Positions 1-64,000 of a DNA stretch of 64,000 bases are shown here, piece after piece; positions within the stretch are counted from its first letter, which is position 1, and each line of letters opens with the position of its first letter. The translations under genes were made by a program, and so were the position numbers. The stretch comes from an uncultured Rikenellaceae bacterium (GTDB lineage: Bacteria; Bacteroidota; Bacteroidia; Bacteroidales; VadinHA17), in NCBI GenBank assembly GCA_964633505.1, contig CAZWHC010000001.1, positions 596,015-660,014 on the forward strand. Direction: 5' to 3'. The notes under the pieces were generated by a model that was given only the letters and a program-made list of their open reading frames with translations, made no database searches and had not been told where the DNA came from.

Positions 1-133
1 TTTTGTAATTAGGGGTAAATTTACGAAGTTTGAACCGTATTTGGATTTTTAGCAGATAATTATTATTAACAGAGAATCGATATCATTACGTTATCAGACC
101 GGTACCCTGATGATATATCAAACAGGCTTATGA

Positions 134-1723
134 ATGGGTTTCAGAAAGATTGATAAAATTTCATTACTGGCATTGCTTCTGGTTATCCAGGTGATGTTCA
201 GCGAATCCTACTCGCAGGTTACTGCCCGGAAGCCATCCCGTCAGGCTGCCCTTGATGCATTTGCCAAAGGTGATTATGAGAAGGCTTATCTTGAGTTTGA
301 TATCCTGTTGCAGAACTACTCAAGAGACCCCCTGTACAAATATTACAAGGGTGTCTGTCTGGTAAAGATGAACAGGGATCCTGAATATGCCCAGGAATAT
401 CTTCTCGATGCTCTGAACGGAGCTCTCGATATCAGGAGTGTTCCCGATGATGCATGGTATTATCTCGGACGTTCGCAACAGATGGCGGGCAGGTTCACTG
501 AAGCCGTAAAATCGTATAATACATATGAAAACAAGGTCGGAAGAAAGATAGCCAGAACGATGAATGTTTCAGGGTATATCCAGGAATCGAAGGAAGGGAG
601 GGGCAGGATAAATGAATCGGTTGCAGGCGCTGCAAACCAGGCTTCACCAATATCTCAGCAGGCGGTCCTGACTGATACTCTTGGTCTGAAAACAAAAACC
701 CGGGTTTCCGAAAACTTACCTGCGACTGAAAAACCTGTTCAGATCAGGGAGGAACTCCCGGAAGATTATGACAAGGTTCTGACGGAGGCTATGAATTATC
801 AGGTAAAGGCCGATTCAATTACAGCAAAAGCTTCGGAGGCTAAAAGCAAACTTGGCAGGATGCCTGCCGACCAGCAGCTTAATGAAAAGTCGAGGATCGC
901 CGAAATGGAGGCCCAATCGGCAGATTATCAAAAGCTGGCTGATAAGAAATTCAGCGATTCCTCCAAAGTGACTTCCGTGCAGCCGGCAATATCCGGATCC
1001 CCGGCACAGCAGGTAAAACCTGTTCCGAAAGAATCACTTTCTTCATTTAAAATAGAAACAAATCCTTCAGTTGCGGCAAAGCAAAAGATAGCTTTTGAAA
1101 GCCAGCTGCCGGAAGGCCTGGTTTACAGGATACAGATAGGGGTTTTCAGCAAACCTGTTGATGCTTCCTTTTTCAAGGGTATTTCGCCGGTGGCAGGATT
1201 CAGCATACCGGGCAGTGATGCAAAAAAATATTTCGCAGGTATGTTCAGGCGTATGTCCGATGCCGGAAGCGCCCTTCTTCTGGTCAGACAGATCGGGTTC
1301 AGGGATGCTTTTATCAATGCTGTCATGGACGGCAAAGCGGTTTCCGTTGAGAGGGCATCGATTCTTGAAAAGGAATGGGGACAAAAGCCATTGTTCAATG
1401 CTGCTCCGGCACGGAAGACTTCAGGGGAAGCTGTTTCCACGCTTGTATACAGGGTCGAGGTGAGCCGTAGTCCCAAACCTGTAAGTAACGATATATATGA
1501 GAATTACAGTACGATGGCAGGAAACAGGGGATTTGAGGTGATAAACTCAGACGACGGTGCATTTGTATATCTCATTGGAAAATTCATTACCTTTGAAAGC
1601 GCTTCCGAATATGTCGGTCTCCTTAACAGAAACGGCTACCGCGAAGCAAAAGTGGTGGCATATCTGGGTAGTAAGGAAATACCGCTTGAAACCGCCAGAC
1701 AATTATTTGAAAGCCAGAAATGA
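134..1723 (+). CDS. TPR-like + tandem SPOR-like domain protein, signal-anchored
   Basis: 529-aa ORF with an N-terminal hydrophobic segment and TPR-like helices, then two SPOR-like modules ('YRIQIGVFSKP...', 'YRVEVSRSPKP...'). Its stop overlaps the clpS start (ATGA). Confidence 0.55.
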   Translation: MGFRKIDKISLLALLLVIQVMFSESYSQVTARKPSRQAALDAFAKGDYEKAYLEFDILLQNYSRDPLYKYYKGVCLVKMNRDPEYAQEYLLDALNGALDIRSVPDDAWYYLGRSQQMAGRFTEAVKSYNTYENKVGRKIARTMNVSGYIQESKEGRGRINESVAGAANQASPISQQAVLTDTLGLKTKTRVSENLPATEKPVQIREELPEDYDKVLTEAMNYQVKADSITAKASEAKSKLGRMPADQQLNEKSRIAEMEAQSADYQKLADKKFSDSSKVTSVQPAISGSPAQQVKPVPKESLSSFKIETNPSVAAKQKIAFESQLPEGLVYRIQIGVFSKPVDASFFKGISPVAGFSIPGSDAKKYFAGMFRRMSDAGSALLLVRQIGFRDAFINAVMDGKAVSVERASILEKEWGQKPLFNAAPARKTSGEAVSTLVYRVEVSRSPKPVSNDIYENYSTMAGNRGFEVINSDDGAFVYLIGKFITFESASEYVGLLNRNGYREAKVVAYLGSKEIPLETARQLFESQK

Positions 1724-1995
1724 AAGAAAAGACAATACGGAAGAATGACAAGCTGAGCAGCGAGGGGGAAAAGCACTCGCTGGTCCTTTACAACGATGAG
1801 ATAAATACTTTTGATCATGTCATTAAATCGCTTGTTGAGGTTTGCGGACATGATGCCGTACAGGCTGAACAGTGTGCCCTGATAGTACACCTGAAGGGTA
1901 GCTGTGAGATAAAGCTGGGTATAAGGGAAGTGCTCATGGCTATGAGCAGGTCGTTAAATGCCTTAGGTCTAAATTCACGGGTAATAAGCTTCTGA
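1720..1995 (+). CDS. clpS: ATP-dependent Clp protease adaptor ClpS
   Basis: 91 aa. The core 'LVLYNDEINTFDHVIKSLVEVCGHDAVQAEQCALIVHLKG' is typical of ClpS. Confidence 0.85.
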   Translation: MKEKTIRKNDKLSSEGEKHSLVLYNDEINTFDHVIKSLVEVCGHDAVQAEQCALIVHLKGSCEIKLGIREVLMAMSRSLNALGLNSRVISF

Positions 1996-2017
1996 TATTA
2001 TACCCCGTTTCCCGCAC

Positions 2018-2470
2018 TTAATTACCGGGATTATCCTTTTTACGGAAGAAACTGTTAAGTGCGATATCGAAAAACATCAGGATAAGTACCCCCGGCACTA
2101 CATAACCAATCCAAAGAGGCACAGCTGAATTTTCAAACCAGGAATTATCAAACCGCGGAAGGGTTATTTCAATATCATTGAAGTATGACCATACTGCAGT
2201 CCCAAGGGAGCCGTTATTACCTGCAGGGATAAATATTGCACATAAAACCAGGGCTATTGTCACAACCGCTGATACAATTGGTACAATGTTACTCAGCAGG
2301 AAGCTTCGACGTGCCGGTTCCGATTGTTTTTCGATCATGATCCTTGCCATTGTTTTAGCAGAGAATCCTTCCGGAGCCTTTTCAGTCTTTCCCTGATTCA
2401 TGAATTTCCGGAGGAGATCGTCGTGGTTTGTATTTTCCTTATTCATTGTAAAATACGTTTTTCTTTTCAA
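2018..2470 (-). CDS. putative membrane anti-sigma factor
   Basis: Lies immediately downstream of, and overlapping, the ECF sigma gene. It has a cytoplasmic N-terminus followed by two TM segments. The true start may be the internal 'MNKENTN' at 2446. Confidence 0.45.
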   Translation of the reverse strand: MKRKTYFTMNKENTNHDDLLRKFMNQGKTEKAPEGFSAKTMARIMIEKQSEPARRSFLLSNIVPIVSAVVTIALVLCAIFIPAGNNGSLGTAVWSYFNDIEITLPRFDNSWFENSAVPLWIGYVVPGVLILMFFDIALNSFFRKKDNPGN

Positions 2471-3032
2471 CGGTTTTAATAATGTCAGCCATCTTCTGCC
2501 TCGCCCTGAATAACCTCACCTTGATGTTCTGCTTCCTTATACCTGTGATACGGGCAATCTCATCGGTCTCAAGATCATCATAGTAATAAAGGGTGATAAG
2601 ACCTCTCTCTTCTTCCTGCAGTTTTTGCAGTGCAAAATTAACAAGAGAATTCCTGTAATTATCAATTGCCTCATCTTCATTCTTGCTTTCCGAAAGAAAA
2701 TCGACTGCATCGGCAGGGAATTCCTCAAGCGAAAGTACACGTATTCCCCTTGCTCTTACAAGAGAGATAGATGTATTATATACTATCCTGTACAGCCACG
2801 TCGAAAAACTGCTTTTTTTCCTGAAATCCTTGAGCGACCTGAAGGCTTTCAGAAAGGCGTCCTGTGCTATTTCCTCAGCTTCTTCCCTGTTGCCGCAGAT
2901 CCTGAAAGCAAGGTTGAAGGCCTTATCCTTATGCCTGTCGATAAGATATGAAAAGGCATTAAGGTTGCCGGCAAGAACTTTATCAATATATAATATGTCT
3001 GAATTCTTTTCCATTCCTGCACTTTGACGCAT
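2439..3032 (-). CDS. RNA polymerase ECF-type sigma-70 factor
   Basis: 197 aa. Region 2 ('AQDAFLKAFRSLKDFRKKSSFSTWLYRIVYN') and region 4 ('EIARITGIRKQNIKVRLFRARQKM') are recognisable. Confidence 0.85.
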   Translation of the reverse strand: MRQSAGMEKNSDILYIDKVLAGNLNAFSYLIDRHKDKAFNLAFRICGNREEAEEIAQDAFLKAFRSLKDFRKKSSFSTWLYRIVYNTSISLVRARGIRVLSLEEFPADAVDFLSESKNEDEAIDNYRNSLVNFALQKLQEEERGLITLYYYDDLETDEIARITGIRKQNIKVRLFRARQKMADIIKTVEKKNVFYNE

Positions 3033-3109
3033 AAAATCAGGAAGCGGTTACCTTAAAATGAAATTTTCTTTGCTGTAATAGTAAGATTTCTGAACCATTT
3101 TTATTCATT

Positions 3110-3210
3110 CCCTTTGTGAATCCTTTGTGCTTACCTTTGTGCCCTTTGTGGTAAGAAAAAATTTTACCACGAAGTTACACAAAGGTTAACACTAAGTAAC
3201 ACAAAGTAAT
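3110..3210. repeat. palindromic word-repeat element: (CCTTTGTG)n - GTGGTAA..TTACCAC hairpin - (CACAAAG)n
   Basis: Four 'cctttgtg'-type words sit left of a central 7-bp hairpin (3148-3170). Inverted 'cacaaagg/cacaaagt' words sit to the right. Confidence 0.8.
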
Positions 3211-3322
3211 ACAGTATAACAATAATAAAAATAAAATATACAGATTAAAAATTTTAGGATTTATGAAACCGGAACGGTTGTATCCATGTCTAAAGGGTGA
3301 AATTAAACCAAAAAACACAGTC

Positions 3323-3667
3323 ATGGAAACATTAATTGCTTTTATTGCATTATTTGCAACAGTATTCGGGATCATGTACCTCCATTACACTACCCGCAAC
3401 AAGGAACGGATGGCCCTTATAGAAAAAGGAGCTGATGCAAGCCTTTTCAATACGGGTAAGGAAGGCAAACCATCATACAGCTGGGGCAAGGTCACTCTTA
3501 AAATCGGAATGCTCCTGATGGGCATAGGCCTCGGTATCATTGCAGGCGCCATTTGTGAATCGGCAGGTCTGTTCCCGGAGGAAGAGACAGGCTATTTCTC
3601 GATGATATTCCTTTTTGGCGGCCTCGCTCTTGTACTGTTTTATCTTTTAGACAGAAAGAACAAATAA
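3323..3667 (+). CDS. small integral membrane protein (unknown function)
   Basis: ORF 3263..3667. The likely start is 'METLIAF' at 3323. It has three hydrophobic helices and no recognisable motif. Confidence 0.4.
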   Translation: METLIAFIALFATVFGIMYLHYTTRNKERMALIEKGADASLFNTGKEGKPSYSWGKVTLKIGMLLMGIGLGIIAGAICESAGLFPEEETGYFSMIFLFGGLALVLFYLLDRKNK

Positions 3668-3830
3668 CAAAATTTTCTCCGTGTCAATCCCTGTCTCTGT
3701 TGTGAAAAGATATTTTTACCACGGAGACCACGGAGAAAACACAGAATTATTTTCGGAACATCTCCGTGCAACCCCGTGTTCTCCGTGGTGAAAAACTAAT
3801 CTTACCACGGAGATCATTTGTAAAATTCCT
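3668..3830. repeat. two palindromic word-repeat elements: CTCCGTG ... TTACCACGGAG
   Basis: 'ctccgtg' words pair with inverted 'cacggag' words around 'gtgaaaa..ttaccac' centres (3677-3736 and 3761-3822). Confidence 0.8.
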
Positions 3831-3831
3831 G

Positions 3832-5106
3832 TCACCTTGTATAGAACTCGATCATCTTTGTTACTGCATCGCGGCACACGGTGCAGTAGCCTTTAGGTCC
3901 GTTACTCTTCATCCTGCAATCCATCTCAGGCCTGAAAATCCCTTTGGCTGAATATCCTCCTCCTTCAAATAACCCGGTTACACCTGCATATTTTTCTTCT
4001 GCCGGTGTCGGAACAGGAGTCCCGGCCCTGATGAGCTTCTTCCATTTTGAGTCGAAACTTACCATTGTTGTGATATTTGGTTCCCATGGCTCAACGTTCA
4101 GAGGATAAAATTCCTCATATGCCACCTCCGATGAATAATATTCATCAGCCAGTCCTGCGAATCCATGGCCGAATTCATGAATAAAGACTTTTGCTGACAG
4201 AGGGTGCCCCGTGGTGGTCCCGCTGTAATAGTTGTAAACACCTCCTCCACCGTATAAGGTGCTGTTTATAAGCACTATTATGTTATCGTGTGGAGCATTT
4301 GCCGCAAAGTCGTTAACCGATTCAATATCCTGGGTCGTCAGATACCTGTCGGTACCGAAAGTGTAAAAGCTTGAATTCAGGACTGTATTACTAAATACAT
4401 TTTTTCCGGGAATGTCAGTTCCCGATTCGGCCGAAACGGCTTCCACCGCCCATATGTTTATTTTATCGCGGTAGCTGCTGAAAGGAGCCTCTGCAAAAAG
4501 TACATCTGCCATAAGCTTTACATCGTCCCTGAACTTTCCCATTTCCGCGGCAGTATATCCTTCCGCGATAAAAGCCAGGTCGACGCTGACTGCAGGATTT
4601 CCATTGCCATAAATTCTTGTAACGTTTGCAGTTGCAGGTTTTTCTTTCCTTATATAAATGTCGGCAGGGTCGATTACAGTTTCATGAAGCATGGTGAAGC
4701 TGCCGTCTTTCTGCCTCATACTCATTACAAATCTGACCTTTGCCTTTGGAAACGGCATAGTTGCCACCTCATAAAAACTGCGTTCAGTGGTTTTGGCTTC
4801 AGCGGTTGTCTGCCATTCCTGGAAAAGCGTGCAGAATCCCCTCGAATAAATCAGAGTGTTGGTTGCCTGATCGTAAAGTTCATATTTAAAATTACCGTAA
4901 TTGAAAGTATCAATGAGGTTTACTTTCGATCCGCCATAGAAAGGTTCTTCTTTCATACCTTCGGGATAGACGACTGTTTTCAGTGCCGATCCGGCAAACA
5001 TGAAATCGTAACGAAGGACCCTGTCAGTGAAATATTTGTCAAATGTGGTTTGTCCTGCGAGTGATAAAGTGCACAGAACCAGTATTAAGGATGATATTTT
5101 TTTCAT
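3832..5106 (-). CDS. M64-family (IgA-peptidase-like) zinc metallopeptidase, secreted
   Basis: HEXXH motif in 'VFIHEFGHGFAGLADEY'. A signal peptide follows the internal start 'MKKISSLILVLCTLSLAG'. The track ORF extends to 5154. Confidence 0.8.
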   Translation of the reverse strand: MKKISSLILVLCTLSLAGQTTFDKYFTDRVLRYDFMFAGSALKTVVYPEGMKEEPFYGGSKVNLIDTFNYGNFKYELYDQATNTLIYSRGFCTLFQEWQTTAEAKTTERSFYEVATMPFPKAKVRFVMSMRQKDGSFTMLHETVIDPADIYIRKEKPATANVTRIYGNGNPAVSVDLAFIAEGYTAAEMGKFRDDVKLMADVLFAEAPFSSYRDKINIWAVEAVSAESGTDIPGKNVFSNTVLNSSFYTFGTDRYLTTQDIESVNDFAANAPHDNIIVLINSTLYGGGGVYNYYSGTTTGHPLSAKVFIHEFGHGFAGLADEYYSSEVAYEEFYPLNVEPWEPNITTMVSFDSKWKKLIRAGTPVPTPAEEKYAGVTGLFEGGGYSAKGIFRPEMDCRMKSNGPKGYCTVCRDAVTKMIEFYTR

Positions 5107-5207
5107 TCGGTAGTGAATAATGGTTGTTGTCATAAAGCTATTAATTATCATCAATAAGGATAAAGATTTTAATTAATTTTGCTGCCAACAGGTAAATACT
5201 TTACATC

Positions 5208-6425
5208 ATGGCTGACCTTAACACGAGAATTAGCGATTTCATCTGGGCAAATCTGAATGAAAAGCATGTTTCCGGAAAGAGGGATCAATTCTGGGAAGCT
5301 CTGTCGAATACGGGGACCGAGTTATGGCTCGATACAGGCGACATTGAAGAAGCAGAAACTAACTGGTCCGCTGAAATGAGCGCTCTTACAACAAATAATA
5401 CCCTTCTTAACAATGAAATTCAGAAGGGTATCTACGATATTTTCATTTCTGAAGCCCGGCATCTGCTGAACGGACTGCCCGTTGAGGAAAAGGTTAAGGA
5501 GATTGCCTTTATGACAAACGCCCGCCATGGTCTCAGGCTTGCAACAAAGTTCGGAGGATATGTAAGCGTAGAGCTTCATACGGATACGGCACACGACATA
5601 AAAGCTATTGAATATTACGGGAAACGCTACCATGAGATCTGTCCCGACCAGTTCATAATAAAGGTGCCATTTACTGCCGAAGGGCTTATAGGGGCCAGGA
5701 AGCTTCGCGATGAAGGTGTAAGGATCAACTTTACTCTTGAGTTCAGCGCAAGGCAGAATGTACTTGTCACACTCGCAGCCAGACCTGATTATGTAAATGT
5801 TTTTCTTGGAAGGATCGGCGCTTTTCTCATGGATAACAAACTTGGCGACGGATCGGGAGCGGGAGAAATGGCCGTAATCTCATCACAGAACTGGGTAACA
5901 GGATTATCGGCGCGTAATCCATGGCAGACAAAAGTGATAGCGGCCAGCCTCAGACATCATAACCAGCTCGATCTGCTTGCCGGTGCAGATGTATTTACGA
6001 TGCCTCCGAAAGTGGCGGCAGCAGGAAAGAAAGAGCTTAGCGGCAATTTCAGCCTCCGGACACATGAGAATTATGATGTGAATCTATATCAGTCGGCAAA
6101 CGACGCCCATATTGAAAAATTCTGGGAAGTCGACGACAGGGTACTCCAACTTGGAGAGCGGCTCTCGGCTAAAATGCCATCTACGGGTCAGGAGCTTATC
6201 CGTATCGCCCATGGCGAGGGTTGTGAAGATATGTTCCCGATTCTCTCAAAAGAGGAAAAGGATATAATTGTTCACGACGGGAAGATACCAGTTTACTCAA
6301 AATGGCAGGAGAAGATAAGGGCCGGTAAGATTGCCCCTGACACGCTGCTTACGCTTGCCGGTCTGGCCTCATTTACAAAGCATCAGGAGATGCTCGACCA
6401 GCGTATCCTGGGAATAATTGGCTGA
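5208..6425 (+). CDS. transaldolase-family protein
   Basis: 405 aa. 'IIKVPFTAEGLIGARKLRDEGVRINFTLEFSARQ' matches the Schiff-base lysine region of transaldolases. Confidence 0.7.
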   Translation: MADLNTRISDFIWANLNEKHVSGKRDQFWEALSNTGTELWLDTGDIEEAETNWSAEMSALTTNNTLLNNEIQKGIYDIFISEARHLLNGLPVEEKVKEIAFMTNARHGLRLATKFGGYVSVELHTDTAHDIKAIEYYGKRYHEICPDQFIIKVPFTAEGLIGARKLRDEGVRINFTLEFSARQNVLVTLAARPDYVNVFLGRIGAFLMDNKLGDGSGAGEMAVISSQNWVTGLSARNPWQTKVIAASLRHHNQLDLLAGADVFTMPPKVAAAGKKELSGNFSLRTHENYDVNLYQSANDAHIEKFWEVDDRVLQLGERLSAKMPSTGQELIRIAHGEGCEDMFPILSKEEKDIIVHDGKIPVYSKWQEKIRAGKIAPDTLLTLAGLASFTKHQEMLDQRILGIIG

Positions 6426-7166
6426 TCAGACAGATCTTTGCCTGGCAGTTTCGTAGAGAAGTATTCCGGCTGCCACCGAAACATTCAGGGATGCAATATT
6501 CCCTGTCATCTGTATTTTAACGCTCTGGTCGGCCAGCGTAAGAAGTTCCCTGCTAATGCCTTTATCCTCGGCCCCCATTATTATCACAACAGGACCTTTC
6601 AGATCTGCCTTTGAAATTTCGAGCCCCGATTTTTCAGTTGCAGCAATCACCTTCAGTCCCGATTGTTTCAGGAATTCAACGGAGCGGACTATGCTTTTTT
6701 CGCGGCATACAGGAAATGAATGAAGCGCTCCTGCAGAAGTTTTTATCGCATCAGCGGTGATCCTCGCAGATCCTTTTTCAGGTATCACTATCCCGTGTGC
6801 TCCGAGACAATCAGCGCTTCTGACTATGGCGCCGAAATTCCTTACATCCGATACTCCGTCAAGAGCGATGATCAGTGGGTCTTCGCCTTTTTCAAAGATC
6901 ATCGGGAGAAGGTTCTCAACCTTTTGAAATTCAATGAGCGACAGCCATGCCAGCACTCCCTGATGGTTTTTTCGCGTCACAAGTTCGATCCTCTCAACAG
7001 GGACTATCTGAAAGGGAATATTGAATTTCCGGACTTCAACCATCAGTTCATGGTAAAGCGGACCCTGAAGGCCCTGACGAACAAGCAGCCGCTCAACAGG
7101 CTTTCCTGCCTTTATTGCTTCAATAACAGGCCTCAGGCCAAAAATGCAGTCAGATTCCTTTTGCAT
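6426..7166 (-). CDS. rlmB: 23S rRNA (guanosine-2'-O)-methyltransferase RlmB (SpoU/TrmH family)
   Basis: 246 aa. It has an N-terminal substrate-binding domain ('FGLRPVIEAIKAGKPVERLLV') and SpoU motifs ('LDGVSDVRNFGAIVRSA', 'MGAEDKGIS', 'SLNVSVAAGILLYE'). Confidence 0.8.
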   Translation of the reverse strand: MQKESDCIFGLRPVIEAIKAGKPVERLLVRQGLQGPLYHELMVEVRKFNIPFQIVPVERIELVTRKNHQGVLAWLSLIEFQKVENLLPMIFEKGEDPLIIALDGVSDVRNFGAIVRSADCLGAHGIVIPEKGSARITADAIKTSAGALHSFPVCREKSIVRSVEFLKQSGLKVIAATEKSGLEISKADLKGPVVIIMGAEDKGISRELLTLADQSVKIQMTGNIASLNVSVAAGILLYETARQRSV

Positions 7167-7168
7167 GG

Positions 7169-8506
7169 TTAAAGATCTTCGGGATTATCGAGACGGAAAA
7201 CAATGCCTTTCCTCCATGACGCAATTGCTTTGTCCCAGTATGTTACAAGGGTTTCACTCCTGCTGAGGTAAAAGTCGTTCTCCGAGTACTTGTTCTGCCT
7301 TGTCCTGAAATTGAACCATATATAGTCTTCCTTCAGATGTACCCTTCCTCCCCATGTTGATTTTATGACAGGCTTGCGGTAACCCCAGCTCTCACCGTCA
7401 TTGCTCTTGTAGACCTTGTCGGGAGGTCCGTAAATTGTATAGATCATCCCCCGTTCGGTTCTCCATCCTTCCTTGAAAGATGTGAAATAATAGTTCGAAT
7501 ATAATATTCTTGTATAGTAAATCCTTATAAGCTCTCTCGACCTGTCGACATTTCCGCCGCATTTTATCCAGAATTCATCGAGTGCGACCTTGGACCGCGT
7601 GGATGCCCGCATTGAATTCATCTCATCCTCTGAAGCAAGATATGCCAGCGGTTCAATCATTACCTCCGGAGAATTCATAGTGGGGTAAGCATCTCCGAAA
7701 TTAAAAAATGTGTATCCTTCCTCACTGTCCCTTTCTGTCGAGCAGAAATACACACCATCGCCGGGGAACATAAGAGGAATTGTATCCGAGTATCTTACAG
7801 CAACAACAGTATCAGGAGGATAATCAATAGTTTTCTCAGGCAGAAGCATTGAAGGAGGATAAGGGATATCCTTCAAAGGTTGATAGTATGCAATAAAAAG
7901 GGAGTCGGCCGTTCCCAAGGGGTAGACAAGGTTTACATATTCATTAGCCCTTACAACAGGATTGAAGAGCTCATTTTTCATAAAATGTCCTCTTGCAATG
8001 AAATTATATCTGTTTGTATAAGAGAGAGTATTGAAAGGGACAAACGCCTGGATAACTTCTGCCCGGAGCTTGTCGAGTATTTTTACTTCGGCATTGTAAA
8101 CCATCCCATGTTCAACTCTCAGTCGTATTTTATAAACATACTCCTGCCTCCCTTCAGTTTTGACAATATTGGCATCGACATATGCAGTATCGGCAAGTAT
8201 CCTGCCGCTGGTGGTGTTGAAAAGCTTCACTGTGACAAGGATCTGGGCCATAGGTATTCCCTGCGGATTTGCCTCGGAAAAGAACAGATCTGTTGCAAAG
8301 AATTTGACCGACAGGATTGAAGCCTGATCCGTTTCATTGTAAATGCTGAATCGCGGCTTTATTGAGCTTTTTGTGGGATTGTAAAGATATGAAAGATCCT
8401 TTGTATCGACGGCGACCCTCTGGGTGGAGCTGCAGGAAAAAAGTGCAAGGCCGGCAAAAGCTGCCAGCAGCATCCTTAAAACACCTGAAGAATAATTACG
8501 GATCAT
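7169..8506 (-). CDS. GWxTD domain-containing protein
   Basis: 445 aa with a signal peptide. The C-terminal 'EGWRTERGMIYTIYGPPD' matches the GWxTD motif. Confidence 0.7.
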   Translation of the reverse strand: MIRNYSSGVLRMLLAAFAGLALFSCSSTQRVAVDTKDLSYLYNPTKSSIKPRFSIYNETDQASILSVKFFATDLFFSEANPQGIPMAQILVTVKLFNTTSGRILADTAYVDANIVKTEGRQEYVYKIRLRVEHGMVYNAEVKILDKLRAEVIQAFVPFNTLSYTNRYNFIARGHFMKNELFNPVVRANEYVNLVYPLGTADSLFIAYYQPLKDIPYPPSMLLPEKTIDYPPDTVVAVRYSDTIPLMFPGDGVYFCSTERDSEEGYTFFNFGDAYPTMNSPEVMIEPLAYLASEDEMNSMRASTRSKVALDEFWIKCGGNVDRSRELIRIYYTRILYSNYYFTSFKEGWRTERGMIYTIYGPPDKVYKSNDGESWGYRKPVIKSTWGGRVHLKEDYIWFNFRTRQNKYSENDFYLSRSETLVTYWDKAIASWRKGIVFRLDNPEDL

Positions 8507-8532
8507 ATTAAGGTAATTTAAAATTTCACTTG

Positions 8533-9291
8533 TTAATTACATGCTTTCCACATTATCCTCAGCCTGCAGAGCTCTTTGTTATCATCAGGCCGTACTATGA
8601 GATGATCATACATTTTATCCTCACCACCGACGCCGGAAGTCCTTATTACTATATTGTCGCTGAACCGCGATTCGGCAAGATAGTTTATTTCAGCTGAAAC
8701 AGGTACATTATTCATTATAAAATCAAGGTCATAACTATCTGTCACCCATCTCAGGTATCTGGCATTGTTGGTGTGAAGATTGACATCGAGATCACTTATC
8801 TTTACAGTGAAAGGCGGCCCCGGTTCCGGCATTTCTGCGGCAGGTTCCAGTTTATCAGCGTTCCTTTCAAGAATTCCCCTTATGTCGGGCATGAAGTTGA
8901 GCCTCGAAAGATCTTCGTCGGGCCGCTTTACCCTTTTTGTCGAGTAATCCACTATCAGCCACGAAGAGGTACCTCTTGCAGCTATCCTTCCATCGCTGAA
9001 CCGGGCTTCAAAATCCCTTAAAGCAAAAAGCCTGTCGGTACCCCTTGGCCAGGTCCTGATAATTAACTTTTCACTCCACCCCGGCAATTCTTCAATTCTT
9101 GAATAAATCCTTGAAAGGACCCAGAAATGATTGTTCTTCATCAGTTCATCCCTTCCGTACCCAAGCTTGACTGCATGATCGGAAGCAATATCCTGAAAAT
9201 AATCAAAAAGAGCCGAAAGGCTTAGTTTCCCGTCGGGACCGGTTTCATATACATGAACCTCATAACCTTTTGTAAATTCCGGATATTCCAT
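8533..9291 (-). CDS. acyl-[acyl-carrier-protein] thioesterase
   Basis: 252 aa with double hotdog-like organisation. The N-terminus 'YEVHVYETGPDGKLSLSALFDYFQDIASDHA' is typical of FatA/B-type thioesterases. Confidence 0.7.
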   Translation of the reverse strand: MEYPEFTKGYEVHVYETGPDGKLSLSALFDYFQDIASDHAVKLGYGRDELMKNNHFWVLSRIYSRIEELPGWSEKLIIRTWPRGTDRLFALRDFEARFSDGRIAARGTSSWLIVDYSTKRVKRPDEDLSRLNFMPDIRGILERNADKLEPAAEMPEPGPPFTVKISDLDVNLHTNNARYLRWVTDSYDLDFIMNNVPVSAEINYLAESRFSDNIVIRTSGVGGEDKMYDHLIVRPDDNKELCRLRIMWKACN

Positions 9292-11232
9292 CTATTCATT
9301 GTTTTTCAGAAACTCATCCACATCATGTGAATATCTGGTCCAGTTATCCATTTCAATATCGAGCTTTTTTCTGAGTTCCTCATATTTAATGAAGATTCCG
9401 GCGCTTTCAGTGGAAGCAGCTTTCCTGGCAAGTTCAGTATCCAGATCAGCAAGTTCCTTTTCCATACTTTCTATCTCCTTTTCCGAATCTTCGAGCCTTC
9501 TTCTGAGCTTACGAAGATTTCTTTCATATTCCTTCTTCTCTATATATTTCTGCTTATTGGTTGATGTATCTTCGTCCCTTTCTTCCCTTGACGTTCTGTC
9601 TCTTTTCTCAATCTCCCTTAAGCTTACTATCTTTTTCTTTCTGAGGAAATCGTATATTCCTCCTATATTTTCCCTGATCCTGTTATGCCTGAATTCATAA
9701 ACTTTCGAAACAAGTCCGTCGAGAAAATCCCTGTCGTGAGAGACCACAATTAATGTGCCATCATATTTCAGGAGGGCCTGTTTCAGTACATCCTTTGAGC
9801 GCATGTCGAGATGATTTGTGGGCTCGTCCATCAGCAGAAGGTTACAGGGTTCAAGCAGAAGCCTGACAAGGGCAAGGCGCGATCTCTCGCCGCCTGAAAG
9901 GACCTTCACCTTTTTATCTACCTCCTCGCCCCTGAAAAGAAAGGCTCCGAGCATATCCCTGATCTTAGTCCTGATATCTCCCTTTGCAGCGTAGTCGATA
10001 GTTTCGAGGACAGTCATATTTTCATCAAGCAGTTCGTCCTGGTTCTGGGCAAAATATCCTATCCTCACATTATGCCCGACCTTAAACGATCCATCATATT
10101 CAAGCTCTCCGGTAATGATACGTGAGAATGTTGTTTTTCCTTCGCCGTTGCGGCCTACAAAAGCAACTTTTTCCCCTCTTGTAATTGTTATCGATACATT
10201 TTTAAGAACTATATGCGATCCATAGCTTTTTGAAAGACTTTCAGCCTCTACCACAACCGTGCCTGAACGCGGGGCAGGGGGGAACCTCAGGTTAATTGCT
10301 GAATTATCCTCCTCATCCACTTCAATTCTTTCGATCTTGTCGAGCTGCTTTATTTTTGACTGTACCTGGATTGCCTTGGTCGCCTTGTAACGGAATCTCT
10401 CGATGAATTTCTCGGTATCCTCAATCATTTTCTGCTGGTTCCTGAAAGAGGCTATCTGCTGCGTCCTTCTCTCTTCCCTTAAGACTACATATTCCGACCA
10501 CGATACCCTGTAATCGTATATTTTACCAAGGGATATTTCAATAGTCCTGTTTGTTACATTATCAAGGAAGGCGCGGTCGTGCGAGACGAGCATAACGGCT
10601 CCGGGATAACCGGCCAGAAATGTCTCAAGCCACTGGATCGATTCAATATCAAGGTGGTTGGTAGGTTCATCAAGAAGAAAGAGTGAGGGCTTCTGAAGGA
10701 TAAGCTTTGCCAGCTCAACCCTCATCCTCCATCCTCCGCTAAGCTCCCTGGTAGGTCTTTCAAATTCGCTCCTTTCAAATCCAAGGCCGGTAAGAGTCTG
10801 CTCCGTGTCGGCAAGATAATTATTACCGCCAAGCATCCTGAATCTCTCCTCTGTCTCGGCAAGCCTGTCGCAAAGATTAAGATAGTCAGATGAATGGTAG
10901 TCGGTCCTCAACGCAATTTCCCTGCTGTACGATTCAATTTTCCCCTCGAGGTTTATTAATCCCTCAAATGCAGTCAGAGCCTCATTGATTACTGTAGTTT
11001 TATCATCGAGGTTCATCTGCTGGGGAAGATAGCCTATTGTGACCTCCTTCGATTTATCAACCTTTCCTTTTGTCGGACTTTGGATACCTGCGATAAGTTT
11101 AAGAAGCGTCGATTTTCCTGCTCCGTTTTTTCCGGTCAGACCAATCCTGTCCTGTTCATTTATAAGAAATGAAATGTCGGTAAGAAGGTCAAAACTCCCG
11201 AAGGATAACGAAAGATCCTGTACAGAAACCAT
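9292..11232 (-). CDS. ABC-F family ATPase (two ABC cassettes, C-terminal coiled coil)
   Basis: Two Walker A sites ('GKNGAGKST', 'GRNGEGKTT'), two signature motifs ('LSGGWRMR', 'LSGGERSR') and no TM domain. Confidence 0.9.
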   Translation of the reverse strand: MVSVQDLSLSFGSFDLLTDISFLINEQDRIGLTGKNGAGKSTLLKLIAGIQSPTKGKVDKSKEVTIGYLPQQMNLDDKTTVINEALTAFEGLINLEGKIESYSREIALRTDYHSSDYLNLCDRLAETEERFRMLGGNNYLADTEQTLTGLGFERSEFERPTRELSGGWRMRVELAKLILQKPSLFLLDEPTNHLDIESIQWLETFLAGYPGAVMLVSHDRAFLDNVTNRTIEISLGKIYDYRVSWSEYVVLREERRTQQIASFRNQQKMIEDTEKFIERFRYKATKAIQVQSKIKQLDKIERIEVDEEDNSAINLRFPPAPRSGTVVVEAESLSKSYGSHIVLKNVSITITRGEKVAFVGRNGEGKTTFSRIITGELEYDGSFKVGHNVRIGYFAQNQDELLDENMTVLETIDYAAKGDIRTKIRDMLGAFLFRGEEVDKKVKVLSGGERSRLALVRLLLEPCNLLLMDEPTNHLDMRSKDVLKQALLKYDGTLIVVSHDRDFLDGLVSKVYEFRHNRIRENIGGIYDFLRKKKIVSLREIEKRDRTSREERDEDTSTNKQKYIEKKEYERNLRKLRRRLEDSEKEIESMEKELADLDTELARKAASTESAGIFIKYEELRKKLDIEMDNWTRYSHDVDEFLKNNE

Positions 11233-11329
11233 AGTTTTAAAAATTGAGCAAAGATAGAAAAAGTATGGGAGCCTTTAAAGAAGAGAGTTCCACAGGATGA
11301 ATTATCTTTGCCTCACTTAATACACAGCC

Positions 11330-12556
11330 ATGAATCTTAAAAGGTATATAAGCAGTCCGGTTTCTATCCTTATCCTTTTTGTATTCATTTTCAGTTCCTG
11401 CAGCAAGGACGAGGGACCCGAATATGATTATTTTGTAAGTAACACGCTTGCATCAAGTTATTCCGAATCATATATCGATGCCCTTCTTTCATATGCCGGA
11501 CAATCTTATCCTGAGCTGGCCGGACTTCAGCAGCATGTGTCGGGCGGTGTGAATGTTTACAAGATTGTATACAGGACCACTGTGGGCGGGGAGGAAATTG
11601 AAGCATCGGGACTGGTTTCAATACCCGATGTTCCCGGTGAATATCCTGTACTGAGCTTCCAGAATGGCACAAATACGCTTAATGCCGCCTGTCCCAGCGA
11701 AGATCCCGGAAGTTATATGTATCAGCTTGTTGAATATATCGCCTCGATGGGATTTGTTGTCTTTATACCAGATTATCCCGGATTCGGGAGTTCATCTGAT
11801 ATTCCACACCCTTATCTGCTGTCGGAGCCTACTGTTAATTCAATAACAGACATGTTCAGGGCTGTAAATGAGGCTGTTGATAAATTTCCCGGGGCAAAGT
11901 TGAAAAACAAATACTATCTCATAGGATACTCGCAGGGAGGCTGGGCCACAATGGCGCTCCATAAGCATCTCGAAACCGAAGCAGCTAAAGAATTCAACCT
12001 GGAAGGCACTGTTTGCGGAGCGGGACCGTACGACCTTTATCATGTCCTGACAGGCATGGTCAATTCCGAAACTTACAATTATCCTGCATATCTTGGTTAT
12101 ATAATTCATGCATATACTTCCTATGATTATATAACCAATCCGGTTTCTGACCTGCTGAATGAGCCCTATGCCTCACGCCTGAGCACTCTTTACGACGGTA
12201 ACCATTCGGCAGATCAGATAAATTCACAGTTGTCGACATCAATACCTGAGCTTGTAAAGGCGGATTTCAGAACAAACTATACGGATGCGAAGTATTCATC
12301 AGTAAGGAATTCACTGGTTGCAAACAGCATCGGATCTTATAAGACACAGGTCCCGTTGCTCCTTGTTCATGGCGATGCCGACACACAGGTGCCTGTATCA
12401 TCGACTCTGTTGTTTTATGATAATATGATACTTGCCGGTACAAGTACATCTGTCTGCACGAAAACTATCATACCAGGTCTTGACCATGGCGATGCGATAC
12501 TTCCATGCATGACTCAGGGGCTGGAGTTTCTGATAAACATAAGGGATAATAAATAA
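11330..12556 (+). CDS. lipase-like alpha/beta hydrolase lipoprotein
   Basis: Lipobox 'FSSC'. Nucleophile elbow 'GYSQGG'. C-terminal 'HGDADTQVP' and 'LDHG' are candidates for the acid and His of the triad. Confidence 0.6.
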   Translation: MNLKRYISSPVSILILFVFIFSSCSKDEGPEYDYFVSNTLASSYSESYIDALLSYAGQSYPELAGLQQHVSGGVNVYKIVYRTTVGGEEIEASGLVSIPDVPGEYPVLSFQNGTNTLNAACPSEDPGSYMYQLVEYIASMGFVVFIPDYPGFGSSSDIPHPYLLSEPTVNSITDMFRAVNEAVDKFPGAKLKNKYYLIGYSQGGWATMALHKHLETEAAKEFNLEGTVCGAGPYDLYHVLTGMVNSETYNYPAYLGYIIHAYTSYDYITNPVSDLLNEPYASRLSTLYDGNHSADQINSQLSTSIPELVKADFRTNYTDAKYSSVRNSLVANSIGSYKTQVPLLLVHGDADTQVPVSSTLLFYDNMILAGTSTSVCTKTIIPGLDHGDAILPCMTQGLEFLINIRDNK

Positions 12557-12631
12557 ATAGTTTGGTTGGGATAAAACTTATGAAATTTGAGTGTAAAAAA
12601 TTCATAAATAAAACGATAATCAGGTGAGACT

Positions 12632-12716
12632 CTTACCCCCTTCCCGACCTTCCCCCAAAGGGGAAGGAGGCGCTGCATGAAGCTTTTCCCCCCTGGGGGA
12701 AACGGGAAAGGGGGTG
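12632..12716. repeat. short hairpin-word cluster (CCTTCCCC-AAA-GGGGAAGG; TTTCCCCC-CT-GGGGGAAA)
   Basis: Two adjacent perfect 8-bp hairpins of low-complexity sequence lie between convergent and divergent genes. Confidence 0.7.
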
Positions 12717-12746
12717 TTTTGATTGAAATTACAATAATTTATAGAA

Positions 12747-14153
12747 GTGGGAAGAAAAAAAGACATGCCCCTGCTTGAAAGGGTGAGAATAACTGATATA
12801 GGAGCGGAAGGTAACGCAGTTGCAAGAGTTGAGAACCAGGTGGTGTTTGTTCCGATGCTTGTTCCCGGCGATGTAGTGGATATAAGGGTAAAGAAGAAGA
12901 GGAAGAAATATATGGAAGGATCTGTTATCCGTTTCCATGAATATTCTCCCGACAGGATAAAGCCGCGGTGTGTTCATTTCGGGGTATGCGGCGGCTGCAA
13001 ATGGCAGCACCTGCCTTATGATCTTCAGCTCGGATGGAAAGAAAAACAGGTCAGGGACAACCTTACGAGGATTGGCAGGCTGGAATTGCCGGAGATGAGT
13101 CCTATTGCCGGTTCATCTGACATATATGAATACAGGAACAAACTTGAATTTACTTTTTCGGACAAGCGCTGGCTTACCCGTGAAGAAATTACTTCCGAAA
13201 GCAGCTTTATAAAGGAAGACGCTCTTGGATTTCATATACCGGGATTGTTCGACAAGGTACTTGATATTAAGGAATGTCATCTGCAACCTGAGCCCTCCAA
13301 TGCCATCAGGGATGCAGTGAGACGGTTTGCCCACCGGAACGCATATTCATTTTTTAATCTCCGGGAACAGTCGGGATTCCTGAGAAACCTTATTATAAGG
13401 AATAACAGCAGGGGAGAGGTGATGGTTATTGTAGTCTTTTTTCTCGATGAAAAGGGCAGGATCGAAAAGCTGATGAATTATCTTGCCGGAGAGTTTCCAC
13501 AGATAAAATCGTTGTTTTACATAATAAACACAAAAAGGAACGACTCACTGGCTGATCAGGAGCCTGTTCTTTTCAGTGGTGATGACCATCTTGTTGAAGA
13601 GATGGGAGGACTGAAATTCAGGATAGGGCCAAAGTCGTTTTACCAGACAAATACCTTACAATCGGTCAGGCTCTATGAAATTGCGAAAGAATTTGCCGGA
13701 CTTACGGGAAATGAGGTGGTTTACGACCTTTATACAGGAACCGGAACGATAGCAAATTTCGTTGCGGATTCGGCAGAAAAAGTTGTGGGTATTGAATACA
13801 TTGATGAAGCTGTTAAAGATGCAGTCATAAACTCAGAAATCAACAATATTAAAAACACCAGGTTTTTCTCAGGAGATATTAGAGCGGTGCTGAATGACAG
13901 TTTTTTTGATGAAAATGGAAGACCTGATGTGATTATTACCGATCCACCCAGGGCGGGGATGCATGAGGATGTGGTGAAGTCGATTGTTTCGGCCTCCCCC
14001 CGAAGGATTGTATATATCAGCTGCAATCCTGCCACCCAGGCGCGTGATATTGCCCTTATGAGAGGAGATTACAGGGTTGTCAGGGTTCAGCCTGTGGATA
14101 TGTTTCCACATACCCACCATGTTGAAAATATAGTGCTCCTTGAGAAGATTTGA
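12747..14153 (+). CDS. rlmD: 23S rRNA (uracil-C5)-methyltransferase RlmD/RumA
   Basis: 468 aa with an N-terminal TRAM-like domain, the Fe-S Cys cluster 'CVHFGVCGGCKWQHL', SAM motifs ('DLYTGTGTI', 'DPPRAG') and the catalytic 'ISCNPAT'. Confidence 0.85.
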   Translation: MGRKKDMPLLERVRITDIGAEGNAVARVENQVVFVPMLVPGDVVDIRVKKKRKKYMEGSVIRFHEYSPDRIKPRCVHFGVCGGCKWQHLPYDLQLGWKEKQVRDNLTRIGRLELPEMSPIAGSSDIYEYRNKLEFTFSDKRWLTREEITSESSFIKEDALGFHIPGLFDKVLDIKECHLQPEPSNAIRDAVRRFAHRNAYSFFNLREQSGFLRNLIIRNNSRGEVMVIVVFFLDEKGRIEKLMNYLAGEFPQIKSLFYIINTKRNDSLADQEPVLFSGDDHLVEEMGGLKFRIGPKSFYQTNTLQSVRLYEIAKEFAGLTGNEVVYDLYTGTGTIANFVADSAEKVVGIEYIDEAVKDAVINSEINNIKNTRFFSGDIRAVLNDSFFDENGRPDVIITDPPRAGMHEDVVKSIVSASPRRIVYISCNPATQARDIALMRGDYRVVRVQPVDMFPHTHHVENIVLLEKI

Positions 14154-14219
14154 AATAACTAACTTCAAATTTTGAAGTTTATTCCTGTTTAACTATTTTT
14201 GTCGCGCCCGGTTCTTTCT

Positions 14220-14712
<493 letters not shown>

Positions 14713-14722
14713 ATACCCCACG

Positions 14723-16000
14723 CTACATCAATATCCCCGCCAGCGATGCAGAGATATATGATGCCATTGTCCCACAAATCATGGCTTTGAAACCAAGTCG
14801 TGCCAGATCGGCTTTTCGCTGTGGTACCATGGCTCCTATGCCGCCGAGCTGGATGGCGATAGAGCTGAAATTAGCGAATCCGCACAGGGCAAAACTTGCA
14901 ATAACTATCGATTTTGCACTGAGGACTCCCTGCTGAATGAGGGGAGAAAGATCGGAATACGCGACGAACTCGTTTATCACCATCTTAGTGCCCATGAGTG
15001 AGCCTACAGTAAACGATTCAGAAGCCGGTACGCCCATTACAATGGCGAACAATGAGAAAAAGGCGCCGAAAACATCTTTAAGCCTCAGGTGCTCAACATT
15101 AAGACCGATGAAATCGAGTGAAACGCCAGTCCAGTTGAGGAATAGTCCGAAATATCCGAGGAGGGCATCAACGAGAGCCACGAGAGCAATAACCCCGATA
15201 AGCATCGCTATAACATTTATTGATATTGTCATTCCGTCGGTTGCCCCGTGCGAGATGGCATCCATAATGTTAGTATGCTGTTTTTTTACCTCAAGCTTAA
15301 CGACTCCCTTTGTCTCCGACTCCTGAGTCTCGGGAAAGACGATCTTCGATATTACAAGAGCTCCGGGCGCTGCCATCAGACTTGCTGCAAGGAGGTAGGA
15401 TGCCGGAACTCCCATCGAAATATATACAGCCATCACTCCGCCTGCTATGCATGCCATACTTCCTGTCATCGAAGCAAGAAGCTCCGACATTGTCATTCCC
15501 GACAGATAGGGTCTTATCATAATCTGTGCTTCCACCTGTCCCACAAATGCGCTTGCCACATTCGAAAGCGCCTCGCTTCCGCTCACCCTCATTGCCCAAT
15601 GGACAAAACGTGCGAGAATGGCTACGATCCTCTGCATAAGCCCAACATGATAGGCCATTGATACAAGTACACAAACAAAAATTATCGTAGGGATAAGTAT
15701 AAAGAGGAAAACTCCTGCACTTACGATTGACGGTGGTAATATCTGTGATACTTTGGTCAGATCTCCGAATACGAATGCTCCTCCTTCCTGTGAAAAGTCG
15801 AGCAGCTTGTTTATGGCTTTGCCAAGAAATGCAAAGATATCCTGGCCTATCGGAACTTTGAGAATAAATATTGCCAGGGCTACCTGCAGAAGAAGTCCCG
15901 TTATAACAAGTCTTATGTTAATTGCTTTCCTGTTGTTCGACCAGAGGAAAGCCAGTCCCAGGATCACAATGATGCCAATAATTCCGGTAAAACGTGCCAT
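14723..16000 (-). CDS. NupC/NupG-family (CNT) nucleoside transporter
   Basis: 425 aa, polytopic. Length and sequence character are typical of concentrative nucleoside transporters ('GFANFSSIAIQLGGIGAMVPQRK'). Confidence 0.8.
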   Translation of the reverse strand: MARFTGIIGIIVILGLAFLWSNNRKAINIRLVITGLLLQVALAIFILKVPIGQDIFAFLGKAINKLLDFSQEGGAFVFGDLTKVSQILPPSIVSAGVFLFILIPTIIFVCVLVSMAYHVGLMQRIVAILARFVHWAMRVSGSEALSNVASAFVGQVEAQIMIRPYLSGMTMSELLASMTGSMACIAGGVMAVYISMGVPASYLLAASLMAAPGALVISKIVFPETQESETKGVVKLEVKKQHTNIMDAISHGATDGMTISINVIAMLIGVIALVALVDALLGYFGLFLNWTGVSLDFIGLNVEHLRLKDVFGAFFSLFAIVMGVPASESFTVGSLMGTKMVINEFVAYSDLSPLIQQGVLSAKSIVIASFALCGFANFSSIAIQLGGIGAMVPQRKADLARLGFKAMICGTMASYISASLAGILM

Positions 16001-16078
16001 TAAGGTTCGAATTAGTTTAGAGCTGATTCAAACCTACATTTTTTTTCGATTATTAAGCTTAGGATCGAAGAAAAGTTT

Positions 16079-16900
16079 TCAGATATATACCGCGATCTGG
16101 CCTTTCCTTGGTATAGCCCTGTACATTATCTTGGCATCGGCTTTGGGAACTCTTATTTTAATAAAAGGATGGTATTCAGGGACTTTGAATGAGGTGACGC
16201 TTTTCAACGACTGCCATGTGTTTTTAAGCCTGTCGTTAAGATCGAAAAAGAACAGATTGTTCCTGTCGGAGTTTGCCGAATCGGCAACTTCCTGGTAAAC
16301 ATATATCCGTAATCCGTTATCCATATCGAGAATATAGTTGACAGGTTCATAATCGGTTGTATCGGGTATGACGTCGGGTTTGAACTCGGAAGTATCCTTG
16401 GGGGCCATTTTTATCATCAGCGGCTCCTTCTTGATTGTAGCAATATAGCTTGCAATTGTCATAGGGGATGCAAGCATTGTTTGAATTGCATAATTATTAC
16501 CTGTCCGGAGTATCTTGCTGATCCTCATTTGGCTTATTTTGACCGAATGTACTGATACACCGCTGATCTCGAGATGCGCTGTACTGTCGGGAATATTAAG
16601 CGTCATATAGATCGAATCAGTGCCTGCCATCGCAATTTTTGACTGCAGGAATGATTTCTCCCTGAGAAGGCTTACATATGCCGAGTCGGTAAAAAGCCGC
16701 TCATCGGTTTTTTCCTCTGAATCATGCTTAACGCCATATCCGGTTTCAATTTCCTTAAGTTTCCTGGCCGGAGCCATCGATGCCATTATGCTGTAAAAAA
16801 CAAGGAATACAAGTAAGAAAGCCCCGGCAATTATAAGGATCAGGTTGCCTGACGAGAGTTTCTTCTTTTCGGTATTATCCAGGATTTCCGGTGTTTCCAT
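16079..16900 (-). CDS. hypothetical membrane-anchored protein
   Basis: 273 aa with a single N-terminal TM and no motif recognised. Its start lies 3 bp after the stop of the upstream L,D-transpeptidase gene. Confidence 0.4.
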   Translation of the reverse strand: METPEILDNTEKKKLSSGNLILIIAGAFLLVFLVFYSIMASMAPARKLKEIETGYGVKHDSEEKTDERLFTDSAYVSLLREKSFLQSKIAMAGTDSIYMTLNIPDSTAHLEISGVSVHSVKISQMRISKILRTGNNYAIQTMLASPMTIASYIATIKKEPLMIKMAPKDTSEFKPDVIPDTTDYEPVNYILDMDNGLRIYVYQEVADSANSDRNNLFFFDLNDRLKNTWQSLKSVTSFKVPEYHPFIKIRVPKADAKIMYRAIPRKGQIAVYI

Positions 16901-16903
16901 TGA

Positions 16904-17623
16904 TCAGAATATATAAACTTTTGAACCTATGCTGAGTGTATTGTAGATAGCTTCCAGATCTTCATCGTTGAGCCTTACGCATCCATGCGTGACCGGCATT
17001 CCAAGGAACCTTTTATACAGGGTGCCATGAATGAGATAGCCATCACCTATGCTCATTGCATAATCGCCAAGTACACCATATTCATATCTCGAAGGATGGT
17101 TTTCGGGAGGTATTGGAAGGCCTTCTTCAACAAATGCCCAGTCGGGCCTTCTCCATACAGGTGAAGTGATCTTTCCCTGTATCCAGTATTTCCCCTTGGG
17201 AGTTTTGAATATCCATTTTCGCTCTCCTTCGGTCTTAAGCATCGTATAACTTCCTGAGCTGCAGAATCCTTCACGGATAAGCTTTTTATTCTTGTATAGA
17301 AAAAACCTGTTGTCGGTAGTATTGATCACGATGTACGACTGGCCAGATGTGAATGAGGCATATTTTTTTGATAATCTCTGGACATCCCGTGTAAGCTGTG
17401 AAGTCTGCTTCTTATAGCTCTGTTCTTTTTTTAGTTCAGGATCGCTTAACATTTTGGTTAGGTGCGTACCCTTCATTTCCTGTATTCCCGGGACCATATA
17501 GATCACGAAGACAAACACGAAAAGAAGAGCCGCCAATGAAGCCAGTGTAAGAAGTATTATCCTGAGAACTTTGTTTTCTTTTAAGTTTATCATGATTTTG
17601 TTTTCAGTCAATAAGCTGATCAA
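16904..17623 (-). CDS. L,D-transpeptidase (YkuD domain)
   Basis: N-terminal TM. Catalytic 'YLIHGTLYKRFLGMPVTHGCVRL' (the HG...GC motif). Confidence 0.75.
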   Translation of the reverse strand: MISLLTENKIMINLKENKVLRIILLTLASLAALLFVFVFVIYMVPGIQEMKGTHLTKMLSDPELKKEQSYKKQTSQLTRDVQRLSKKYASFTSGQSYIVINTTDNRFFLYKNKKLIREGFCSSGSYTMLKTEGERKWIFKTPKGKYWIQGKITSPVWRRPDWAFVEEGLPIPPENHPSRYEYGVLGDYAMSIGDGYLIHGTLYKRFLGMPVTHGCVRLNDEDLEAIYNTLSIGSKVYIF

Positions 17624-18725
17624 GGTTTACCATTGAGCCGACTATTGTCACCGGAGTTCCTTCCCCGGCAATTCTGTAAACCACATCCATCTCTGAATTT
17701 GTCAGGGCGATGCAGCCTTCGGTCCAGTCAATTCCCCTGCCGCCGTCGCCATGGATCTCAATCAGGTTCCCCGGTTTTGAATTTTTTGGCAGGGAGCCGC
17801 GTGCTATTTCATTTCTCAGTTCCTGCAGGTCATTTGCATTCGGATAATCAATCAACAGCGCTTTGTGATATTTTGTTTTGTTGCTGCCGAATTTCCTTGT
17901 GATCCTGTACATCCCTTCCGGAGTTCTTTTGTCGCCCTTTACCTTTTTATCACCTACCCAGTTTTTGCCGAGTTCCACATGATATTCGTACTTTTTTACA
18001 CCGGCATGGTAAATAAGGCATTTCCGGGAGTACTTATCAATAATTATTGAATAGCTGTTATTCTGGCGTGATTCACTGATTGTTCTTTCGGCCCATTTTT
18101 TCCAGACCGGATATGAGTTGAAGTATTCTTTAAGATGGTTGGTTGCAAATTCGAACGATTCTGTCAGGAGAATCTCCGAGTCGGCAATTTTAGTTTTAGA
18201 AAGTGGATAATCTCCTTTATTGTATGCTACCTCCGCTTCTTTCAGTAGCATTTTCCCCCTGGAGATGTTTTTCCAGATCTCGGCCGAAAGGGGATAGGCC
18301 GAATATCTTTCATCTATCTGATTTACTATTGTATTCAGTTTATCGATTTTTTGCTTCAGGAAGATATTAAGGTCGGTGACGTTGTTTTTTGATACTTTAG
18401 CTGCCTGTCTTGCTTTTCTGGCACAAAGATCTGCAAAATTTTCGACCTTACCGTAATCCCTGAAGTAAAGAAAGCGCTTATTCTCAAGCTGCCAGTTTAC
18501 CATGGCGGAGTCGTACAGGGCTCTGGCTTCGCGGAACAGATTCCTTGAATATGTATCAGCTTTGTTGGCAGTTGCTTCCGACAGGGCAATCCTGGCAAGT
18601 TCAACTTTATGTTCCGGTGGTTTCGGGGCAAATCTGACAAGAAGGGTGACTGCCACAGCAGCGAATGCTGTGAACCCGATGAACCAGAATGTTCTTCTCC
18701 AGACCTTCTTGAGCCTCCTCATCAA
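17604..18725 (-). CDS. L,D-transpeptidase-family protein (YafK-like catalytic domain)
   Basis: 373 aa with an N-terminal TM. C-terminal 'IEIHGDGGRGIDWTEGCIALTNSEMD'. It overlaps the next gene by 20 bp. Confidence 0.65.
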   Translation of the reverse strand: MMRRLKKVWRRTFWFIGFTAFAAVAVTLLVRFAPKPPEHKVELARIALSEATANKADTYSRNLFREARALYDSAMVNWQLENKRFLYFRDYGKVENFADLCARKARQAAKVSKNNVTDLNIFLKQKIDKLNTIVNQIDERYSAYPLSAEIWKNISRGKMLLKEAEVAYNKGDYPLSKTKIADSEILLTESFEFATNHLKEYFNSYPVWKKWAERTISESRQNNSYSIIIDKYSRKCLIYHAGVKKYEYHVELGKNWVGDKKVKGDKRTPEGMYRITRKFGSNKTKYHKALLIDYPNANDLQELRNEIARGSLPKNSKPGNLIEIHGDGGRGIDWTEGCIALTNSEMDVVYRIAGEGTPVTIVGSMVNLDQLID

Positions 18726-18735
18726 TTGAAATGTT

Positions 18736-18769
18736 AAAAAAAACCCCGGGCAGACCCGGGGAATTTTTT
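18736..18769 (-). terminator. rho-independent terminator
   Basis: CCCCGGG-CAGA-CCCGGGG hairpin (18744-18761) flanked by A/T runs, downstream of 18790..19386. Confidence 0.6.
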
Positions 18770-18789
18770 AATAATGTTATAAAGCAAAA

Positions 18790-19386
18790 TTAAAATTTAA
18801 TTCTTGCTTTTGTAAGAACTTCCTTAACTTCTGCATTAAGACCGTCAGCTTTTTCTTTAGCAGCTTTGATCTTGTTGAGGGCATCCATATAGGAACCTTT
18901 GTCGAAAAGACCCTGTGCTTCAACAACAGCAGCGTCAACAGTAGCAACGTCAGCCTTGATCTGTTCGATAACAGCAGCGCCTTCTTTTCCTCTCGGAAGT
19001 TTCGGGATGAGTTTGCCGTTCTCTTCAATGACAGTTGTGATGCCAGTGAGAAGGGTTGTGGTTTCAGCTTTAACTTCTTCCTTCTTTGTAGCTGCGTTTG
19101 TAGCAACAGTGTTGGCAAGAGTTACAATGCTGGTAAGTTTAGCTTTGGCAGGACCAAATTTCTTGAATAATTTTGATTCCTGAGCTGTGATGTCAGCCAT
19201 AACGGCATTCAGTGAATCCTGAACAGCAGCAAATTCTGCAGCAACGTAAACAGGTGCTTCAGCAGTCTTAGCGGCTTCGATAGCTGCGTTTGCAGCATCA
19301 ATTTCAGCCTGAGGTTTCTTTCCGCAACTCGAAAGGATAGCAACCATTGCAACAGCTACTAATCCCATTAAAACTTTGTTCTTCAT
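18790..19386 (-). CDS. Ala/Lys-rich lipoprotein (unknown function)
   Basis: Lipobox 'ILSSC'. Predicted helical and low in complexity. Followed by a terminator. Confidence 0.45.
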   Translation of the reverse strand: MKNKVLMGLVAVAMVAILSSCGKKPQAEIDAANAAIEAAKTAEAPVYVAAEFAAVQDSLNAVMADITAQESKLFKKFGPAKAKLTSIVTLANTVATNAATKKEEVKAETTTLLTGITTVIEENGKLIPKLPRGKEGAAVIEQIKADVATVDAAVVEAQGLFDKGSYMDALNKIKAAKEKADGLNAEVKEVLTKARIKF

Positions 19387-19653
19387 TTCTTTTCTTTTTT
19401 AATACTTTGTTTTGAAAAATTACGATTATTTGGTAGTAATCGGTTCCTCTTAAAAAAATCGGGGCGAAGATAAATATTTTTAAAAATCCGGCAATGGGAA
19501 AATTGAATTTTGTTAATTATTTTTTTTCAACACTAATTAGTCGCCTGATATTAACCTTTCAGGTTTGAAATAATACCATAAAACATTTTCAGAAGCTTCT
19601 TATACAAATATATTACAAACTGATCAATCCGAAACGATCACCCGGTTTATAAA

Positions 19654-22029
19654 TCATATCTCTCCGTGTGAAGTTCTCTCAATTATCTCATTTTGAAGAT
19701 CATCGGCGAGTTCAGTGAAATATGCCGTATAACCGGCAACCCGTATTGTAAGTCCCCTGTAGGAATCCGGATCAGCCTTTGCCTTTAAAAGATCTTCAGC
19801 GTTCACAACGTTGAACTGGACATGATGTATTTTTAGATCAACAAAAGCCCTTAGCAGTGAACAGAAGTTTTCCCTGTCCTCTTCAGTTTTAAACAGTGAA
19901 GGAAGGAATTTCATGTTCAGCAGCGCTCCGTTTGCAGCAAGGTCGAAGGGAAGCTTTGATACTGAATTTAGTACGGCTGTGGGACCTTCCTTATCCCTCC
20001 CGTACATCGGAGAAACGCCTCCATCTGCAAGGGGAGTACCTGCAAGCCTTCCGTCGGGAGTCGCCGCAACATATTGTCCCATCGGAACATGTGCGGAAAC
20101 AGTATATAAACCGAGATTATACTTTCCACCCCTGTAATTTCTGAATCTGCCAAGCGATGTAGCAAAATACTTAAGCCAGAGGGTTCCTCTCCGATCTACT
20201 TCAGGGACATCGTTGCCATATTTGGGAACCTTGTTAAGGCATATCTGCCTCAGGATCCCGTATCCGCTGAAGTTGCCGCGAAGTGCTTCCAGCATCCTTT
20301 CCCTGTCAGTTACCTTCTTTTCATAGACCAGCTCATAAATTGACTGAAGGCTGTCGGCAACATTAGCCGCCTGTATGGCTTGTATGCCAGAGAAATTGTA
20401 AATGGCGCCGCCTGCTGTTACGTCAGTTCCCTTTTCAATGCAGTCATCGATAACTGAAGACAGAAAAGGGGAGGGGAGATGTGCCTGGTGCATCTTCTCG
20501 ACGATCTCGCACATTCTGACCATTCTTTGTACAAAATAATCTATCTGCCCGGAAAAGGCTTTTTCGAGATCTTCGAATTTCTCATAATCAGTAAGAAACC
20601 CTGTCTGAAGGCCCGTTGTCTCACCGGTCAGCATGTCGGTCCCGTTGTTGAGGGTTAGCTCAAGGACTTTCACAAGGTTGAACATTGCGGCGTCGCTCCA
20701 TCCAAGGAAATTTCCCTGGGTGCTCAGCTCGACACACCCCACGACCGCATAGTCGATGGCATGCTTGTGGCTTACACCCGATCTGACCAGAGCCGGAATA
20801 ATGCTTTCATCGTTTACAATCTGTGGCATGCCTGTACCCAGACTGATAATTCTTGTACACTCCTTCAGAAATCCGGCTGGTGATTTACGGTGAAGCCTTG
20901 CAGTCAGGTTGGGCTGGGGGAGCCTGATATGATCCTGGGCTTTTAAAAACAGGAAGGACAGTACATTTGTTGCATCATCACCTGCTTCGGTCTGGCCGCC
21001 AAGAGCAATATTGAATCCTGTTGGAAATCCGGCAAAATATCTGGCGCTGTGTGAATTGCGGAGATATACTATCTGGTTGAATTTGATGAACAATGCATCA
21101 ATAAGCTCAAGAGCCTGTTCATCATCAATCCTGCCTTCAGAAATATCGGATTCATAGTATCTGAGCAGATACTGGTCCATCCTTCCGGGAGAAAAAGATG
21201 AGGCATTCGATTCCATGTGAAGGATGACAAACAGGAACCATACCGATTGTACTGCTTCCCTGAACCCTGACGGCGGATTGGATGCTAAAGTCTCGCATAC
21301 AGCCGCAATTTCTTTAAGGTTTTGAACCGCATTCCTGTCTTTTGTTTTAAGTGACAATTCCATTGCAAGATCTGAATATCTGCGGATGAAATCACATGAG
21401 GCTTCAAGTGTAATTATTACACTTCTGTAGAAATCCTTCTTTTCCTCACTGGCTTCAATGAGTTTTTCTTGTGCGATCCTCAATAATCTTTCAGGTCCGT
21501 ATTCGAGCCAAAGGTCTACGTTTGGACAAATATGTCCCTGTGCATGATCCTTCTGGTTGATCTTTACAACTTTTTCGATTGCTTTCAGCTCATCGCCGGC
21601 TGCCGACCAGATTGCATCCTCGAGTGTAAGTCCTTTCCAGAAAGGCTCTATGTCTTTCCTGAAATGTACTATATCCTCCTCTCTTACAAAAAACGGATCC
21701 TGCGGACGGGAATCGAGAGTTTCGATCTCGTTTGTCAGCCATGAGATCCCTGCTTCGGGAAATACAACGCCTGCCCTTATACCGGGGGTCCTGTTACCAA
21801 CAATTATTTCCTCAGGATCAATTCTGACAGGCATCTCGCGAAGTGAAGCAGCAAGAGCCTTCGCCCTTTTAATGATCACAGGATCATCAGGGTTCTCCTT
21901 ATATACTCGCGTAATTATGAGCGCCTGTTCGACTGATAAAAATCTTTTCTCAGAGATAGTCTTCTCCCTCAGCGACTTTATCCTTGCAGTCATCTGGAGA
22001 TCCCTGATATCAGCATCGGTTTTCAGCAT
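19654..22029 (-). CDS. glycyl radical enzyme, PFL2/glycerol-dehydratase-like family
   Basis: 791 aa. C-terminal glycyl-radical motif 'TIRVAGYTAYF'. Catalytic Cys loop 'AVVGCVELS'. Confidence 0.9.
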   Translation of the reverse strand: MLKTDADIRDLQMTARIKSLREKTISEKRFLSVEQALIITRVYKENPDDPVIIKRAKALAASLREMPVRIDPEEIIVGNRTPGIRAGVVFPEAGISWLTNEIETLDSRPQDPFFVREEDIVHFRKDIEPFWKGLTLEDAIWSAAGDELKAIEKVVKINQKDHAQGHICPNVDLWLEYGPERLLRIAQEKLIEASEEKKDFYRSVIITLEASCDFIRRYSDLAMELSLKTKDRNAVQNLKEIAAVCETLASNPPSGFREAVQSVWFLFVILHMESNASSFSPGRMDQYLLRYYESDISEGRIDDEQALELIDALFIKFNQIVYLRNSHSARYFAGFPTGFNIALGGQTEAGDDATNVLSFLFLKAQDHIRLPQPNLTARLHRKSPAGFLKECTRIISLGTGMPQIVNDESIIPALVRSGVSHKHAIDYAVVGCVELSTQGNFLGWSDAAMFNLVKVLELTLNNGTDMLTGETTGLQTGFLTDYEKFEDLEKAFSGQIDYFVQRMVRMCEIVEKMHQAHLPSPFLSSVIDDCIEKGTDVTAGGAIYNFSGIQAIQAANVADSLQSIYELVYEKKVTDRERMLEALRGNFSGYGILRQICLNKVPKYGNDVPEVDRRGTLWLKYFATSLGRFRNYRGGKYNLGLYTVSAHVPMGQYVAATPDGRLAGTPLADGGVSPMYGRDKEGPTAVLNSVSKLPFDLAANGALLNMKFLPSLFKTEEDRENFCSLLRAFVDLKIHHVQFNVVNAEDLLKAKADPDSYRGLTIRVAGYTAYFTELADDLQNEIIERTSHGEI

Positions 22030-22119
22030 CCGGATAGTGTTATTTGGATTTTCCTGCGAATAAGTGTAGTCCGGTAAATAGAAATTCAGGATTTAAAAAT
22101 AGTAAAAATCCCGGGGAAA

Positions 22120-22650
22120 AATATGCGGTTACAGGTTGGAGGTTGCTGGTTGCTCCACCCTGCAGGCTGGCTCCTTCGCTAAAATGATCCACCGGATCAT
22201 TTCTTAACGCTTGGCCCGGTTGCTGGGTGTTGGTTATTTAGGTTCAAAGTTAAAAGTTCAAGGTTCAATGTTCAAAGTTCAAAGTTCACACTCCAACACC
22301 TGACACCCCTCACTCCTCATTCCTGACACCTGACTCCTGACTCCTGACTCCTCTTCTTCCTCACTACTCACTTCTCACTACTCATTCCTGTATGATAACC
22401 CACCCCCAACCCCTCCCGGGAGGGGATCTCCTGTACTAGTCACCACTCACTACTCACATCTTTTTTTCGCCACGGATGCACGAATTAAAGACGGATCTCC
22501 CCATCACCCCATCTCCACCTCACTACTCATTATCATTCCTGTATGATAACCCACCCCCAACCCCTCCCGGGAGGGGATCTCCTGTACTAGTCACCACTCA
22601 CTACTCACTACTCACTACTCAAATCTGCCCCAAGCCTGCGGCTTACGAAG
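22120..22650. repeat. mosaic word-repeat region
   Basis: Consecutive blocks of GGTTGCTGG, GTTCAAAG, CCTGACAC/CTGACTC and CTCACTACT words. A 74-bp direct repeat occurs at 22383-22456 and 22534-22607. The blocks recur at 33.0-33.4 kb and 50.1-50.7 kb. Confidence 0.85.
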
Positions 22651-22656
22651 CCTGCC

Positions 22657-23871
22657 TTATTTAAGCCTTACTACCATGAGCACCGGATTATCTGTCTCCT
22701 GAAGTCCCTCCGCCATCGTCTTAAACGATTGTTTTCTTTCCGGGGAATTTGCAGTTTTCTCATCAAACTCTTCATCTTTGATGATTTCCCTGAGTTCGAG
22801 CGGAGTGATCGGCATAAATATTTCATTGTCATTAACGGCTTTGACGGGCCAGAAATCCATGCCACCGTCCCAATCGTTAATAAACTTCGCCGGTTCGCCG
22901 GATTTATCTGTAAGAAAATTTCCGGTAAGAGTTGCTTTATCAAATAGTATATTCCTGTCGCCTTCACCTTTATAGTTCTGAGTTTTAATAAATATTGTCT
23001 TTCCAGCTTGCAGCACACTGGAAAAGAAATATTTGCCATTCTCACTCCGGAATCTCACAGCCGACTGGGGAGGTTCAGGCCTGAGTTCATCAGGCAGACG
23101 GAAAGCTCCAAGGTCAACAAAATAAACGGGTTTGATTTTATTGTCTGAAACAGTATAAACAGTATCATTATACATGCTCTTAAAGAAAGTCTGATTATTG
23201 TACTTATAAAAAGGGTGGAAGGCATGATAACCAATCATGCCGGTAATTCCCGTGGTATTAACCCATTTATAGTGATTTTTAACTGTGTTGACTGTATCTC
23301 CTTTTTCATTGGAGAGTAAATATAAATACTCCTCATTGCCTATTGCGCAGGCATAATAGGAAAGAAACTGGTCTTTATTCAAAACATGGATCCTGAAAAC
23401 GTCGGGAGGCCGCGGTACAGATTTAATGAATGTCCCGTCGAATGAAAAATACATAAGCTTACGGCTCCAGTTAGTCTGGATGATAATAAGCTTTTCATTT
23501 TCAAGGATTGAAATATAGGTGATCAGGTCTATTTCACCGGGACCTCTCCCCGGAGTCCCGATCTGGCGAACGAATTTCCCCGAATAATCAAATACAAGCA
23601 GCTGGTCGTAGTTCGCAACAAATATCAGGCTGTCGGAGAAATAATATTCGGGTCTTCCGGAAATCAGGTATTTGTCGCCGGTTTCCAACTGTATGTATTT
23701 TACCTCTGAAGCGATATCGCTCAGAAAGACTGTAGCTTTGTTTTTCAGCTCATTCTCATAATTGATCTCAAAGAATTTTTTCCCATCATTCTCCTCTTTT
23801 GATTTCGTTTTGTTATCACTGTTACAATGTGTTAACAGCAGTAATGAAACAAACAGTGCTATATTTCTCAT
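22657..23871 (-). CDS. lipoprotein, 6-bladed beta-propeller family (paralog 1 of 11)
   Basis: Lipobox 'LLTHC'. Family motifs 'VKYIQLET', 'GRGPGE' and the tail 'ETDNPVLMVVRLK'. It resembles the Bacteroidales '6-bladed beta-propeller / BF3164-type lipoprotein' group (from memory). Confidence 0.7.
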   Translation of the reverse strand: MRNIALFVSLLLLTHCNSDNKTKSKEENDGKKFFEINYENELKNKATVFLSDIASEVKYIQLETGDKYLISGRPEYYFSDSLIFVANYDQLLVFDYSGKFVRQIGTPGRGPGEIDLITYISILENEKLIIIQTNWSRKLMYFSFDGTFIKSVPRPPDVFRIHVLNKDQFLSYYACAIGNEEYLYLLSNEKGDTVNTVKNHYKWVNTTGITGMIGYHAFHPFYKYNNQTFFKSMYNDTVYTVSDNKIKPVYFVDLGAFRLPDELRPEPPQSAVRFRSENGKYFFSSVLQAGKTIFIKTQNYKGEGDRNILFDKATLTGNFLTDKSGEPAKFINDWDGGMDFWPVKAVNDNEIFMPITPLELREIIKDEEFDEKTANSPERKQSFKTMAEGLQETDNPVLMVVRLK

Positions 23872-23934
23872 TTACAGGTCAGGTTAATTATCAAATGGTG
23901 TCATTTTAATAGTTACAAGGACTTATTTCTTTTG

Positions 23935-24058
23935 TTGCAGGTTGCTGGTTGCTGGGTGCTGGGTGCTGAGAGAACTCATGTCTCACGTCCCACATCTTTT
24001 TTGCCAACTGCCAACTGCCAACTTTCCTCTTCTTCTTCCTCACTACTCACTACTCATT
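23935..24058. repeat. mosaic word repeats
   Basis: GGTTGCTGG, TGCCAACTGCCAAC and CTCACTACTCA words. The inverted counterpart lies at 33215-33240. Confidence 0.75.
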
Positions 24059-25234
24059 TCATTCTCTCAGAGTAACAGCAATCAGCAAATGATTATCATC
24101 TTCCTTTATCGTGGATCCGAGTGCTTCAAGCTCTTTCTTGCGGTCGGGGTTCAGCACCTCAGCTTTTCTGAAATCATCGCCTGAAACATGTGCTTTAAAC
24201 TTCATTGCATCGGTCCAGCCATAGATGATCCCGTTGCATACGAATTTTGGCTCAAAATTTATCCCTCCTGAAATATCATCCTTTAAAAGTTCCTTTCCGT
24301 CAAAATAGCTGATCTGGCCAGTTGTTTTATTAACTATTATCCATTTGGTAATATCCTGGTAATAATACCTTAACATAAGGTATTTTTCATTTTCAAGGAT
24401 TTCGGAAATCGACAGGAAATCGGCGGCAGGGCTTCTACCTGATCCCATAGCGGGAGCCGGTACATTCGCAAGGAAATCCGTTGTAATGCTTTTTCCGTGG
24501 GTATTCAATATCATGAATGGAATAAATTCAAACTCCCTGTTTATAGTATAGATAGTATCATTCAGAAATCCCTTGATCCTTATAGTTTCGTTATGTTTAT
24601 TGATTACATTGTCTACATTAAATCCCATTACCACTCTCGAAATCCTTTTAAATTTATAAAAATTTGGCCTTATAAAGAGAGTATCACCATCCGTATTTAT
24701 CCCGACGCACTGATATTTATTCTCACCTGTTGATGCTGTAAATGAAAGCAAAATATTATCCTGCCCCGGAAGGAAGTCGACATAACCTGGCTGCATTTTC
24801 AGATCAAGTTGCTTTTGCAGCTTAAAGCCGGTATCGGTTTCATTGTAGAAGAACAATTTGCCTCTTGTAAGCACGGCCACAAGGTTCTTTTCGGGCCTTA
24901 TGTCATAATCCGACAGGTATGTATATTCTCCAGGGCCTCTGCCCTGTTGTTCAAGCTTATAAAGAAATTTGCCTTTTTTATCGAAACAGAGGAGCTCGAG
25001 CACTGTGTTTATGTAATATTTATCATTGCCTTCTTTAAGATATCCTACAAATTTCATAAAGGCATCAGGATGCGATTCGAGAGGGATATACCGGATGTCG
25101 GTAGCAATTTCCGACAGGTTCTTAATTTCAATACCGCCGGGGGAGAGGACATCGATGGTCCTGACAGCCTGGTCGTCTTTACTTTTACAGCTGAACAAAA
25201 TCAGTGCAAGGATAAAAATAATAAGGTTTCTCAT
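24059..25234 (-). CDS. lipoprotein, 6-bladed beta-propeller family (paralog 2)
   Basis: Lipobox 'ILFSC'. Motifs 'IRYIPLES' and 'GRGPGEY'. Diverged tail 'EDDNHLLIAVTLRE'. Confidence 0.7.
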   Translation of the reverse strand: MRNLIIFILALILFSCKSKDDQAVRTIDVLSPGGIEIKNLSEIATDIRYIPLESHPDAFMKFVGYLKEGNDKYYINTVLELLCFDKKGKFLYKLEQQGRGPGEYTYLSDYDIRPEKNLVAVLTRGKLFFYNETDTGFKLQKQLDLKMQPGYVDFLPGQDNILLSFTASTGENKYQCVGINTDGDTLFIRPNFYKFKRISRVVMGFNVDNVINKHNETIRIKGFLNDTIYTINREFEFIPFMILNTHGKSITTDFLANVPAPAMGSGRSPAADFLSISEILENEKYLMLRYYYQDITKWIIVNKTTGQISYFDGKELLKDDISGGINFEPKFVCNGIIYGWTDAMKFKAHVSGDDFRKAEVLNPDRKKELEALGSTIKEDDNHLLIAVTLRE

Positions 25235-25354
25235 GGCTTTATTATTGTATAACAGGTTTATATTCCCACTAATTTACACCTAATATAATAGTCGCACAAC
25301 TAATTTTGTAATAATGTGAAAAAGAATTTTGCCATGAATGCCACGAATAAGGAA

Positions 25355-25560
25355 AATTGTCTTGCAAGTCATGCAAGTCGTTCAAGTCATGCAAGTCGTG
25401 CAAGTCAGGCAAGTCGTGCAAGTCTGGAACTGGTTTTATGGACCTTCAAGACCTGCATGACCTGCAAGACCTGCATGACCTGCAAGACTTTCTTCCCCTG
25501 CTCTCATCCCTTCGCTCTTCGCCCTTCGCCCTTCGCCCTGCGCCCTGCGCCCTGCGCCTT
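25355..25560. repeat. mosaic word repeats (CATGCAAGTCG x~8; GACCTGCA x5; CCCTTCGC x4; CCTGCGC x4)
   Basis: Read directly from the sequence. It overlaps the last ~41 codons of the RND ORF 25436..28582. Confidence 0.85.
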
Positions 25561-28500
25561 TATAAATATACCAGTACGCCAGCGGTATAAAGAACAGACT
25601 CACGATTGTACCCAGCGACATTCCTCCTATCAGCGCCAGCGCCATCGGACGCTGAAGCTCCGAACCCATGCCTTCGCTGAACAGTATCGGCGCCGTCGAG
25701 AACAATGAGGCCATCGCCACCATAATGATTGGCTTCAGCCTCCTGGAGCCCCCTGTATAGATAGCTTCCTTAAGCCCCAGGCCTTCGGCCCGGAGGTTGT
25801 TGATAGTATCGACCTTAAGTATTGAGTCGTTGATTATAACCCCCGACATTACTATCAGCCCGATCATGGTTATAATGTTGATGGTCCCGCCCCAGATCAG
25901 GACAAGCAGAAGCGCGCCGGCAATATCTATGGGGATCTCGAGCAATACTATAAGGGGCTGGGTAAGCGATTCAAACTGGGCAGCAAGGATGAAATAGAGC
26001 AGGAGCAGGGCTACTGCAAGTATTACAGCGAGTTCCCTGAACAGCTTCTGACCTGTAATAAGCGATCCGCTGAAGCTTACATTAAGATCCCGGTCAGGCG
26101 GAACCAACTTCCTTATCTCTCCGGTAAGCTCCGACGGCCTGTTTGTGTTGATATTGAGGTAAACTGGAACAAACTCGCCGTTCATACCTCCCCTGATAGT
26201 CTTGTAATCATGTATCCTCTGTACATTTATAAGCTCCTTTACAGGTATCATCCGGCCGTTTTTGCTTATTACAGTTTCTGTCGAAATAATATCGCCAACC
26301 TGTTTTTCCATATCCGAAAGGACTATCGGGAGGATCTCATACGACGCCCTGAGTTCGCCTATGTTATACCTGTTGAGTGATGCTTTGAGCGTATTGTAAA
26401 GAGTGGCCGGCTCTACATCATACAGCAACAGCCTGTCGGGATCGATCTTCAGAAGTATCTTGTCTTCAAGGGGAGGATTCGATATGCCGGCTCCGGGCCA
26501 CTGTTCCTTCATCCTGGAGACTATTCCGGTCATGACATCAACAGGAGGCACTTCTTTTTCCTTCATCAGGCTTACTTCAGCCACGAGAGGAGGTTCAGAA
26601 GCCGAGAAAATCTTTTCGAATATATTCTCCTGGGCGGCAATGTTTACAGTTGCTCCGGGCCATCTCCGGCCTGTCAGGTCAAGTAATTCCCTGCCAAGCT
26701 CTTCCTGTGCCCTGTAGTCCTTTGCTTTTATATATACCTTTGCCTGGGTGTACGACTGGTCATAGTCGCGGTTAAAGAGGAACTGCTGTTCCCCAATGAA
26801 TGAGTTGGTCTGTAATATCAATTTACCCATCGACGCGGTCATCATTTTTATCCTTTCCAGGTTTTCCTGAAGCTCTATATTCTCGTTCCAGTCGACTGAT
26901 ACCACGAGTTCATCCTGTTTTATTGCCGGAAACCTCTCCTTTTCAAGGGTGAAGAAAAGGAAGATCATCAGAAGGATTATCAGGCCAAATGTTATCATAA
27001 CAGCCTTCCTGTACCTGAAAAAGAAATTCATGCCTCCTTCGTATTTCTCTTCCAGGCGTTTCAGGCTGATCTTCCTTACAAAACGTGTCAGTATTCCCTC
27101 TTTCCCATTTTTATACAGAAGGTAATATATTGTGGGAAGCAGTGTTATTCCTACCAGCAGCGAGACTCCCTGGCCAATTACAATTGCAATAGCCTGGTCA
27201 TAAAACAACGCTCCCGAAATGCCGCTGAGAAAAATAAGAGGGATAAACACTGCACATGTGACAAGGACCGATGAGATCAGAGGAGTTATAATTTCGTTTG
27301 TGCCTTTAACACATGCCTCCGGAAGTGTCAGTCCCCTGTCGATCCATTGCGTTATGTTCTCAATTACAACAATTGAATTGTCGATCATCATCCCGATGCC
27401 AAGTATAAGACCGGCGAGGGAGATTATATTTATCGACAATCCGGTGAGATAAAAGAACAGCAGGCTTATGACAAGCGTTGCCGGTATGCTGAATCCGATA
27501 ATAAGCGGAGATTTCCCGTCCTTCAGGAAAAAGAACATAAGCAGGAAAGCCAGCAGTCCTCCTGCAAGCAGACTCTGCCACAGGTTCGATATCGAATAAT
27601 CGAGCAGTCTAGTCTGGTCCTGCGATATCTCAAATTCCATCTGGGGATAATCCTTCCTGAAAACATCGAGAAGCTCTGTCATCTTCGTCTCCAGCGAGGC
27701 CATCCTTGCCGTTGATTCCTTTATTATAGCAAGAGCTATGGCTCTTTTACCATTTGAATAATAAACACCCCGCGGCTGTTCCTGTCTGATCCCCACCTCG
27801 GCAATATCTTTCATCTGAATTATCCGGCTCCCTGTCCTGATATAAATATCCCTCACATCATTCAGGTCCTTCAGATATGAGCTGAACTCGAGATTATAAA
27901 GGTATTTGCCGTCTTTTACCAGGATGCTGCCGATATTTATATTGTTGATCTTTACTGCGCCGGTAATGTCATCATCGGTTAGACCGAGGCTGTTCATCTT
28001 TTGCCTGTCGGGACTTATAAATATCTCCCTTTTTATCTGTCCGGTTATGTCAGCCATCCCAACCTCGGGAAGCTGTTCTATCCTTTTCTTGATGACTGTC
28101 TCGGCAAATTCGCTCAGTTCGATGAATTTCTCATCGCCGGCCATGGTGTCGGCCAGCGTGATGTTAAGCATGAACACCGGTATATCCGTGGCACTTGCCT
28201 TTATTATCCTTGGTCTTTCAAGGTCGTTGGGGAGGTAGTTCATCGCTCCGTCGACTTTTTCGTTTACCTCCATGAATGCAAGGTTGATGTCGTTCCCGAA
28301 TTTGAACGAAAGTCTTATGAGTGCGCTTCCGTTGCGTGATTCCGATTCAATGCGGTCAATGCCCTGTACCTGCAGGAGGTTTCTGCGGAGTATCGATACC
28401 ACGCTGTTCTCAAGCTCCCTGGCGCTTACATCAGGCCGCGAAACAGCAACTGTTATCTCCGGAATATCTATGTCGGGCATCAGCGATACCGGCAACCGGT

Positions 28501-28582
28501 TCGAGGCCACTATTCCCAGCATCAGCAATGCCAGAAAGGTCATTATGACTGCTACGGGCCTTGTTATAAGAAATTTTACCAC
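25436..28582 (-). CDS. RND efflux transporter permease (AcrB/MdtC-like)
   Basis: 1048 aa with 12-TM RND topology. N-terminus 'FLITRPVAVIM'. The apparent GTG start lies inside a TTACCAC word. The C-terminal ~41 aa are encoded by word repeats. Confidence 0.85.
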   Translation of the reverse strand: MVKFLITRPVAVIMTFLALLMLGIVASNRLPVSLMPDIDIPEITVAVSRPDVSARELENSVVSILRRNLLQVQGIDRIESESRNGSALIRLSFKFGNDINLAFMEVNEKVDGAMNYLPNDLERPRIIKASATDIPVFMLNITLADTMAGDEKFIELSEFAETVIKKRIEQLPEVGMADITGQIKREIFISPDRQKMNSLGLTDDDITGAVKINNINIGSILVKDGKYLYNLEFSSYLKDLNDVRDIYIRTGSRIIQMKDIAEVGIRQEQPRGVYYSNGKRAIALAIIKESTARMASLETKMTELLDVFRKDYPQMEFEISQDQTRLLDYSISNLWQSLLAGGLLAFLLMFFFLKDGKSPLIIGFSIPATLVISLLFFYLTGLSINIISLAGLILGIGMMIDNSIVVIENITQWIDRGLTLPEACVKGTNEIITPLISSVLVTCAVFIPLIFLSGISGALFYDQAIAIVIGQGVSLLVGITLLPTIYYLLYKNGKEGILTRFVRKISLKRLEEKYEGGMNFFFRYRKAVMITFGLIILLMIFLFFTLEKERFPAIKQDELVVSVDWNENIELQENLERIKMMTASMGKLILQTNSFIGEQQFLFNRDYDQSYTQAKVYIKAKDYRAQEELGRELLDLTGRRWPGATVNIAAQENIFEKIFSASEPPLVAEVSLMKEKEVPPVDVMTGIVSRMKEQWPGAGISNPPLEDKILLKIDPDRLLLYDVEPATLYNTLKASLNRYNIGELRASYEILPIVLSDMEKQVGDIISTETVISKNGRMIPVKELINVQRIHDYKTIRGGMNGEFVPVYLNINTNRPSELTGEIRKLVPPDRDLNVSFSGSLITGQKLFRELAVILAVALLLLYFILAAQFESLTQPLIVLLEIPIDIAGALLLVLIWGGTINIITMIGLIVMSGVIINDSILKVDTINNLRAEGLGLKEAIYTGGSRRLKPIIMVAMASLFSTAPILFSEGMGSELQRPMALALIGGMSLGTIVSLFFIPLAYWYIYKGAGRRAQGEGRRAKSEGMRAGEESLAGHAGLAGHAGLEGP

Positions 28583-28602
28583 TTTCTATTTTTTTAATTT
28601 TT

Positions 28603-28687
28603 AACCACGGAGTCACACGGAGTAAGTACGGAGTTTCACGGAGTTAAAACAGTGGAACTCCGTTTTTACTCCGTGTAACTCCGTGGT
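28603..28687. repeat. 85-bp near-perfect palindrome of CACGGAG words
   Basis: 'aaccacggagtcacacggagtaagtacggagtttcacggag..ctccgtttttactccgtgtaactccgtggtt'. It spans the junction of the two RND permease genes. Confidence 0.85.
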
Positions 28688-31600
28688 TTATATTTTTCTT
28701 CATCATCATCGGTTGCAACACCACCAGCCCCACAAAACTGGCCACCAGCCCTGAGATGGTCCCTGCCGCCAGTGCAAACCAGAACCTTTCATCCTTGCCA
28801 GTCAGAAGAAAGGGGATAAGGCCCACGATTGTCGAGAGCTTTGTGAGGATTATAGGGATTATCTTGCCGTTGAAGGCCTTAAGGTAGGCTATCCTTTCGG
28901 GGAGAGCTGGACGCTTACGCCTGATGCTGTTGAAGTCGTTAAGTATATAAAGCGTTGCATTTACAACGATGCCGCACAGGAGTATAAGTGCAGCAAACAC
29001 CCCTTCGTCGGCCGGAATGTTGAAAATATGGAATGTGAGAAAAACTCCCGTGAATGAGAAGGGGATCAGGCTTATAACAACAAAAGGCTGTCTGAATGAC
29101 TCGAGCAGGATGGCACAGATGAAATATATTATCACAATAACAAGGAAAATAAGCAGATAATTGGTTTTCTGCTGTTCCCACGAGTACCTGTAAGTATCGC
29201 TTTGCGCAGAATAGCCAAGAGGCAGGAGGGAATTTGTCTCATCGATGTTCCTGTCGAGTATCAGTTGCCCCAGCTCATAATTGCCTATGAAATCGTATCC
29301 TACTGTGATGACATATTGCTGATCCTCGCGCCTGATGGTGTTGTCTGAAACTTCCCTCGTGATTTTGGAAAAGTCCTTGAGTTTAATGAACTGTCCCTGT
29401 GCAGTTTCAACAGGCTCATTTCTGATGCTCCAGTAATCATAAAGTTCCGACTGCTGCGATTTAATTACGACAGGCGCGGTGATCCCGTTAATATAGGCTG
29501 ACATTGAAGAAGCCGTGCTCCTCGAATATATTCCGGTCTCATTAAACGCCCGGGCAACGCCTGAGTTGCTGCCTGCAAGATAGAATTTATCCATCTCGAG
29601 CCTGTTCCTGTAAACCTTGCGGTTGTTCATTCCGGTAAAAAATCCCCCGTAATTTTCTCCAAGGAGATATACCTCCTTTATCCTTCCCTTGCCGCTTTCG
29701 ACAAGCCTGTCTCTCAAAGCTTCACAGCAGGAGTAAAGCTCATCATAATTATATCCCTTCATCAAAATTCTGTATGTTGTCCGGATATAATCACTGTAAA
29801 CCTCGTTGCTGAAATATTTCCCGACACCGTAAACGGAAGCATGGTAGCTTCCGATTCCGTTCATATAATCCTCAATCTTTATCTTCAGGATATACGGAAA
29901 GATTGTGAAGTCGTGTTCGGGTCTGAACGTTATGGAAACCGTTGCTTCGTTTTCACTGAAAATGCTTGTGGTGAACATGTCTATCTCAGGATATCCTGCA
30001 AGCATATTTTCGAGTCCAATGCAGGTATTGTTCATATCCTCAGTCGTAAGTCCCTCCTCGCTTAACCCTATGTTAACTGTAAGTCTTGTTCGTTGTACCT
30101 CATCGGAACTTCCATACCAGTAGAACCGGCTGCTCTTCACTTTTTCGTTGAAAAGCCTGAATGTTCCTCCCAGTACTTTATTAACTACAGGCTTTATGTC
30201 CTGAACATATTTTTTGTTTCCAAGCGTCTTGTTGTACAGTTTCTGGTATTTATCAGGTTCCTTTTTCGACTGCCGGTCCGTGGTATCTTTCGGGAGTGAA
30301 TCGGGAAGGTAGAAAACAGGAAGGCCGAAAAGCAATATTGCTGCAATTATCAGGATCGCTTTCCTCCTAATTATGAAATCAATAGCTTTCAGGTATTTTT
30401 GAGAGAAGAGTGCAACCCTTCTCTTCCTTTTTATCACCAGGGCATTGAATTTCGGGACCAGTTGAATCTTTTCGAGAAGGGATGGTATGAAAAAAAGGGC
30501 TACCGCAAGGGAGACAGAGAGGTTTATTATTACAACACCTGCAAAATCGGAGAGGGATATTCTTGATGCTTCATCGAGGAAGAAGATGACTGCAAGAGCG
30601 CCTATCGTTGTGAGCGTCGCCGCGAGGAGTGAAATGCCGACTTTCCTGTCCTTCCTGAACCTTATATGGTCGGTCATAACGATTGTATTGTTTATTATTA
30701 TGCCGAACGAGACCGTGATGCCCGCCAGAGAGTAAAGATGTATCTCTAGCCGGAACAGGTAATAAAAAATAAAGGCTATCAGGATATTGGCGACCAGGCT
30801 GATAGAAATTATAAGGAGATATCTGAATTCACGGCTTATGACAAGTACGAAAAGCAGAAGAAGGATCACTGAAAGCACAGCCCTGAAAATGTTCTTCGAG
30901 ATCTCTTCCCTCAGATATGTCGTGTTGTCGACAGATGTTCTTATGCTGTAACCCGGAGGGAGTTCCTTTTTAATGTTCTCGATAATCTCCTTTACCTTTC
31001 CGGCAACTCTTATGTTATTTACATTTTTCCCGGCATTGACATTAATGTTTATTGTATTGAGGCCGTTTATCCTGTAATAGCTCTGGGGGCGTCTGTCTTT
31101 CAGCCTGACAGATGCGATTTCGGCAAGATGGATAATGCGGCCGCCCGCTTTTGCAACAGGGATTTCCTCCCAACGGAATTCCTCCCTGTCGTTGCCGGAA
31201 AGGGTAAGATATGTTCTTTTGCCCGGGCCGGCGGTCTGAAGTTCCATTGCACCTCCAAGTTCCCTTTCGAGAAGGTAGTTGCCGATAGCAGCGCTTATAA
31301 GGGATGGATCTATGCCAAGCGACGAAAGCTTCTGCTGATCATAAACAAGTTCCCACTCGCGGGGTGTTGCGCCATATACATTTACACTGTAGACACCTTC
31401 GGCAACAGCTATGGCCGGCTTGATGACTTCGTCGGCAAGGGTGTAAATATACGACGGGCTTGCATTCCCGTTAAGCTGAAAGGTGAGTATGGGCGATCCC
31501 GAAGTGTTTGACGGCATGTTCATTGCGATTTCGGGATATGAAACCCTGCCGGGAAGTCTCCCGCGCGACTGCCGCAAAAGAGATGCAACTTCGAAACGTT

Positions 31601-31916
31601 TTGCCCGCAGGTCGGTATTCCTGTCGAATTCGACTGTAATGTTTCCTCCGTCGTCGTACGATGAGGAAGATATTTTCTGAACGCCGGCAACAGTTGTCAG
31701 CATGCCTTCGAGGACAGTGGTGACCTCCTGTTCGACGACGCGAACCGGTGCTTCGGGCCAGTTCCATGAGATTGTCAGCGAAGGAAGGTATCTTGTCGGG
31801 TTAAGCTGGAGCGAAAGCAAAGGGATCATTGCCGCACCGACAATGATCAGCATCACAAAAAGGATATTGACAGTGAATGTGGAAAGAAAAGAGCTGTGAT
31901 GAGGTTCGGTGTTCAT
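28644..31916 (-). CDS. RND efflux transporter permease (second, divergent paralog)
   Basis: 1090 aa with full 12-TM RND architecture. It overlaps the adaptor gene by 4 bp. Confidence 0.8.
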   Translation of the reverse strand: MNTEPHHSSFLSTFTVNILFVMLIIVGAAMIPLLSLQLNPTRYLPSLTISWNWPEAPVRVVEQEVTTVLEGMLTTVAGVQKISSSSYDDGGNITVEFDRNTDLRAKRFEVASLLRQSRGRLPGRVSYPEIAMNMPSNTSGSPILTFQLNGNASPSYIYTLADEVIKPAIAVAEGVYSVNVYGATPREWELVYDQQKLSSLGIDPSLISAAIGNYLLERELGGAMELQTAGPGKRTYLTLSGNDREEFRWEEIPVAKAGGRIIHLAEIASVRLKDRRPQSYYRINGLNTININVNAGKNVNNIRVAGKVKEIIENIKKELPPGYSIRTSVDNTTYLREEISKNIFRAVLSVILLLLFVLVISREFRYLLIISISLVANILIAFIFYYLFRLEIHLYSLAGITVSFGIIINNTIVMTDHIRFRKDRKVGISLLAATLTTIGALAVIFFLDEASRISLSDFAGVVIINLSVSLAVALFFIPSLLEKIQLVPKFNALVIKRKRRVALFSQKYLKAIDFIIRRKAILIIAAILLFGLPVFYLPDSLPKDTTDRQSKKEPDKYQKLYNKTLGNKKYVQDIKPVVNKVLGGTFRLFNEKVKSSRFYWYGSSDEVQRTRLTVNIGLSEEGLTTEDMNNTCIGLENMLAGYPEIDMFTTSIFSENEATVSITFRPEHDFTIFPYILKIKIEDYMNGIGSYHASVYGVGKYFSNEVYSDYIRTTYRILMKGYNYDELYSCCEALRDRLVESGKGRIKEVYLLGENYGGFFTGMNNRKVYRNRLEMDKFYLAGSNSGVARAFNETGIYSRSTASSMSAYINGITAPVVIKSQQSELYDYWSIRNEPVETAQGQFIKLKDFSKITREVSDNTIRREDQQYVITVGYDFIGNYELGQLILDRNIDETNSLLPLGYSAQSDTYRYSWEQQKTNYLLIFLVIVIIYFICAILLESFRQPFVVISLIPFSFTGVFLTFHIFNIPADEGVFAALILLCGIVVNATLYILNDFNSIRRKRPALPERIAYLKAFNGKIIPIILTKLSTIVGLIPFLLTGKDERFWFALAAGTISGLVASFVGLVVLQPMMMKKNINHGVTRSKNGVPLF

Positions 31917-32968
31917 TCTTCCTTCACTACTGTTTCATGGGCGAGGTTGACATTCCCGCTGACGATTACTAGATCCCCGGGTTCGAGGCCTTCTTTTATT
32001 GAAACGCTTGTACTGTTCTCAGCTTCGACAGTAACATATTTCCAAATTGCAAGAGTATCCTGCCTTACAAAGATCACGTCTTTCCCCTGGCGTATGACAA
32101 GAGCTTCTTTCGGGACGACCAGGCGGCCGCTGACGGGTTTTCTGATGACTACCTTTACATTCATTCCGTCGATGAGAAGGCCGTTGTTACGAAGTTCCGC
32201 CTTTATCTTTATCATTCCCGTTTCATCGACCTGGGGGTTTATCTGGGTTATCCTTCCGGAAATGAAAGTGCTGTCGTTTATGAAGGGTATAATGCCGACG
32301 GGCATTCCTTTGTTTAAGAAGCTGAATTCCGATTCAATAACCGGAAACTCTACTTCCATGTCCTGATCGTTTATAATTGTACAGAGGTTCTTATAATCCT
32401 GGCTGGGATTCCACTGAAGAGCTTCGAGGTTGGCCACCACGCCTCTTATAGGGGCATGTATGCGTGTATTGCTAAGTTTATATTCGGATAATTTAAGCGC
32501 AGTGATAGCATCGTCGAGGCCGCTACGGGTACGGGTTGTCTTTACTTTTTCATGTGAAAGTTCGGATGTGTCGTAAGTAACGTATTTGCTGTAAAGTTCA
32601 TCCTTAAAGTTTATCTCAGCCTTTGCAAATGTTTGTTTTGCAGTCTCGAGCTGCGACTGGTATTCGAAATCCTCAATGACAGCAAGGAGGTCTCCTGCTT
32701 CTACTTTCTGACCGTTTCGTATCAGGAGTTCTTTAATGATTCCGTTCACTTTAAACGGGACAACAGCTTTTTGTGAGGCATGTACTTTCCCGTTGCTTAT
32801 CAGTTCGTGGTAAAATACAGAAGGTTCAAGTTTTACTGTTTTTACCAGCACTGCCTCGGGCCGCGAAGAGCGGCGTGCTATTTCCTCGAGGTTATCTGTT
32901 GTTTTTGGCTTGCAGGAAAAGATCATTATGATAATCGGAACAAGAATCAGCCGGGACCGGATTTTCAT
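31913..32968 (-). CDS. RND efflux periplasmic adaptor (MFP)
   Basis: 351 aa. Lipobox-like 'IFSC'. The biotinyl-lipoyl/beta-barrel pattern ('GQKVEAGDLLAVIE', 'IHAPIRGVV') is typical of HlyD_D23-type adaptors. Confidence 0.8.
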   Translation of the reverse strand: MKIRSRLILVPIIIMIFSCKPKTTDNLEEIARRSSRPEAVLVKTVKLEPSVFYHELISNGKVHASQKAVVPFKVNGIIKELLIRNGQKVEAGDLLAVIEDFEYQSQLETAKQTFAKAEINFKDELYSKYVTYDTSELSHEKVKTTRTRSGLDDAITALKLSEYKLSNTRIHAPIRGVVANLEALQWNPSQDYKNLCTIINDQDMEVEFPVIESEFSFLNKGMPVGIIPFINDSTFISGRITQINPQVDETGMIKIKAELRNNGLLIDGMNVKVVIRKPVSGRLVVPKEALVIRQGKDVIFVRQDTLAIWKYVTVEAENSTSVSIKEGLEPGDLVIVSGNVNLAHETVVKEE

Positions 32969-33035
32969 GGCAAACTACTTTGGTTAGTCAGGACATTAAC
33001 GAAATTTAAATTTATGTAATAATAATGATAATGAA

Positions 33036-33425
33036 AAGGGGAGGGGACTATTTTTTCGGCAAAAAATCAGCTGGTAAAAAGGCAAAGGGCAGGGAGCGGA
33101 GGGCAGAGGGCAAGAGATGAGATATGAGATTTGAGTAGTGAGGTGGAGATGGGGAGATGGGGAGATGGGGTGATGGGGAGATCCGTCCTTAATTCGTGCA
33201 TCCGTGGCAAATGAAAGTTGGCAGTCGGCAGTTGGCAAAAAAAAGGAGTCAGGAATGAGGTGTGAGGGGTGGGGTCAGGTGTGTGAACTTTGAACCTTGA
33301 ACCTTGAACTTTTAACTTTGAACCTAAATAACCAGCACCCAGCACCGGGCCGAGCGTTAAAAAATGATCCGGTGGATCATTTTAGTGATGGAGCCGGGTT
33401 GTAGGGGAGCAGCACCCGGCACTTG
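33036..33425. repeat. mosaic word-repeat region (largely the reverse complement of 22.2-22.5 kb blocks)
   Basis: Contains the rc copy of 'gccacggatgcacgaattaaagacggatctcccc', plus GGGGAGATGG, TGAGTAGTGAGG, TTGAACCTTGAAC and CCAGCACCCAGC words. Confidence 0.85.
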
Positions 33426-34721
33426 TTATCTTAATATACTTCTCAACGGCTTTATCAGCCTGAATATAAGCCTGCTGTTGTCTGTTATTATATCTGCCGT
33501 TCCGGTCATCTCGTTTATAAAGCCAAGGTTAATTCCATATGTCGATCTCAAACCGTTCACAAGATCAATCTCCGCTATATAATTATCCCCAACGGGTACA
33601 AGCGATAAGGTGCTGATCTTCCCTTTTAGAACTCCATATTCCATGTAAGGAAATCCCGAGAGCTTAATATTAACTTCCTGACCGGTTTTTACTTTTCCGA
33701 GTCCTGATGCCTGAACGTTTGCCCTAACAATTATCCTGCTCGGATCATCAGGAATTACAGTTGCAAGTATTTCTCCTGCCTTTATTACCTGATTGATGTT
33801 CCAGTAACTTGTAAAGGTTATCCTTCCTTTTACCGGACTTTTGATCAGGTATTTCTCTTTCCACTGGTCAATCGCCAGTGAAAGCATCTTAAAGGAATCA
33901 TCGAGGTCGAGCTTATACTGATGCAGTTCCTTTTCAAGCTGTACAAGAAGATCAAGCCTTGTCTCCTTCATCTTCAAAGCCGTTGATTCATTGTTCTTAA
34001 TGGAAGCCCTTAGAGAGCTGTGCGCGGATTTTTTCTGTATCAATGCCTGCTTCGACCTTTCATATTCGCTTAGGGTAACCGAATGCAGTTTACTGTAATA
34101 CAACACCGAATCGCGCTCATAGCTTCGCAAGACTAGATTGAGATCTTCTGCCGACAGCTTCTCCTGGTTTAGAAGCTCTGCAGTGTATTCATTTTGTTTC
34201 CTGATTTGCTGGTCAAGTAGTTTTAGCTTTGAATGAATGTAAGACTGCCTGAGATATTCCCTGAACTGAAAGAAATATGTCAAAAACCGGGAATAGCTTG
34301 TCTGAATTTCACCTATTGACAGTTCTTCAGGCGGAGCATATTTTGTAACATCATTCTGCCAGTCCTGATTGGCTTCAAGAGTGTCAAGAAATGCAACCAG
34401 GGCAAGTATATCATTATATTCGGCAGTATTTTCAATTAATGCCACAGGCTGGTCAGTCACAATATCCGATCCGTTGCTTACGATAAGTTTTTCTATTTTA
34501 CCTCCCGATTTTGCAACCAGCGGGGCAGGGGAGTTATAGGTTGTAATAGTTACAGGAGCAGTAACTACATCCGGATAATTGATAAACCATGTCACCCCGA
34601 GTATAGCCACGATAATGGCAAAAAAGAGAAACAATCCCCATCTCAGGAAGCTTCCCGGGATCTCCGACATTACTTCCTGCAACTCCGGGCTTCGGATTTC
34701 GTGTTTGACGATTTCGGACAT
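33426..34721 (-). CDS. HlyD-family secretion adaptor (bacteriocin/type I exporter partner)
   Basis: 431 aa with an N-terminal TM and a long coiled coil between lipoyl-like halves. It lies directly downstream of the C39-ABC transporter. Confidence 0.8.
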   Translation of the reverse strand: MSEIVKHEIRSPELQEVMSEIPGSFLRWGLFLFFAIIVAILGVTWFINYPDVVTAPVTITTYNSPAPLVAKSGGKIEKLIVSNGSDIVTDQPVALIENTAEYNDILALVAFLDTLEANQDWQNDVTKYAPPEELSIGEIQTSYSRFLTYFFQFREYLRQSYIHSKLKLLDQQIRKQNEYTAELLNQEKLSAEDLNLVLRSYERDSVLYYSKLHSVTLSEYERSKQALIQKKSAHSSLRASIKNNESTALKMKETRLDLLVQLEKELHQYKLDLDDSFKMLSLAIDQWKEKYLIKSPVKGRITFTSYWNINQVIKAGEILATVIPDDPSRIIVRANVQASGLGKVKTGQEVNIKLSGFPYMEYGVLKGKISTLSLVPVGDNYIAEIDLVNGLRSTYGINLGFINEMTGTADIITDNSRLIFRLIKPLRSILR

Positions 34722-34734
34722 AGTCTTTGTCTTA

Positions 34735-34802
34735 TGCGCAGGGCACAGGGCTCAGGGATATTTAGGTTTTGCTCTGTGCTCTGCGCTCTGTGCTCTGTGC
34801 TT
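34735..34802. repeat. word repeats (GCAGGGC / CTCTGTGCTCTGCG)
   Basis: Same word family as the in-frame insert at 36711-36875. Confidence 0.8.
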
Positions 34803-37169
34803 TTAATTTCCCAATTCCAGCTGATCCCTCACCAAATTATAATACGCTCCTTTCTTTTCAACAAGTTCCTTATGTGTTCCGGTTTCGGCTATTTCTCCTT
34901 TTTCAAGAACAACTATCTGATCAGCATTCTTTACCGTACTTAACCGGTGAGCTACAATCACGACTGTTTTTCCTTTGAAGAATGTGCCAAGATTATCCAT
35001 TATTGTCCTTTCGTTTGTTGCATCCAGAGCATTTGTAGCTTCGTCGAAAAAGATAAAATCAGGTTCCTTGTAGACTGCCCTTGCAATCAGAAGTCTTTGC
35101 TTCTGGCCGGTGCTCAGTCCCTGGCCATCGTTCCCGATCCTGGTATTGTATCCCAGAGGAAGACTGTCGATATACTCCTTTATATTTGCAGTCTCTGCCG
35201 CCCTGTCTGTCTTTTCCTTATCGGGCATATCATCGGCAAGACCAATATTACCTGCTATCGAATCGGCGAAGATATAGCCTTCCTGCATCACAACGCCGCA
35301 TCTCTTTCTCCATTCTGCCTGGCTGAACCTTTTAAGGGAAGTACCGTTGAGTGATATCTCTCCTTTTACAGGCTCATAGAATCCCAACATCAGTTTTAAA
35401 AGCGTTGTCTTGCCGCTTCCGCTGATACCGACAATTGCAGTGATCTTTTTCGCAGGAATTGTAAGTGAAACGTTGTTTAGCACTTTTTCGGAATGAGGTC
35501 CTTCGTACTGGAAAACCAGGTTCCTTATTTCAACATCCTTATCAGCAGGAATCTCTCTTATCTTATCATCCTCAGGTTTCTCCTCATCCTCCTTATTATG
35601 GATCTCGCCTAATCGTTCGAGACTTATCCTTGCATCCTGTGCTGCCTGGGTAAAGCCTATGAATTGCTGAATCGGAGCATTAAGCTGTCCGATAATGTAT
35701 TGTATTGCCATCATCATACCGAGGGTCATCTGGCCTTCTATTACAGCTTTAGCTGAAAGGAAGGAGATAAAGATATCCTTGGTTTGGTTTATCAGAACGG
35801 CTCCAAGCTGCTGGTTCTGGTTAAGCATCATGCTTTTCAGGCTCACCTTGAAAAGCTTTATCTGTATCCTTTCCCATTCCCAACGTTTCTGCTTCTCGCA
35901 GCTGTTGAGTTTTATCTCCTGCATACCTGTTACAAGCTGGACTATATTGCTCTGGTTGGCCGCGCTCTGCTGGAAACGTTTGTAGTCGAGCTCTCTCCTT
36001 CGTTTAAGAAAAAGCACCACCCAGCCGATGTACATCGCACTTCCCAGCATGAAAATACCAAGGATCCCAAGATTATATGTTGCCATTATTATCGTGTACA
36101 TAACCAGGGTAATAACAGCAAAAATGATACTTATCAGGGAATCAGTAAGAAAAGTCCTGATCCTGTTATGATCTCCTATTCTTTGCATAATATCGCCGAC
36201 AAGCTTCACATCGAAGAATGAGATCGGGAGCTTCATCAGCTTAATTAGGAAATCAGAAATGAGAGAAATGCTTACCCTGCTTGTTACGTGAAGGCTTATC
36301 CAGTTGCGCAGGAGCCCGTTTGCGGTCTGACTGAGTGTAAGTATAAGCTGGGCAACAAGTACCATCACCACAAATGAAATATTACTGTTTCCAATACCTG
36401 TATCGACTAGCGACTGTGTTAGAAAAGGGAATATAAGACTGATTATGCTGGCAGTGAGCATGCCCAGCATAAGTTGCAGGATGTATTTTGAATAAGGACG
36501 TATATAACCAAGAAGGTAAAGGAAGCTTAGTTTTTGTTTTTCCTCATCTTCCTGTTTATAGAACTCGGGAGTTGGTTCGAGCAATAAAGCTGTTCCCTCA
36601 TCCACCCCGTCGCTTTTGGTGCTGAACCAGCACTTACAAAACTCACGTTCGGTGTATTTAAGAAGACCGGCGGCGGGATCTGCAACATAAACAACATATT
36701 TTGAGTCTTTTTGCCTTGTGCGATTTTGCTCAGGGCTCAGGGCGCAGGGCTCAGAGGAAGAAGGCTCAGGACGCAGTGCGCTGGGCTCAGAGGGCTTTGA
36801 AATCTGCTCAAGGCTTTGGGGTTTTGCTCTGCGCTCTGTGCTCTGAGCTCTTTGCTCTGTGCTCTGCGCTCTGCGCTTCTTGATTTTATACACCACCACG
36901 AAGTGTCTCTGATTCCAGTGCACAATGCACGGTAGTGGCACTTCATCGCAGAGCTGTTCCCATGTGAGTCGGTAGCCTCTTGTACGGAAGCCTATGCTTT
37001 CGGCGGCATCACTGATGCCAAGCATTGAGACTCCCGATTTTGTTATGAATGATTTTGAACGGAGACATTGTAATTGATATGATTTTCCATAATATTTTGC
37101 AACCATGCGAAGGCATGATGGACCGCAATCCATAGAGTCGAGCTGCCTAAAAAGTGGAAACTCAGGCAT
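34803..37169 (-). CDS. C39 peptidase domain-containing ABC transporter (double-glycine leader processing/export)
   Basis: 788 aa. C39 catalytic Cys in 'QLDSMDCGPSCL' and His in 'QRHFVVVY'. Six TM segments. Walker A 'GISGSGKTT', signature 'LSTGQKQR', Walker B 'FIFFDEAT'. Confidence 0.9.
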   Translation of the reverse strand: MPEFPLFRQLDSMDCGPSCLRMVAKYYGKSYQLQCLRSKSFITKSGVSMLGISDAAESIGFRTRGYRLTWEQLCDEVPLPCIVHWNQRHFVVVYKIKKRRAQSTEQRAQSTERRAKPQSLEQISKPSEPSALRPEPSSSEPCALSPEQNRTRQKDSKYVVYVADPAAGLLKYTEREFCKCWFSTKSDGVDEGTALLLEPTPEFYKQEDEEKQKLSFLYLLGYIRPYSKYILQLMLGMLTASIISLIFPFLTQSLVDTGIGNSNISFVVMVLVAQLILTLSQTANGLLRNWISLHVTSRVSISLISDFLIKLMKLPISFFDVKLVGDIMQRIGDHNRIRTFLTDSLISIIFAVITLVMYTIIMATYNLGILGIFMLGSAMYIGWVVLFLKRRRELDYKRFQQSAANQSNIVQLVTGMQEIKLNSCEKQKRWEWERIQIKLFKVSLKSMMLNQNQQLGAVLINQTKDIFISFLSAKAVIEGQMTLGMMMAIQYIIGQLNAPIQQFIGFTQAAQDARISLERLGEIHNKEDEEKPEDDKIREIPADKDVEIRNLVFQYEGPHSEKVLNNVSLTIPAKKITAIVGISGSGKTTLLKLMLGFYEPVKGEISLNGTSLKRFSQAEWRKRCGVVMQEGYIFADSIAGNIGLADDMPDKEKTDRAAETANIKEYIDSLPLGYNTRIGNDGQGLSTGQKQRLLIARAVYKEPDFIFFDEATNALDATNERTIMDNLGTFFKGKTVVIVAHRLSTVKNADQIVVLEKGEIAETGTHKELVEKKGAYYNLVRDQLELGN
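36711..36875. repeat. in-frame low-complexity word-repeat insertion inside the C39 domain
   Basis: About 55 codons ('RAQSTEQRAQSTERRAKPQSLEQ...EPCALSPEQNRTRQ') lie between 'HFVVVYKIKKR' and 'DSKYVVYVADP'. The DNA consists of GCAGAGC/CAGGGC words. Confidence 0.8.
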
Positions 37170-37177
37170 AACCGTTA

Positions 37178-38362
37178 CTATTTTAAACTTACCAGTACCA
37201 GAACAGGATTATCTGTGGCTTTCAAGCTATTTGCCAGCCTTTCAAGTTCTTTTTTCTTCTCGAGGTATTTTGGTGTTGAATTCTTAAATGCATCAGTTGC
37301 AACATAGGTTTTAAGTGAAAGCGCTTCAATCCATGTGACAAATGTGTTGTCATTTTTTATGGTTTTTGGCAAAATATTGGGTCCTCCATCCAAATCATTA
37401 ATTATTCCCTTTTCTGAAGAAAATAACATTCCTGATATATTCTTTTTGGAACTGATAAATGTTAAACCTTCTTCATCTTTCCCATTAATAGAATATATAA
37501 ATTCATAAAATACATATTCTTTGGTTTCAAATAAATTCATAGGTGTAATAAAGTGTTTGGCTAAAAAATTTGCCGTAGATGTATTCCTTGCGTTTGGTGT
37601 TAGTCGAAGGTTACCTACATCAATAATTAAATAAGGTTTAAAGGTCCTATTTGAGAAAAGAAATACGGTATCGCAATATATTTCTTTCTTTAATAGCTGG
37701 TTGTTGAAACGATAGAAAATATTCTCATACGGATAAGTTAATGAGGGTTTTGCAATTTTTTCCCATTTATATCTGTTTGGAAAAGACTTGATATTTTTTC
37801 CGGTTGTATCGATAAAATTGTAGCTATTTTCTACATTAGCCGCATTATTTTCATTATAGCATAGTATTCCATCATTTGTTATTTTGAACTGAACAGCCCC
37901 AATTAGTGGGCTCTTAAAGGTTCTCATAAGTTTACCACCTTTATTATATACCAGGAACTTTCTCAACCATCCATCAACTATATAAATCGATTCATTTTGT
38001 GGATTAATATCAATATCATGAGCCGTTGTAATTTCACCTGGCCCCCTGCCTTCACTTCCAATTTTGGATACAAATGAACCATCATATAAGAACATATTGA
38101 TTTCAGTAGAATTATTGTTTGTTAAGAAATAACTTCTGCTAAAAACTACCTTTCTAATCCGTGAAATAATACTTTGATCCGAAGTTTCCAATGGGATATA
38201 CCGAATATCGATTGCACCCAAATCAGATAATTTTACATCAACCTTTTTAGGTAATTTTCTTAAATCAATTTTTATAGGTTGACATTCTGTAGTTAAGGAC
38301 AAAATCAGCCAATTTATTAATAGCGTTACCAACAGAATTCTGATTCTTAATAAAGTAAGCAT
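37178..38362 (-). CDS. secreted 6-bladed beta-propeller family protein (paralog 3)
   Basis: Motifs 'IRYIPLET' and 'GRGPGE' with tail 'ATDNPVLVLVSLK'. Its stop is 8 bp before the ABC transporter start. Confidence 0.7.
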   Translation of the reverse strand: MLTLLRIRILLVTLLINWLILSLTTECQPIKIDLRKLPKKVDVKLSDLGAIDIRYIPLETSDQSIISRIRKVVFSRSYFLTNNNSTEINMFLYDGSFVSKIGSEGRGPGEITTAHDIDINPQNESIYIVDGWLRKFLVYNKGGKLMRTFKSPLIGAVQFKITNDGILCYNENNAANVENSYNFIDTTGKNIKSFPNRYKWEKIAKPSLTYPYENIFYRFNNQLLKKEIYCDTVFLFSNRTFKPYLIIDVGNLRLTPNARNTSTANFLAKHFITPMNLFETKEYVFYEFIYSINGKDEEGLTFISSKKNISGMLFSSEKGIINDLDGGPNILPKTIKNDNTFVTWIEALSLKTYVATDAFKNSTPKYLEKKKELERLANSLKATDNPVLVLVSLK

Positions 38363-38461
38363 AGGCTTTGTTTTATAATGTTGAGAATAAGTCTTGTTTT
38401 TAGGATTATTTTAATAAAATGATCTTTAGGTTTATCATATTTCATTCTCACTTTTTACTTA

Positions 38462-39922
38462 GTCGATCCTTAGAAAATCAGAATTTATAATATTCTAACT
38501 GGATCTGATATTTCCAGACCAGTTTTTCAATAATTTCATTTAAGACACAGATAACCGATTCACGGATTTTCTGTAGCATCTTCATCATATTGAATGCTGC
38601 TCCAGCCAGAAGCGTGTTAATCATGTCACCTTCAACACCTTTGAGATAATTTCTGAGCATCCGGTGATCTTGTTTGATATGTCCAATGATTGGTTCTATC
38701 GATGCTCTTCTTCGGAACCGTTCTCTATCCATGGCTTTTTGATAAGCGGTTCTGCCTTTCCCAGAGCCTGGTATTTTTATATTGACTCCAAGAATGCTCT
38801 TTCGTCCCTTGCAACCTCTATCTACCAATGCTGTTTCAGGTAATTTGCCAATGAGATCTTCAACCTGCATAAGCTGAGGTTCAATAGCATGTCCGTCATA
38901 AATATTATCTTCAAATGCCAGAGCTCCAACCACTATTCCACTCTTTTTGGTCAAAGCAAAACAGCTTTTGTTCCCGAACTCGTATTTCTTATGTTCTTTA
39001 CCTTTTGAGATGCATTTTACTTCAGGTGCATGGAAGCTGTACAATTTATTTTTATCGTTCCTTTTCTGCCCCAGTACAAGAAGGTATAGCCACAACTGTT
39101 CATCATAACATGTTAACCTGTCACGCTCATCAAGATTACGTTCAACATCTCTCACCAGACGACCGGCAATGGTTTTAAGCTTTCGGGCTGCAGCATTTGC
39201 TTTCTTCATCCTTTTCGGATGTTCCCGGAACCTCTGGTCGATCATTAACTGTTTTACTATCCGGGTATAACGTTGGCGCAGCTTTATGTTCTCTTTTTCA
39301 GCTATTTTCAGGCATCCTTCTATTATCTTTCTATGAAGCTTAGAGTCGGTCGGGAATGTTATGTTTTTCTCCTGGACAGTGGTGTCAATCAGGATTTCTT
39401 TCTCATGGACTTCTTTGGATTCGAAGAGGCTTATGCTGAGTTTTAATATTTTCTGTGCTCCTTCTTCACCGATACGTTTACGGAAGTGTACAAAATCACT
39501 CGGATCATACGGCTTATCATATTGAAAGTAAACTTCTCCACATAAGTATTGCCAATACGGATTTTCAATCCATCGTTCAACAAATGTTTCATCTCCAAGA
39601 TTATACATCTGCTTCAGCAACATACTGCCAACCATCTTTCTTATTGGAACCGCTGGTCTTCCAAGCTCTGGGTAATAAACTGAGAACTCTTTCTCCACTT
39701 TTTCCCAGTCAATTTTCTGAGCCAGAATGACAAGTTCATGCTCCATATTGATGATATTTACTAAGGGAATGCGAAAGACATTCAGTTGCGGATTTCTTGG
39801 AATTTTTCCTTTCATTTTGCAAGGTTTTTATCGAATTTACTGATTACCTTGCAGATAATCAAAATATTTTATGAACATTAATTGTTAATAATCAACACGT
39901 TAACCACTTTTTAAGGATCGAC
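38462..39922 (-). mobile_element. IS5-family insertion sequence (1461 bp)
   Basis: Imperfect terminal inverted repeats GTCGATCCTTA(G/A)AAA. The direct repeat TACTTA lies at 38456-38461 and 39923-39928. There is a single transposase ORF. Confidence 0.85.
38478..39815 (-). CDS. IS5-family DDE transposase
   Basis: 445 aa. The N-terminal InsH/DUF772-like region ('ELGRPAVPIRKMVGSMLLKQMYNLGDE') and the C-terminal 'RASIEPIIGHIK' are typical of IS5/IS4-superfamily transposases. Confidence 0.85.
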   Translation of the reverse strand: MKGKIPRNPQLNVFRIPLVNIINMEHELVILAQKIDWEKVEKEFSVYYPELGRPAVPIRKMVGSMLLKQMYNLGDETFVERWIENPYWQYLCGEVYFQYDKPYDPSDFVHFRKRIGEEGAQKILKLSISLFESKEVHEKEILIDTTVQEKNITFPTDSKLHRKIIEGCLKIAEKENIKLRQRYTRIVKQLMIDQRFREHPKRMKKANAAARKLKTIAGRLVRDVERNLDERDRLTCYDEQLWLYLLVLGQKRNDKNKLYSFHAPEVKCISKGKEHKKYEFGNKSCFALTKKSGIVVGALAFEDNIYDGHAIEPQLMQVEDLIGKLPETALVDRGCKGRKSILGVNIKIPGSGKGRTAYQKAMDRERFRRRASIEPIIGHIKQDHRMLRNYLKGVEGDMINTLLAGAAFNMMKMLQKIRESVICVLNEIIEKLVWKYQIQLEYYKF

Positions 39923-39994
39923 TACTTAGCCAAAGAGAAAATGGATCATGAATTTCTCATTCGATATTTGACTTAGAGTCATTTATTTAAATCT

Positions 39995-40025
39995 AAGAGG
40001 CTAAATATTATGGATTTAGCCTCTT
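39995..40025 (-). terminator. hairpin downstream of precursor 1 (attenuator/terminator)
   Basis: Perfect 12-bp stem AAGAGGCTAAAT/ATTTAGCCTCTT with a 7-nt loop. Confidence 0.55.
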
Positions 40026-40096
40026 TTTGTACATAGTTAAATCATTACAGAATCAATCCTGTTTGAGTGTATTATCTTAAATTCAAGATAATATTT

Positions 40097-40306
40097 TCAA
40101 ATAATGCATTGCCATACACCCCAACCACCCCATTTATTATAACAATCAGTATTACAATCGTATGGGGTTGATTGAATATACTCTGTTCCTCCTCCTACAA
40201 TATGGCATTCACAACATGTAGAATCATATCCTCCTTTTAAGGTAACTAATTCTTCATGGTTCATTAATTTTTCAGAATTGATCTGCAATTTATTAAGCTT
40301 TTTCAT
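40097..40306 (-). CDS. double-glycine-leader, Cys-rich precursor peptide 1
   Basis: 69 aa. The 26-aa leader is 'MKKLNKLQINSEKLMNHEELVTLKGG'. The 43-aa core has 6 Cys and starts 'YD'. Confidence 0.85.
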   Translation of the reverse strand: MKKLNKLQINSEKLMNHEELVTLKGGYDSTCCECHIVGGGTEYIQSTPYDCNTDCYNKWGGWGVWQCII

Positions 40307-40347
40307 GATATCACATTTTTAAATCTAAGAAACTGTTTACAATATTC

Positions 40348-40487
40348 CTGATTTATCATTTCACAGGCCGCAACCGGAATTACGGATAATTATTATCTTC
40401 GCATGGGTAAACCCCCTTTCTTTTTTGGAAAGGTCTGGGCAGGGACTTGTTAATCACAAATAAAGAACATAATGAAAGTCCCTGCCA
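40348..40487 (-). promoter_or_regulatory. conserved structured 5' leader element, copy 1
   Basis: Box TGATTTATCATTTCACAGG, then ACCCATGCGAAGATAATAAT, then hairpin 1 CCTTTC/GAAAGG, then hairpin 2 GGCAGGGACTT/AAGTCCCTGCC (40438-40448 with 40476-40486). Confidence 0.6.
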
Positions 40488-40580
40488 TTTCCTTAAATCT
40501 TAACATCATTAGTAATTTTACAATTTTCAAAGACTTGTTATCTGTTATTGTTGCAATGGTAGTTCACTTATTTACCTGTT

Positions 40581-41867
40581 TTAATTATGCTTGTTGCTTC
40601 TTTCAAATAATCCTTTTATTGCACTCTGTTTTAAGGTAATTTTCATTATTATTGGATTACTGAATTCTGTGATAGAACTTAAGACCGATTCCATGGAACG
40701 TAAATATTCAGAAGAGTTTTTATTTTTTTCAGTTGCTCTACTGTAAGCCTCTTTAAAATTTTTAGCTTCTATCACTGAATAGAGGCACTCATCGGAATAG
40801 AAAATATAACCTTCAGATTTATTGAATACAGGAAAATCAACAAGATGGTCAAGATCATTTTTCAGGTAAACCTGACTTCCATAAGAATTAAAATCAGGGA
40901 TGGTTGACAATTCAACTTTACGAGACCCTTTGTCGTATATTACAAATATTTTAGGTCTTTTATATGAACTAAGTATTAGAAATAAAAAGTCTTTTGATTC
41001 GGCAAGTGAATGAACCCAGAATCCTTCAGGAGGTCCTGCTCCAATGTTAAACATTCCTTTATCTCTCCATGTTTCCCATTCAAGTTTGTGAGCTATATTT
41101 AAAATAAACCTTGGCCTGACTTCCAACTTCCTGTTAAGAATAAATACAGTATCACAGAATCTCTCTTTGAACATTAAGGCTGTATCAAATACCTGGTAAC
41201 AGTAATCCCATGAAATAATAGATGGCTGTTTTGATTTTTGATCGTTTGTGTATTGATATTTATTCTTAAATATTGGAATTATTGAATCTGTTTTTAAATT
41301 GAATAATGAATATATATGTTCTACTCCTGGTCTTTGAGGTAATGCAACAAAAAGGTTATTTTCAAAATATTCAATTTTCCAGGGGGGAAGAGATTCAACG
41401 GGATTTATCAGTTCTTTTATTACAGATAAATAGTCGCCATTGGTTTTATAGATTTTAATTGTCTTGTCCCTGTCAAACACAAATACCCTTTTATTCTCTT
41501 CATCAATTGCAGAACAAACAGGAAGAGTTTCGCCTGGTCCACGGCCTGCACTATAGACTACATTGATAAACTTTCCGTTGGTGCTAAATCTGAGTAAGTC
41601 GAGCCCGTTTTCAATATAAATAAAATCGTTTGTTATTTTGAAATGATATATATAGTCAAGCAAAATACTGTCAGTTGTTTGTAAAGGGATATATTCAATC
41701 TTGATGGCAATCTTCGATAGCCGGATAGAGTCTGTCCCAGCTTTATCAGAATCAACGAAAATAGTCATCGGGAACACATCTTTTAAATTTGAATTTATTT
41801 CCTTACAGGAATTGAAACCAAGACACAGATAAATTGCCAAAGAATAAGTTATTATCTTAGTTTTCAT
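40581..41867 (-). CDS. lipoprotein, 6-bladed beta-propeller family (paralog 4)
   Basis: Lipobox 'GFNSC'. Motifs 'IEYIPLQT' and 'GRGPGE'. The tail is 'EFSNPIIMKITLK' plus an 18-aa extension. Confidence 0.7.
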   Translation of the reverse strand: MKTKIITYSLAIYLCLGFNSCKEINSNLKDVFPMTIFVDSDKAGTDSIRLSKIAIKIEYIPLQTTDSILLDYIYHFKITNDFIYIENGLDLLRFSTNGKFINVVYSAGRGPGETLPVCSAIDEENKRVFVFDRDKTIKIYKTNGDYLSVIKELINPVESLPPWKIEYFENNLFVALPQRPGVEHIYSLFNLKTDSIIPIFKNKYQYTNDQKSKQPSIISWDYCYQVFDTALMFKERFCDTVFILNRKLEVRPRFILNIAHKLEWETWRDKGMFNIGAGPPEGFWVHSLAESKDFLFLILSSYKRPKIFVIYDKGSRKVELSTIPDFNSYGSQVYLKNDLDHLVDFPVFNKSEGYIFYSDECLYSVIEAKNFKEAYSRATEKNKNSSEYLRSMESVLSSITEFSNPIIMKITLKQSAIKGLFERSNKHN

Positions 41868-41914
41868 GAAGACTTTTGTATTAAACTTACATATTTTAAA
41901 TGTACATTATGTAA

Positions 41915-41943
41915 AATGCTGCAGTTTCTTCAACTGCAGCATT
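41915..41943 (-). terminator. hairpin downstream of precursor 2 (attenuator/terminator)
   Basis: Perfect 12-bp stem AATGCTGCAGTT/AACTGCAGCATT with a 5-nt loop, between the peptide stop (41963) and the propeller start (41867). Confidence 0.55.
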
Positions 41944-41962
41944 ATTAATAGCTATAATTCTA

Positions 41963-42160
41963 TCACGGACTTGTACATATTTTACTTTCCGGAAAGCCGG
42001 GAACATCACTGCAACGTTGGCAAGGGAAATAACATTGAGACTCTAATGTGCAAAAATATCCACATGGTGGATCATAATCATACCCTCCTCTTAACTGTAT
42101 CAATTCTCTTTCGTTTAATGAAATTCCAGATATAAGTTTTATTTTATTAAGTTTCTTCAT
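41963..42160 (-). CDS. double-glycine-leader, Cys-rich precursor peptide 2
   Basis: 65 aa. The 26-aa leader is 'MKKLNKIKLISGISLNERELIQLRGG'. The 39-aa core has 6 Cys and starts 'YD'. Confidence 0.85.
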   Translation of the reverse strand: MKKLNKIKLISGISLNERELIQLRGGYDYDPPCGYFCTLESQCYFPCQRCSDVPGFPESKICTSP

Positions 42161-42197
42161 AATAAGTAAGATTTATTTCGATAACTAATAAGTTCAT

Positions 42198-42373
42198 CTG
42201 ATTTATCATTTCACAGGCTGAAACCGTAGTTTCAGAAAATTATTACCTTCGCATGGGTATACCTCCTTTCTGTTATAGAAAGGTCCGGGCAGGAAGTGGC
42301 ACAGAGCTCAGGGTTCCCACCTTCACTAGGGTTCCGGTGGGCGAGGCAGAGCAAAGGGAAAAACTTCCTGCCC
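42198..42373 (-). promoter_or_regulatory. conserved structured 5' leader element, copy 2
   Basis: Same boxes as copy 1. Hairpin 1 is CCTTTCT/AGAAAGG (42265-42283). Hairpin 2 is GGGCAGGAAGT/ACTTCCTGCCC (42287-42297 with 42363-42373). Confidence 0.6.
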
Positions 42374-42433
42374 TTCTCTTTCAAATTTATTAAAAATGAA
42401 TCTTATAATACTAAAGAACTTACTTATTGTTAA

Positions 42434-42757
42434 TTAATTAACAGCATTTACTTTAAAACTTACTTCCTCTTTCCCTTTAAAAATCTCTCTGAAATTCCTT
42501 AAATCGTCAATTTCATATTGGGCCGGGAGTTTGTAACCGTTAATGAAAAAAGTGGGAGTGCCGAGAACATTGCACTCTTTAAAAAGACGTCCGGTTTCGT
42601 CACTGATTCTGCCTGAGCTATCACTTTCCTCAGGAATACATAGGCCTTCTGTGATCTTTGTCCTGGAATAGGGATCCGCGTTAAACCATTGCTCCAGTAA
42701 TTCTGATGACTCCGCTTCTCTACCTTGTCTGTAACAGTTAAAAAGGATTGTGAGCAT
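42434..42757 (-). pseudogene. 3' fragment of a VKOR/thioredoxin-fusion paralog (thioredoxin C-terminal part only)
   Basis: The 107-aa ORF aligns along its whole length to the last ~107 aa of 44701..46326 ('LEQWFNADPYSRTKITEGLCIPE', 'GTPTFFINGYKLPAQYEIDDLR'). The CxxC motif and everything upstream are missing. Confidence 0.8.
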
Positions 42758-42789
42758 TTTGTTATATGATGAAAGTAGAACAAGATTTA

Positions 42790-42906
42790 TAAATATTTAA
42801 TCCATTTCATTGCATGGTTGATAGACCATAAAACATGGCAATCCTGAATAGGTAGTATAACGGACCACAGTCCATGTAATCGAGCTGTTTGATCAAATTC
42901 GTACAT
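42790..42906 (-). pseudogene. frameshifted remnant of a C39-ABC transporter 5' end
   Basis: The minus strand reads 'MYEF' and then, in the +1 frame, 'KQLDYMDCGPLYYLFRIAMFYG'. Compare 'MPEFPLFRQLDSMDCGPSCLRMVAKYYG' of 34803..37169. Confidence 0.65.
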
Positions 42907-42911
42907 GATTA

Positions 42912-44111
42912 CTATTTTTTCAAACTTACAAGCACCAAAATCGGATTATCCGTCTCTTTTATACTATCTGCCAGAACTTCAAGCTCTTTTTTCTTTTCTA
43001 TGTATTTAGGTTGGGAGTTCTTAAAATCTTCAGAAGCTACATATTCTTTTAGATTTTTTGCATCAATCCAACTGATAACAGTTTTGTTATCTTTAATTGT
43101 TTTAGGTAAAAAGGAAGGCCCACCATCCAAGTCATTAATTATACCCTGGTCCGCATCAATAAAAGCCTGAAATTCTGTTGTTTTAGATCCAATAAATCCA
43201 TATAGTATATTTTTGGTTCCAGGTTTAAAACTATAGGTGTATTCATAATAGACAAAATCACCAAATTCGAACAAGTGTGTTGGCCGGATGAAATTTTCCG
43301 CGAGGTAGGATAAATCAAACTGTGCACGCGCTTCGGGAGTTATCAATCTGTCCCCGGTCGCCAGGACAATGTGAGGTTTAAATAGCATTTTGTCAAAGCT
43401 ATAAATAGTATCAGAGTAGACTTCCTTTATAAAAAGTCTGTTATTAAATTTATAAAATAGATTCTCTCTACCGAACACTGTCGGAATCCCTTTATAGGGT
43501 TTAAAAGGATAGTTGTTTGGGAAAGCTTTTAGCACCAGCCCAAGAGTGTCAATTACAATAAAGCTATTTTCAGAGTTGCCCTGAAGATTCTCGATGTAAC
43601 ATATTATTTTTTCTTCTGATAATCTGAATTGAACAGGTCCCTTGAATGGAAACTTAAATGACCTGATGAATTTCCCGTCCTCTGAATAAAGATTAAATTT
43701 TTCCTGAAAGCCTGAAACCAAATACAGATAACCTGTTTTGTCAACATCTATATCATGAGCTACTTCATATTCCTCAGGTCCTCTCCCTACTGTTCCTATC
43801 CTCGAAACGAACGATCCATCAGTTTGAAATAGCAGAATATCATTAAACTGTTTAATTATAAAGAAGTTATTATCAGCAATAAACCGGTGTGTAACTGCTC
43901 TGATATCAAAATGTCCAATCGAATTTTCTTCGCATGTCTCCAAAGGAATATATTCAATATCAATAAAACCCAAATCAGAGAGCTTTAAAGAGGAAATGTC
44001 GGCCCTCTTTGTCAAATCAAATGTTTTAATTTGACTTTGGTCCAACCTAATAGAATTTTGGCAACTTTCTATAATTGCAAAAACTATAAGAAATCTTATG
44101 ATAAGTTTCAT
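42912..44111 (-). CDS. lipoprotein, 6-bladed beta-propeller family (paralog 5)
   Basis: Lipobox-like 'IIESC'. Motifs 'IEYIPLET' and 'GRGPEEY' with tail 'ETDNPILVLVSLKK'. Confidence 0.7.
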   Translation of the reverse strand: MKLIIRFLIVFAIIESCQNSIRLDQSQIKTFDLTKRADISSLKLSDLGFIDIEYIPLETCEENSIGHFDIRAVTHRFIADNNFFIIKQFNDILLFQTDGSFVSRIGTVGRGPEEYEVAHDIDVDKTGYLYLVSGFQEKFNLYSEDGKFIRSFKFPFKGPVQFRLSEEKIICYIENLQGNSENSFIVIDTLGLVLKAFPNNYPFKPYKGIPTVFGRENLFYKFNNRLFIKEVYSDTIYSFDKMLFKPHIVLATGDRLITPEARAQFDLSYLAENFIRPTHLFEFGDFVYYEYTYSFKPGTKNILYGFIGSKTTEFQAFIDADQGIINDLDGGPSFLPKTIKDNKTVISWIDAKNLKEYVASEDFKNSQPKYIEKKKELEVLADSIKETDNPILVLVSLKK

Positions 44112-44164
44112 TTAAATGATTTTTGGTCTGATAAAGCACAGTTTGTATTTCACTTAAGAATTAA

Positions 44165-44186
44165 GAAGGGAACCAAAGTTCCCTTC
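44165..44186 (-). terminator. hairpin downstream of precursor 3 (attenuator/terminator)
   Basis: Perfect 9-bp stem GAAGGGAAC/GTTCCCTTC with a 4-nt loop, between the peptide stop (44200) and the propeller start (44111). Confidence 0.5.
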
Positions 44187-44199
44187 GTTAGATCGTTTG

Positions 44200-44427
44200 T
44201 TAGCCGACACAGATCTCCTCATTATGATTTGGGCAGTAATAATCACAGAACTGCTGACAACTACCATACCCTGTGCCATAACAAGTATCTACCATGCTCG
44301 AAGTGCAGGTACTTCCGTCTATCTTACATGCACAATATCCTCCATCATATCCACCTCTAAGAGTCATCAGCTCTTCCGCTTTTAATAGCTTCTCATAATT
44401 GATCTGAAGTCTGTTTAATTTTTTCAT
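44200..44427 (-). CDS. double-glycine-leader, Cys-rich precursor peptide 3
   Basis: The start is taken at the internal 'MKKLNRLQINYEKLLKAEELMTLRGG' (26-aa leader). The track ORF extends to 44478. The 49-aa core has 8 Cys and starts 'YD'. Confidence 0.8.
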   Translation of the reverse strand: MKKLNRLQINYEKLLKAEELMTLRGGYDGGYCACKIDGSTCTSSMVDTCYGTGYGSCQQFCDYYCPNHNEEICVG

Positions 44428-44502
44428 AATAAAACATTTTAAGGTTTTTACAATCATAAATCCTTTGCAGCTCGCCAAGCTGAATAAATTATAAATATCA
44501 TT

Positions 44503-44640
44503 GGCGTTTACCTCCTTTCTGTTATAGAAAGGTCCAGGCCATTAGCGCAGGGCAAGGGGCGAAGGGCGTAGGACATGATCGTAATTTGGGTTGTTCCGCT
44601 CCCAGCCCCAAGCTCCCTGCTCCCTGCTTTTAAGCTGACC
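44503..44640 (-). promoter_or_regulatory. conserved structured 5' leader element, copy 3 (partly diverged)
   Basis: Hairpin 1 is identical to copy 2 (ACCTCCTTTCTGTTATAGAAAGGTCC). The second hairpin is replaced by GC-rich words (GCAGGGCAAGGGG...CCCCAAGCTCCCTGC). Confidence 0.5.
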
Positions 44641-44700
44641 TTCTCTTTCAAATTTATTAGAAATGAATTCATTAATACTAAAGAATTTATTTATTGTTAA

Positions 44701-46326
44701 TTAATTAACAACCTCTGCTTTTATACTTCTTTCCTCTTTTTCCTTAAAAATCTCCTTGAAATACCTTAGATCATCAATCTCATATTGAGCCGGGAGTTTG
44801 TAACCGTTAATGAAAAAAGTCGGTGTGCCCATTACATTACACTCCTTAAAAAGTCTTCCGTTTTCTTTATTAATTTCAGCTGAAATATCATCAACTTCAG
44901 GAATACAAAGGCCTTCTGTGATCTTTGTCCTGGAATAGGGATCCGCGTTAAACCATTGCTCCAGCAGTTTTATTGATTCCAATTCTCTACCTTGCCTGTT
45001 ATTGTTAAAAAGTGTAGCGAGCATTTTGTTGTCGGATGTTACAAGAAGAAGATTTACAAGTATATCTTCATTTTCATTGAGCATGCTAAGGATTTTCTCA
45101 AAAGCCCTTGCACAATGTGAACAGTGCAGACTGAGAAATGCTGTTATCCTGATCGAAGCATCCCTGTTACCGAAAATCAGACTGCTCTCCGATAATGGAA
45201 TTTCATAGTGAGGCTGATTCATCAGAAGCATCCTGAGAATGTCAGGATTCTTCTTAAACCCGAGATATTTATAATAATGCATTTCACCCGACATTTGCTC
45301 CCTCCGGAATAATATATACAGGGTATATATTATTGTTATTACAAGCAAAGTAAGTACAAGCCTTGTAACAGAATCAAAAGCAAAGGTCAGCTGTGATAAC
45401 TGAGGTAACAATAAAATGAATTCTATAATCAGGATAAGTTGAACACCAAGACACATTGGACACCACTTATTCAGAACAACTCCCTGGTAATAAATTGAGA
45501 AGAGGGGATAGGGTACTGAAAGGGAGGCAAGTATTGCCATCAAAGAAAGACCTTCTCTCCCAGGGGATTGTAAAATAAATAATAAACCTACTGTAAAATA
45601 TATAAATCCGACGTCGGCCCATCCGAACCACCCGAATACCTTTGATGCTTTATCATGAAGAACTGTATTGCAGTTTGTTGCCTTGTTCAGATGACAAAGC
45701 TTGTCAGTAATGGAAAGATGAACTTCAAATTCGTGCAGGATCAGCAGAACAGAAAGTACAATGCCGGCAATTTTTGTAAAAACCAGCGGCAGGATTACCT
45801 TATTGTAAATAATCCCGCCTACGGCAAAATTATTGTAATACAGAGAAATGATAAAAATCAAAACAGCAATTAAAGCCAGAGGCATTACTGATTTATTTAT
45901 CAGTTCATTCTTTATTTTGGTCTGATAATCCTTTTCTCCTGATCGCTGATCCGGGTTAAGCAGTATTACTGCGCCGGAACAGCTCTCAAGAAACTCTTTC
46001 CTGACGGTTTTTCTTTTTTCATTGTATGATGTAAAATATGTAAACTGCTCCTTCCCCGTCTCGGTTACAAATCCTATCATGCCGCCGCCTCTGCTGAAAT
46101 GGACGATATACGGCGCTTGAAGATCCTCCAGTTCTTTTAATTCATACCTGAGAGGATAGTTTTCAATTTTCCATTCATTGAGGGTATCGCAGATACTTTT
46201 AAAAGACGGGTAATCAGGATGTGATTTAAGCGCTTCCTTTACGGTACCTTTTACGACATGTAATCCATAATGTTTTACGGCACGTTGAATGATGCCGACA
46301 GTATTATCTTCCCTGGCCCGTTTCAT
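44701..46326 (-). CDS. C39-like domain / vitamin K epoxide reductase (VKOR) / thioredoxin-fold fusion protein
   Basis: 541 aa. The N-terminal ~130 aa are C39-like but lack the catalytic Cys. The TM core has loop Cys 'KLCHLNKATNC' and the membrane CxxC 'WCPMC'. The C-terminal Trx/DsbA-like domain has CxxC 'HCSHC'. Confidence 0.75.
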   Translation of the reverse strand: MKRAREDNTVGIIQRAVKHYGLHVVKGTVKEALKSHPDYPSFKSICDTLNEWKIENYPLRYELKELEDLQAPYIVHFSRGGGMIGFVTETGKEQFTYFTSYNEKRKTVRKEFLESCSGAVILLNPDQRSGEKDYQTKIKNELINKSVMPLALIAVLIFIISLYYNNFAVGGIIYNKVILPLVFTKIAGIVLSVLLILHEFEVHLSITDKLCHLNKATNCNTVLHDKASKVFGWFGWADVGFIYFTVGLLFILQSPGREGLSLMAILASLSVPYPLFSIYYQGVVLNKWCPMCLGVQLILIIEFILLLPQLSQLTFAFDSVTRLVLTLLVITIIYTLYILFRREQMSGEMHYYKYLGFKKNPDILRMLLMNQPHYEIPLSESSLIFGNRDASIRITAFLSLHCSHCARAFEKILSMLNENEDILVNLLLVTSDNKMLATLFNNNRQGRELESIKLLEQWFNADPYSRTKITEGLCIPEVDDISAEINKENGRLFKECNVMGTPTFFINGYKLPAQYEIDDLRYFKEIFKEKEERSIKAEVVN

Positions 46327-47605
46327 ATTCTTCTACTGGTTTTTTGTGTTTTATTAAAGAATAAAAAAGCTTATGCATTGCTTCTGCCATCCCTGCTGCA
46401 GTGAACCTTCTCTCATAAGATCTGTATGATTTCGCGGCAAGCCTGGTCCTTCTTTCCTTGTCCGAAGCCAAGGCAAGAATCGAATCTGTCATCTCTTCAA
46501 TACTGAAGGTAATATCTCCTTCACTGCTGATATGAGGATTAATGAAAATACACTCCTCGTCTGAAAGTAATTCATCCAGGCCGGTTATCCTTGTCATGAT
46601 AAGCGGTATCTTGTTAGCCATCATTTCAAGTACAGAATACGGACAATGGTCATAAATTGAAGGTGATATCCCGATGTCAGGTATCTTGTAGAATTCTGTT
46701 ACTGTTTCCCTGGGTAAAAATCCTGTATATGTTACCTTCCCAAAACAGGTTTGTATCTTTTTCTGGCAATCCTGAATGCTGCCCTGCCCAAGAATAACAA
46801 GTCTGAGGCTGTTATTTTTTCTGCTGGCTCGTTCGAAAGCTTCCATAAGGTAATTAATTCCTTTACATGGATCGATCCTGCCGGAAAAAAGCAGAACTAT
46901 CTCATCTTCCCCAAATCCAAACTTCCTTTTTATTTCCGCTTTTTCCTCTTCTGTAACCTGGTTATTATTTATATGATTAAGACCGTTTTTAATTACAGTT
47001 ATTTTTTCAGGGCTGATGCCATACTCATTGACCAGGAAATCTTTCATATACCGGGTTACGGATACTATATGGTCGGATTGCCTGTACATTTCCCTTTCCC
47101 TCGATAACGTAAACTCGATATTGTCAGCCGGTTTATCAAGGTTCAGGCCGGTAATTTTCATTATCTTTCCTTCGAAGATCTGTTGGAACTGGGCAAAATG
47201 GACAACACTCAGTACTGGAAAACCAATACACTCTTTAATTTTCAATATAATCGGAAGATCATCAATGTAATTGAATTGAAAAATGACCTGTTCATCCAGG
47301 GGAATTATTTTAAATAAAAGCTTACTGACAGCAGATGCATATTTATTTTCAAATGCGCTGTTTTGTTTAATAGGGATTAACGGCTGGGGTATTTTGATTT
47401 CCACACACCTGTCTGTTGTTTTAAGTATTGAAATCTCTTTGACATCTGAAGATTTATATGAAACAAGTACTATTTTTATATTTGGGTAACTTAACAGAGC
47501 CTCTGTCAGCTCATGCAAGTATGTTCCGATGCCATATTGCATTCCGCGAGCATTTGATCGGAAGATAAAGAGGGTAATGCTGTTTAAACATTCATCAGCC
47601 TTCAT
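46304..47605 (-). CDS. GT4-type (GT-B, Glycos_transf_1) glycosyltransferase
   Basis: 433 aa. 'VLLFSGRIDPCKGINYLMEAF' and 'GISPSIYDHCPYSVLEMMANKIPLI' match the GT1/GT4 C-terminal domain. It overlaps both neighbouring genes. Confidence 0.75.
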   Translation of the reverse strand: MKADECLNSITLFIFRSNARGMQYGIGTYLHELTEALLSYPNIKIVLVSYKSSDVKEISILKTTDRCVEIKIPQPLIPIKQNSAFENKYASAVSKLLFKIIPLDEQVIFQFNYIDDLPIILKIKECIGFPVLSVVHFAQFQQIFEGKIMKITGLNLDKPADNIEFTLSREREMYRQSDHIVSVTRYMKDFLVNEYGISPEKITVIKNGLNHINNNQVTEEEKAEIKRKFGFGEDEIVLLFSGRIDPCKGINYLMEAFERASRKNNSLRLVILGQGSIQDCQKKIQTCFGKVTYTGFLPRETVTEFYKIPDIGISPSIYDHCPYSVLEMMANKIPLIMTRITGLDELLSDEECIFINPHISSEGDITFSIEEMTDSILALASDKERRTRLAAKSYRSYERRFTAAGMAEAMHKLFYSLIKHKKPVEEYETGQGR

Positions 47606-48398
47606 TTCTGCAAGTTTTAATTAATTCTCTTCTGTTCCCGATTTCCGTTTCTTTGTCTGCATACCAGCTTGTCCTGCCCCTTGGATGCCATAAATGAAAT
47701 AATGGTCCTTTTGCAAAATGAACAGTTTGATGCAAAATCTCCATCCTCTTAACTCTCTCAAAGTCTTCAGGACCCCAGCCCAGAAAGTTCTCATTCTCAC
47801 CGCCGGCCTCAAGGTATTTATTCCGGTCAGCCAGAAAAGCCCCACCCGTGGAACAATATCCGTACATTAAGGGTAAACAGGGAGCAAGCTTTAACAGGAT
47901 CTCTGCGTTTGGAATACTCCTGAAAAGATCGCTCAGGGAATTATCGCAAACATAAACTCTCCCATCATATGGGATGCTCATAATTGCTTCTTCCTTTCGC
48001 AGGACCATGACGGATTCAAGTACCTGATCAGGATGAGCAATGACATCAGTATCCCATACAACAATAAATCTGGTAGATGCTGATTCAATAAGCCTGTTTA
48101 TATATTTTGTCTTATGAAAAAAAACATTATTGTCATCAATAAATTCATAAAGCAAATTCCCGGTTTGAAAATCAGGATTATATTTCTTTGATTCATCTCC
48201 TTCCATTACAATAAAAGTTGTATCGAAATGTCGTAAAATGAAGCTTATTGAGGTTTCTGCGTTTTCTCTTCTTTTTTCGGAATCAATACGCAGTGGCATG
48301 AGGAAGGTGAAGTCGGCCAAATCTGTCCTGCAGGTCATGCCAGTCGTGCAAGTCCAACCCTTTGCAGATTTATCATGTGTATAAAGGAGATCATCCAT
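47595..48398 (-). CDS. GT-A glycosyltransferase (GT2 / galactosyltransferase-C-terminal-like)
   Basis: 267 aa. DxD motif in 'VVWDTDVI'. 'GGAFLADRNKYLEAGGENENFLGWGPEDFERVKRM' is typical of GT2/GT7C-type enzymes. The N-terminal ~20 aa come from word repeats, so the start is uncertain. Confidence 0.65.
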   Translation of the reverse strand: MDDLLYTHDKSAKGWTCTTGMTCRTDLADFTFLMPLRIDSEKRRENAETSISFILRHFDTTFIVMEGDESKKYNPDFQTGNLLYEFIDDNNVFFHKTKYINRLIESASTRFIVVWDTDVIAHPDQVLESVMVLRKEEAIMSIPYDGRVYVCDNSLSDLFRSIPNAEILLKLAPCLPLMYGYCSTGGAFLADRNKYLEAGGENENFLGWGPEDFERVKRMEILHQTVHFAKGPLFHLWHPRGRTSWYADKETEIGNRRELIKTCRNEG

Positions 48399-48409
48399 TA
48401 AGGAACATT

Positions 48410-49510
48410 CTAATAACTCACTTTTGTATCATTGAATAATTCGCACTGAGTCCTTGCTTTGTCTCTGTGCCCTTGTGCCCTGAGTAAACCTAACGCCAGT
48501 CCTGCAAGGCCAGTAAGACCCAAACCTTGCTCGTTTATGTTTTCAAGTCGCTTATTCCAGTTATTTTCATTATCAATAAATGAAAATATTTCTTCGAATT
48601 GAAAAACCGCTCCTGCTCCATCTAATATATAAGGACCATAAACCAACTTCTGCCATGCGTTTTTGATGAAATCTGTAACATCTGTTTCATCCGGCAGCTC
48701 CTTATGAGCTTTTTCACTTTCAATTTTATCAACCTTACTTTTAAGAATATCCTTTACAGTATTATCTTTAACCGATTCTATTGACTTTTCAACAAGCCTG
48801 AGCAAAAGTGTGCGACCGGCAATGTCGTGTGAATCATGTATTTCCTTTTCTATATATACCGGAACTGACCTGAAGATTTTTTCAGTTTTTACCGGGAAAA
48901 TATTGAGTTTTTGGATCTCCAGAAGAAACCATAGAATTGAATTGAAGGAATTGATTGTCAATTCTTCAATATTGAATCTTGTATATGATTTTTGCTCCAG
49001 AAGTCTCTCACATTCATCAGTAAGAAAAATCAAATGATATTTCTTAATCAGTGTATTCAGGTCGTTATCATCAATTTCATGACCCAATATTCTGGCAATA
49101 TGATAAAAACCATAACCAAAAAGGTCATCACCTGTGTTAAGCAGGACAGGGCTATTGATTCTATGTTTATAAATTACATTATCTATTTCTTCAAGCGTTT
49201 CATCAGTGTCAGCCTGAACAAAACCATTCTTAACAAGGTATTCAATTCCCCAGCCTATACCGGTAAGGCCGTTTTCAAAGTTTACAGGTGTCGAAATATT
49301 TATTTCCTCATATATCTCATCAACGAGCTCGCCTGCATAATTTTCATATATCTTATTCTTTGAGAATCGTGAATAATTATAAAAGAAAATTGCAATGCCC
49401 ATTTTGCCGTTCAGAAGCCCCTGATTGTCAAGAAAGCTTGCATTCAGAAGAAGGACGTTTGCAATGCGTTGTAACCGGTCCCCGATCATTTTGTTCAAAG
49501 ATAAATCCAC
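48410..49510 (-). CDS. LanC-like repeat protein lacking Zn-ligand residues
   Basis: 366 aa. LanC-style Gly-rich helical-repeat turns are present ('GLLNGKMGIAIFF', 'GLTGIGWGIEYL', 'GLTGLAGLALGLL'). There are only 2 Cys and no WCxG/CHG motifs. Confidence 0.45.
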   Translation of the reverse strand: MDLSLNKMIGDRLQRIANVLLLNASFLDNQGLLNGKMGIAIFFYNYSRFSKNKIYENYAGELVDEIYEEINISTPVNFENGLTGIGWGIEYLVKNGFVQADTDETLEEIDNVIYKHRINSPVLLNTGDDLFGYGFYHIARILGHEIDDNDLNTLIKKYHLIFLTDECERLLEQKSYTRFNIEELTINSFNSILWFLLEIQKLNIFPVKTEKIFRSVPVYIEKEIHDSHDIAGRTLLLRLVEKSIESVKDNTVKDILKSKVDKIESEKAHKELPDETDVTDFIKNAWQKLVYGPYILDGAGAVFQFEEIFSFIDNENNWNKRLENINEQGLGLTGLAGLALGLLRAQGHRDKARTQCELFNDTKVSY

Positions 49511-49616
49511 GTCAGTCCCGTTAATTTAAAATTCTTTAAAAACCACAGATCAGACATTATTTCAAATAAAGTTCAACAATTGTATTGATATAATTGCAGG
49601 AAAAAGTCAGAAAAAA

Positions 49617-49676
49617 GTTGCCAGAAGTTGCCAGATATTGCCAGAAGCTGCCAGAAGTTGACAGAAGTAGACACCG
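49617..49676. promoter_or_regulatory. six tandem 10-bp units (GTTGCCAGAA-like) between the HTH gene and the biosynthetic operon
   Basis: gttgccagaa/gttgccagat/attgccagaa/gctgccagaa/gttgacagaa/gtagacaccg. The same array recurs at 59890-59949. Confidence 0.5.
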
Positions 49677-49692
49677 TCCTTTTTTTGAACGC

Positions 49693-49923
49693 TTATTTCA
49701 GGTGTTTCGGTATGTCAAATGCTCTATAAATAATTTTAAGATGATAGGGATCGATCAATCCGTTTGGAATATCAAGTCCGGCCTTTTTGATCCATCTGTT
49801 AAGGGTTCGTAAAGAAATTCCATATTCATCAGCTACTACATTTCTGTACTTGGGTTCCAGAATAAGATCATCAATTTTGGGATTATTGTTCATTGCCATA
49901 AAATTTAAAAGACCTTCACCCAA
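49693..49923 (-). CDS. small HTH DNA-binding protein (DUF4248-like?)
   Basis: 76 aa, with a probable start at 'MAMNNN'. The HTH candidate is 'VADEYGISLRTLNRWIKKAG'. It sits at the head of the cluster. Confidence 0.5.
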   Translation of the reverse strand: MGEGLLNFMAMNNNPKIDDLILEPKYRNVVADEYGISLRTLNRWIKKAGLDIPNGLIDPYHLKIIYRAFDIPKHLK

Positions 49924-50059
49924 CCGCTTTTCGGACTCTCACTAATTCCAAGTGTTAAAAATAGTAAAAAAAGTTTACCCCCCCCCAAAAAAAAATGAAA
50001 AATATTCCAAAAGCTGCCGGAACATCAGATAAAAACAAAAGATTAGAACTTAACAAAGG

Positions 50060-50735
50060 GATCACGAAAGGAATTATAAATGCAAAGAGCGGGGAGGGGA
50101 GAGCAGGGGGCAAGAATCCGCTCAGGGCGCAGGGCGCAGACTTTGCAAGACGTAGCTTTAGCGAAGGCTTGGCACAGGGGAAGAGGCGGAGAGAAGAGCA
50201 AAGAGACGTGAGACGTGAGGAGTGAGGTGTCAGGAGTCAGGAATGCTGTGTCAGTTTCGTTTCTCTGCGTGACTCTGCGAAGAAATCTGCGTAACTCTGC
50301 GAGAAATATTTTTTATTTCAGAGTTCCAGGGTTTCAGAGTTCCAGGGTTATGCTGATTTTTAGGACCAGCACCCAATTTTACTACCGTTGCTTTTCTTCG
50401 GAGTCCGAAGCTTTTGCGAAGGATTCGGCGTAGGCTTAGGGTAGGGGGCAAGATATGAGATTTGAGTAGTGAAGTGGAGATGGGGAGATGGGGTGATGGG
50501 AGATCCGTCTTTAATTCGTGCATCCGTGGCGAAAAAAAGATGTGAGTAGTGAGTAGTGAGTAGTGAGGAAAGAAGAATGAGGAGTCAGTTTTCAGGTGTC
50601 AGGAATGAGGTGTGAGGGGTCAGGTGTCATGGAGAAATGTGGGTTAATACAGTACATTGAACATTGAACATTTAACCTTGAACATTTAACCTTGAACCTA
50701 AATAACCAGCACCCAGCAACCAGCACCTGGCACCT
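50060..50735. repeat. mosaic word-repeat region
   Basis: Contains the rc copy of the 22441-22530 block at 50452-50575. The CTGCGTAACTCTGCG, CAGAGTTCCAGGG, GAATCCGAAGC..GAAGGATTC, GTGTCAGG, TGAACATT and CCAGCACC words recur elsewhere. Confidence 0.85.
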
Positions 50736-50739
50736 ATAT

Positions 50740-51564
50740 TTATACAAATGAAAGTGGAATTAAAAATCTGACTCTGACCGGTTTCCCTCGCTGAAGACCG
50801 GGAGACCATTTTGGCGATTCAGAAATTATCCTTACAGCTTCATTATCCAGCAATGGATCCACTCCTTTAACTATAGAAATATCATTTACCGAACCGTCCT
50901 CTTCGATTATGAAAGTAAGGATAACTTTTCCCTTAATTTTTTTATCTATCGCTTCCTGAGGAAAAGTAATCCTCTTTTGGACCCAGTCTCTGAATTTATT
51001 AAGGTCTCCTCCCTTAAAAGTTGGCATCACCTCTACAATAAAAAGTGGCTCCTCGTTTCCGGTCCCATTACCCCCGGGTAGCAGGTAGTTACCCGAACCT
51101 GACCGGAATTCATCAACTACATCGTTCTCTTGTGATGCCAGAGCTTCGTCTGTAGTGATTTGTGTTTGTTCAGCAGGGGTAATTGTATCCACAACCACTG
51201 GCGGAACATATTCAATAGATTCCGCTGTTTTCTCAATCTCAGGCGCCGGAGGGGCTGGAGGAACATAAATTTCCTCAGCAGGAGGCTCAAGATTTTCCAT
51301 TCTCACCTGTACAAACCTGTTTCCGACCGTTAAAATTCTTTCAGATTTAGGTCTTGTCAGGAAGGGGACAACTGTCAGTGAGGTTCCTAATAAAGATGAT
51401 AAAATCACCCCGGCAAGCAGGGCACTATAGTACTTCTTACGCAAATAATAAGCGCCGTAGTCACGATTACGGTGCTCGAATACGATATCATCGAAATCAG
51501 TGATTCTGTAAGAATAATTCCCTGCATTAAGTTTAGAATGTTTGTCTTTTCTTTTTGTTTTCAC
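50740..51564 (-). CDS. TonB-family energy transducer
   Basis: 274 aa with an N-terminal TM, the Pro-rich spacer 'VPPAPPAPE' and the TonB C-terminal domain 'VEVMPTFKGGDLNKFRDWV...GKPVRVRFLIPLSF'. Confidence 0.8.
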   Translation of the reverse strand: MKTKRKDKHSKLNAGNYSYRITDFDDIVFEHRNRDYGAYYLRKKYYSALLAGVILSSLLGTSLTVVPFLTRPKSERILTVGNRFVQVRMENLEPPAEEIYVPPAPPAPEIEKTAESIEYVPPVVVDTITPAEQTQITTDEALASQENDVVDEFRSGSGNYLLPGGNGTGNEEPLFIVEVMPTFKGGDLNKFRDWVQKRITFPQEAIDKKIKGKVILTFIIEEDGSVNDISIVKGVDPLLDNEAVRIISESPKWSPGLQRGKPVRVRFLIPLSFV

Positions 51565-51779
51565 ATTTCATTTTTTCATTTTTCAAAAGATTCAGATGTC
51601 CAACTGTATCAACTAAAGATAATCTGTCAGGGATGTTACATAAAAGAAAGAACAGGTAGCTTTTTATTTTATATTACAAGAAATGAAGCAAAAAACAAAT
51701 TTCAACAAGAAAAACATCAATTAAAACACTAAGTTAATAACTGTAAGGTAGACATGTATAAACTTCTGCAAAATTTAAA

Positions 51780-52240
51780 ATAATACCAAGGGAGGAAGTT
51801 TTGAACTCCCCCCTTTCTGTCAGGAAAAGGTCCGGACCACTGGCCCAGGGCGAGGGGCGGAGGTCAGGCTTCGTAAGCCGTAGCCTTCTTCGGAATCCGA
51901 AGCATTTGCGAAGGATTCGGCGAAGGCTTGGGGCGGGAAGCAGAGAGGAGTGCAAAGATACGGGAGATATGAGATATGAGATTTGAGTAGTGAGTAGTGA
52001 GGAAAGAAGAATGAGGAGTCAGGTGTCAGGTGTCAGGAATGTGGATTTTTGATTTCTCTGCGTAACTCTGCGATCCCGAAGCATCGGGACTGCGAAAGTC
52101 TGCGAGATAGGTTTTTGTGTTTCAACGGTACAATGTTTCAGGGTTTTACTGTTTTTAGGACAAGCACCCAGTTTTGCTACAGTATTTCTTCGGAAACTGA
52201 AGCTTTAATGATGGGATTCAGTGAGGATTAGCCCCGGCTT
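51780..52240. repeat. mosaic word-repeat region, including a degenerate leader-element copy and a ~190-bp diverged copy of 50255-50445
   Basis: 51808-51860 resembles hairpin 1 plus GGTCCGG of the leader element. 52045-52235 parallels 50255-50445 block by block. Confidence 0.75.
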
Positions 52241-52301
52241 TTGTTACCTCGATCTATGTTAAGGTCTAATTATCAAATATGGAGTAAATTACATTTACAA
52301 G

Positions 52302-53510
52302 TTATTGATTAACAATCATCAAGACAGGATTTGAAGTCTCAGTTATTGAATTCTTTAGTGCCGTCAGTTTTTCAACAGTGGTTTTGTCCAGATTGTTAAA
52401 GAATTCCGGATCTATACTTTTCAGGATTTCATACATCTTATATGCTTCTATATATCCGACCAGGACTCTGTCGTTAAAAACTGACCGTGGCCAGAACTCT
52501 GCAAGTCCAAAATAGTCATCAATAAATCCATTGCTTTTTAACCTCATTAATTCTCTTGAACGTTTGTTATAGATCCAAAGAATCTTTTTAGGTGAAATCC
52601 CTGAGATAGTGGTTAAATACAGATAACTTTGGTCTTCCAGAATGTTATAAATCCATAGCTTTTCTTCGTATTTGGAATAATCCTCCTTAGATTTTATCTG
52701 GATATCGATATCCATTTTTAAATTACCAAAGTTAAAAATGCAATAAGGTCTTTTTACTAGATTACTTAAATAATACATTGTGTCAATTCCATATTCCATA
52801 AAATGAAAATCACCTTTATAAACATACAGTGGGGTAACAGGATTTCCAAATCTGCCAAGTTTGTACTCCAGGTCAGGTGAATAGACTATCCTGAGGATAA
52901 TATTCCCTTCAAAATCAGACAAAAGCCAACTATAAGATTTAATGCCCTTTTGGTTCCCCAGATTTATTATATGGAACATAAAACGATTTAATGAATCAGA
53001 CTCGAACTGAACTGATTGAGCCTTAAATTTGAAGGATTTAATATAATTACCCCTGAAATTAAAAACCAGCATTTCATCTGAATTTGCTGAATAGATATAT
53101 ACAAATTCATTCCGGTCATTAATTGAGAAATCAGCTACGCTGATATATTCCTCGGGACCTCTTCCACTTTTTCCAATCTGTCTGATAAATTTACCTCGCC
53201 TGTCAAACTGCAGAAGCTTCCTGACATCACTAACAAAAATAAACGAATCTGAAAGTTCAACCTTAACCACCTCGTCGAGATAAGATTCATTAGTTGTTTC
53301 TAATGGAATATACTCAATCTTTTTAGTGATGGTGCTCACTGGAGGATTAACGACATTGTTTACAGATCTGGAAATATCGACCAAATATGGTGTAAAATCC
53401 GGATTTCTCCCATCCTCGGATTTTACTTTCTTTTTAAAGAATATAAGGAGACAAAAAAGAATTACAACTGTGATAAAAGAGATGAATATGAGTGATTTCC
53501 TTTTATCCAT
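52302..53510 (-). CDS. membrane-anchored 6-bladed beta-propeller family protein (paralog 6)
   Basis: N-terminal TM. Motifs 'IEYIPLET' and 'GRGPEEY' with tail 'ETSNPVLMIVNQ'. Confidence 0.7.
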   Translation of the reverse strand: MDKRKSLIFISFITVVILFCLLIFFKKKVKSEDGRNPDFTPYLVDISRSVNNVVNPPVSTITKKIEYIPLETTNESYLDEVVKVELSDSFIFVSDVRKLLQFDRRGKFIRQIGKSGRGPEEYISVADFSINDRNEFVYIYSANSDEMLVFNFRGNYIKSFKFKAQSVQFESDSLNRFMFHIINLGNQKGIKSYSWLLSDFEGNIILRIVYSPDLEYKLGRFGNPVTPLYVYKGDFHFMEYGIDTMYYLSNLVKRPYCIFNFGNLKMDIDIQIKSKEDYSKYEEKLWIYNILEDQSYLYLTTISGISPKKILWIYNKRSRELMRLKSNGFIDDYFGLAEFWPRSVFNDRVLVGYIEAYKMYEILKSIDPEFFNNLDKTTVEKLTALKNSITETSNPVLMIVNQ

Positions 53511-53566
53511 TATATTATAGCTTTGAATTTGTCAAGACATTCTATTTTTCCGAAGTATCAAACATC

Positions 53567-54868
53567 TTATTTATATTTTCCCTTACTTTTAAAGGTGACA
53601 AACATTAATACCGGGTTATCCAGAGGATTTATGCCGGAAGCAATATCTTCAAGCTTTTTTCTGCCGGCCGGGTTCCTGGCCCTGGCTTTCCTGAAATCAT
53701 CGCCGGCCACATGATCTTTTAAATCCATGGCTTCAACAGCCATCACCATAACGGAATCATTTACCATTTTCTGAGGGAAAAATCTTGGTCCGCAATCAAT
53801 ATCATTAAATATGCCAGTAGTATTTAACTTATTATCAGTGCTTTCTGGTTTAAAGTAACTAAATTCCCCTGAATCCTTTTGGAATAACCCAAGCATATAT
53901 GTTGTTGTATACCACGACTCTCCACCAGGAGTTTCTTTTGGAGTGAGTTGTCTGGCCGGAAAACGGTTCCCAAAAAAGCATTTAATTAACAGGATATCAT
54001 CCGTTTCAAAGATATCTTCAACAGAGATATAATTCCAGAGTCCTGAACCTCCCAATCTCTCTGCTCTTACGGAAAGAGGCATTTTATATTCACCCAAATT
54101 AAAGGCATATTTTGGAATTAAGCTATCCTCCTCACTAATTGTGAATAAAGTATCATTAAAGTATTGCTTGAAGTGCATTTTCCCATTATAACTATACATG
54201 TAGGATTTGCGTTCAAAAATCGAACCCGGACCATTTCTATTAAAAATGTCATAATTTTTCCAGGCAAACAGAATATGCCCCATTTTATTGATGACAATTG
54301 CCTTGTTTGGTTCCTTCCCGCTGGAGTTTGGGACCGGTACAATAAAAAGAGAATCAAATACATTTGCCCAATTTCTATACCCGTCATCATTATTTCCTGA
54401 AATCCTGAAAATGTCAGAATACTTCCTGATGAAATTACCCTTAAAATCGTACTCCGACAAATCACGTAAAGCACCCTGAACGTAAATTGATTGATGATCT
54501 GAAAAACCTGCTTTTATGCAAAAAAGATACTCCCCCGGACCATTGCCTTTTCGTCCGATAATACTTATAAGTTTCCCATTATTGTTATATAGCAGGCAGG
54601 TATTCAGATTATATATCAGAATCAGGCTGTCCCGAAAATCAAAGTTACTGTATGAGCTGAAAGAAATATAATCCTTTGATTGTAAAGGGACGTACGATAT
54701 ATCATCTGCAAACTGACTTAACTTATATTCTGCCAGATTATCAATATTTGCCCCGATGTCAATAAGAATGCTCTTTTCCTCACCGGATTGTCTATGATTG
54801 CACCCACAAAAGAGCAATGATAATATTATTTCGGGTTTTATGAATCTGTAAGTCATCCGGTAAATCAA
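53567..54868 (-). CDS. lipoprotein, 6-bladed beta-propeller family (paralog 7)
   Basis: Lipobox 'LFCGC'. Motifs 'ISYVPLQS' and 'GNGPGEY' with tail 'LDNPVLMFVTFK'. Confidence 0.7.
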   Translation of the reverse strand: MIYRMTYRFIKPEIILSLLFCGCNHRQSGEEKSILIDIGANIDNLAEYKLSQFADDISYVPLQSKDYISFSSYSNFDFRDSLILIYNLNTCLLYNNNGKLISIIGRKGNGPGEYLFCIKAGFSDHQSIYVQGALRDLSEYDFKGNFIRKYSDIFRISGNNDDGYRNWANVFDSLFIVPVPNSSGKEPNKAIVINKMGHILFAWKNYDIFNRNGPGSIFERKSYMYSYNGKMHFKQYFNDTLFTISEEDSLIPKYAFNLGEYKMPLSVRAERLGGSGLWNYISVEDIFETDDILLIKCFFGNRFPARQLTPKETPGGESWYTTTYMLGLFQKDSGEFSYFKPESTDNKLNTTGIFNDIDCGPRFFPQKMVNDSVMVMAVEAMDLKDHVAGDDFRKARARNPAGRKKLEDIASGINPLDNPVLMFVTFKSKGKYK

Positions 54869-54897
54869 TTTTCGATTGATTCAAACTTAAGAACTTA

Positions 54898-54966
54898 TTA
54901 ATTCAGCATTTCAGGCCAGTCTTTCGCCTTGATCTGCAATTTATTAAGTTTTTTTATAACAACCAT
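54898..54966 (-). pseudogene. decayed GG-leader precursor remnant
   Basis: The minus strand reads 'MVVIKKLNKLQIKAKDWPEMLN*'. 'KKLNKLQI' is identical to the start of the precursor 1 leader, with ATA at the position of the original ATG. There is no GG motif and no core. Confidence 0.55.
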
Positions 54967-55185
54967 TTTTTTAGTCAGCAAATCATTCATGATTCCCCTT
55001 ATTTATTGCATACAGGAGCTCCAAAAGGGTCGAGTCACATCCAGCTCAGTACATTCAAATAGATGACGTCATCCCGGATACGGTTCCTGCCAATTCGGGA
55101 TCTTTTCCCGAACCACCGCATATTCGAAAAGCAGATTCTGCCAGATGCAGACCTTCAAGCCTTTACGCCCTAACGCTCATCATTA

Positions 55186-56373
55186 TTATTCCTTGAACCT
55201 TACCAGCACCAAAACCGGATTATCCGTTTCTTCAAGACTGTCAGCCAGCCTGACAAGCTCCGCCTTACCGCCGGGATCACGGGGATTACTGTTCCTGAAA
55301 GCCTCCGAGTTGACCCAGTTCTTAAGGTTTATGGTCTCAACCCACGAAACAAGTGTATTGTCATCCCAGGTACCCTTTGGCCAGATACAGGGGCCGCCGT
55401 CAAGATCATTCAGAAGCTCCTTCTCCGGATCGAAAAATGCCCTGAAATCACCATCCTTCGACCCAATGAAGGCAAGGCCTTCCATCTTGCCGTTACGCGG
55501 ACTGATAAACTCATAATAGACCTTATCCCCAAATTCAAACAGGTTAGCCGGATGGAGAAAGCTCTTCATGATTATATCGACAGTACCGGTAGTTCTCGCT
55601 TCAGGTGTAAGGCGAAGGTTTCCGACATCGATAACCATGTAAGGCTCAAAATCCCCGTTCTTCCAGGAGTATACGGTATCGCAATAGATCTCTTTCTTCC
55701 TTAGCTGATTATCAAAACTGTAAAAAAGATTTTCCCCTGTATAAAAGACACCGGGATCAGTCCTGGTCCAGGGATATTTATTTGGGAAATTCCTTATTAT
55801 GGTACCCATTGTATCCACAAGGATGTAACTGTTCTCAATAGCACCCATATGGTTCGGATAGTAACACAGTATCCCTTCACTTGTGAGTCTGAAATTCATG
55901 GCAGACGACAGAGGAGTTCTGAAAGTCCTTACAAGATTGCCTTCCGGCGAGAAAACAAAGAACTTCTGCTGAAATCCGTCGGCCAGGTAAATTGATCCGT
56001 CATTCTTGTCGATGTCAACATCATGGGCGACCGTAAATTCGTCAGGACCCCTTCCGGCTTTTCCTATTTTGGTAACGAAAGTACCATCGTGACGGAACAT
56101 AAAGATATTGGCAAAATACACGGTCAGGAAATAGTCTTTCCCAACCAGGATTTTGTTTATTCTGGATATAACACTCTGCTCTGTGGTCCCAAGAGGAATG
56201 TATTCAATATCAACTGCGCCCAGATCCGACAGGTTCAGGGTTCCCTGCGAGGGCAACTCCTTCAGGTCAAAGGCAATAAGCCTGTCTTCCCTGACCGGAC
56301 CGGAACTTTTGCAGCTTAGAAGGATCGCCGGTAATAAAAAGATCCAGATATGAATTTTAAGGAATGTTTTCAT
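55186..56373 (-). CDS. lipoprotein, 6-bladed beta-propeller family (paralog 8)
   Basis: Lipobox 'LLSC'. Motifs 'IEYIPLGT' and 'GRGPDEF' with tail 'ETDNPVLVLVRFKE'. Confidence 0.7.
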   Translation of the reverse strand: MKTFLKIHIWIFLLPAILLSCKSSGPVREDRLIAFDLKELPSQGTLNLSDLGAVDIEYIPLGTTEQSVISRINKILVGKDYFLTVYFANIFMFRHDGTFVTKIGKAGRGPDEFTVAHDVDIDKNDGSIYLADGFQQKFFVFSPEGNLVRTFRTPLSSAMNFRLTSEGILCYYPNHMGAIENSYILVDTMGTIIRNFPNKYPWTRTDPGVFYTGENLFYSFDNQLRKKEIYCDTVYSWKNGDFEPYMVIDVGNLRLTPEARTTGTVDIIMKSFLHPANLFEFGDKVYYEFISPRNGKMEGLAFIGSKDGDFRAFFDPEKELLNDLDGGPCIWPKGTWDDNTLVSWVETINLKNWVNSEAFRNSNPRDPGGKAELVRLADSLEETDNPVLVLVRFKE

Positions 56374-56586
56374 TGTTCATAATTATTTATCCCCAGGTTG
56401 TTAGTTGATTGTCTACTAAGATAGGCATTTAATATAAACTGGCAGTGAGTTTACACTGTAATTTTAAAAAAATCTTCAGAACAATAGGTTAATACTTCTT
56501 CAAACCAATTCCTGCTCCTATCAAGAGGCATCCTAAGGTTTGACCTGCGCGACACTTCTCCACCTTTACCTTCTCTGAATCCTTCA

Positions 56587-56943
56587 CTAAAGCCTCAGTT
56601 TCCGAAGAAAGCTGCGAAGTGCAAAGCTTGCACGACCTCTTTCTCTCCGTTTCTTAATCCTGTACACCACAACGAAGTGTCTCTGGTTCCGTTCCGCCAC
56701 GCACGGCAGTGGCACCTTGTCGCAAAGTTGTTCCCAGACAAGGCGGTAGCCGCGGGTACGGAAACCAATGCTTTCGGCGGCATCGGTGATACCAAGCATT
56801 GAGACGCCTGATTTTGTTATGAATGATCTGGAACGGAGTGATTGTAATGTGTAAGATTTCCCATAATACCTGGCTATCATACGAAGACTGGATGGGCCGC
56901 AATCCATAGAATCCAGCTGCTTAAAATATGGGAATGCAGGCAT
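56587..56943 (-). pseudogene. truncated C39-ABC transporter paralog (C39 N-terminal ~100 aa only)
   Basis: The first 100 aa are roughly 85% identical by eye to 34803..37169. After 'VVVYRIKKRR' the ORF runs into word-repeat sequence and stops. Confidence 0.8.
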
Positions 56944-56947
56944 ATTA

Positions 56948-58129
56948 TTACTTTTTCAGACTTACCAGGACAAGAACCGGATTATCCGTTTCTTTCAGGC
57001 TGTTTGCAAGTCTTTCAAGCTCCTGCTTCTTTTCGGGGTAAAGAGGTTTTGATTTCCTGAAAACCTCAGATGCAACATGGTTTTTAAGCTGTAGGGCATC
57101 AATCCAGGCAACAAGAGTATTATTATCTTTTATTGTTTTTGGCCAGATATTGGGACCTCCATTCAAATCATTAATAATTCCCTTTTTCGGATTAATTACA
57201 AAAATCAGATTTTGAATTCTTGACCCAATCATTCCAAACAGATTGCCATTCATAAGAAACTCATAATAAATGTAATCACCAAATTCAAATAAGTTCAATT
57301 GTTGAAAGTAGTTTTCCGCTATTTTGTCTGGACTTAAATTAGAACGTACCTCCGGAGTAATCAGTCTTTTTCCCTGATAAATTACAGCATGTGGATTAAA
57401 TGATTGTTTTTCAAAACTATATATGGTGTCAGAGGAAATTTCCTTTTTGTACAACCGATTATTATACTTATAAAATATATTTTCATTAATAAATACTAAA
57501 TAACGTCCTTTGGGTGCTTTAAACGGATACTTATTTGAGTAATTTTTAAGAATGTGACCTGCAGTGTCTAACAAATTATAGCTAGAGGTAATATTTGCAA
57601 ATGAGTTTATGCTGTAGCACAAAATTCCATCACCTGTAATTCTAAAGTTCGTTGTATTTAACGGGCATGGGAAAGTTCTAATAAACTTACCATTTTCATT
57701 AAAGACAAAGAATTTACGCTGCCAGCCTGAGACCAGGTAAATTCTTCCGTTCTTATCATCAATATCAAAATCATGAAGTACCGTAAACTCATGCGGACCT
57801 CTGCCTGGTTTCCCTATTTGTGTCTTGAAATGTCCATTATTGTCGAATTTTAGAAGTGTTGTATAATCCTGAATAAGAATATAGTTGTTACCAAATCTGA
57901 TACCAGTAATTCTTTGAAGTGGATTTTTATCACTTGTTTCTAACGGAAGAATTTCAATATCCCTGAATCCTAATTCAGAAAGTTTTATATCAACAACTTT
58001 TAGTTGCTCTTTCATGTCGAAAGCCGTCAAATTCTTAGTATTCTGACAATCTGTTCTTTGACTCACAATCAGATATAATACTATTAACAATATGATTTCT
58101 ATTTTACTCATTTGTATTCTTGATTTCAT
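56948..58129 (-). CDS. secreted 6-bladed beta-propeller family protein (paralog 9)
   Basis: Motifs 'IEILPLET' and 'GRGPHEF' with tail 'ETDNPVLVLVSLKK'. Its stop is 4 bp before the C39 fragment start. Confidence 0.7.
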   Translation of the reverse strand: MKSRIQMSKIEIILLIVLYLIVSQRTDCQNTKNLTAFDMKEQLKVVDIKLSELGFRDIEILPLETSDKNPLQRITGIRFGNNYILIQDYTTLLKFDNNGHFKTQIGKPGRGPHEFTVLHDFDIDDKNGRIYLVSGWQRKFFVFNENGKFIRTFPCPLNTTNFRITGDGILCYSINSFANITSSYNLLDTAGHILKNYSNKYPFKAPKGRYLVFINENIFYKYNNRLYKKEISSDTIYSFEKQSFNPHAVIYQGKRLITPEVRSNLSPDKIAENYFQQLNLFEFGDYIYYEFLMNGNLFGMIGSRIQNLIFVINPKKGIINDLNGGPNIWPKTIKDNNTLVAWIDALQLKNHVASEVFRKSKPLYPEKKQELERLANSLKETDNPVLVLVSLKK

Positions 58130-58206
58130 TATTGTTACAGGTTAGGATAATATTAGTATTTTGAGTTAAGAAGTTGTTGAAATTCAACTTATAGATTTTA
58201 TTACTA

Positions 58207-59367
58207 TTATTTCAGATTTACAAGAACCAAAACCGGATTATCAGTTTCTTTGAGACTATTTGCCAACTTTTCAAGCTTTTTCTTCTTTTCGGGGTATTTG
58301 GGTTCGGATTTTTTGAAATTTACGCCGGAAACACACGCTTTCAGCTTATATGGGTCAATTAAATCAATTAAGTATTCTCTGCCATGATCTGCTATAAAGG
58401 TTTTTGGAAAGAATTTCAATCCAGCATCAAGGTCATTCCAGATACATCCTGTATCATCAGAACTCCAGTATGATAAAAATGTATTTTGAAGATTTTTATC
58501 TATAATAACTAAACCATTTTTCTCTTTATAAAATAAATATTGAATCATCAGATATTTTTTTGATTCAAAAATCTGATTGATCATAAAGTATTTATGCAAT
58601 TGTTTAATTGGATTATCAATATATGTTTTTGGCAATCTGAATTCTCCTTGTTTAAACAGGAAGTTGGGTCTTAAGGTAAAATCAGGGTAAAAAGTATATA
58701 CAGTATCAATAAAAGGATTCCAGAAGTTTAATTTGTCGTCAAATAAATAGGTTCCGCCACCATTCAGAAAATTGCTCTTGAATGCAGGCAACGTTCTTTC
58801 TTTCTTTTTGATCAGGTTGCCAAGTGTATCAAGGATCATCCATTCAAATTTATTATCATCATCATACTGAAGTTGATAGGATAGGAAAAGTCTGGAGTTA
58901 AATACTTCAATTTTATCCAGTGAACCACCATACGCTTTTAGGGAAAATTCATTTCGGAAAGTGCCTGTAATATTAAAAACCTTTATGCCATTGGGTTCAT
59001 TTGAAACATATATTGTTCCTGTCCTTTTATCTATTGCAAACGACCTGCCATTAAAATATTCTCCCGGACCTCTGCCTTTTTTCCCAATCTTCATTAAGAA
59101 TTGCCCGTTTATATCAAATTCAAGGATCCCTTCATGCACATCATAAATAAATATTTTATTATTACAGATTTTAGGATTATAATTACTATTAATTTGTGAA
59201 AGAGGAAAACTGCATTTGAGGGGAATATATACTATGTCATCAGCAATGTCAGATAACATTATCTCATTTTCTAAAAGAGAAGAAGGATCTAATTCAAAAA
59301 GTATTTTGTCACTATGCCGGCAGGATATCAAATAAAATAATAGAAAAACGAGCAAATTCTTCTTCAT
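58207..59367 (-). CDS. lipoprotein, 6-bladed beta-propeller family (paralog 10)
   Basis: Lipobox 'LISC'. Motifs 'IVYIPLKC' and 'GRGPGEY' with tail 'ETDNPVLVLVNLK'. Confidence 0.7.
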   Translation of the reverse strand: MKKNLLVFLLFYLISCRHSDKILFELDPSSLLENEIMLSDIADDIVYIPLKCSFPLSQINSNYNPKICNNKIFIYDVHEGILEFDINGQFLMKIGKKGRGPGEYFNGRSFAIDKRTGTIYVSNEPNGIKVFNITGTFRNEFSLKAYGGSLDKIEVFNSRLFLSYQLQYDDDNKFEWMILDTLGNLIKKKERTLPAFKSNFLNGGGTYLFDDKLNFWNPFIDTVYTFYPDFTLRPNFLFKQGEFRLPKTYIDNPIKQLHKYFMINQIFESKKYLMIQYLFYKEKNGLVIIDKNLQNTFLSYWSSDDTGCIWNDLDAGLKFFPKTFIADHGREYLIDLIDPYKLKACVSGVNFKKSEPKYPEKKKKLEKLANSLKETDNPVLVLVNLK

Positions 59368-59635
59368 GGCTTTTATCAGTACATCAAAAGTATTTTAGAG
59401 ACTGAATCAAAAGTGGCCATTGTGATCCGCGTATCCTTTTAATCATTTGTGAATCCGATTGTTATCTTTGTGGATCACAAGATTTAACATCAATTACAAA
59501 AGTAAACAAAAGATGGTGCCAAGATACTCCAAGGGCTTATTATACAGTCTCATTTTAAAATAATCAACAACTCCAAAGGCCAGCCCCACCTCCACCAGGT
59601 AATTCGCACGAACTAATGCAATCTTCTTTAGATGT

Positions 59636-59700
59636 CGCTACACCTCCTTTCTTTTACGAAAGGTCCGGGCAGAGGGCATGTAAGGAACACAGACAAAGCT
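59636..59700 (-). promoter_or_regulatory. conserved leader element, orphan copy
   Basis: ACCTCCTTTC-TTTTAC-GAAAGGTCCGGGCAGA...TCTGCCC, with both hairpins retained. No intact precursor lies downstream. Confidence 0.5.
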
Positions 59701-59800
59701 TTCTGCCCTTTCTTTGTTTTTACTATTTTTCATTTATCATCTGCATGTCTAAAGTTTATAACCGTGAACATTATTATGCTTTCATAGTATAAGTTGAAAA

Positions 59801-60110
59801 TTTTTCACAGATCAAAATTGTCCTGATATTAAAGTTCAACAATTATATTGATATGATTGCAGGAAAAATCCGGGAATAAGTTGACAGAAGTTGCCAGATA
59901 TTGTCAGAAGCTGCCAGAAGTTGACAGAAGTGGACACCGTCCTCTTTTTGAGCGATGATTTCAGGCGCTTTGGGATTTTAAGATCCGCTCAGACTTTGCA
60001 AGCCGTGGCCTTCTTTGGAATCCGAAGCTTTTGTGAAGGATTCGGCATAGGCTTAGGGCAGAGGGGAGGAGAGAAAGATCTGGCCCATGACGGATGAGCT
60101 TTCAGCCCCC
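59801..60110. repeat. duplicate of the 49541-49700 region plus mosaic word repeats
   Basis: About 165 bp are roughly 85% identical to the region upstream of the LanC-like operon, including the 10-bp array and a remnant of the HTH gene 3' end. GAATCCGAAGC/GAAGGATTC words follow. Confidence 0.8.
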
Positions 60111-60250
60111 TTATTGGAAAAACCAAAAATGTCGGGGATTGACCTCTGGTTAAGTCTTTTAATTTTCGAACATGAGAATAATGGAGTAATTCAATAAAAA
60201 TAAGAAAATATCGCAAAATTACGATTAATATCCTAAAAAAAACGTTATTT

Positions 60251-61402
60251 TTGCGATTACGTTCCTTTATTCCAGGTATAATGATCAGAAGAGTACTTGA
60301 GAAAGATGTTGTGTCCAGAATAGCCACAGGTAAGGCTATCATAATTACCGGCGCTCGTCAGACCGGTAAAACAACCCTTTTATCAGGGCTCCTGAAAGAA
60401 AGGGAAGGAACATTATGGCTCGATGCTGATGAACCAGATGTACGGGCCTTGTTCGAGAATCCAACTTCCGACAGACTAAAAGCGGTTTTTGCCGGGAAGA
60501 AGATTCTGATCATAGATGAAGCCCAGCGGATAGAAAATATCGGGATGCGTCTTAAACTGATTACAGATCATCTGAAAGATATTCAGTTGGTTGCAACAGG
60601 GTCATCTTCCTTCGAACTGTCAAACAAGATCAATGAGCCTCTTACGGGCCGGAAATGGGAATTTCAATTGTTCCCGATTTCATTTGAGGAAATGGTAAAT
60701 CATACGAGCCTGCTTGAAGAAATCAGGTTAATGCCGCACCGTTTAATTTTTGGATATTATCCTGAAATTGTCACTAACGCGGGATCAGAGAAAGATATTC
60801 TTAAACAGCTCACAGACAGTTACCTGTACAAAGACATACTAATGTGGGAAAGAATAAACAAACCTGACAAGCTGGTCAGGTTGTTACAGTCACTTGCTTT
60901 ACAGATAGGTAACGAAGTATCATACAATGAACTGGCAAATAACCTTGGGATTGATAACCAGACTGTTGAAAAGTACATACAGTTACTTGAACAGACTTTT
61001 GTGATTTTCAGACTGGGCGCATTTAGCAGAAATCTCCGCAAAGAACTGAAACGCTCAAGAAAAATATATTTTTATGATAATGGAATCCGTAATTCACTCA
61101 TTGCTAACTTTAGTCCTCCGGAACTTCGCGGTGATACCGGAGCATTGTGGGAGAATTTTTTCATCTCGGAACGAATAAAATTTCTGAAGAATAATAATAT
61201 CTGGGCGAATACTTACTTCTGGAGAACTCAGGACCAACAGGAAATTGACTTTATCGAAGAACGGGACGGAATGCTCCACGCATTGGAGATCAAATGGAAC
61301 CCAAAATCAAAGGCGAGGCTTTCCAGGACATTTTCCTCGGAATACAAAACATCATTTGATGTTATTACTCCCGATAATTTTGACAGGTTTCTAACATTAT
61401 GA
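60251..61402 (+). CDS. AAA-type ATPase with DUF4143-like C-terminal domain
   Basis: Walker A 'GARQTGKTT'. Walker B 'ILIIDEAQR'. The likely start is the internal 'MIRRVLEKD' at 60281. Confidence 0.7.
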   Translation: MRLRSFIPGIMIRRVLEKDVVSRIATGKAIIITGARQTGKTTLLSGLLKEREGTLWLDADEPDVRALFENPTSDRLKAVFAGKKILIIDEAQRIENIGMRLKLITDHLKDIQLVATGSSSFELSNKINEPLTGRKWEFQLFPISFEEMVNHTSLLEEIRLMPHRLIFGYYPEIVTNAGSEKDILKQLTDSYLYKDILMWERINKPDKLVRLLQSLALQIGNEVSYNELANNLGIDNQTVEKYIQLLEQTFVIFRLGAFSRNLRKELKRSRKIYFYDNGIRNSLIANFSPPELRGDTGALWENFFISERIKFLKNNNIWANTYFWRTQDQQEIDFIEERDGMLHALEIKWNPKSKARLSRTFSSEYKTSFDVITPDNFDRFLTL

Positions 61403-61491
61403 CTGAAAACAGGGTGTTGTGTTCATAGCCGTGTTTTGAAGTATAATGTGTTTTACAAAAGTTGCACAAACCAAAAGTACCTTCGGCTCTG

Positions 61492-62589
61492 TTATTTCAT
61501 CAGAACAATAACCGGATTGTCCTCCTCCTTCAGTTCGGAAACTAAATTCTTAAGTTTATTATCTGCAATTTCATCTTTATATTTCTTCAGGCTGCCGGCC
61601 TGTAAAAATGTTACCATAGTGCCATTTTCATCACTCCACCTGGGCCAGATCAGATATTGATCTTTATTTATTGCATAACTCTTTCCGGTCTTTTTATTTA
61701 TTACATATCTTTCACTTTCTCCCTTATAGAATATTGTAACAAAAACATAACTGCCATTTTCACAGACATCTTCAAGATACCCGTAACCTGAAGACTTGTC
61801 CTGGTACTTGCCAATATTCTCAAGCAAGTCAAGAGGGAACTTTGCACTGCCAAAGTCAAAATAATAACTGACTGAAAGGGTTTTATCACGGGGATCAAAC
61901 CTGTAGATCGTATCATTGAACTGCTGGTGAAAAATCAATCCATTATCGAGCTTCTGAAAATTTTTGATGTCATAAACCTGGAAAAAATCCTGACTGTTAT
62001 ATGAAACATTGTTTTTAAGACATGTGGAGGAGTCATTTTCATCTATAATTTTCAGCATGCATGGCTCCTTACCGGAATAGTTCAGAGGATAAACAACATA
62101 CATGTTATTGATTACTTCAAGACGTTTGCTGAAACCGTCAATATCTTTAGTACCAATATACCTGCCCGAGAAATCATAAATGTTGATTTTTTTAAGATCA
62201 CAGATATAAACCTGTCCCGGAGCCTCATCAACGGCAACATCAACAATAATACCGTATTCTGCCGGGCCCCTGCCTTTGGAGCCTATCTTCCTGATGTATT
62301 TCCCGTTTGTTTCAAACTGGTAAAACGAATCCCCTGATAAAACAAAAATGAAATCCGATGTCAGAATGACTTTATGAACACCGGCGATAAGACAACCGGG
62401 ATTGGTCTCCAACGGAATATATGTAAACTGTTCCTTAAACGAGAAAAGCTCTTTTGAACTTCTTAATGTAGTAATGTCATAACAGATCTGTTCAGATTTC
62501 AAATGTGAGGTACATGAAAGAAATTCTGATGCCAGCAGCAACAAAATGCAATTTGCAATCAGAAGATGTTTGAAAGAACAGAAATCCAT
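61492..62589 (-). CDS. lipoprotein, 6-bladed beta-propeller family (paralog 11)
   Basis: The start is taken at 'MDFCSFKHLLIANCILLLLASEFLSC' (lipobox). The track ORF extends to 62679. Motifs 'FTYIPLET' and 'GRGPAEY' with tail 'EEDNPVIVLMK'. Confidence 0.65.
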   Translation of the reverse strand: MDFCSFKHLLIANCILLLLASEFLSCTSHLKSEQICYDITTLRSSKELFSFKEQFTYIPLETNPGCLIAGVHKVILTSDFIFVLSGDSFYQFETNGKYIRKIGSKGRGPAEYGIIVDVAVDEAPGQVYICDLKKINIYDFSGRYIGTKDIDGFSKRLEVINNMYVVYPLNYSGKEPCMLKIIDENDSSTCLKNNVSYNSQDFFQVYDIKNFQKLDNGLIFHQQFNDTIYRFDPRDKTLSVSYYFDFGSAKFPLDLLENIGKYQDKSSGYGYLEDVCENGSYVFVTIFYKGESERYVINKKTGKSYAINKDQYLIWPRWSDENGTMVTFLQAGSLKKYKDEIADNKLKNLVSELKEEDNPVIVLMK

Positions 62590-62814
62590 GATCAGAATTT
62601 TCTCTTTGGCTGCCTTTTCCGGAATGAATAAATATCCCGGATTTGAATGCCTGCGAATTTTTCCGTTAAGCGGGTTCATTATTTTTTGTTTTCGAACTAT
62701 TAAAAGTAGTCTTTTTGGTACAAATTCAAAACCGGCACGGGTACAGGCGATCCCGAGTTGCTTCGCTTTCGGGACTACTTATCCTCCTTTCGTCGGATAC
62801 GTAGCTTGCACGTG

Positions 62815-63966
62815 CTATAAGTCAGGAAATTCCTCATTCAGAAATGCTTTCCTGAACCATATCTCAAATGCAGGATCGAGGAAAAAATATGTTCTGCCCG
62901 ATTCTCCGATGACATCGTTGTTTATGAGCGTCATTTTATTCTTGCTTACATTCCGGGGGGTGCCGAGACGGAATTCATTCATCACCCGTGAGGAAGTAAG
63001 CTGGCTTTCTCCTGCCGCGACTGCTTTCAGAAGATTGATCTGTGTCGGGCTCATGTTTTCAGCCTGGTTCTTGTAAAATGGCATATTGGCATTCAGAAGT
63101 TCCTTCAATGAAGTAATGATATCAGTTTTTGTAACGCTTCTGCCTGTCAGGTTCCATGTATAATGAGCAAGCTGCTGGATATACCAGGGATGACACTGCA
63201 TCAGATCGGCAATCAACGCTGATTCCTCCCTTGTTATGCTTTTGCCTGTATTTTTAAAGCCTTCACAGATAAAGGCAATCCAGCTGTCCCTTTCAATTTT
63301 CGGAAGCATAATTATCTCACCAAACCTGTAAAACGGTAAGGAAGGGGTGTTGAATATATCTGTCATCATATGGCACTGACTGCCATAAATGCAGTATGTT
63401 ACAAGTTTCTGCCTCTGCCATATGGATCTCATCCTTTTTTCAAGCTCAATGTAGCCTCCGAATCCTGCTATAACCTGGAATTCGTCAAGACATACAATCA
63501 TTTTTATCTTTTTCTCCTGTGCTATCTTCTCCGGCAGGCTGAGGATCTCGTCGCTGTTCTTTTTCAGTTCCTCCCAGTCGAAACTTATGCTGAAACTGCT
63601 TACAGGATCCATGCTTACCTGAATCCTGGGGATGATGTTCCTGAATATTTTTCTGGATAACTCTATCCATTCCTGCCATTTTGACGAAGAGGCTTTTAAA
63701 ATTTCACCGGCAAATTTTTCCAGGAATTCTTCTGCGCTGTTAACAGTAAACAGGTCGATCATCGCAATCCTGATGTTTTTATGTTCCGTGCGGAGAGAGC
63801 CGGTGACAAATTCCACAAGAGATGATTTACCCCACCGCCTCGGAGATATTATAATTGTGTTTGTCCCTCCAAGCATGTTCGACTTTAGCTGTTTTACCTC
63901 CTTTTTCCGGTTTATGAATGAGCGGGAGCTTACCGTGCTCCCATAAATAAACGGTGATGTTTTCAT
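62815..63966 (-). CDS. ATP-binding protein (archaeal-type ATPase/DUF234-like)
   Basis: 383 aa. 'FINRKKEVKQLKSNM...IIISPRRWGKSSL' gives the Walker A site. 'MIVCLDEFQ' gives Walker B. Confidence 0.65.
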   Translation of the reverse strand: MKTSPFIYGSTVSSRSFINRKKEVKQLKSNMLGGTNTIIISPRRWGKSSLVEFVTGSLRTEHKNIRIAMIDLFTVNSAEEFLEKFAGEILKASSSKWQEWIELSRKIFRNIIPRIQVSMDPVSSFSISFDWEELKKNSDEILSLPEKIAQEKKIKMIVCLDEFQVIAGFGGYIELEKRMRSIWQRQKLVTYCIYGSQCHMMTDIFNTPSLPFYRFGEIIMLPKIERDSWIAFICEGFKNTGKSITREESALIADLMQCHPWYIQQLAHYTWNLTGRSVTKTDIITSLKELLNANMPFYKNQAENMSPTQINLLKAVAAGESQLTSSRVMNEFRLGTPRNVSKNKMTLINNDVIGESGRTYFFLDPAFEIWFRKAFLNEEFPDL

Positions 63967-64000
63967 ATTCCTCAGATTTATACCATCAGGTATTATACCA

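Follow-up and report, generated by a model that had tools for sequence, protein, structure and literature searches.

Mosaic repeats of in-register heptamers and nested hairpins in the genome of an uncultured Rikenellaceae bacterium

Introduction

What are the blocks of short tandem words and small hairpins that occupy gaps between genes in this genome, how did they arise, and do they serve the cell? A first-pass annotation of the 64,000-nt stretch of DNA analysed here (the window) described them as shuffled between sites and considered terminators or insulators, recombination substrates, or an unknown templated-insertion process as explanations. These possibilities are weighed below against the repeat structure, its variation among relatives and the known repeat systems.

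Results

The coordinates quoted in the first-pass annotation were all confirmed, and the blocks proved to be real DNA. Heptamer arrays break short-read assemblies, and the arrays here are end points of short-read contigs, as would be expected of an assembly or sequencing artefact. However, sequence identity was ~99.9–100% over most blocks in five separate sequencing data sets from three assembly collections (Logan, JGI and NCBI). Identity was 100% for L018 (window 14688–22196), L024 (23997–33326), L148 (31803–40169), and L025, L026 and L027 (50559–52013 and shorter spans), and 99.93% for L149 (33387–38852). The composite copy B described below was recovered up to 33326 in L024 and entire in L148. 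The same repeat types were also present in many unrelated contigs. The agreement among these independent assemblies already refutes the artefact reading, to which we assign a negligible probability.

The blocks had been described as 7–12-nt words. The 7-nt part of this description stood and the wide range did not: heptamers make up most of the words and follow one another in a single uninterrupted register, alongside a small number of 8-, 9- and 10-mers. The register was unbroken for up to 28 units and was held for 23–28 units across differing words, with identity falling from lag 7 to lag 14 to lag 21 (0.69, 0.60 and 0.52 in the lattice at 22235–22395; Table 1). Tandem Repeats Finder returned 79 rows in the named gaps, mostly of period 7, and period-7 arrays totalled 794 nt, 709 of them noncoding, compared with 0 in shuffles. 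Lag-7 identity was 0.36–0.69 in most mosaic gaps, compared with 0.23–0.33 in control gaps and coding DNA. Eight of the named intergenic mosaic gaps were measured: five gave 0.41–0.69, and lag-7 identity was 0.36 in gap 51565–52301 and at background in gap 25235–25565 (0.27, with peaks at lag 9, 0.45, and lag 18, 0.44) and in the palindrome-only gap 14308–14722 (0.26). What stays constant is the period and not the sequence of the unit: the 89 arrays contained 51 distinct units, and hardly any of these recurred in another taxon. Mosaics had been said to fill most intergenic gaps in the island; over the window they were found in only 13 of 30 gaps, though these account for 58% of gap bases. They lay in either orientation, whether the neighbouring genes were divergent, convergent or co-directional, and the low-GC island part (37–49.5 kb and 52.3–59.4 kb) was mostly devoid of them.

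Table 1. Positions of the repeat features in the window
Position	Strand	Feature	Details
3095..3220	.	Inverted word arrays, CTTTGTG x4 then CCACGAAG/CACAAAG x4	z -5.8; divergent genes either side
3700..3815	.	CCACGGAG word hairpin and lone CCACGGAG	z -5.0; convergent genes either side
12632..12716	+	GC-rich mini-hairpin pair, CCTTCCCCcaaaGGGGAAGG and TTTCCCCCctGGGGGAAA	
14305..14565	+	Nested-palindrome element adjoining tRNA-Ser	16-bp outer inverted repeat around 3 perfect hairpins
14620..14712	+	Third copy of CCCACCCCCAACCCCTCCCAGGAGGGGAT core and palindrome TCCCCTGGGAGAGGGGGA	
22135..22656	+	Composite mosaic copy A	Aligns collinearly with B, C and L005; modules 1–4: GTTGCTG array, hairpin AAAATGATCCaccGGATCATTTT, GTTCAAA array, CTGACNC array; modules 5–8: CTCACTA array, 17-mer core, TCCCCATC array, CTCACTA array
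22235..22395	+	Heptamer lattice, 23 units, one register	Gradual shift, GTTCAAA to ACTCCTG to TCACTAC
22385..22443	+	59-nt inserted element, TCCTGTA at both ends, CCCCTCCCGGGAGGGG palindrome	Splits CTCACTA array
22466..22493	+	Core TTCGCCACGGATGCACGAATTAAAGACG, includes 17-mer GCCACGRATGCACGAAT	
22536..22594	+	59-nt inserted element, second copy	Within CTCACTA array
23931..24058	+	Heptamer lattice, sub-arrays GTTGCTG, TGCCAAC, CTCACTA	Lag-7 identity 0.53
25359..25488	.	Two inverted arrays of one 9-mer (GTCRTGCAA, GACCTGCAW)	Long imperfect hairpin, z -5.2
25436..25565	-	Arrays CCCTTCG, CCCTGCG and 9-mers, translated as tail	43-aa C-terminus of RND pump ORF 25436-28582
28597..28690	.	Word-built hairpin	MFE -34.1 kcal/mol, z -10.9
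33070..33425	-	Composite mosaic copy B, opposite orientation to copy A	Collinear alignment
34735..34802	.	Heptamer lattice, CAGGGCA and TGCTCTG	Lag-7 identity 0.59
36725..36880	-	In-frame heptamer lattice (GCAGAGC, CCTGAGC)	Within ABC transporter 34803-37169
50090..50739	-	Mosaic holding composite copy C	Core ~50427-50735
50255..50445	+	Module block: CTCTGCG words, TTTCAGAGTTCCAGGG x2, CTTCGGAgTCCGAAG hairpin	
50536..50735		28-unit heptamer lattice	Within copy C mosaic
51780..52240	+	Mosaic with mini-hairpins GCTTCGTAAGC, CTTCGGAATCCGAAG, TCCCGAagcaTCGGGA	Includes 52045-52235 repeat
59989..60074	+	Third copy of CTTYGGAATCCGAAGC-TTTGYGAAGGATTCGGC module	

Small perfect palindromes and hairpins of repeated words were nested within the lattices. 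All mini-hairpins were perfect Watson-Crick palindromes with loops of 1–4 nt or none, regardless of sequence. They lacked the GT[AG]G foot and carried feet in the mirror arrangement, 5' CCAC ... GTGG 3'. The blocks are thus not classical REPs, as first noted, nor are they CRISPR, there being no constant repeats with unique spacers. The tRNA-adjacent element (14305–14565) contained a partial 118-bp tandem copy and had a predicted MFE of −94.3 kcal/mol (z −15.7), with Watson-Crick pairs throughout. The block at 12632–12716 is a dispersed element, 91.6% conserved in L005/L123. The hairpin at 28597–28690, which overlaps ORF 28644–31916 at its 3' end, reads CCACGGAG-CACGGAG-ACGGAG-CACGGAG and then CTCCGT-CTCCGTG-CTCCGTGG, at a spacing of ~10–11 nt. 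The 51780–52240 mosaic added the heptamers GAGATAT, GTGAGTA and AGGTGTC. Its 52045–52235 part had been taken as a mirror image of 50255–50445; the two are actually diverged direct repeats, and they flank a TonB-like gene.

The larger blocks turned out not to be shuffled between sites, but to be collinear copies of one composite of ~300–500 bp, differing by insertions and deletions. Three copies (A, B and C) lie in the window beside unrelated genes. The shared modules were recovered where first reported: the core of the ~90-bp block, CCACGGATGCACGAATTAA, at 22470 (+), 33189 (−) and 50511 (−) (3 matches vs 0.01 expected), CCCACCCCCAACCCCTCCCRGGAGGGGAT at 14627, 22399 and 22550 (3 matches vs 0 expected). 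The hairpin AATGATCCACCGGATCATTT lay at 22183 and 33362. The CTCACTA arrays split by the 59-nt element in copy A are unsplit in copies B, C and L005.

The blocks are not all intergenic (36725–36880 lies inside an ORF, and 25436–25565 forms the C-terminal tail of another). The first of these lattices accounts for most of a stretch of ~57 aa inserted into the C39 peptidase domain of the ABC transporter; alignment of this protein with PDB homologues was limited to aa 4–101 and 157–182. The insertion sits at a loop that is hypervariable in orthologues: its length varies between ~10 and ~90 aa, and it contains peptides of 7-aa and 3-aa periodicity. In the RND pump ORF, the AcrB profile stops at aa 1005 of 1048; the gene call gives 1035 aa, ending at 25436. 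In another species (L150), an orthologous ABC transporter contained the 9-mer word of 25359–25488 in frame.

Related genomes were compared, as the first-pass annotation had proposed. A 98.4% identical strain differed in copy number and modules, and a related species in modules and gene order. The window has 2 CCAGCAA units and a hairpin module at a site at which the strain carried 12 or more such units; this difference lies directly upstream of a pyruvate formate-lyase gene, and ~90 bp of unique DNA is kept between the mosaic and the gene start. At the tRNA-adjacent site the strain lacked the 118-bp tandem copy; its sequence there differed from that of the window, yet the four-way architecture was the same. 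In the related species (94.6% identical in the TonB-like gene region), the same composite had gained and lost modules, and gene order was altered with breakpoints within mosaics. Together with a truncated C39 paralogue broken exactly at the in-ORF array, these breakpoints support the suggestion that the blocks are recombination substrates.

Could an ordinary IS family have given rise to the composites and the tRNA-adjacent element as MITEs, the heptamer arrays being no more than internal filling? The 14305–14445 part, ~140 bp with 16-bp perfect terminal inverted repeats, would fit, as would the scattering of composite copies beside unrelated genes and the presence of a MITE with an internal minisatellite in Porphyromonas gingivalis (PMC4596501). 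However, the composites have ragged ends and no terminal inverted repeats, in keeping with the initial view that IS or MITE termini are absent, and arrays are also found alone, without any element. The outer repeats of the tRNA-adjacent element are wholly different between the two strains, so that one transposase could not serve both, and the sole IS in the window (DUF772, 38478–39815) has no visible relation to the repeats. We regard this reading as improbable; neither ordinary MITEs nor terminators nor CRISPR were supported.

The same 9-mer array occurred in two species in differing contexts, and one 30-mer was identical to a 30-mer in a HIP1-rich, cyanobacterial-type contig full of heptamer arrays. 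These matches indicate that word sequences are copied or transferred, and that slippage in place is insufficient. Words might be written as tandem 7-nt copies and fold-back palindromes by a dedicated templated-insertion system that has not been described before, based on a polymerase, primase, reverse transcriptase or HUH enzyme and using a vocabulary common within Bacteroidota and partly shared with Cyanobacteria. Besides these matches, the uniformly perfect pairing of the mini-hairpins and the retention of one architecture by different sequences at the tRNA-adjacent site would be consistent with such a system. So would the distribution of HUH subclasses 1.2 and 2.4, largely limited to Cyanobacteria and Bacteroidetes (PMC6006769), and that of TAACTGA arrays, found in Cyanobacteria, Bacteroidetes, Beggiatoaceae and Thiocystis violascens (PMC4679880). 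However, no candidate gene was seen, the cross-phylum match is a single case in low-complexity sequence, and slippage, quasi-palindrome template switching and ordinary recombination each suffice for such patterns. We therefore think such a system rather unlikely.

The 17-mer GCCACGRATGCACGAAT was found at 136 loci or more, including at least 120 metagenome loci; its genome matches were all in Bacteroidota (16 of 16, several families). Inverted pairs occurred in 59 of the 136 loci, and period-7 arrays were 3.7-fold enriched within 300 nt of it. It had no Rfam entry and no mention in the searchable literature, and no gene family recurred beside its loci. Could the blocks be intrinsic terminators or insulators between genes? 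Many of the hairpins are stable, and convergent gaps were enriched for 17-mer sites (odds ratio 1.9, p = 0.01). However, terminator-like sites were not enriched (17 vs 11.8 ± 4.1 in shuffles), blocks lie in all gap types and both orientations, between divergent genes and inside ORFs, and most of their mass is unstructured tandem repeat. Just upstream of the 17-mer, which by symmetry means downstream of the inverted partner, the flank is A/T-rich and of mixed composition (T 0.47–0.69 at positions −4 to −2), unlike the uniform T-tract that follows an intrinsic terminator stem. We consider a terminator or insulator role very improbable.

The arrays and hairpins might instead be working cis-regulatory DNA or RNA, either as contingency loci, that is, hypermutable simple-sequence loci tuning promoter spacing or 5'-UTRs, of which the 7-bp repeats upstream of the Haemophilus hmw genes are an example, or as binding-site arrays for a conserved protein. 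The copy-number difference upstream of the pyruvate formate-lyase gene and the unique DNA kept before its start would agree with this, as would the spacing of the word arrays by about one helical turn: at 10–11 nt, CACGGAG, CTCTGCG and CACAAAG sites would share one helix face. Conservation of the 17-mer across Bacteroidota adds to this, and in 72 pairs its sequence appeared to be kept rather than its pairing (111 one-arm vs 4 matched changes, in a test biased by locus choice). However, the arrays are short (2–7 units) and degenerate, while phase variation needs long perfect repeat tracts. Their units are almost never common to different taxa, they lie in either orientation in every gap type as well as inside ORFs and at ORF ends, and the 17-mer has no recurrent neighbour. 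A cis-regulatory role is thus unlikely, though it deserves some weight.

Discussion

On balance we consider it somewhat probable that the mosaics are noncoding repeats, made of slippage-grown heptamer lattices and copied-in hairpins that later recombined, with no dedicated regulatory role. The heptamer lattices, and the few of 8–10 nt, would originate, and vary in length, in situ through slipped-strand mispairing or through unequal exchange in 7-nt register; point mutation and then local re-amplification would place successive stretches of different words in one phase. Small palindromes and word hairpins, the 17-mer included, would be copied elsewhere, often landing in or beside arrays, probably by an HUH/Y1 (RAYT-type) enzyme acting on single-stranded hairpin DNA. 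Because neither the window nor the ~0.95 Mb of retrieved loci holds an HUH/Y1 gene, this enzyme is something we can only infer, and its gene would lie elsewhere in the genome. The missing canonical foot speaks against RAYT-type copying, as do the arms of the 17-mer hairpin, which are not palindromes in themselves, unlike REPs in REPINs. No target-site duplication was readable at the inserted elements because the targets are the repeats themselves. Composites would afterwards be duplicated and recombined between sites, with the mosaics as substrates. Selection would purge gene-damaging copies, so that mosaics would pile up between genes, at ORF 3' ends as tails and in tolerant protein loops. 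Our results gave no indication of a dedicated function of the mosaics; the conservation of the 17-mer across classes of the phylum, which sets it apart from the species-specific REPs, hints at a conserved binding partner and hence a possible function.

Cyanobacterial STRRs are short tandemly repeated repetitive heptamers. They resemble the window mosaics in having many different tandem 7-nt units per genome, mostly intergenic and occasionally within genes, strain-variable in copy number, with slippage proposed as the cause and no agreed function. More generally, so do the long simple-sequence repeats described by Mrazek et al. (2007), in the summary given in PMC4679880. The window mosaics differ in phylum and unit sequences, in running several words in succession through one unbroken register, and in their tight interleaving with palindromic elements. 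No systematic account of such repeats in Bacteroidales was found in the literature searched. Direct repeats of the heptamer TAACTGA occur in Beggiatoaceae, Cyanobacteria and five Bacteroidetes, close relatives share the gene neighbourhood without the repeats, and translational regulation just upstream of start codons was proposed (MacGregor 2015, PMC4679880). These too are intergenic heptamer arrays in some Bacteroidetes, whereas the window arrays lack TAACTGA units and any fixed position or orientation. PMC3116915 cites Elhai et al. (2008) for the small dispersed repeats (SDR) of Nostoc. These are reportedly 21–27 nt long and are said to be very small hairpin-forming elements, mutually nested and lying in tandem heptamer arrays. 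The 59-nt inserted element resembles them, although it differs in sequence and, with its 30-nt core, in length.

Bacterial interspersed mosaic elements (BIMEs) and REPs share with the mosaics dispersed intergenic palindromes, their combination with other motifs and a bias to gene 3' ends, whereas heptamer lattices are foreign to their anatomy. Among RAYT-associated repeats, the 'atypical' REP-like hairpins listed for Bacteroidetes subclass 2.6, some with CCAC/GTGG words (PMC6006769 Table S1), have the format of the window mini-hairpins, with 8–10-bp stems and 3-nt loops, and in-frame gene insertions are reported for subclass 2.4 (PMC6006769). The window differs in its footless hairpins, in having no RAYT gene in it or the retrieved loci, in the non-palindromic arms of the 17-mer hairpin, and in the conservation of the 17-mer across classes, REPs being specific to species or lineage. 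Rickettsia palindromic elements are inserted in frame in protein genes. They likewise represent selfish repeat DNA tolerated in functional protein surface loops, whereas in the window a tandem heptamer lattice, not a palindromic element, has been inserted, and insertion recurs with different content at one loop across many orthologues. BrickBuilt, a MITE of Porphyromonas gingivalis, is another Bacteroidales repeat in which inverted repeats accompany an internal tandem array (PMC4596501). Its units are 23 nt long and its terminal inverted repeats are long and defined; the window composites have neither such units nor such termini. By analogy, the closest kin of the mosaics would be STRR/SDR and the atypical REP-like hairpins of Bacteroidetes RAYTs (PMC6006769), and they are best read as a Bacteroidota counterpart that joins the two.

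Repeats reproduced by independent assemblies

Each repeat quoted in the first-pass annotation was found at its position, at a frequency far above chance. Over 14688-22196, 23997-33326, 50559-52013 and 31803-40169 the window is matched at 100% identity by Logan contigs of three sequencing runs and by a contig from JGI, and an NCBI assembly matched 33387-38852 at 99.93%. The sequence thus recurs in five separate sequencing data sets from three assembly collections, and an assembly artefact is excluded. Ends of short-read contigs fall inside the arrays, as dispersed repeats would predict. The repeat landscape is genuine and reproducible.

Genomic setting

The DNA comes from a member of the Bacteroidales whose closest database relatives are uncultured Bacteroidales, and the window contains no HIP1 site (GCGATCGC) and is thus not cyanobacterial. 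Among the encoded proteins are DUF5128/DUF4934 beta-propellers, RND pumps and a C39-peptidase ABC transporter, and housekeeping genes occupy 1-22 kb. A large cluster at 22657-63966, much of it at 30-38% GC against ~44% elsewhere, holds at least 11 DUF5128/DUF4934 six-bladed propeller paralogues with export and modification genes. The C39-peptidase ABC transporter is encoded there too, as are two HlyD-like proteins, glycosyltransferases, a VKOR-thioredoxin protein and a LanC-like protein. Other Bacteroidales have orthologous clusters (contigs L150 and L151). The window's only transposase, a DUF772-domain protein at 38478-39815, has no visible relation to the repeats. Further dispersed repeats in the low-GC island (40222-40443 / 42076-42293; 42368-42812 / 44635-45079; 42904-43160 / 55178-55430) are not heptamer mosaics; duplicated gene ends or small genes within the DUF5128 cluster are the probable explanation. 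With Rfam 15 (gathering and E-value thresholds), the tRNA-Ser at 14220-14307 was the sole match in the window, and there was no match in the element adjacent to it or among 12 loci carrying the hairpin of the 17-mer motif described below.

Gap blocks share a period of seven nucleotides

Tandem Repeats Finder returned 79 rows, most with period 7 and clustering in the named gaps, with arrays in at least 10 gaps. In a period scan of the window, period-7 arrays covered 794 nt (709 noncoding), against 0 in shuffles, and other periods were minor. As in heptanucleotide STRR / LSSR, the units are head-to-tail copies of 7 nt, the arrays are many and their placement is mainly intergenic. Written in sevens, the arrays show that the differing "words" are consecutive segments of a single array in constant phase (see table).

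Coordinates of lattices, word hairpins and composite copies in the window
Feature	Position	Strand	Detail
Heptamer lattice	22235-22395		23 units: GTTCAAA > ACCTGAC > ACTCCTG > TCACTAC
Heptamer lattice	50536-50735		28 units
Heptamer lattice	36725-36880		22 units
Word hairpin	28597-28690		CCACGGAG; z -10.9
Word hairpin	3095-3220		CTTTGTG/CACAAAG
Word hairpin	3700-3800		CCACGGAG
Inverted 9-mer arrays	25359-25488		
Composite copy	22135-22656	+	alignment
Composite copy	33070-33425	-	alignment
Composite copy	50427-50735	-	alignment

Lag-7 identity was 0.41-0.69, decaying through lags 14 and 21, in 5 of the 8 named intergenic mosaic gaps measured, and 0.36 in gap 51565-52301; control gaps and coding DNA gave 0.23-0.33. 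Gap 25235-25565, which peaks at lags 9 and 18, and gap 14308-14722, which has only palindromes, were both at background. Over all fetched loci, the 89 arrays comprised 51 distinct units, almost none of them common to different taxa. What is conserved is therefore the period and not the sequence, which points to slippage in a 7-nt register as the probable mechanism and argues against a sequence-specific function. Slippage has been proposed for heptamer repeats generally (Mrazek 2007, as summarised in PMC4679880). The tracts are short and degenerate, and one site differs between strains; a phase-variable contingency locus is marked by a long perfect tract whose length, in a promoter or the 5' part of a coding region, switches expression. 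An 8-mer array, GGAGATGG, at 33141-33184 and 50476-50504 places GGGG runs at 4-nt spacing and may form G-quadruplexes.

Perfect hairpins accompany the lattices

In or beside the lattices lie perfect Watson-Crick mini-hairpins with 7-10-bp stems and loops of 1-4 nt or none (for example CCCCTCCCGGGAGGGG, AAAATGATCCaccGGATCATTTT, CTTCGGAaTCCGAAG, CTTAGCGAGCgcaGCTCGCTAAG and TCCCGAagcaTCGGGA). In longer hairpins the arms are repeated words at a spacing of ~10 nt. The ~140-nt element adjacent to tRNA-Ser folds as a four-way junction of perfect helices (MFE -94.3 kcal/mol, z -15.7).

In a 98.4% identical strain (contig L017) the site next to tRNA-Ser carries a different sequence of identical architecture. 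The window element (14305-14565) is replaced there by one at L017 7635-7790 in which the outer inverted repeats and one arm differ and the other two arms are only partly similar. That the architecture is kept despite differing outer repeats suggests that the site is targeted by a family of elements defined by their structure. At L017 7900-8005 part of the 5' half of tRNA-Ser is duplicated, with the mini-hairpin ATCCGCCAGCTGGCGGAT between the copies; as it lies at the end of a contig, this duplication may be genuine or may come from assembly.

A distinct repeat family consists of five or six copies of the 10-mer AAGTTGCCAG / AAGTTGACAG, one helical turn apart, within a conserved block of ~150-350 bp found at 49590-49680, 59860-59950 and positions 2300-2452 of a related contig (L005). 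At 49.6 kb the block sits just downstream of a small HTH-like ORF (49693-49923, -), by its stop codon. The family looks like an array of iterons or operators.

A composite of modules recurs between unrelated genes

The three composite copies are collinear, and an additional copy occurs in L005. All follow one module order: GTTGCTG array, TTATTTAG, GTTCAAA array, CTGACNC array, CTCACTA array, CATCTTTTTTTCGCCACGGATGCACGAATTAAAGACGGATC and TCCCCATC array. Their flanking genes are unrelated. The observation that MITE termini are wanting holds, since the ends of the composites are ragged and carry no terminal inverted repeats; for the tRNA-adjacent element, the MITE reading also fails because its 16-bp outer repeats are wholly different in the 98.4% strain.

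In the copy at 22135-22656 a 59-nt element, with a CCCCTCCCGGGAGGGG core and TCCTGTA at each end, has been inserted at two points in CTCACTA arrays, which the other copies retain uninterrupted. It recalls the SDR elements that reportedly sit inside heptamer arrays of Nostoc. A stretch identical to its 30-nt core, TAACCCACCCCCAACCCCTCCCRGGAGGGGA, occurs in an IMG/VR contig (L157, IMGVR_UViG_3300021392_000010), which looks cyanobacterial from its 7 HIP1 sites in 10.5 kb and its very long heptamer arrays. There the core lies in frame (PLLGGVGGGLG) within a reverse-transcriptase-like ORF at 5889-6923, just before the FMDD motif. The match, a single case in low-complexity sequence, fits the cross-phylum pattern set out under the comparison with known systems.

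In another metagenome, a 650-bp intergenic mosaic (L069 1151-1808) has a matching grammar, with heptamers, four copies of GGTCCCGAAGNNTCGGGAT, two of the 17-mer, and CACCCCCAGCCCCTC..GAGGGG; some words are thus common beyond the window's close relatives.

Repeats vary between strains and species

In the 98.4% strain (identity measured over 7.6 kb) CCAGCAA is repeated at least 12 times at a site where the window has two units and a hairpin module; at this one site, copy number varies between close strains, as described for STRR / LSSR. The strain also lacks a 118-bp tandem copy present in the window. A related species, 94.6% identical in the region of the TonB-like gene, carries the composite with modules gained and lost. 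Its genes run HTH - DUF5128 - TonB instead of HTH - TonB - DUF5128, and the breakpoints fall in mosaics. A direct repeat, 50255-50445 / 52045-52235, lies on either side of the window's TonB-like gene.

Repeats enter coding sequence

The lattice within the ABC transporter (34803-37169) lies in frame. Solved homologues align only to residues 4-101 and 157-182, so that ~57 aa remain as an insert within a C39-domain loop. Of 120 orthologues retrieved, 51 were aligned; across these the loop ranges from ~10 to 90 aa and carries low-complexity peptides with 7-aa or 3-aa periods (RAQSTEQ, DLQDLHD). The DNA of two orthologues confirms the loop arrays: one is a CACAGAG array, the other is made of GACTTGCAT/GACCTGCAT 9-mers, a word also found in the intergenic array at 25441-25488. 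In a truncated C39 paralogue at 56587-56943 homology stops exactly at the start of the insert and a mosaic module follows; the paralogue has 118 aa and 78% DNA identity to 36806-37413. The RND pump ORF 25436-28582 gains a 43-aa tail by read-through of arrays.

A 17-mer is shared across Bacteroidota

Within the composite lies a 17-mer, GCCACGRATGCACGAAT / CCACGGATGCACGAATTAA. Among species-representative genomes CCACGGATGCACGAATTAA had 16 exact matches, all 16 in Bacteroidota (Saprospiraceae, Rikenellaceae, Chitinophaga, Chryseobacterium, Prolixibacteraceae, Dysgonomonadaceae, Lentimicrobiaceae and unclassified Bacteroidales), and GCCACGRATGCACGAAT was found at at least 120 loci in metagenomes. 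The motif is paired with its own reverse complement in 59 of the 136 loci listed, with spacers or loops of 1-196 nt and GCCAC at the stem base, and stands in tandem units in 14. Inverted doublets characterise REPIN; in the window, each of the three copies of the 17-mer stands alone, and neither arm is itself a palindrome. Because loci were chosen by one exact arm, a test for compensatory changes in the arms is uninformative.

Around the listed loci, period-7 arrays were 3.7-fold enriched within 300 nt of the 17-mer, and clustering of all ORFs within 1.5 kb gave no recurrent neighbouring gene family. Convergent gaps were over-represented among 17-mer sites (odds ratio 1.9, p = 0.01). The proposal that the blocks might act as terminators was not upheld, as terminator-like sites numbered 17 against 11.8 ± 4.1 in shuffles, with no enrichment; the DNA by the 17-mer foot is mixed A/T, not the T-tract of an intrinsic terminator. 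A sigma-70 promoter scan was also run, with a model ill-suited to Bacteroidota. TWCCACGRA feet had 5 matches in the window against 1.7 expected, which is not significant alone.

In the viral collection the 17-mer had one real intergenic case (L019) and its other matches were coding coincidences, as were all matches of the composite junction and the TCCCGAAGCATCGGGA hairpin; CTTCGGAATCCGAAGC was unmatched. The 17-mer string, in either orientation, is absent from the full-text searchable literature, and the literature searched contained nothing relevant on heptamer repeats in Bacteroidales or Bacteroidota. Heptamer arrays of a few Bacteroidetes are mentioned in passing in PMC4679880. The 17-mer offers a simple probe for a conserved protein partner.

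Interpretation

The blocks combine heptamer lattices of the STRR/SDR type, in a variant belonging to Bacteroidota, with atypical REP/BIME-like palindromes. As to their origin, we lean towards an account in which heptamer arrays would grow by slippage, small elements would be copied into them and blocks would recombine with one another; together these steps would explain most of the features. Readings as terminators, CRISPR, ordinary MITEs or artefact are not supported.

The repeats occupy more than half of the window's intergenic DNA, change proteins through the in-frame insert and the read-through tail, and mark breakpoints in the DUF5128-rich cluster. Since they break short-read contigs, MAGs of such Bacteroidota can be expected to lose, systematically, both the repeats and the rearrangements they mediate.

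Comparison with known systems

The blocks were rightly said not to be CRISPR: their 7-10-nt units have no spacers, the constant 24-48-nt repeats with unique spacers of CRISPR were not seen, and cas domains are absent from the window and the fetched loci. Cyanobacterial STRR in the strict sense are the STRR1-3 consensus units of heterocystous cyanobacteria. This assignment is rejected for a Bacteroidales member without HIP1 sites in the window, and we know of no listed array unit that equals an STRR1-3 consensus unit.

The window palindromes match the REP / REPIN pattern of short (20-40 nt) imperfect palindromes dispersed outside genes, with 2-4 copies per family in 64 kb, but their feet are 5' CCAC ... 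GTGG 3' or absent. The 5' GT[AG]G foot is wanting in the window hairpins, in agreement with the earlier statement that they are not classical REP. For Bacteroidetes RAYT subclass 2.6, Quentin et al. list REP-like sequences, termed "atypical", that have no GTAG (PMC6006769 Table S1); these share their format with the window mini-hairpins, and those of Cytophaga hutchinsonii show CCAC/GTGG words. Aequorivita sublithincola has long heptamer arrays (PMC4679880) and carries subclass 2.6, and HUH subclasses 1.2 and 2.4 are largely common to Cyanobacteria and Bacteroidetes (PMC6006769). REP / REPIN systems have a cognate single-copy RAYT gene flanked by the repeats in the same genome. A regular-expression search for the HUH...Y motif in six frames matched nothing in the window or any fetched locus, which likewise contain no RAYT gene, so that the link to an enzyme is one we infer.

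Given the conserved 17-mer and the shared vocabulary, there is still scope for a dedicated enzyme or a binding partner. We consider it improbable that Bacteroidota, and perhaps Cyanobacteria, harbour an active, undescribed repeat-writing system by which 7-nt lattices and perfect fold-back palindromes would be seeded out of a transferable vocabulary. If they did, its footprints would be the cross-class 17-mer, the same 9-mer arrays in different species and the 30-mer shared with L157, and its enzyme could belong to HUH/Y1 subclass 1.2, 2.4 or 2.6, which occur mainly in these two phyla. With the same anatomy in a second phylum, together with a conserved 17-mer and shared HUH subclasses, there is a comparative handle on the origin of heptamer arrays, a question that dates from the discovery of STRR in cyanobacteria.

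Follow-up and report, generated by a model that had tools for sequence, protein, structure and literature searches.

Layout of the locus

The window analyzed here is a 64,000-nucleotide stretch of DNA from an uncultured Rikenellaceae bacterium. The region between positions 22657 and 62679 holds 11 intact open reading frames, all on the minus strand and all assigned to Pfam PF17170 (DUF5128, "6-bladed beta-propeller"). It is best explained as the variable section of a conserved Bacteroidales locus for the production and export of GG-leader peptides that are rich in disulfides and of a bacteroidetocin- or glycocin-like kind. Cassettes of peptide and propeller genes lie between two conserved blocks, LanC-like/GT2/GT4/VKOR–thioredoxin and C39 ABC exporter/HlyD/RND (Table 1).

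Both blocks are found elsewhere. The order LanC-like–GT2–GT4–VKOR/thioredoxin recurs in more than 12 loci, and the gene order with the RND module downstream of the ABC–HlyD pair recurs in L006, L009, L021, L100, L101, and L130. The C39 ABC exporter has kept its catalytic DCGPSC motif and carries a low-complexity insert of ~55 aa; the C39-like domain of the VKOR–thioredoxin fusion is without the catalytic Cys motif. The conserved locus contains neither a TonB-dependent transporter nor a sensor kinase or other signalling domain. A TonB paralog adjoins the locus in the window and in L028.

Table 1. Features of the peptide–propeller region (positions in the window)
Feature	Position	Strand	Evidence and remarks
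Propeller P1, orphan, 404 aa	22657..23871	-	PF17170 E 1e-32; no leader upstream
Propeller P2, orphan, 391 aa	24059..25234	-	PF17170 E 9e-31; lipobox ILFSC
RND efflux module	25436..32968	-	MFP 31913-32968; RND permeases 28644-31916 and 25436-28582
HlyD-family membrane fusion protein	33426..34721	-	PF13437 E 1e-12
C39 peptidase-domain ABC exporter (PCAT)	34803..37169	-	Peptidase_C39, ABC_membrane, ABC_tran; TIGR01193 394 bits
Propeller P3, cognate of peptide 1	37178..38362	-	PF17170
IS element between peptide 1 and P3	38463..39923, 1461 bp	-	Empty site in L125; Pfam matches
Hairpin after peptide 1	39995..40025	-	12-bp stem; folding z -5.2
Peptide 1 precursor, 69 aa	40097..40306	-	GG leader, 6-Cys core; leader HMM E 4e-17
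Conserved element upstream of peptide 1	40348..40443	-	Inverted repeat GACCTTTC..GAAAGG; repeats D13, D14
Propeller P4, cognate of peptide 2	40581..41867	-	PF17170 E 1e-15
Hairpin after peptide 2	41915..41943	-	12-bp stem, then T run; folding z -2.7
Peptide 2 precursor, 65 aa	41963..42160	-	GG leader, 7-Cys core; leader HMM E 2e-10
Conserved element upstream of peptide 2	42198..42293	-	Repeat D14, 85% identical to peptide-1 copy
Relic copy, 3' end of VKOR–thioredoxin gene	42434..42757	-	Repeat D4; weak Thioredoxin_4 match
Propeller P5, cognate of peptide 3, modelled copy	42912..44111	-	PF17170
Hairpin after peptide 3	44165..44186	-	9-bp stem; folding z -4.1
Peptide 3 precursor, 75 aa	44200..44427	-	GG leader, 8-Cys core; leader HMM E 1e-15
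Conserved element upstream of peptide 3	44486..44539	-	Repeat D13
C39-like domain + VKOR + thioredoxin fusion, thiol oxidoreductase	44701..46326	-	PF07884, PF13462, weak PF03412
GT4 glycosyltransferase, TIGR04157-like	46304-47605	-	Block upstream of cassettes (46304..49510)
GT2-like protein	47595-48398	-	Marginal match, 27.1 bits vs cutoff 27.3
LanC-like protein	48410-49510	-	Block upstream of cassettes
Propeller P6, orphan	52302..53510	-	PF17170 E 4e-29; hydrophobic anchor, no lipobox Cys
Propeller P7, intact, downstream of decayed leader	53567..54868	-	PF17170 E 2e-16
Decayed leader remnant (..VVIKKLNKLQIKAKDW..)	54898..54990; HMM match 54901-55002	-	Leader HMM E 0.024
Propeller P8, orphan	55186..56373	-	PF17170 E 9e-32
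Relic copy, 5' end of ABC exporter gene (C39 domain), directly after P9	56587..56943	-	Repeat D5; NCBIfam C39 matches
Propeller P9, orphan	56948..58129	-	PF17170 E 2e-32
Propeller P10, orphan	58207..59367	-	PF17170 E 6e-20
Propeller P11, orphan	61492..62679	-	PF17170 E 3e-34

The peptide–propeller cassette

As read from the sequence, variation comes in whole cassettes, each running from a conserved upstream inverted-repeat element through the leader, the hypervariable Cys-rich core, and a strong hairpin to a DUF5128 propeller gene. A first-pass annotation of this DNA had described a repeated unit of precursor, hairpin, and propeller, and each of the three GG-leader Cys-rich precursors is indeed followed by a hairpin and a propeller gene, in that order. 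The gaps it gave are correct: 88 bp from peptide 3 to P5, 95 bp from peptide 2 to P4, and 29 bp from the decayed leader to P7. It had also placed peptide 1 ahead of P3 once a 1461-bp insertion sequence is removed, and a related IS-free contig, L125, shows this direct order. L125 (94–95% identical to the window) aligns with 42531–39924 and then directly with 38462–36870, so the skipped segment is an insertion. The element has 13-bp terminal inverted repeats, a target duplication of ~5 bp, and a transposase gene (DUF772/DDE) at 38478–39815.

A leader HMM run over the 64 kb matched the three precursors and the decayed leader and no others. At the DNA level the decayed leader matches that of peptide 1 with 79% identity (repeat D11). 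Against TIGR04149, peptide 2 scores above the cutoff of 25 bits (29.9) and peptide 1 below it (18.4). Across loci the peptide cores are mostly anionic, with a median net charge of -4. A hairpin behind the precursor is general, with a mean folding energy of -16.5 kcal/mol as opposed to -8.9 kcal/mol in shuffled sequences, and the upstream element precedes the peptide in 64 of 146 loci, about 127–133 nt ahead of the ATG.

Relic copies of two conserved genes flank the cassettes, one from the 3' end of the thioredoxin gene and one from the 5' end of the ABC gene. One of these repeats (D4) pairs 42368–42667 with 44635–44934 at 83% identity, and the other (D5) pairs 36869–37168 with 56643–56942 at 79% identity.

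The propeller family

The eleven diverged copies reported earlier are all present on the minus strand where they had been placed, and pairwise identity among them is 19–32% except in a P3/P5/P8/P9 subgroup (43–52%). All 11 match PF17170 above the Pfam gathering score (E 1e-15 to 3e-34), and Pfam profile searches also matched all of them to PF16288 (DUF4934). A signal peptide and lipobox had been ascribed to every copy, but not all have a lipobox: P6 lacks its Cys, and in P3 and P9 position -1 is taken by E or D. The true start of P11 is probably an internal Met ahead of its lipobox, EFLSC. The shared motifs exist in looser form than was claimed: the Y(I/V)PLET motif reads YIQLET in P1 and EILPLET in P9, the C-terminal tail has DNH in P2, and the G(R/N)GPxE(Y/F) motif becomes GPGEI or GPGET in P1, P3, and P4. 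The acidic lipoprotein surface-export signal is absent from most propellers, so they probably face the periplasm.

The AF2 model of P5 (pLDDT 91.9) has six four-stranded blades, and its best fold match is 4RAA (Foldseek E 2e-17). A family profile matches 4RAA over the full length (E 3e-24), including the C-terminal DN..L..V..K strand. DUF5128 is very large: at E <= 1e-30 it comprises 3,836 clusters at 50% identity. The first-pass annotation considered the family to be without established function; a literature search found a published function for neither DUF5128 nor NVEALA, the peptide class discussed below, and neither name occurs in the set of papers searched, but the family is a named one with a solved structure.

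The annotation had also proposed looking for a conserved catalytic constellation as a sign of an enzyme. None is conserved in the alignment: all invariant positions hold G, P, E, D, T, or N and coincide with the NHL repeat consensus, and His, Cys, Ser, and Tyr are nowhere invariant. The conserved positions include a few polar ones (E114, D234, E282, D327, and N389 in P5 numbering). A secondary-structure-based analysis found no clear concentration of variability on one face of the propeller.

Pairing across loci and orphan propellers

Pairing was assessed with 109 metagenomic GG peptides selected by leader DNA only and having sufficient downstream sequence. A same-strand propeller lies within 800 bp downstream of 105 of them (96%), at a median distance of 107 bp, and in two of the four exceptions the propeller sits just past an intervening ORF, or the ORF present is propeller-like but divergent. 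The association with GG-leader peptides that the earlier reading hung on is therefore very strong in other genomes. Propeller type follows peptide type, with reciprocal best pairs. Orthologs of P3 (58–97% identity) directly follow peptide-1-type peptides in L125, L005, L060, L023, L013, and L017; P4 forms a reciprocal best pair with a propeller in L021, and its relatives at 45–96% identity are all found behind peptide-2-type cores. Peptide divergence correlates with propeller divergence (Mantel p <= 6e-4), a correlation that linkage alone can produce. Close strains (90–94% nucleotide identity) can hold different whole cassettes in the same slot, as in L001 and the window. Adjacency here and in about 100 other genomes suggests a role for the propellers as cognate partners of the peptides, in binding or in immunity.

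Propellers are also common without a peptide. No peptide lies beside 97 of 241 scorable propellers, or beside 36 of 61 in propeller-selected loci (about 40–59%). Orphan and linked copies are under the same purifying selection (dN/dS 0.10–0.23 and 0.09–0.27, respectively), and all 11 propellers in the window are intact, even P7 with its decayed leader. Some orphans have orphan relatives, including P8 (orthologs at 78–81% identity, dN/dS 0.13–0.15) and P11 (69% identity, dN/dS 0.19). Peptide-linked relatives exist for the window orphans P2, P6, P7, P9, and P10; the nearest are 33–34% identical for P2 (in L005 and L059) and 39% for P6, and those of P9 and P10 are 55% and 49–56% identical. Conversely, P5-type propellers at 88–89% identity occur as orphans in L029 and L070. 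The two states interconvert. The asymmetry between the partners, the purifying selection on orphans, the linked and orphan relatives, and the recombination relics all support the orphan-immunity-island layout proposed at first reading.

A putative immunity role and its alternatives

Immunity is the leading option among the cognate-partner roles, and we give a probability of roughly 0.45 to the propeller being a peptide-binding lipoprotein that protects against its cognate peptide. The precursor would be cleaved after GG and exported via the C39 ABC transporter, with its cysteines oxidized by the VKOR–thioredoxin protein and glycosylation a possibility. The hairpin would pass only a fraction of transcripts on to the propeller gene. 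The propeller, anchored extracytoplasmically and in most cases a lipoprotein, would bind the mature cognate peptide through its variable surfaces and neutralize it, and orphans would protect against the peptides of neighbours. New cassettes may arrive through recombination at conserved flanking sequences, namely the 3' end of the thioredoxin gene, the upstream element, and the leader to one side and the 3' tail of the propeller gene with the 5' end of the ABC gene to the other, displacing older copies. Several findings weigh against immunity. Anionic cores are unusual for membrane-active bacteriocins, ~400 aa is unusually large for the immunity protein of a peptide toxin, and the conserved RND pump could itself give self-protection. 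Nor is the variability of the propeller clearly gathered on one face, and the Mantel correlation may reflect linkage. Beta-propeller immunity proteins were not known at the time of a 2012 survey (PMC3482391).

Asymmetry and orphans are compatible with a receptor or recapture model too. The propeller would then recapture or sense a secreted peptide that serves as a signal, as a tag for kin recognition, or as a public good (a scavenging ligand, for example), and orphans would be receptors for peptides from other strains. The polymorphism of both partners, the exchange of cassettes as units, a surplus of receptors over ligands, the anionic cores, and the adjoining TonB paralog agree with this; in Bacteroides, beta-propeller lipoproteins are reported to capture ligands for TonB-dependent uptake (PMC13142918). 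It is nevertheless an unlikely reading, as the conserved locus has no transporter or signalling gene of the kinds named above, most propellers lack the surface-export signal, and the export and maturation genes are a bacteriocin set. Somewhat better placed, though still improbable, is a dedicated periplasmic chaperone or escort, needed for production and not for protection, that holds the peptide while its disulfides form and it is exported in two steps (ABC to the periplasm, RND to the outside). Near one-to-one pairing and the missing surface-export signal favour it, and the periplasm-acting VKOR–thioredoxin and conserved RND module suggest a periplasmic intermediate. A clientless chaperone should decay, but peptide-less orphans are common, intact, and under purifying selection. 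Moreover, bacteroidetocin was produced in E. coli without any such protein, its active toxin requiring the peptide, oxidoreductase, exporter, and transmembrane protein alone, from loci with no propeller and no self-immunity (PMC6671954); the propeller is thus dispensable for maturation and export in that relative.

An enzymatic role, either in maturation (a PAL-like lyase or a cyclase) or in resistance by cleavage, as with the virginiamycin B lyase propeller, is improbable; in its favour are a distant fold relation to PAL (E 0.02) and Vgb lyase (Foldseek E 7e-6) and the few conserved polar residues. The residue types absent from the invariant set argue against it, as does the coincidence of the conserved positions with the NHL consensus (GxGPGE, D-x/D-N turns) and ring-closing strands. 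An enzyme would have no need to diverge to 20% identity alongside each substrate, and one per precursor is atypical of RiPP loci. Least probable of all is adjacency without functional coupling, in which a general cell-envelope family expanded by chance beside peptide loci. The very large family size and many orphan copies speak for it, but it is disfavoured by the 96% same-strand adjacency at ~100 bp across unrelated samples, by the exchange of peptide and propeller together, and by the same arrangement with a different peptide class, NVEALA. The adjacency, layout, and lack of a conserved catalytic constellation sustain the initial interpretation in part; it had missed the DUF5128/4RAA identity and the NVEALA pairing in gut Bacteroides.

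Comparison with known systems

The solved structure 4RAA is BF0058 of B. fragilis, a DUF5128 protein whose gene follows, at 73 bp and on the same strand, that of an 83-aa Cys-rich NVEALA (PF14055) protein. The locus has another DUF5128 gene, placed behind one for an NVEALA-like 121-aa Cys-rich protein. In place of the GG leader of the window, the B. fragilis partner carries a hydrophobic segment at its N terminus and the NVEALA motif, so the peptide-to-DUF5128 pairing extends past GG leaders. No C39 exporter was seen in the 8-kb flank. More distantly, NHL-repeat beta-propellers (TRIM2/3/71, Brat, PAL) share the six-bladed fold and the GxGPGE(Y/F)..D(I/V)D motif (profile E to 3.5e-21). The window family has a clear NHL motif in only one or two blades and adds a helical insert, N/C-terminal strand closure, and bacterial lipoprotein targeting; the NHL comparison found no evidence of RNA binding or lyase activity in DUF5128 propellers.

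Among peptide systems, bacteroidetocin loci (class IIf bacteriocins; Coyne et al. 2019, PMC6671954) share the GG-leader Cys peptide, C39 ABC exporter, and thiol oxidoreductase, but encode a 5-TM protein and lack both propeller and immunity, the producers being self-sensitive. The window locus differs in its anionic 6–8 Cys cores, its extra GT2, GT4, LanC-like, and RND genes, and its multiple cassettes. Its glycosyltransferase is an additional feature in common with glycocin loci, along with the GG-leader disulfide peptide, C39 ABC exporter, dedicated thiol-disulfide oxidoreductases, and a dedicated immunity gene, the part that the propeller would play here; glycosylation in the window is a possibility, with the GT2-like match marginal. 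Glycocin loci such as that of sublancin (sunA-sunT-bdbA-sunS-bdbB + sunI) are Gram-positive single cassettes with a dedicated immunity gene encoding a small membrane protein.

Lipoprotein immunity of the LanI type (NisI, SpaI) is Gram-positive and not known to occur in hypervariable arrays. The propellers resemble NisI and SpaI as extracytoplasmic lipoproteins that would protect through cognate peptide binding, with an unrelated fold. The overall layout is like that of the pneumococcal blp BIR, a bacteriocin/immunity region with orphan immunity genes, and of CDI/Rhs systems with displaced orphan modules: variable putative toxin–partner cassettes lie between conserved export genes, accompanied by orphan partners and relics of flanking genes. 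Unlike the small membrane or cytoplasmic proteins of those systems, the partner here is a beta-propeller lipoprotein of ~400 aa.

Peptide–propeller cassettes

The three GG-leader precursors of the window begin with the pattern MKKLNKLQIN..L(R/K)GG and have cores with 6–8 Cys residues. A leader HMM run over the 64-kb window finds only these three, together with a weak remnant (54901-55002) that shares 79% DNA identity with the leader of peptide 1. Against the TIGR04149 cutoff of 25 bits, peptide 2 passes with 29.9, and peptides 1 and 3 stay below with 18.4 and 15.5. Each is paired with one of the eleven DUF5128 propeller genes, numbered P1–P11: peptide 1 with P3, peptide 2 with P4 and peptide 3 with P5.

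A hairpin with a 9–12-bp stem follows each peptide stop codon (z-scores -2.7 to -5.2), and the propeller start lies 88 bp past the stop of peptide 3 and 95 bp past that of peptide 2. The order of precursor, hairpin and propeller described in the first-pass annotation, gaps included, is therefore seen for both pairs. That annotation also placed peptide 1 ahead of P3 (37178-38362) once a 1461-bp insertion sequence, which interrupts the pair, is removed. This IS-free arrangement occurs in L125, a related contig 94–95% identical to the window that joins window position 39924 straight to 38462 and so defines the insertion, which has 13-bp terminal inverted repeats. P3 orthologs also stand behind peptide-1-type peptides in six other loci. 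The hairpin is general across loci: sequence past the peptide stop folds with a mean energy of -16.5 kcal/mol vs. -8.9 kcal/mol in shuffled sequences.

A conserved element of ~96 nt, an inverted repeat GACCTTTC-N5-9-GAAAGG and then ..GCAAAGATAA.., is found upstream of each window peptide. It recurs ~127–133 nt before GG-peptide start codons in 64 of the 146 fetched loci. It has no counterpart in Rfam, and a sigma-70 promoter scan scored at the level of shuffles, the sigma-70 model being unsuited to Bacteroidota. The element is probably a promoter/operator or 5'-UTR structure common to all cassettes.

Among 147 distinct cores the median length is 45 aa, and clustering at 40% identity gives 57 groups. 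The Cys count is 6 or 8 in 79%, and Tyr directly follows the GG site in 70%. Most cores are anionic, the median net charge being -4, and Cys, Gly and Tyr are abundant in them; such a composition is unusual for antimicrobial peptides.

Cassette and export features of the window
Feature	Position	Strand	Basis
Peptide 1 precursor	40097-40306	-	GG leader, Cys-rich core
Peptide 2 precursor	41963-42160	-	GG leader, Cys-rich core
Peptide 3 precursor	44200-44427	-	GG leader, Cys-rich core
Upstream element copies	40348-40443, 42198-42293, 44486-44539	-	Inverted repeat GACCTTTC..GAAAGG
C39 peptidase ABC exporter	34803-37169	-	Family matches
Thiol oxidoreductase (C39-like + VKOR + thioredoxin fusion)	44701-46326	-	Family matches

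Generality of the pairing

The search for related loci used the four-member propeller subgroup A2 as its query, the 11-copy alignment being too diverged to serve. From the propeller side, same-strand arrays were found in 23 loci (Bacteroidales, Rikenellaceae and Prolixibacteraceae MAGs); GG peptides are present in 17 of them, nearly all immediately upstream of a propeller. An independent reverse test searched metagenome contigs for nothing but the leader, by means of a degenerate DNA pattern, and gave 122 GG peptides, 109 with sufficient downstream sequence. A same-strand propeller lies within 800 bp of 105 of these 109 (96%), at a median distance of 107 bp, so the association with GG-leader peptides in other genomes that had been proposed as a check on the pairing is borne out. 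The four exceptions have, respectively, a divergent propeller-like ORF, a reverse-transcriptase-like ORF inserted in front of the propeller, a propeller relic only and no propeller. Core and propeller identities are correlated in a Mantel test at p <= 6e-4, a value that linkage alone could yield, and the correlation was set aside as evidence of binding for that reason.

A similar arrangement is found at the solved member of the family. In B. fragilis, the gene for PDB 4RAA has 73 bp upstream of it an 83-aa NVEALA (PF14055) protein whose C-terminal part is Cys-rich, and the DUF5128 gene that comes next in the locus is preceded by an NVEALA-like Cys-rich protein of 121 aa.

The dependence is asymmetric: a peptide almost never occurs without a propeller, but propellers often occur without a peptide. 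No upstream peptide is present for 97 of 241 full-length scorable propellers, or for 36 of 61 in the propeller-selected loci. The window orphans P2, P6, P7, P9 and P10 have peptide-linked relatives, and P5-type propellers are found as orphans at 88–89% identity in two other loci (L029 and L070). Orphans are maintained, as dN/dS among their orthologs is 0.10–0.23, a range comparable to the 0.09–0.27 of linked propellers.

Sequence and fold of the propellers

Eleven intact propeller ORFs of 386–433 aa occupy 22657-62679 on the minus strand. All eleven match PF17170 (DUF5128, '6-bladed beta-propeller') at 58–119 bits, with a whole-protein gathering cutoff of 22.9 bits, and PF16288 is matched as well; NCBIfam gives just sub-threshold NHL/ScyF and LIC_12708 matches. 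Pairwise identity is 19–32%, rising to 43–52% within a subgroup of P3, P5, P8 and P9. The few invariant columns of the 11-copy alignment are the G..GRGPxE loop, a D-T turn and a C-terminal N-P. The family is large, with 3,836 clusters at 50% identity matched by the propeller profile at E <= 1e-30.

The lipobox N-terminus previously ascribed to all 11 copies is plausible in eight; P6 has a hydrophobic anchor only, and in P3 and P9 the residue preceding the Cys is E or D. A crude lipobox test was passed by 136 of 235 related propellers. In Bacteroidetes lipoproteins, acidic residues after the lipobox Cys are a surface-export signal. Among the 136, only 10 carry at least two acidic residues at +2 to +5, which suggests that the propellers are periplasmic rather than surface-located.

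An AlphaFold2 model of P5 (42912-44111), built from a 74-sequence alignment, has a pLDDT of 91.9 and a pTM of 0.88. Its 24 strands form six four-stranded blades, the last of which holds both the N-terminal 'YIPLET' strand and the C-terminal 'DNPVLVLV' strand, and residues 351–383 form a helical insert. The closest match in both structure and sequence is 4RAA (BF0058, a B. fragilis 'putative exported protein'; Foldseek TM 0.65–0.73). It is followed by DUF4221 and eukaryotic NHL domains, with Vgb lyase, BamB and PAL as distant matches only. Propeller profile A1 matches the NHL domains of Thin, TRIM2, TRIM3, TRIM71 and Brat (E 3.5e-21 to 2e-8), mainly over profile positions 75–200, which correspond to blades 1–2; the remaining blades are strongly diverged. 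Variability mapped to the propeller faces from secondary structure has no clear localisation.

Locus architecture

The window has exactly the conserved gene order of related loci. This runs LanC-like, GT2, GT4, C39-like/VKOR/thioredoxin, [peptide-propeller]n, more propellers, C39-ABC, HlyD, RND-MFP and two RND permeases. The GT4 is TIGR04157-like, at 288 bits under a cutoff of 400, and searching PDB sequences with the LanC-like and GT2-like proteins gave nothing informative. No radical SAM gene occurs among the scanned locus genes or in the conserved order, and a reading of the peptides as rSAM-modified RiPPs, raised by TIGR04149, was rejected because the conserved locus has no such maturase. 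In the oxidoreductase fusion the catalytic Cys motif is missing from the C39-like domain, a sign that this domain probably binds the leader rather than cleaving it.

Several further features are seen around these genes. An in-frame insert of ~55 aa with low complexity (RRAQSTEQRAQSTERRAK..; 36690-36875) lies within the C39-ABC exporter. It is built of short repeats of the GCTCTG/GCTCAGG type, also found between genes (34765-34801 and 50120-50140), and the C-terminal tail of an RND permease is likewise repeat-encoded (25436-25560). A TonB paralog (50740-51564; TonB_C, E 9e-18) lies directly upstream of the LanC-like/GT block, as in L028, and L030 has a TonB-like ORF inserted after a peptide. 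The island is bordered on its low-coordinate side by a glycyl-radical enzyme, pyruvate formate-lyase-like by sequence (19654-22029). A tRNA gene is found at 14220-14306, and the remainder of 1–19 kb is ordinary chromosomal housekeeping.

Cassette exchange and mobile elements

Cassettes, each comprising the upstream element, peptide, hairpin and propeller gene, swap as units between conserved flanks. This is seen in the related locus L001, where the first cassette is ~91% identical to the window at the nucleotide level but the second slot holds a different peptide and propeller. Relics are found within the window too: an 83% identical copy of the thioredoxin 3' end lies just upstream of the peptide-2 cassette, and a 79% identical copy of the ABC 5' end comes right after P9. 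The 3' 120–240 nt of several propeller genes are 71–78% identical in DNA despite diverged gene bodies. Homology of the ABC relic (56643-56942) to the ABC gene stops precisely at the start of the exporter insert.

Mobile elements land repeatedly within cassette arrays: L114 has a reverse-transcriptase-like ORF ~430–930 nt past the peptide stop, between peptide and propeller, and homologs of the window IS transposase are present in L059 and L007. The functional blocks of the island are flanked by families of intergenic repeats containing tandem heptamers (GAGTAGT.., TGAACCT..) at 33102-33344, 50190-50732, 51864-52044 and 59989-60059. Among them is a perfect 76-nt direct repeat at 22382-22457 and 22533-22608, 151 bp apart. 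These repeats may be REP/MITE-like or recombination sites. Two copies of a 152-nt repeat, 87% identical and each containing a small ORF (MSTSVNFWQLL..), lie upstream of the LanC-like gene (49567-49718) and of P10 (59830-59981). AAA-ATPase genes stand on either side of the orphan P11, at 60251-61402 (plus strand; AAA_14 and DUF4143 domains) and 62815-63966 (minus strand), and this break in the propeller array may be a later insertion.

The role of the propeller

The reading that best fits these loci is that each propeller would be an immunity-type binder of its cognate peptide, to which we assign a probability of about 0.45. It is consistent with the strict dependence of peptide on propeller, with orphans being maintained, with the exchange of cassettes as wholes, with the relics of recombination and with the precursor-hairpin-partner layout. 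An immunity gene would be expected on the same strand, directly 3' of the peptide gene and varying with it; the 96% adjacency and the cassette swap fit this expectation. Matches to Pfam and NCBIfam (DUF5128, DUF4934, TolB_like and weak ScyF NHL only) include no homology to a described immunity family. The main caveats are the anionic cores and the propeller's large size for an immunity factor, and the conserved RND pump could be an additional means of producer protection.

Other roles have to account for the same features. The residues conserved among the propellers coincide with NHL repeat consensus positions and ring-closing strands, and no His is invariant or near-invariant in the 11 paralogs or the 74 aligned sequences, a pattern that speaks for a binding scaffold and against an enzyme. 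PAL and Vgb lyase are among the distant fold matches; a conserved catalytic His or metal-binding constellation of their type was not seen in the sequences of either set, and a conserved catalytic constellation was what the first-pass annotation had named as the sign of an unrelated enzymatic role. An enzyme is very unlikely. A chaperone or escort for the cognate peptide is unlikely and a receptor more so, and mere adjacency without functional coupling is very unlikely. A broader alternative takes in the NVEALA proteins along with the GG-leader peptides: DUF5128 propellers would form a vast lock-and-key receptor family for hypervariable disulfide-knotted peptides, and peptide and propeller would be polymorphic ligand and receptor, serving in kin recognition, signalling or public-good recapture, and not toxin and immunity. 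We consider this unlikely; if true, orphan propellers would be receptors for eavesdropping or piracy.

Comparison with known systems

No paper naming DUF5128 or NVEALA was found in the literature library searched, one mention in a B. fragilis transcriptome was uninformative, and no propeller is mentioned in the papers on bacteroidetocins or on RiPP mining in Bacteroidales. A 2012 survey found no beta-propellers among immunity proteins (PMC3482391). The protein family, its fold and bacteriocin-plus-immunity cassette arrays as a kind of system are known already. What appears new is the role assigned to DUF5128 propellers, that of cognate and near-obligate partners to secreted Cys-rich peptides. 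DUF5128 is a large Bacteroidota family; its fold has been solved in a crystal, and some members come from Bacteroides of the human gut. The co-swapped partnership offers the family a concrete role that can be tested. Were this role immunity, the propellers would add a new structural class to the bacteriocin immunity proteins, and peptide plus propeller would be a genomic marker with which to mine hundreds of new disulfide-rich peptides and to predict who resists whom in anaerobic communities.

Loci of the bacteroidetocin type (class IIf) are among the closest known systems. Like them, the window has GG-leader Cys peptides (three, ending in ..(R/K)GG, with 6–8 Cys), a C39 peptidase ABC exporter and a thiol oxidoreductase. 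Unlike them, it has no five-TM gene beside the peptide: every ORF of at least 150 aa in 33426-51564 is assigned to another family, none a small polytopic membrane protein. In bacteroidetocin loci the peptide, oxidoreductase, exporter and TM protein suffice for active toxin, and these loci carry no immunity, the producers being self-sensitive (PMC6671954). Immunity by propellers would account for self-protection of Bacteroidales against peptide toxins, which bacteroidetocin producers do without.

Follow-up and report, generated by a model that had tools for sequence, protein, structure and literature searches.

A tight propeller/C39-ABC exporter junction as the probable boundary between a precursor-propeller array and an export module in Bacteroidales peptide loci

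Gene content of the locus and its propellers

The window (the whole stretch of 64,000 nucleotides that was analyzed) contains the following features of a putative Bacteroidales secreted-peptide (bacteriocin-like) locus.

33426..34721, minus strand: HlyD-family membrane-fusion partner of the exporter (TIGR01843, E 2.2e-27; Pfam HlyD_3)
34803..37169, minus strand: intact C39-ABC exporter (PCAT), 788 aa (Pfam Peptidase_C39, ABC_membrane, ABC_tran)
36696..36884, minus strand: in-frame low-complexity insert in the C39 domain, tandem heptanucleotide repeats (family D7)
37170..37177, minus strand: 8-nt spacer from P37 stop to exporter ATG, read directly as TAACGGTT
37178..38362, minus strand: P37, DUF5128 six-bladed beta-propeller with signal peptide, final cassette gene ahead of the exporter
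38445..39939, minus strand: IS5-family insertion sequence (transposase 38478..39815), inverted repeat pair I2 at its flanks
40097..40306, minus strand: precursor C, GG-leader, Cys-rich, 69 aa, paired with P37
40581..41867, minus strand: P40, DUF5128 propeller downstream of precursor B
41963..42160, minus strand: precursor B, GG-leader, Cys-rich, 65 aa
42434..42757, minus strand: VKOR-thioredoxin stub, C-terminal thioredoxin part (tblastn, VKOR residues 392-541, 64%)
42787..42906, minus strand: frameshifted C39-ABC 5'-end remnant, ~30 codons, 5 nt past the P42 stop
42912..44111, minus strand: P42, DUF5128 lipoprotein propeller downstream of precursor A
44200..44427, minus strand: precursor A, GG-leader, Cys-rich, 75 aa
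44701..46326, minus strand: C39-like-VKOR-thioredoxin protein (Pfam VKOR 2.3e-15, Thioredoxin_4 2.5e-10)
46304..47605, minus strand: GT4 glycosyltransferase, in the conserved upstream module 46304..49510
47595..48398, minus strand: GT2-like gene, same module
48410..49510, minus strand: LanC-like gene, same module
52302..53510, minus strand: P52, orphan propeller (with P53 spanning 52302..54868)
53567..54868, minus strand: P53, orphan propeller
54898..54957, minus strand: decayed precursor gene (ATG to ATA; reads IKKLNKLQIKAK...; repeat D12), upstream of P53
55186..56373, minus strand: P55, orphan propeller
56587..56943, minus strand: C39 stub, 118-aa ORF with ~100 aa homologous (Pfam Peptidase_C39 E 3.3e-24, profile 2-98 of 133)
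56948..58129, minus strand: P56, orphan DUF5128 propeller with the exporter stub downstream
58207..59367, minus strand: P58, orphan propeller

The exporter matched the NCBIfam bacteriocin and NHLP exporter models with scores under their cut-offs, and its C39 insert is a hypervariable loop, of 24-78 aa in related exporters and differing by genome. The VKOR-thioredoxin protein, a presumed disulfide-forming enzyme, has a weak Peptidase_C39 match at its N-terminus (E 2.7e-4, slightly under cut-off), and the nearest relative of the GT4 was TIGR04157 (288.7; cut-off of 400 not reached). The LanC-like/GT2/GT4 order was also found in L015, L024, L028, L053 and L041, and the full order of LanC-like, GT2, GT4, VKOR-thioredoxin, N precursor-propeller pairs, C39-ABC and HlyD recurred in L015, L024, L038, L041, L050 and L053.

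Each of the three precursor genes is followed by a propeller. The precursor B leader scored 29.9 bits against TIGR04149 (cut-off 25), and precursors A and C scored below. The IS5 element (transposase against NF033578: 463.7 bits, cut-off 275) alone stands between precursor C and P37. In L001 a precursor at 5526-5735 precedes the best P37 homologue (69-70% identical), and precursor C is evidently the cognate of P37, the pair recurring together there.

P37 scored 101.6 bits against Pfam PF17170 (DUF5128; cut-off 22.9), and no NCBIfam model matched the propeller. Its AF2 model (pLDDT 92.6) is a confidently predicted six-bladed NHL-type propeller, with 4RAA/BF0058 as best Foldseek match (E 1.6e-16, TM 0.67-0.74). 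The latter is a structural-genomics target without assigned function; neither experiment nor annotated homologue assigns a function to DUF5128, and no published function, genomic context or mention of the family was found in the literature searched. Most propellers carry a signal peptide that includes a lipobox-like Cys; the motif of the P37 clade is an atypical '(T/A)EC', not a canonical lipobox.

P37, P42, P55 and P56 were the most similar subgroup, as initially annotated (43-51% aa identity mutually, 19-33% to other paralogues). Their C-terminal ~100 aa, described there as near-identical, were in fact 51-74% identical in aa.

The propeller/exporter junction and its decay

Spacers of 8, 4 and 5 nt separate three propeller stops from the exporter starts that follow; one of these exporters is intact and two are stubs, as the initial annotation had it. 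P37 stops with TAG, followed by TAACGGTT and the ATG of the intact gene; P56 stops with TAA, followed by 4 nt and the ATG of the 118-aa stub; P42 stops with TAG, followed by 5 nt and the ATG of the frameshifted remnant. These are not three independent copies, as had been proposed, because a single homologous DNA block (71-79% identity) crosses all three; it comprises the final ~240 nt of the propeller gene, the junction itself and the initial ~300 nt of the exporter gene. Each copy thus brought its junction along with it, and none had to arise anew. That the decayed copies retain the junction, taken earlier as evidence for coupling, is explained by descent of a shared duplicated or recombined block and not by selection, because the stubs are dead genes. 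The window copies are nonetheless old, since their propellers are merely 45-51% identical in aa.

The junction was not confined to this genome as recent duplicates. In the proposed synteny survey, 30 loci of other Bacteroidales (MAGs and metagenomes) together contained 35 distinct junctions at which 0-8 nt separate propeller and exporter. The junction was present upstream of 14/19 exporters (74%) at least 80% identical to that of the window, 10/21 at 65-79% and 1/36 below 65%, frequencies which are not an unbiased census, because only loci with matches to the propeller or exporter were collected. Gaps between propellers had a median of 208 nt (10 nt or less in 5/56), and precursor-to-propeller gaps were never 10 nt or less; judged against these other gene pairs, the tight propeller/exporter gap exceeds chance. 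Conserved RNA structure hiding the exporter start was looked for at the junctions and none was found. Together, the cross-genome junctions and the age of the window copies argue that tight operon linkage between this propeller subtype and the exporter is evidently real and conserved.

The decayed junctions were compared with their counterparts. The stub at 56.6 kb breaks at the position of the C39 insert, keeps Cys and His and has lost the Asp strand. It is 83% identical in aa to the intact exporter over ~100 aa, and at the DNA level it is closer to foreign exporters (81-82% identity) than to the resident one (79%). The remnant at 42787..42906 still encodes KQLDYMDCGP in another frame and is 95% identical to its counterpart in L020, and the VKOR-thioredoxin stub forms repeat D4, 83% identical to 44635-44934. 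Propeller, exporter stub, VKOR stub, precursor and propeller stand in this order in the window, L020 and L069; propeller, exporter stub and LanC stub in L015, L070 and L072; and propeller, VKOR stub, precursor and propeller in L041 and L072.

Between the window and L041, aa identities were 92% (GT4), 90% (VKOR) and 95% (ABC) with unrelated cassettes; DNA identity in the ABC gene was only 79% over its initial 150 nt, against 97-99% directly downstream. Unrelated cassettes were likewise found in genomes whose exporters are 80-95% identical. Comparison showed that cassettes swap between genomes while the flanks are conserved, and that whole loci appear to have been merged, then pruned by deletion. 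Where a cassette adjoins a truncated exporter, VKOR-thioredoxin or LanC-like gene, the stub looks like a scar of this process: propellers would survive intact, and of their neighbours a 5' part (exporter, LanC) or a 3' part (VKOR) would be left. The two decayed junctions of the window are probably such scars.

The partner of the propeller and competing readings

A propeller lay within 450 nt downstream of 53/61 precursors (87%) across loci, and core-peptide and propeller identities correlated (Mantel r = 0.60, p < 0.0005), indicating co-divergence. This adjacency and co-divergence, the variable propellers beside similar exporters, the mostly exporter-free propellers, the purifying selection on orphan propellers and the lack of conserved RNA structure over the exporter start all suggest that the specific partner of the propeller is the precursor peptide rather than the exporter.

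On balance, the junction probably marks a conserved boundary at which a variable precursor-propeller array meets an export module, and the propeller is probably a cognate peptide-binding, immunity-like lipoprotein. The upstream module would be an array of two-gene cassettes, each with a Cys-rich GG-leader precursor and then a DUF5128 propeller, usually with a lipoprotein-type signal, preceded by the LanC-like, GT2, GT4 and C39-like-VKOR-thioredoxin genes. The C39-ABC exporter and HlyD would form the downstream module. Because only 0-8 nt lie between the final propeller of the array and the exporter ATG, the two genes would be co-transcribed and probably translated in succession. From what is known of these families, the leader would be recognized, C39 would cleave after GG, and ABC/HlyD would export the peptide. 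The VKOR-thioredoxin protein would oxidize its cysteines. The propeller would be secreted separately by the Sec/lipoprotein route and would bind the mature peptide of its own cassette in the envelope, most likely protecting the producer as an analogue of LanI lipoproteins and class II immunity genes. Its position directly ahead of the exporter may ensure that no exporter is made without it. The immunity role is judged probable from gene order, co-variation and orphan arrays; beta-propellers were reported not to be found among the immunity proteins of polymorphic toxin systems (PMC3482391), which counts against it. Also against it are the related bacteroidetocin loci, which have no immunity gene and self-sensitive producers (PMC6671954), and the atypical motif of the P37 clade.

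Possible, if unlikely, is that the propeller instead escorts its specific peptide or assists its maturation outside the cytoplasm; the options named were a chaperone for folding or disulfide isomerization, a carrier that takes the peptide to the cell surface or outer membrane, and an NHL-type enzyme. A chaperone or maturation factor of this kind would produce an identical 1:1 precursor-propeller pairing with co-divergence, and the extracytoplasmic signal, the disulfide-forming and glycosyltransferase genes in the same locus, a weak NHL-type match to peptidyl-alpha-hydroxyglycine lyase (E 0.03) and the invariance of E110, D231, D323 and N385 in 62 homologues agree with it. However, no catalytic-site match was found for the propeller, and only roughly one propeller in three is preceded by a precursor; about two thirds have none nearby, in arrays of up to 7 orphans (e.g. 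Maribellus L056), which would not be expected of a dedicated factor. The decayed precursor upstream of orphan P53 likewise suggests a propeller that outlived its peptide.

It is improbable that propellers of this subtype assist the export machinery functionally or physically, as periplasmic ABC/HlyD partners for which the junction would couple translation and stoichiometry. The 0-8 nt junction is kept in 35 distinct sequences and is enriched in the P37/P42/P55/P56-like subgroup (21/89 vs 3/64 in other paralogue types), and paralogues have conserved blocks in common, among them the C-terminal helices and the final strand, that might serve for docking on a conserved partner. Yet just 26/164 propellers abut an exporter (about 85% have none adjoining), a quarter to half of same-clade exporters have no upstream propeller, and propellers ahead of exporters 80-95% identical to that of the window are merely 41-50% identical to P37. 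The C-terminal block is not uniquely conserved: it is also present in P58 and is just one among several in the 62-sequence alignment. Orphan propellers distant from exporters remain intact and under purifying selection (dN/dS 0.08-0.24; P55 0.13-0.15 against orthologues in L009, L012 and L014), and the P42 orthologue in L020 is 94% identical in aa (dN/dS 0.24). A secreted binding protein is favored over an exporter subunit by the signal with lipobox-like Cys, the NHL-type fold, the 11 propellers vs 3 precursors in the window and the selected orphans.

We also doubt strongly that the propellers are general, rapidly diversifying envelope lipoproteins for ligand binding or signal reception, near peptide loci for regulation only, e.g. 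as peptide sensors. The family is huge and very divergent (8544 cluster representatives at E ≤ 1e-3), and window paralogues lie off the peptide locus at 22657..25234 and 61492..62679, but this would not account for co-diverging propellers directly after most precursors, nor for a conserved locus in which no signal-transduction genes were seen. That the junction has no functional meaning and is a by-product of recent segmental duplication in this genome, then decay, would fit the one DNA block but can be given almost no credence against the age of the copies (the propeller identities, and stub DNA closer to foreign exporters) and the junctions with intact exporters in many other genomes.

The boundary reading, with its recurrence in many Bacteroidales, suggests that a large family without assigned function comprises peptide-specific partners, most likely for self-protection; the linkage of DUF5128 propellers to precursors and exporter is new here.

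Comparison with known systems

The propellers resemble DUF5128 (PF17170) and the BF0058 structure 4RAA, as 11/11 window paralogues passed the Pfam threshold and the AF2 model matched 4RAA best. The locus resembles the TIGR04149/TIGR04157 'GG-Bacteroidales' RiPP system (NCBIfam/TIGRFAMs) in the precursor B leader, over cut-off, and in the GT4, closest to TIGR04157. It differs in that a radical SAM maturase is absent among the locus genes and in the GT4 and precursors A and C, which fall under the cut-offs.

Bacteroidetocin loci of gut Bacteroidales (Coyne et al. 2019, PMC6671954) have four genes, no immunity gene and self-sensitive producers, and their target is BamA (PMC8546649). They share with the present locus a Bacteroidetes setting, a GG-type leader, a peptidase-ABC transporter and a thiol oxidoreductase, which is needed for activity (PMC6671954). 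Bacteroidetocin loci are without a propeller, unlike the locus here, and exporters less than 65% identical to that of the window were similarly without one upstream, with a single exception.

Glycocin clusters likewise combine a GG-leader Cys-rich peptide, glycosyltransferase(s), dedicated disulfide-forming proteins and a C39-ABC exporter. An example is sublancin (sunA, sunT, bdbA, sunS, bdbB, sunI), and the glycocin immunity protein is a small membrane protein. Here the candidate immunity protein is a propeller, and peptide glycosylation is putative.

In class II loci, bacteriocin-immunity cassettes lie upstream of a C39-ABC exporter and an accessory protein, e.g. pediocin pedA-pedB-pedC-pedD, and the pneumococcal blp locus has a variable bacteriocin-immunity region and an often truncated blpA. 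Shared features are a GG-leader precursor followed directly by its partner gene in a small operon, variable cassettes beside a conserved pair of C39-ABC and membrane-fusion/accessory genes, cassettes that turn over from strain to strain, and both truncated transporter and orphan partner genes. The present locus differs in its diderm Bacteroidales host, in the added VKOR-thioredoxin, glycosyltransferase and LanC-like genes, and in its partner, a ~400-aa secreted six-bladed propeller lipoprotein of putative immunity function instead of a small membrane or cytosolic immunity protein.

LanI-type lipoproteins (NisI, SpaI) confer immunity in lantibiotic producers. The propellers have no sequence or fold similarity to them, their model matching NHL/DUF5128 propellers; they are alike in being secreted lipoproteins encoded in the operon of the peptide and, probably also for the propellers, specific to one peptide, and, by analogy, in a proposed mode of action in which the mature peptide would be sequestered at the envelope.

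Propeller-exporter junctions and the peptide locus

The genes between 33.4 and 59.4 kb of the window all lie on the - strand. Read on this strand, three DUF5128 propeller genes (P37, P42 and P56, named by kb position) stop 8, 5 and 4 nt before the ATG of a peptidase C39-ABC exporter sequence, as the initial annotation had claimed. Its count of one intact and two decayed exporters was also borne out. P37 precedes an intact gene, P56 a 118-aa ORF (the 56.6-kb stub) and P42 a frameshifted remnant at 42.9 kb, within which KQLDYMDCGP is still readable in another frame.

Features of the locus (positions within the window)
33426..34721, - strand: HlyD-family gene, next after the exporter
34803..37169, - strand: intact exporter, 788 aa, ATG after P37
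37178..38362, - strand: P37, stop TAG; 8 nt (TAACGGTT) to the ATG of the intact exporter
38445..39939: IS5-family element with imperfect inverted repeats, separating preC from P37
40306..40097, - strand: precursor C (preC), GG leader and Cys-rich core; followed by the IS5 element, P37, exporter and HlyD
42160..41963, - strand: precursor B (preB), GG leader and Cys-rich core; followed by P40
42912..44111, - strand: P42, stop TAG; 5 nt to the ATG of the frameshifted remnant (~30 codons)
44427..44200, - strand: precursor A (preA), GG leader and Cys-rich core; followed by P42
54957..54898, - strand: decayed precursor (ATG to ATA, cut off after the leader), upstream of P53, a propeller without a precursor
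56948..58129, - strand: P56, stop TAA; 4 nt to the ATG of the 118-aa ORF (56587..56943)

P37, P42, P55 and P56 formed the closest propeller subgroup, as first described (43-51% mutual identity vs 19-33% to other paralogues). The C-terminal ~100 residues, previously called near-identical, were only 51-74% identical, and the block was also present in P58. In a 62-sequence alignment it was one among several conserved blocks, and a C-terminal domain unique to an exporter-linked subtype is therefore not supported. Nor are the three copies independent: a single block of DNA homology (71-79% identity) spans the junction, taking in the final ~240 nt of the propeller and the initial ~300 nt of the exporter, so the junction was passed down with each copy. 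No conserved RNA structure enforcing translational coupling was found at the junctions, where minimum free energies were near those of shuffled sequences; exporter start-codon accessibility ranged from 0.17 to 0.86, and no known RNA family was matched in the locus at E ≤ 0.1.

The intact exporter contained Peptidase_C39 (5.9e-30), ABC_membrane (8.8e-24) and ABC_tran (4.9e-31) Pfam domains with DCGPSC, HFVVVY and VADP motifs, which is the PCAT architecture, and the adjoining HlyD partner and three GG-leader substrates provide the PCAT context. Its scores fell below curated NCBIfam cut-offs (TIGR01193, 394.4 vs 523.85; TIGR03796, 437.5 vs 853.3); the exporter is of the same kind as these subfamilies but outside them. 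The C39 domain carries an in-frame ~55-aa insert (36696-36884) of tandem heptanucleotide repeats (GCTCTGY, + strand), a repeat that also occupies the ABC-HlyD spacer (34765-34801). Across more than 40 related exporters, the loop between HFVVVY and VADP was genome-variable (24-78 aa), with 7-aa periodic motifs such as RAQSTEQ, DLQDLHD and HASRASR. The break point of the 56.6-kb stub is exactly this heptanucleotide-repeat insert.

Upstream lie LanC-like, GT2-like, GT4 and VKOR-thioredoxin genes. In the VKOR-thioredoxin protein, the first ~140 aa (45900-46326) matched Peptidase_C39 weakly (E 2.7e-4, just under the cut-off), with the catalytic-Cys region left uncovered, and this N-terminus may be a leader-binding C39-like domain. 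The three precursors share the leader MKKLNK...(L/I)..L(K/R)GG; against the TIGR04149 leader model (cut-off 25 bits), preB scored 29.9, preC 18.4 and preA gave no hit. The IS5 element may uncouple preC from the downstream operon. On the 5' side of each precursor is a ~100-nt conserved element (40348-40443, 42198-42293 and 44486-44539) that contains two short hairpins (CCTTTCT..AGAAAGG and CTGAAAC..GTTTCAG). It had no match in Rfam and may be a cassette promoter, operator or leader RNA. Heptanucleotide tandem tracts are also dispersed between genes (33100-33350, 49567-49718, 50190-50730, 51860-52050 and 59830-60060), with units GAGTAGT, GGGGAGAT, TGAACCT and CAGGTGT and often an adjoining hairpin core (CTTCTTCGGAATCCGAAGC); these tracts (D6, D9, D11, D13, D17, D19 and I1) resemble cyanobacterial short tandemly repeated repetitive sequences or a MITE family.

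Recurrence of the junction and exchange of cassettes

Two sets of loci were compared. A pattern scan for relatives of the propeller subgroup, with one genome per species, gave 76 loci, nearly all from Bacteroidales, Rikenellaceae, Prolixibacteraceae, Draconibacterium and Maribellus assemblies, which together with the window held 164 propeller ORFs, all oriented as the query. Cultured strains were among the carriers (Prolixibacter bellariivorans ATCC BAA-1284, L049; Maribellus maritimus 5E3, L056). A second set of 80 metagenome loci was selected by similarity to the N-terminal half of the exporter, and a junction was scored where propeller homology ended no more than 8 codons from the exporter ATG. 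An exporter start lay within a few nt of the propeller stop for 26 of the 164 propellers, and junctions were enriched in those resembling P37, P42, P55 and P56 (21/89 vs 3/64 of others). Among exporter-selected loci, junctions were present in 14/19 with an exporter at least 80% identical to that of the window, in 10/21 at 65-79% and in 1/36 below 65%; several apparently junction-less loci had frameshifted or contig-truncated propellers. Pooled, the survey of synteny beyond the window gave 30 loci with 35 different junction sequences, whose gaps were 0 to 8 nt (mode 5 nt) except for one that seemed to be an overlap (score -7 nt). Gaps between propellers (median 208 nt; ≤10 nt in 5/56) and between precursor and propeller (median 136 nt; none ≤10 nt) were wider, and tight spacing is specific to the propeller-exporter pair. 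Because the junction recurs across genomes, and the paralogues of the subgroup are just 43-51% identical, its being found only here as recent duplicates does not apply, and a pure by-product of duplication is excluded.

The gene order of the window (LanC-like, GT2, GT4, VKOR-thioredoxin, [precursor-propeller] x N, C39-ABC, HlyD) was repeated in six other loci (L015, L024, L038, L041, L050 and L053). Over all propeller-selected loci, a propeller followed within 450 nt for 53 of 61 precursors, the remainder being mostly at IS insertions or contig ends. Core-peptide and propeller identities were correlated (Mantel r = 0.60, P < 0.0005; r = 0.48 once near-identical pairs were dropped). As in a class II bacteriocin-immunity cassette, most precursors thus have a same-strand partner directly downstream that is co-inherited and co-diverging with them. 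The preC and P37 pair was seen again in locus L001, whose propeller is the best P37 match found (69-70% identity), and the subgroup of P37, P42, P55 and P56, above all its P42-like members, accompanies precursors ending in ...VC(A/V)G.

Propellers preceding exporters 80-95% identical to that of the window were just 41-50% identical to P37. Between the window and L041, GT4 (92% aa identity), VKOR (90%) and ABC (95%) were closely matched, and the cassettes were unrelated. As cassettes differ beside nearly the same exporters, the varying unit is the precursor-propeller cassette and the exporter is a conserved flank. The exporter genes of this pair are mosaic at the DNA level (79% identity over the first 150 nt, 97-99% over nt 226-450 and 77-93% thereafter), and across 33426-37169 the adjoining HlyD had 72% aa identity (61-79% DNA) beside 95% for the exporter; this suggests recombination breakpoints either side of the exporter body. 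When the region was compared with plasmids by megablast, nothing was found to indicate a plasmid or mobile-element origin.

Exporter stubs behind propellers were common elsewhere (three each in L001 and L015; also L021/L023, L056 and L070/L072). They ranged from 28 to 146 aa, some lacking the start codon. The order propeller, ABC stub, VKOR 3' stub, precursor, propeller was found in the window (42434..42906), L020 and L069; propeller, ABC stub, LanC 5' stub in L015, L070 and L072; and propeller, VKOR stub, precursor, propeller in L041 and L072. Throughout, the propellers were intact and neighbouring genes decayed. The 42.9-kb remnant was common to the window and L020 (95% identity), and the 56.6-kb stub was nearer to foreign exporters (81-82%) than to the resident one (79%), so a recent internal copy was rejected. 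Its 118-aa ORF covers positions 2 to 98 of the C39 model, which has 133; a working stand-alone peptidase was rejected, since the Asp strand is absent and equivalent stubs elsewhere show start-codon loss or frameshifts. Such fusions are expected if complete loci stood in tandem and redundant machinery between the 5' end of the first exporter and the next locus was deleted, and would also fit capture of cassettes by recombination via conserved flanks. From their arrangement, the decayed copies appear to be scars of array assembly. The recurring stubs also record how loci are built, by cassette exchange plus merging and pruning of whole loci, and the junction marks the meeting point of a variable precursor-propeller array and a conserved export module. 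We hold this account of the locus architecture with high confidence.

The propeller protein and its possible role

All 11 propellers in the window exceeded the DUF5128 (PF17170) gathering threshold of 22.9 bits (58-119 bits; P37 101.6, P42 91.5), and 8544 cluster representatives (50% identity) matched P37 at E ≤ 1e-3. In the confident AF2 model of P37 (62 sequences; pLDDT 92.6, pTM 0.87), three short helices near the C-terminus precede the last strand of the propeller. The model has the six-bladed fold of BF0058 (4RAA), an exported protein of B. fragilis whose function is unknown and which was the best structural match (Foldseek E 1.6e-16; PDB profile search E 1.3e-12), ahead of DUF4221 and eukaryotic NHL domains. 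Most propellers begin with a hydrophobic signal and a lipobox-like Cys (...IS|C, ...LS|C); a crude motif test, blind to the clear lipoboxes of P42 and P55, found a hydrophobic N-terminus with Cys in 109/164, and in the P37 clade the motif is an atypical (T/A)EC. No curated NCBIfam name was matched, with just a weak ScyF NHL match far under its cut-off. The literature searched held no relevant papers on DUF5128, PF17170, BF0058 or DUF4934, and DUF5128, yet with a solved structure, had no published function or genomic context there.

A precursor lay upstream of about a third of propellers (50/147). The window has 11 propellers vs three precursors, and the Maribellus locus L056 has seven consecutive propellers with no precursor. 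Such orphans are intact, with dN/dS values that indicate purifying selection (0.13-0.15 for P55; 0.08-0.24 overall). Three of the 11 DUF5128 genes in the 64 kb lie outside the peptide locus (22657-23871, 24059-25234 and 61492-62679); two of these have a glycyl-radical enzyme gene (19654..22029) on one side and RND efflux genes on the other. A TonB C-terminal-domain protein gene (50740-51564) sits between the orphan array and the LanC-like gene, and TonB-like matches adjoin propellers in L051 and L027 too.

From what is known of the families, the C39 domain would cleave the precursor after GG, ABC and HlyD would export the peptide, and the VKOR-thioredoxin protein would oxidise its cysteines; bacteroidetocin activity likewise requires a thiol oxidoreductase (PMC6671954). 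The propeller would bind the mature peptide of its own cassette in the envelope, most likely protecting the producer. An exporter ATG placed 0-8 nt behind the last propeller would tie exporter synthesis to propeller synthesis on one transcript, and termination-reinitiation coupling is plausible. Orphan arrays, propellers outlasting precursors and turnover of cassettes between conserved flanks are typically features of immunity genes. By this analogy we propose an immunity role, tentatively and at somewhat under even probability.

For the distant paralogues, membership of a general family of envelope lipoproteins or sensors is possible. A peptide-specific chaperone, escort or enzyme would fit the 1:1 pairing with precursors but not the orphans, as a dedicated maturation factor is not expected to outlast its substrate. 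The initial annotation had instead coupled the propeller, translationally or functionally, to peptide export, which would make it an accessory of the exporter. The conserved junction speaks for this, as do conserved blocks common to the paralogues, and the observation itself is real; but the partner is the wrong one, given that the cassette is the varying unit, that the majority of propellers are orphans, that exporters of the same clade exist without a propeller, and that propeller and exporter do not co-vary.

DUF5128 thereby gains a concrete, testable role: the propeller would pair with its own secreted Cys-rich peptide and be encoded directly before the exporter. Were the propeller an immunity protein, the long tandem propeller arrays in Bacteroidales of digesters, sediments and guts would be orphan-immunity collections. 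A wider and more doubtful extension is that DUF5128 is a large unrecognised family of peptide-specific immunity lipoproteins in Bacteroidota, swapped as cassettes with their Cys-rich GG-leader peptide, with orphan arrays cross-protecting against neighbours' peptides and the exporter 5' and VKOR 3' ends serving as homology arms for cassette capture.

Comparison with known peptide systems

The PDB entries listed as matching the propeller in sequence or structure were DUF5128, DUF4221, NHL and other propeller proteins, and no NisI/SpaI (LanI-type) protein was among them; these matches give no homology or fold likeness to LanI immunity. A beta-propeller would be unusual as an immunity protein and would represent a new fold among such proteins; for polymorphic toxin systems, Zhang et al. 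2012 (PMC3482391) noted that no immunity protein of this fold had turned up.

The locus is related to Bacteroidales GG-leader systems. It is not the TIGR04149 'GG-Bacteroidales' rSAM system, as no radical SAM maturase was found among the main - strand genes of at least 100 aa scanned (Pfam/NCBIfam) at 33.4-59.4 kb; the GT4 had its best match to the TIGR04157 glycosyltransferase of that system, at 288.7 bits, under the cut-off of 400. The bacteroidetocin locus has four genes (TM protein, class IIa-like toxin, thiol oxidoreductase and peptidase-ABC) and no immunity gene. The window locus also has a thiol oxidoreductase and a peptidase-ABC gene, but its added propeller, GT and LanC-like genes exclude it, by gene content, from the bacteroidetocin type. 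An immunity role for the propeller would fill this 'missing immunity' gap of Bacteroidales peptide toxins.

Class II immunity genes lie directly downstream of their own bacteriocin gene. The propeller may be a functional analogue of these genes and of LanI lipoproteins, and in its workings the locus resembles those of class II bacteriocin or glycocin type.
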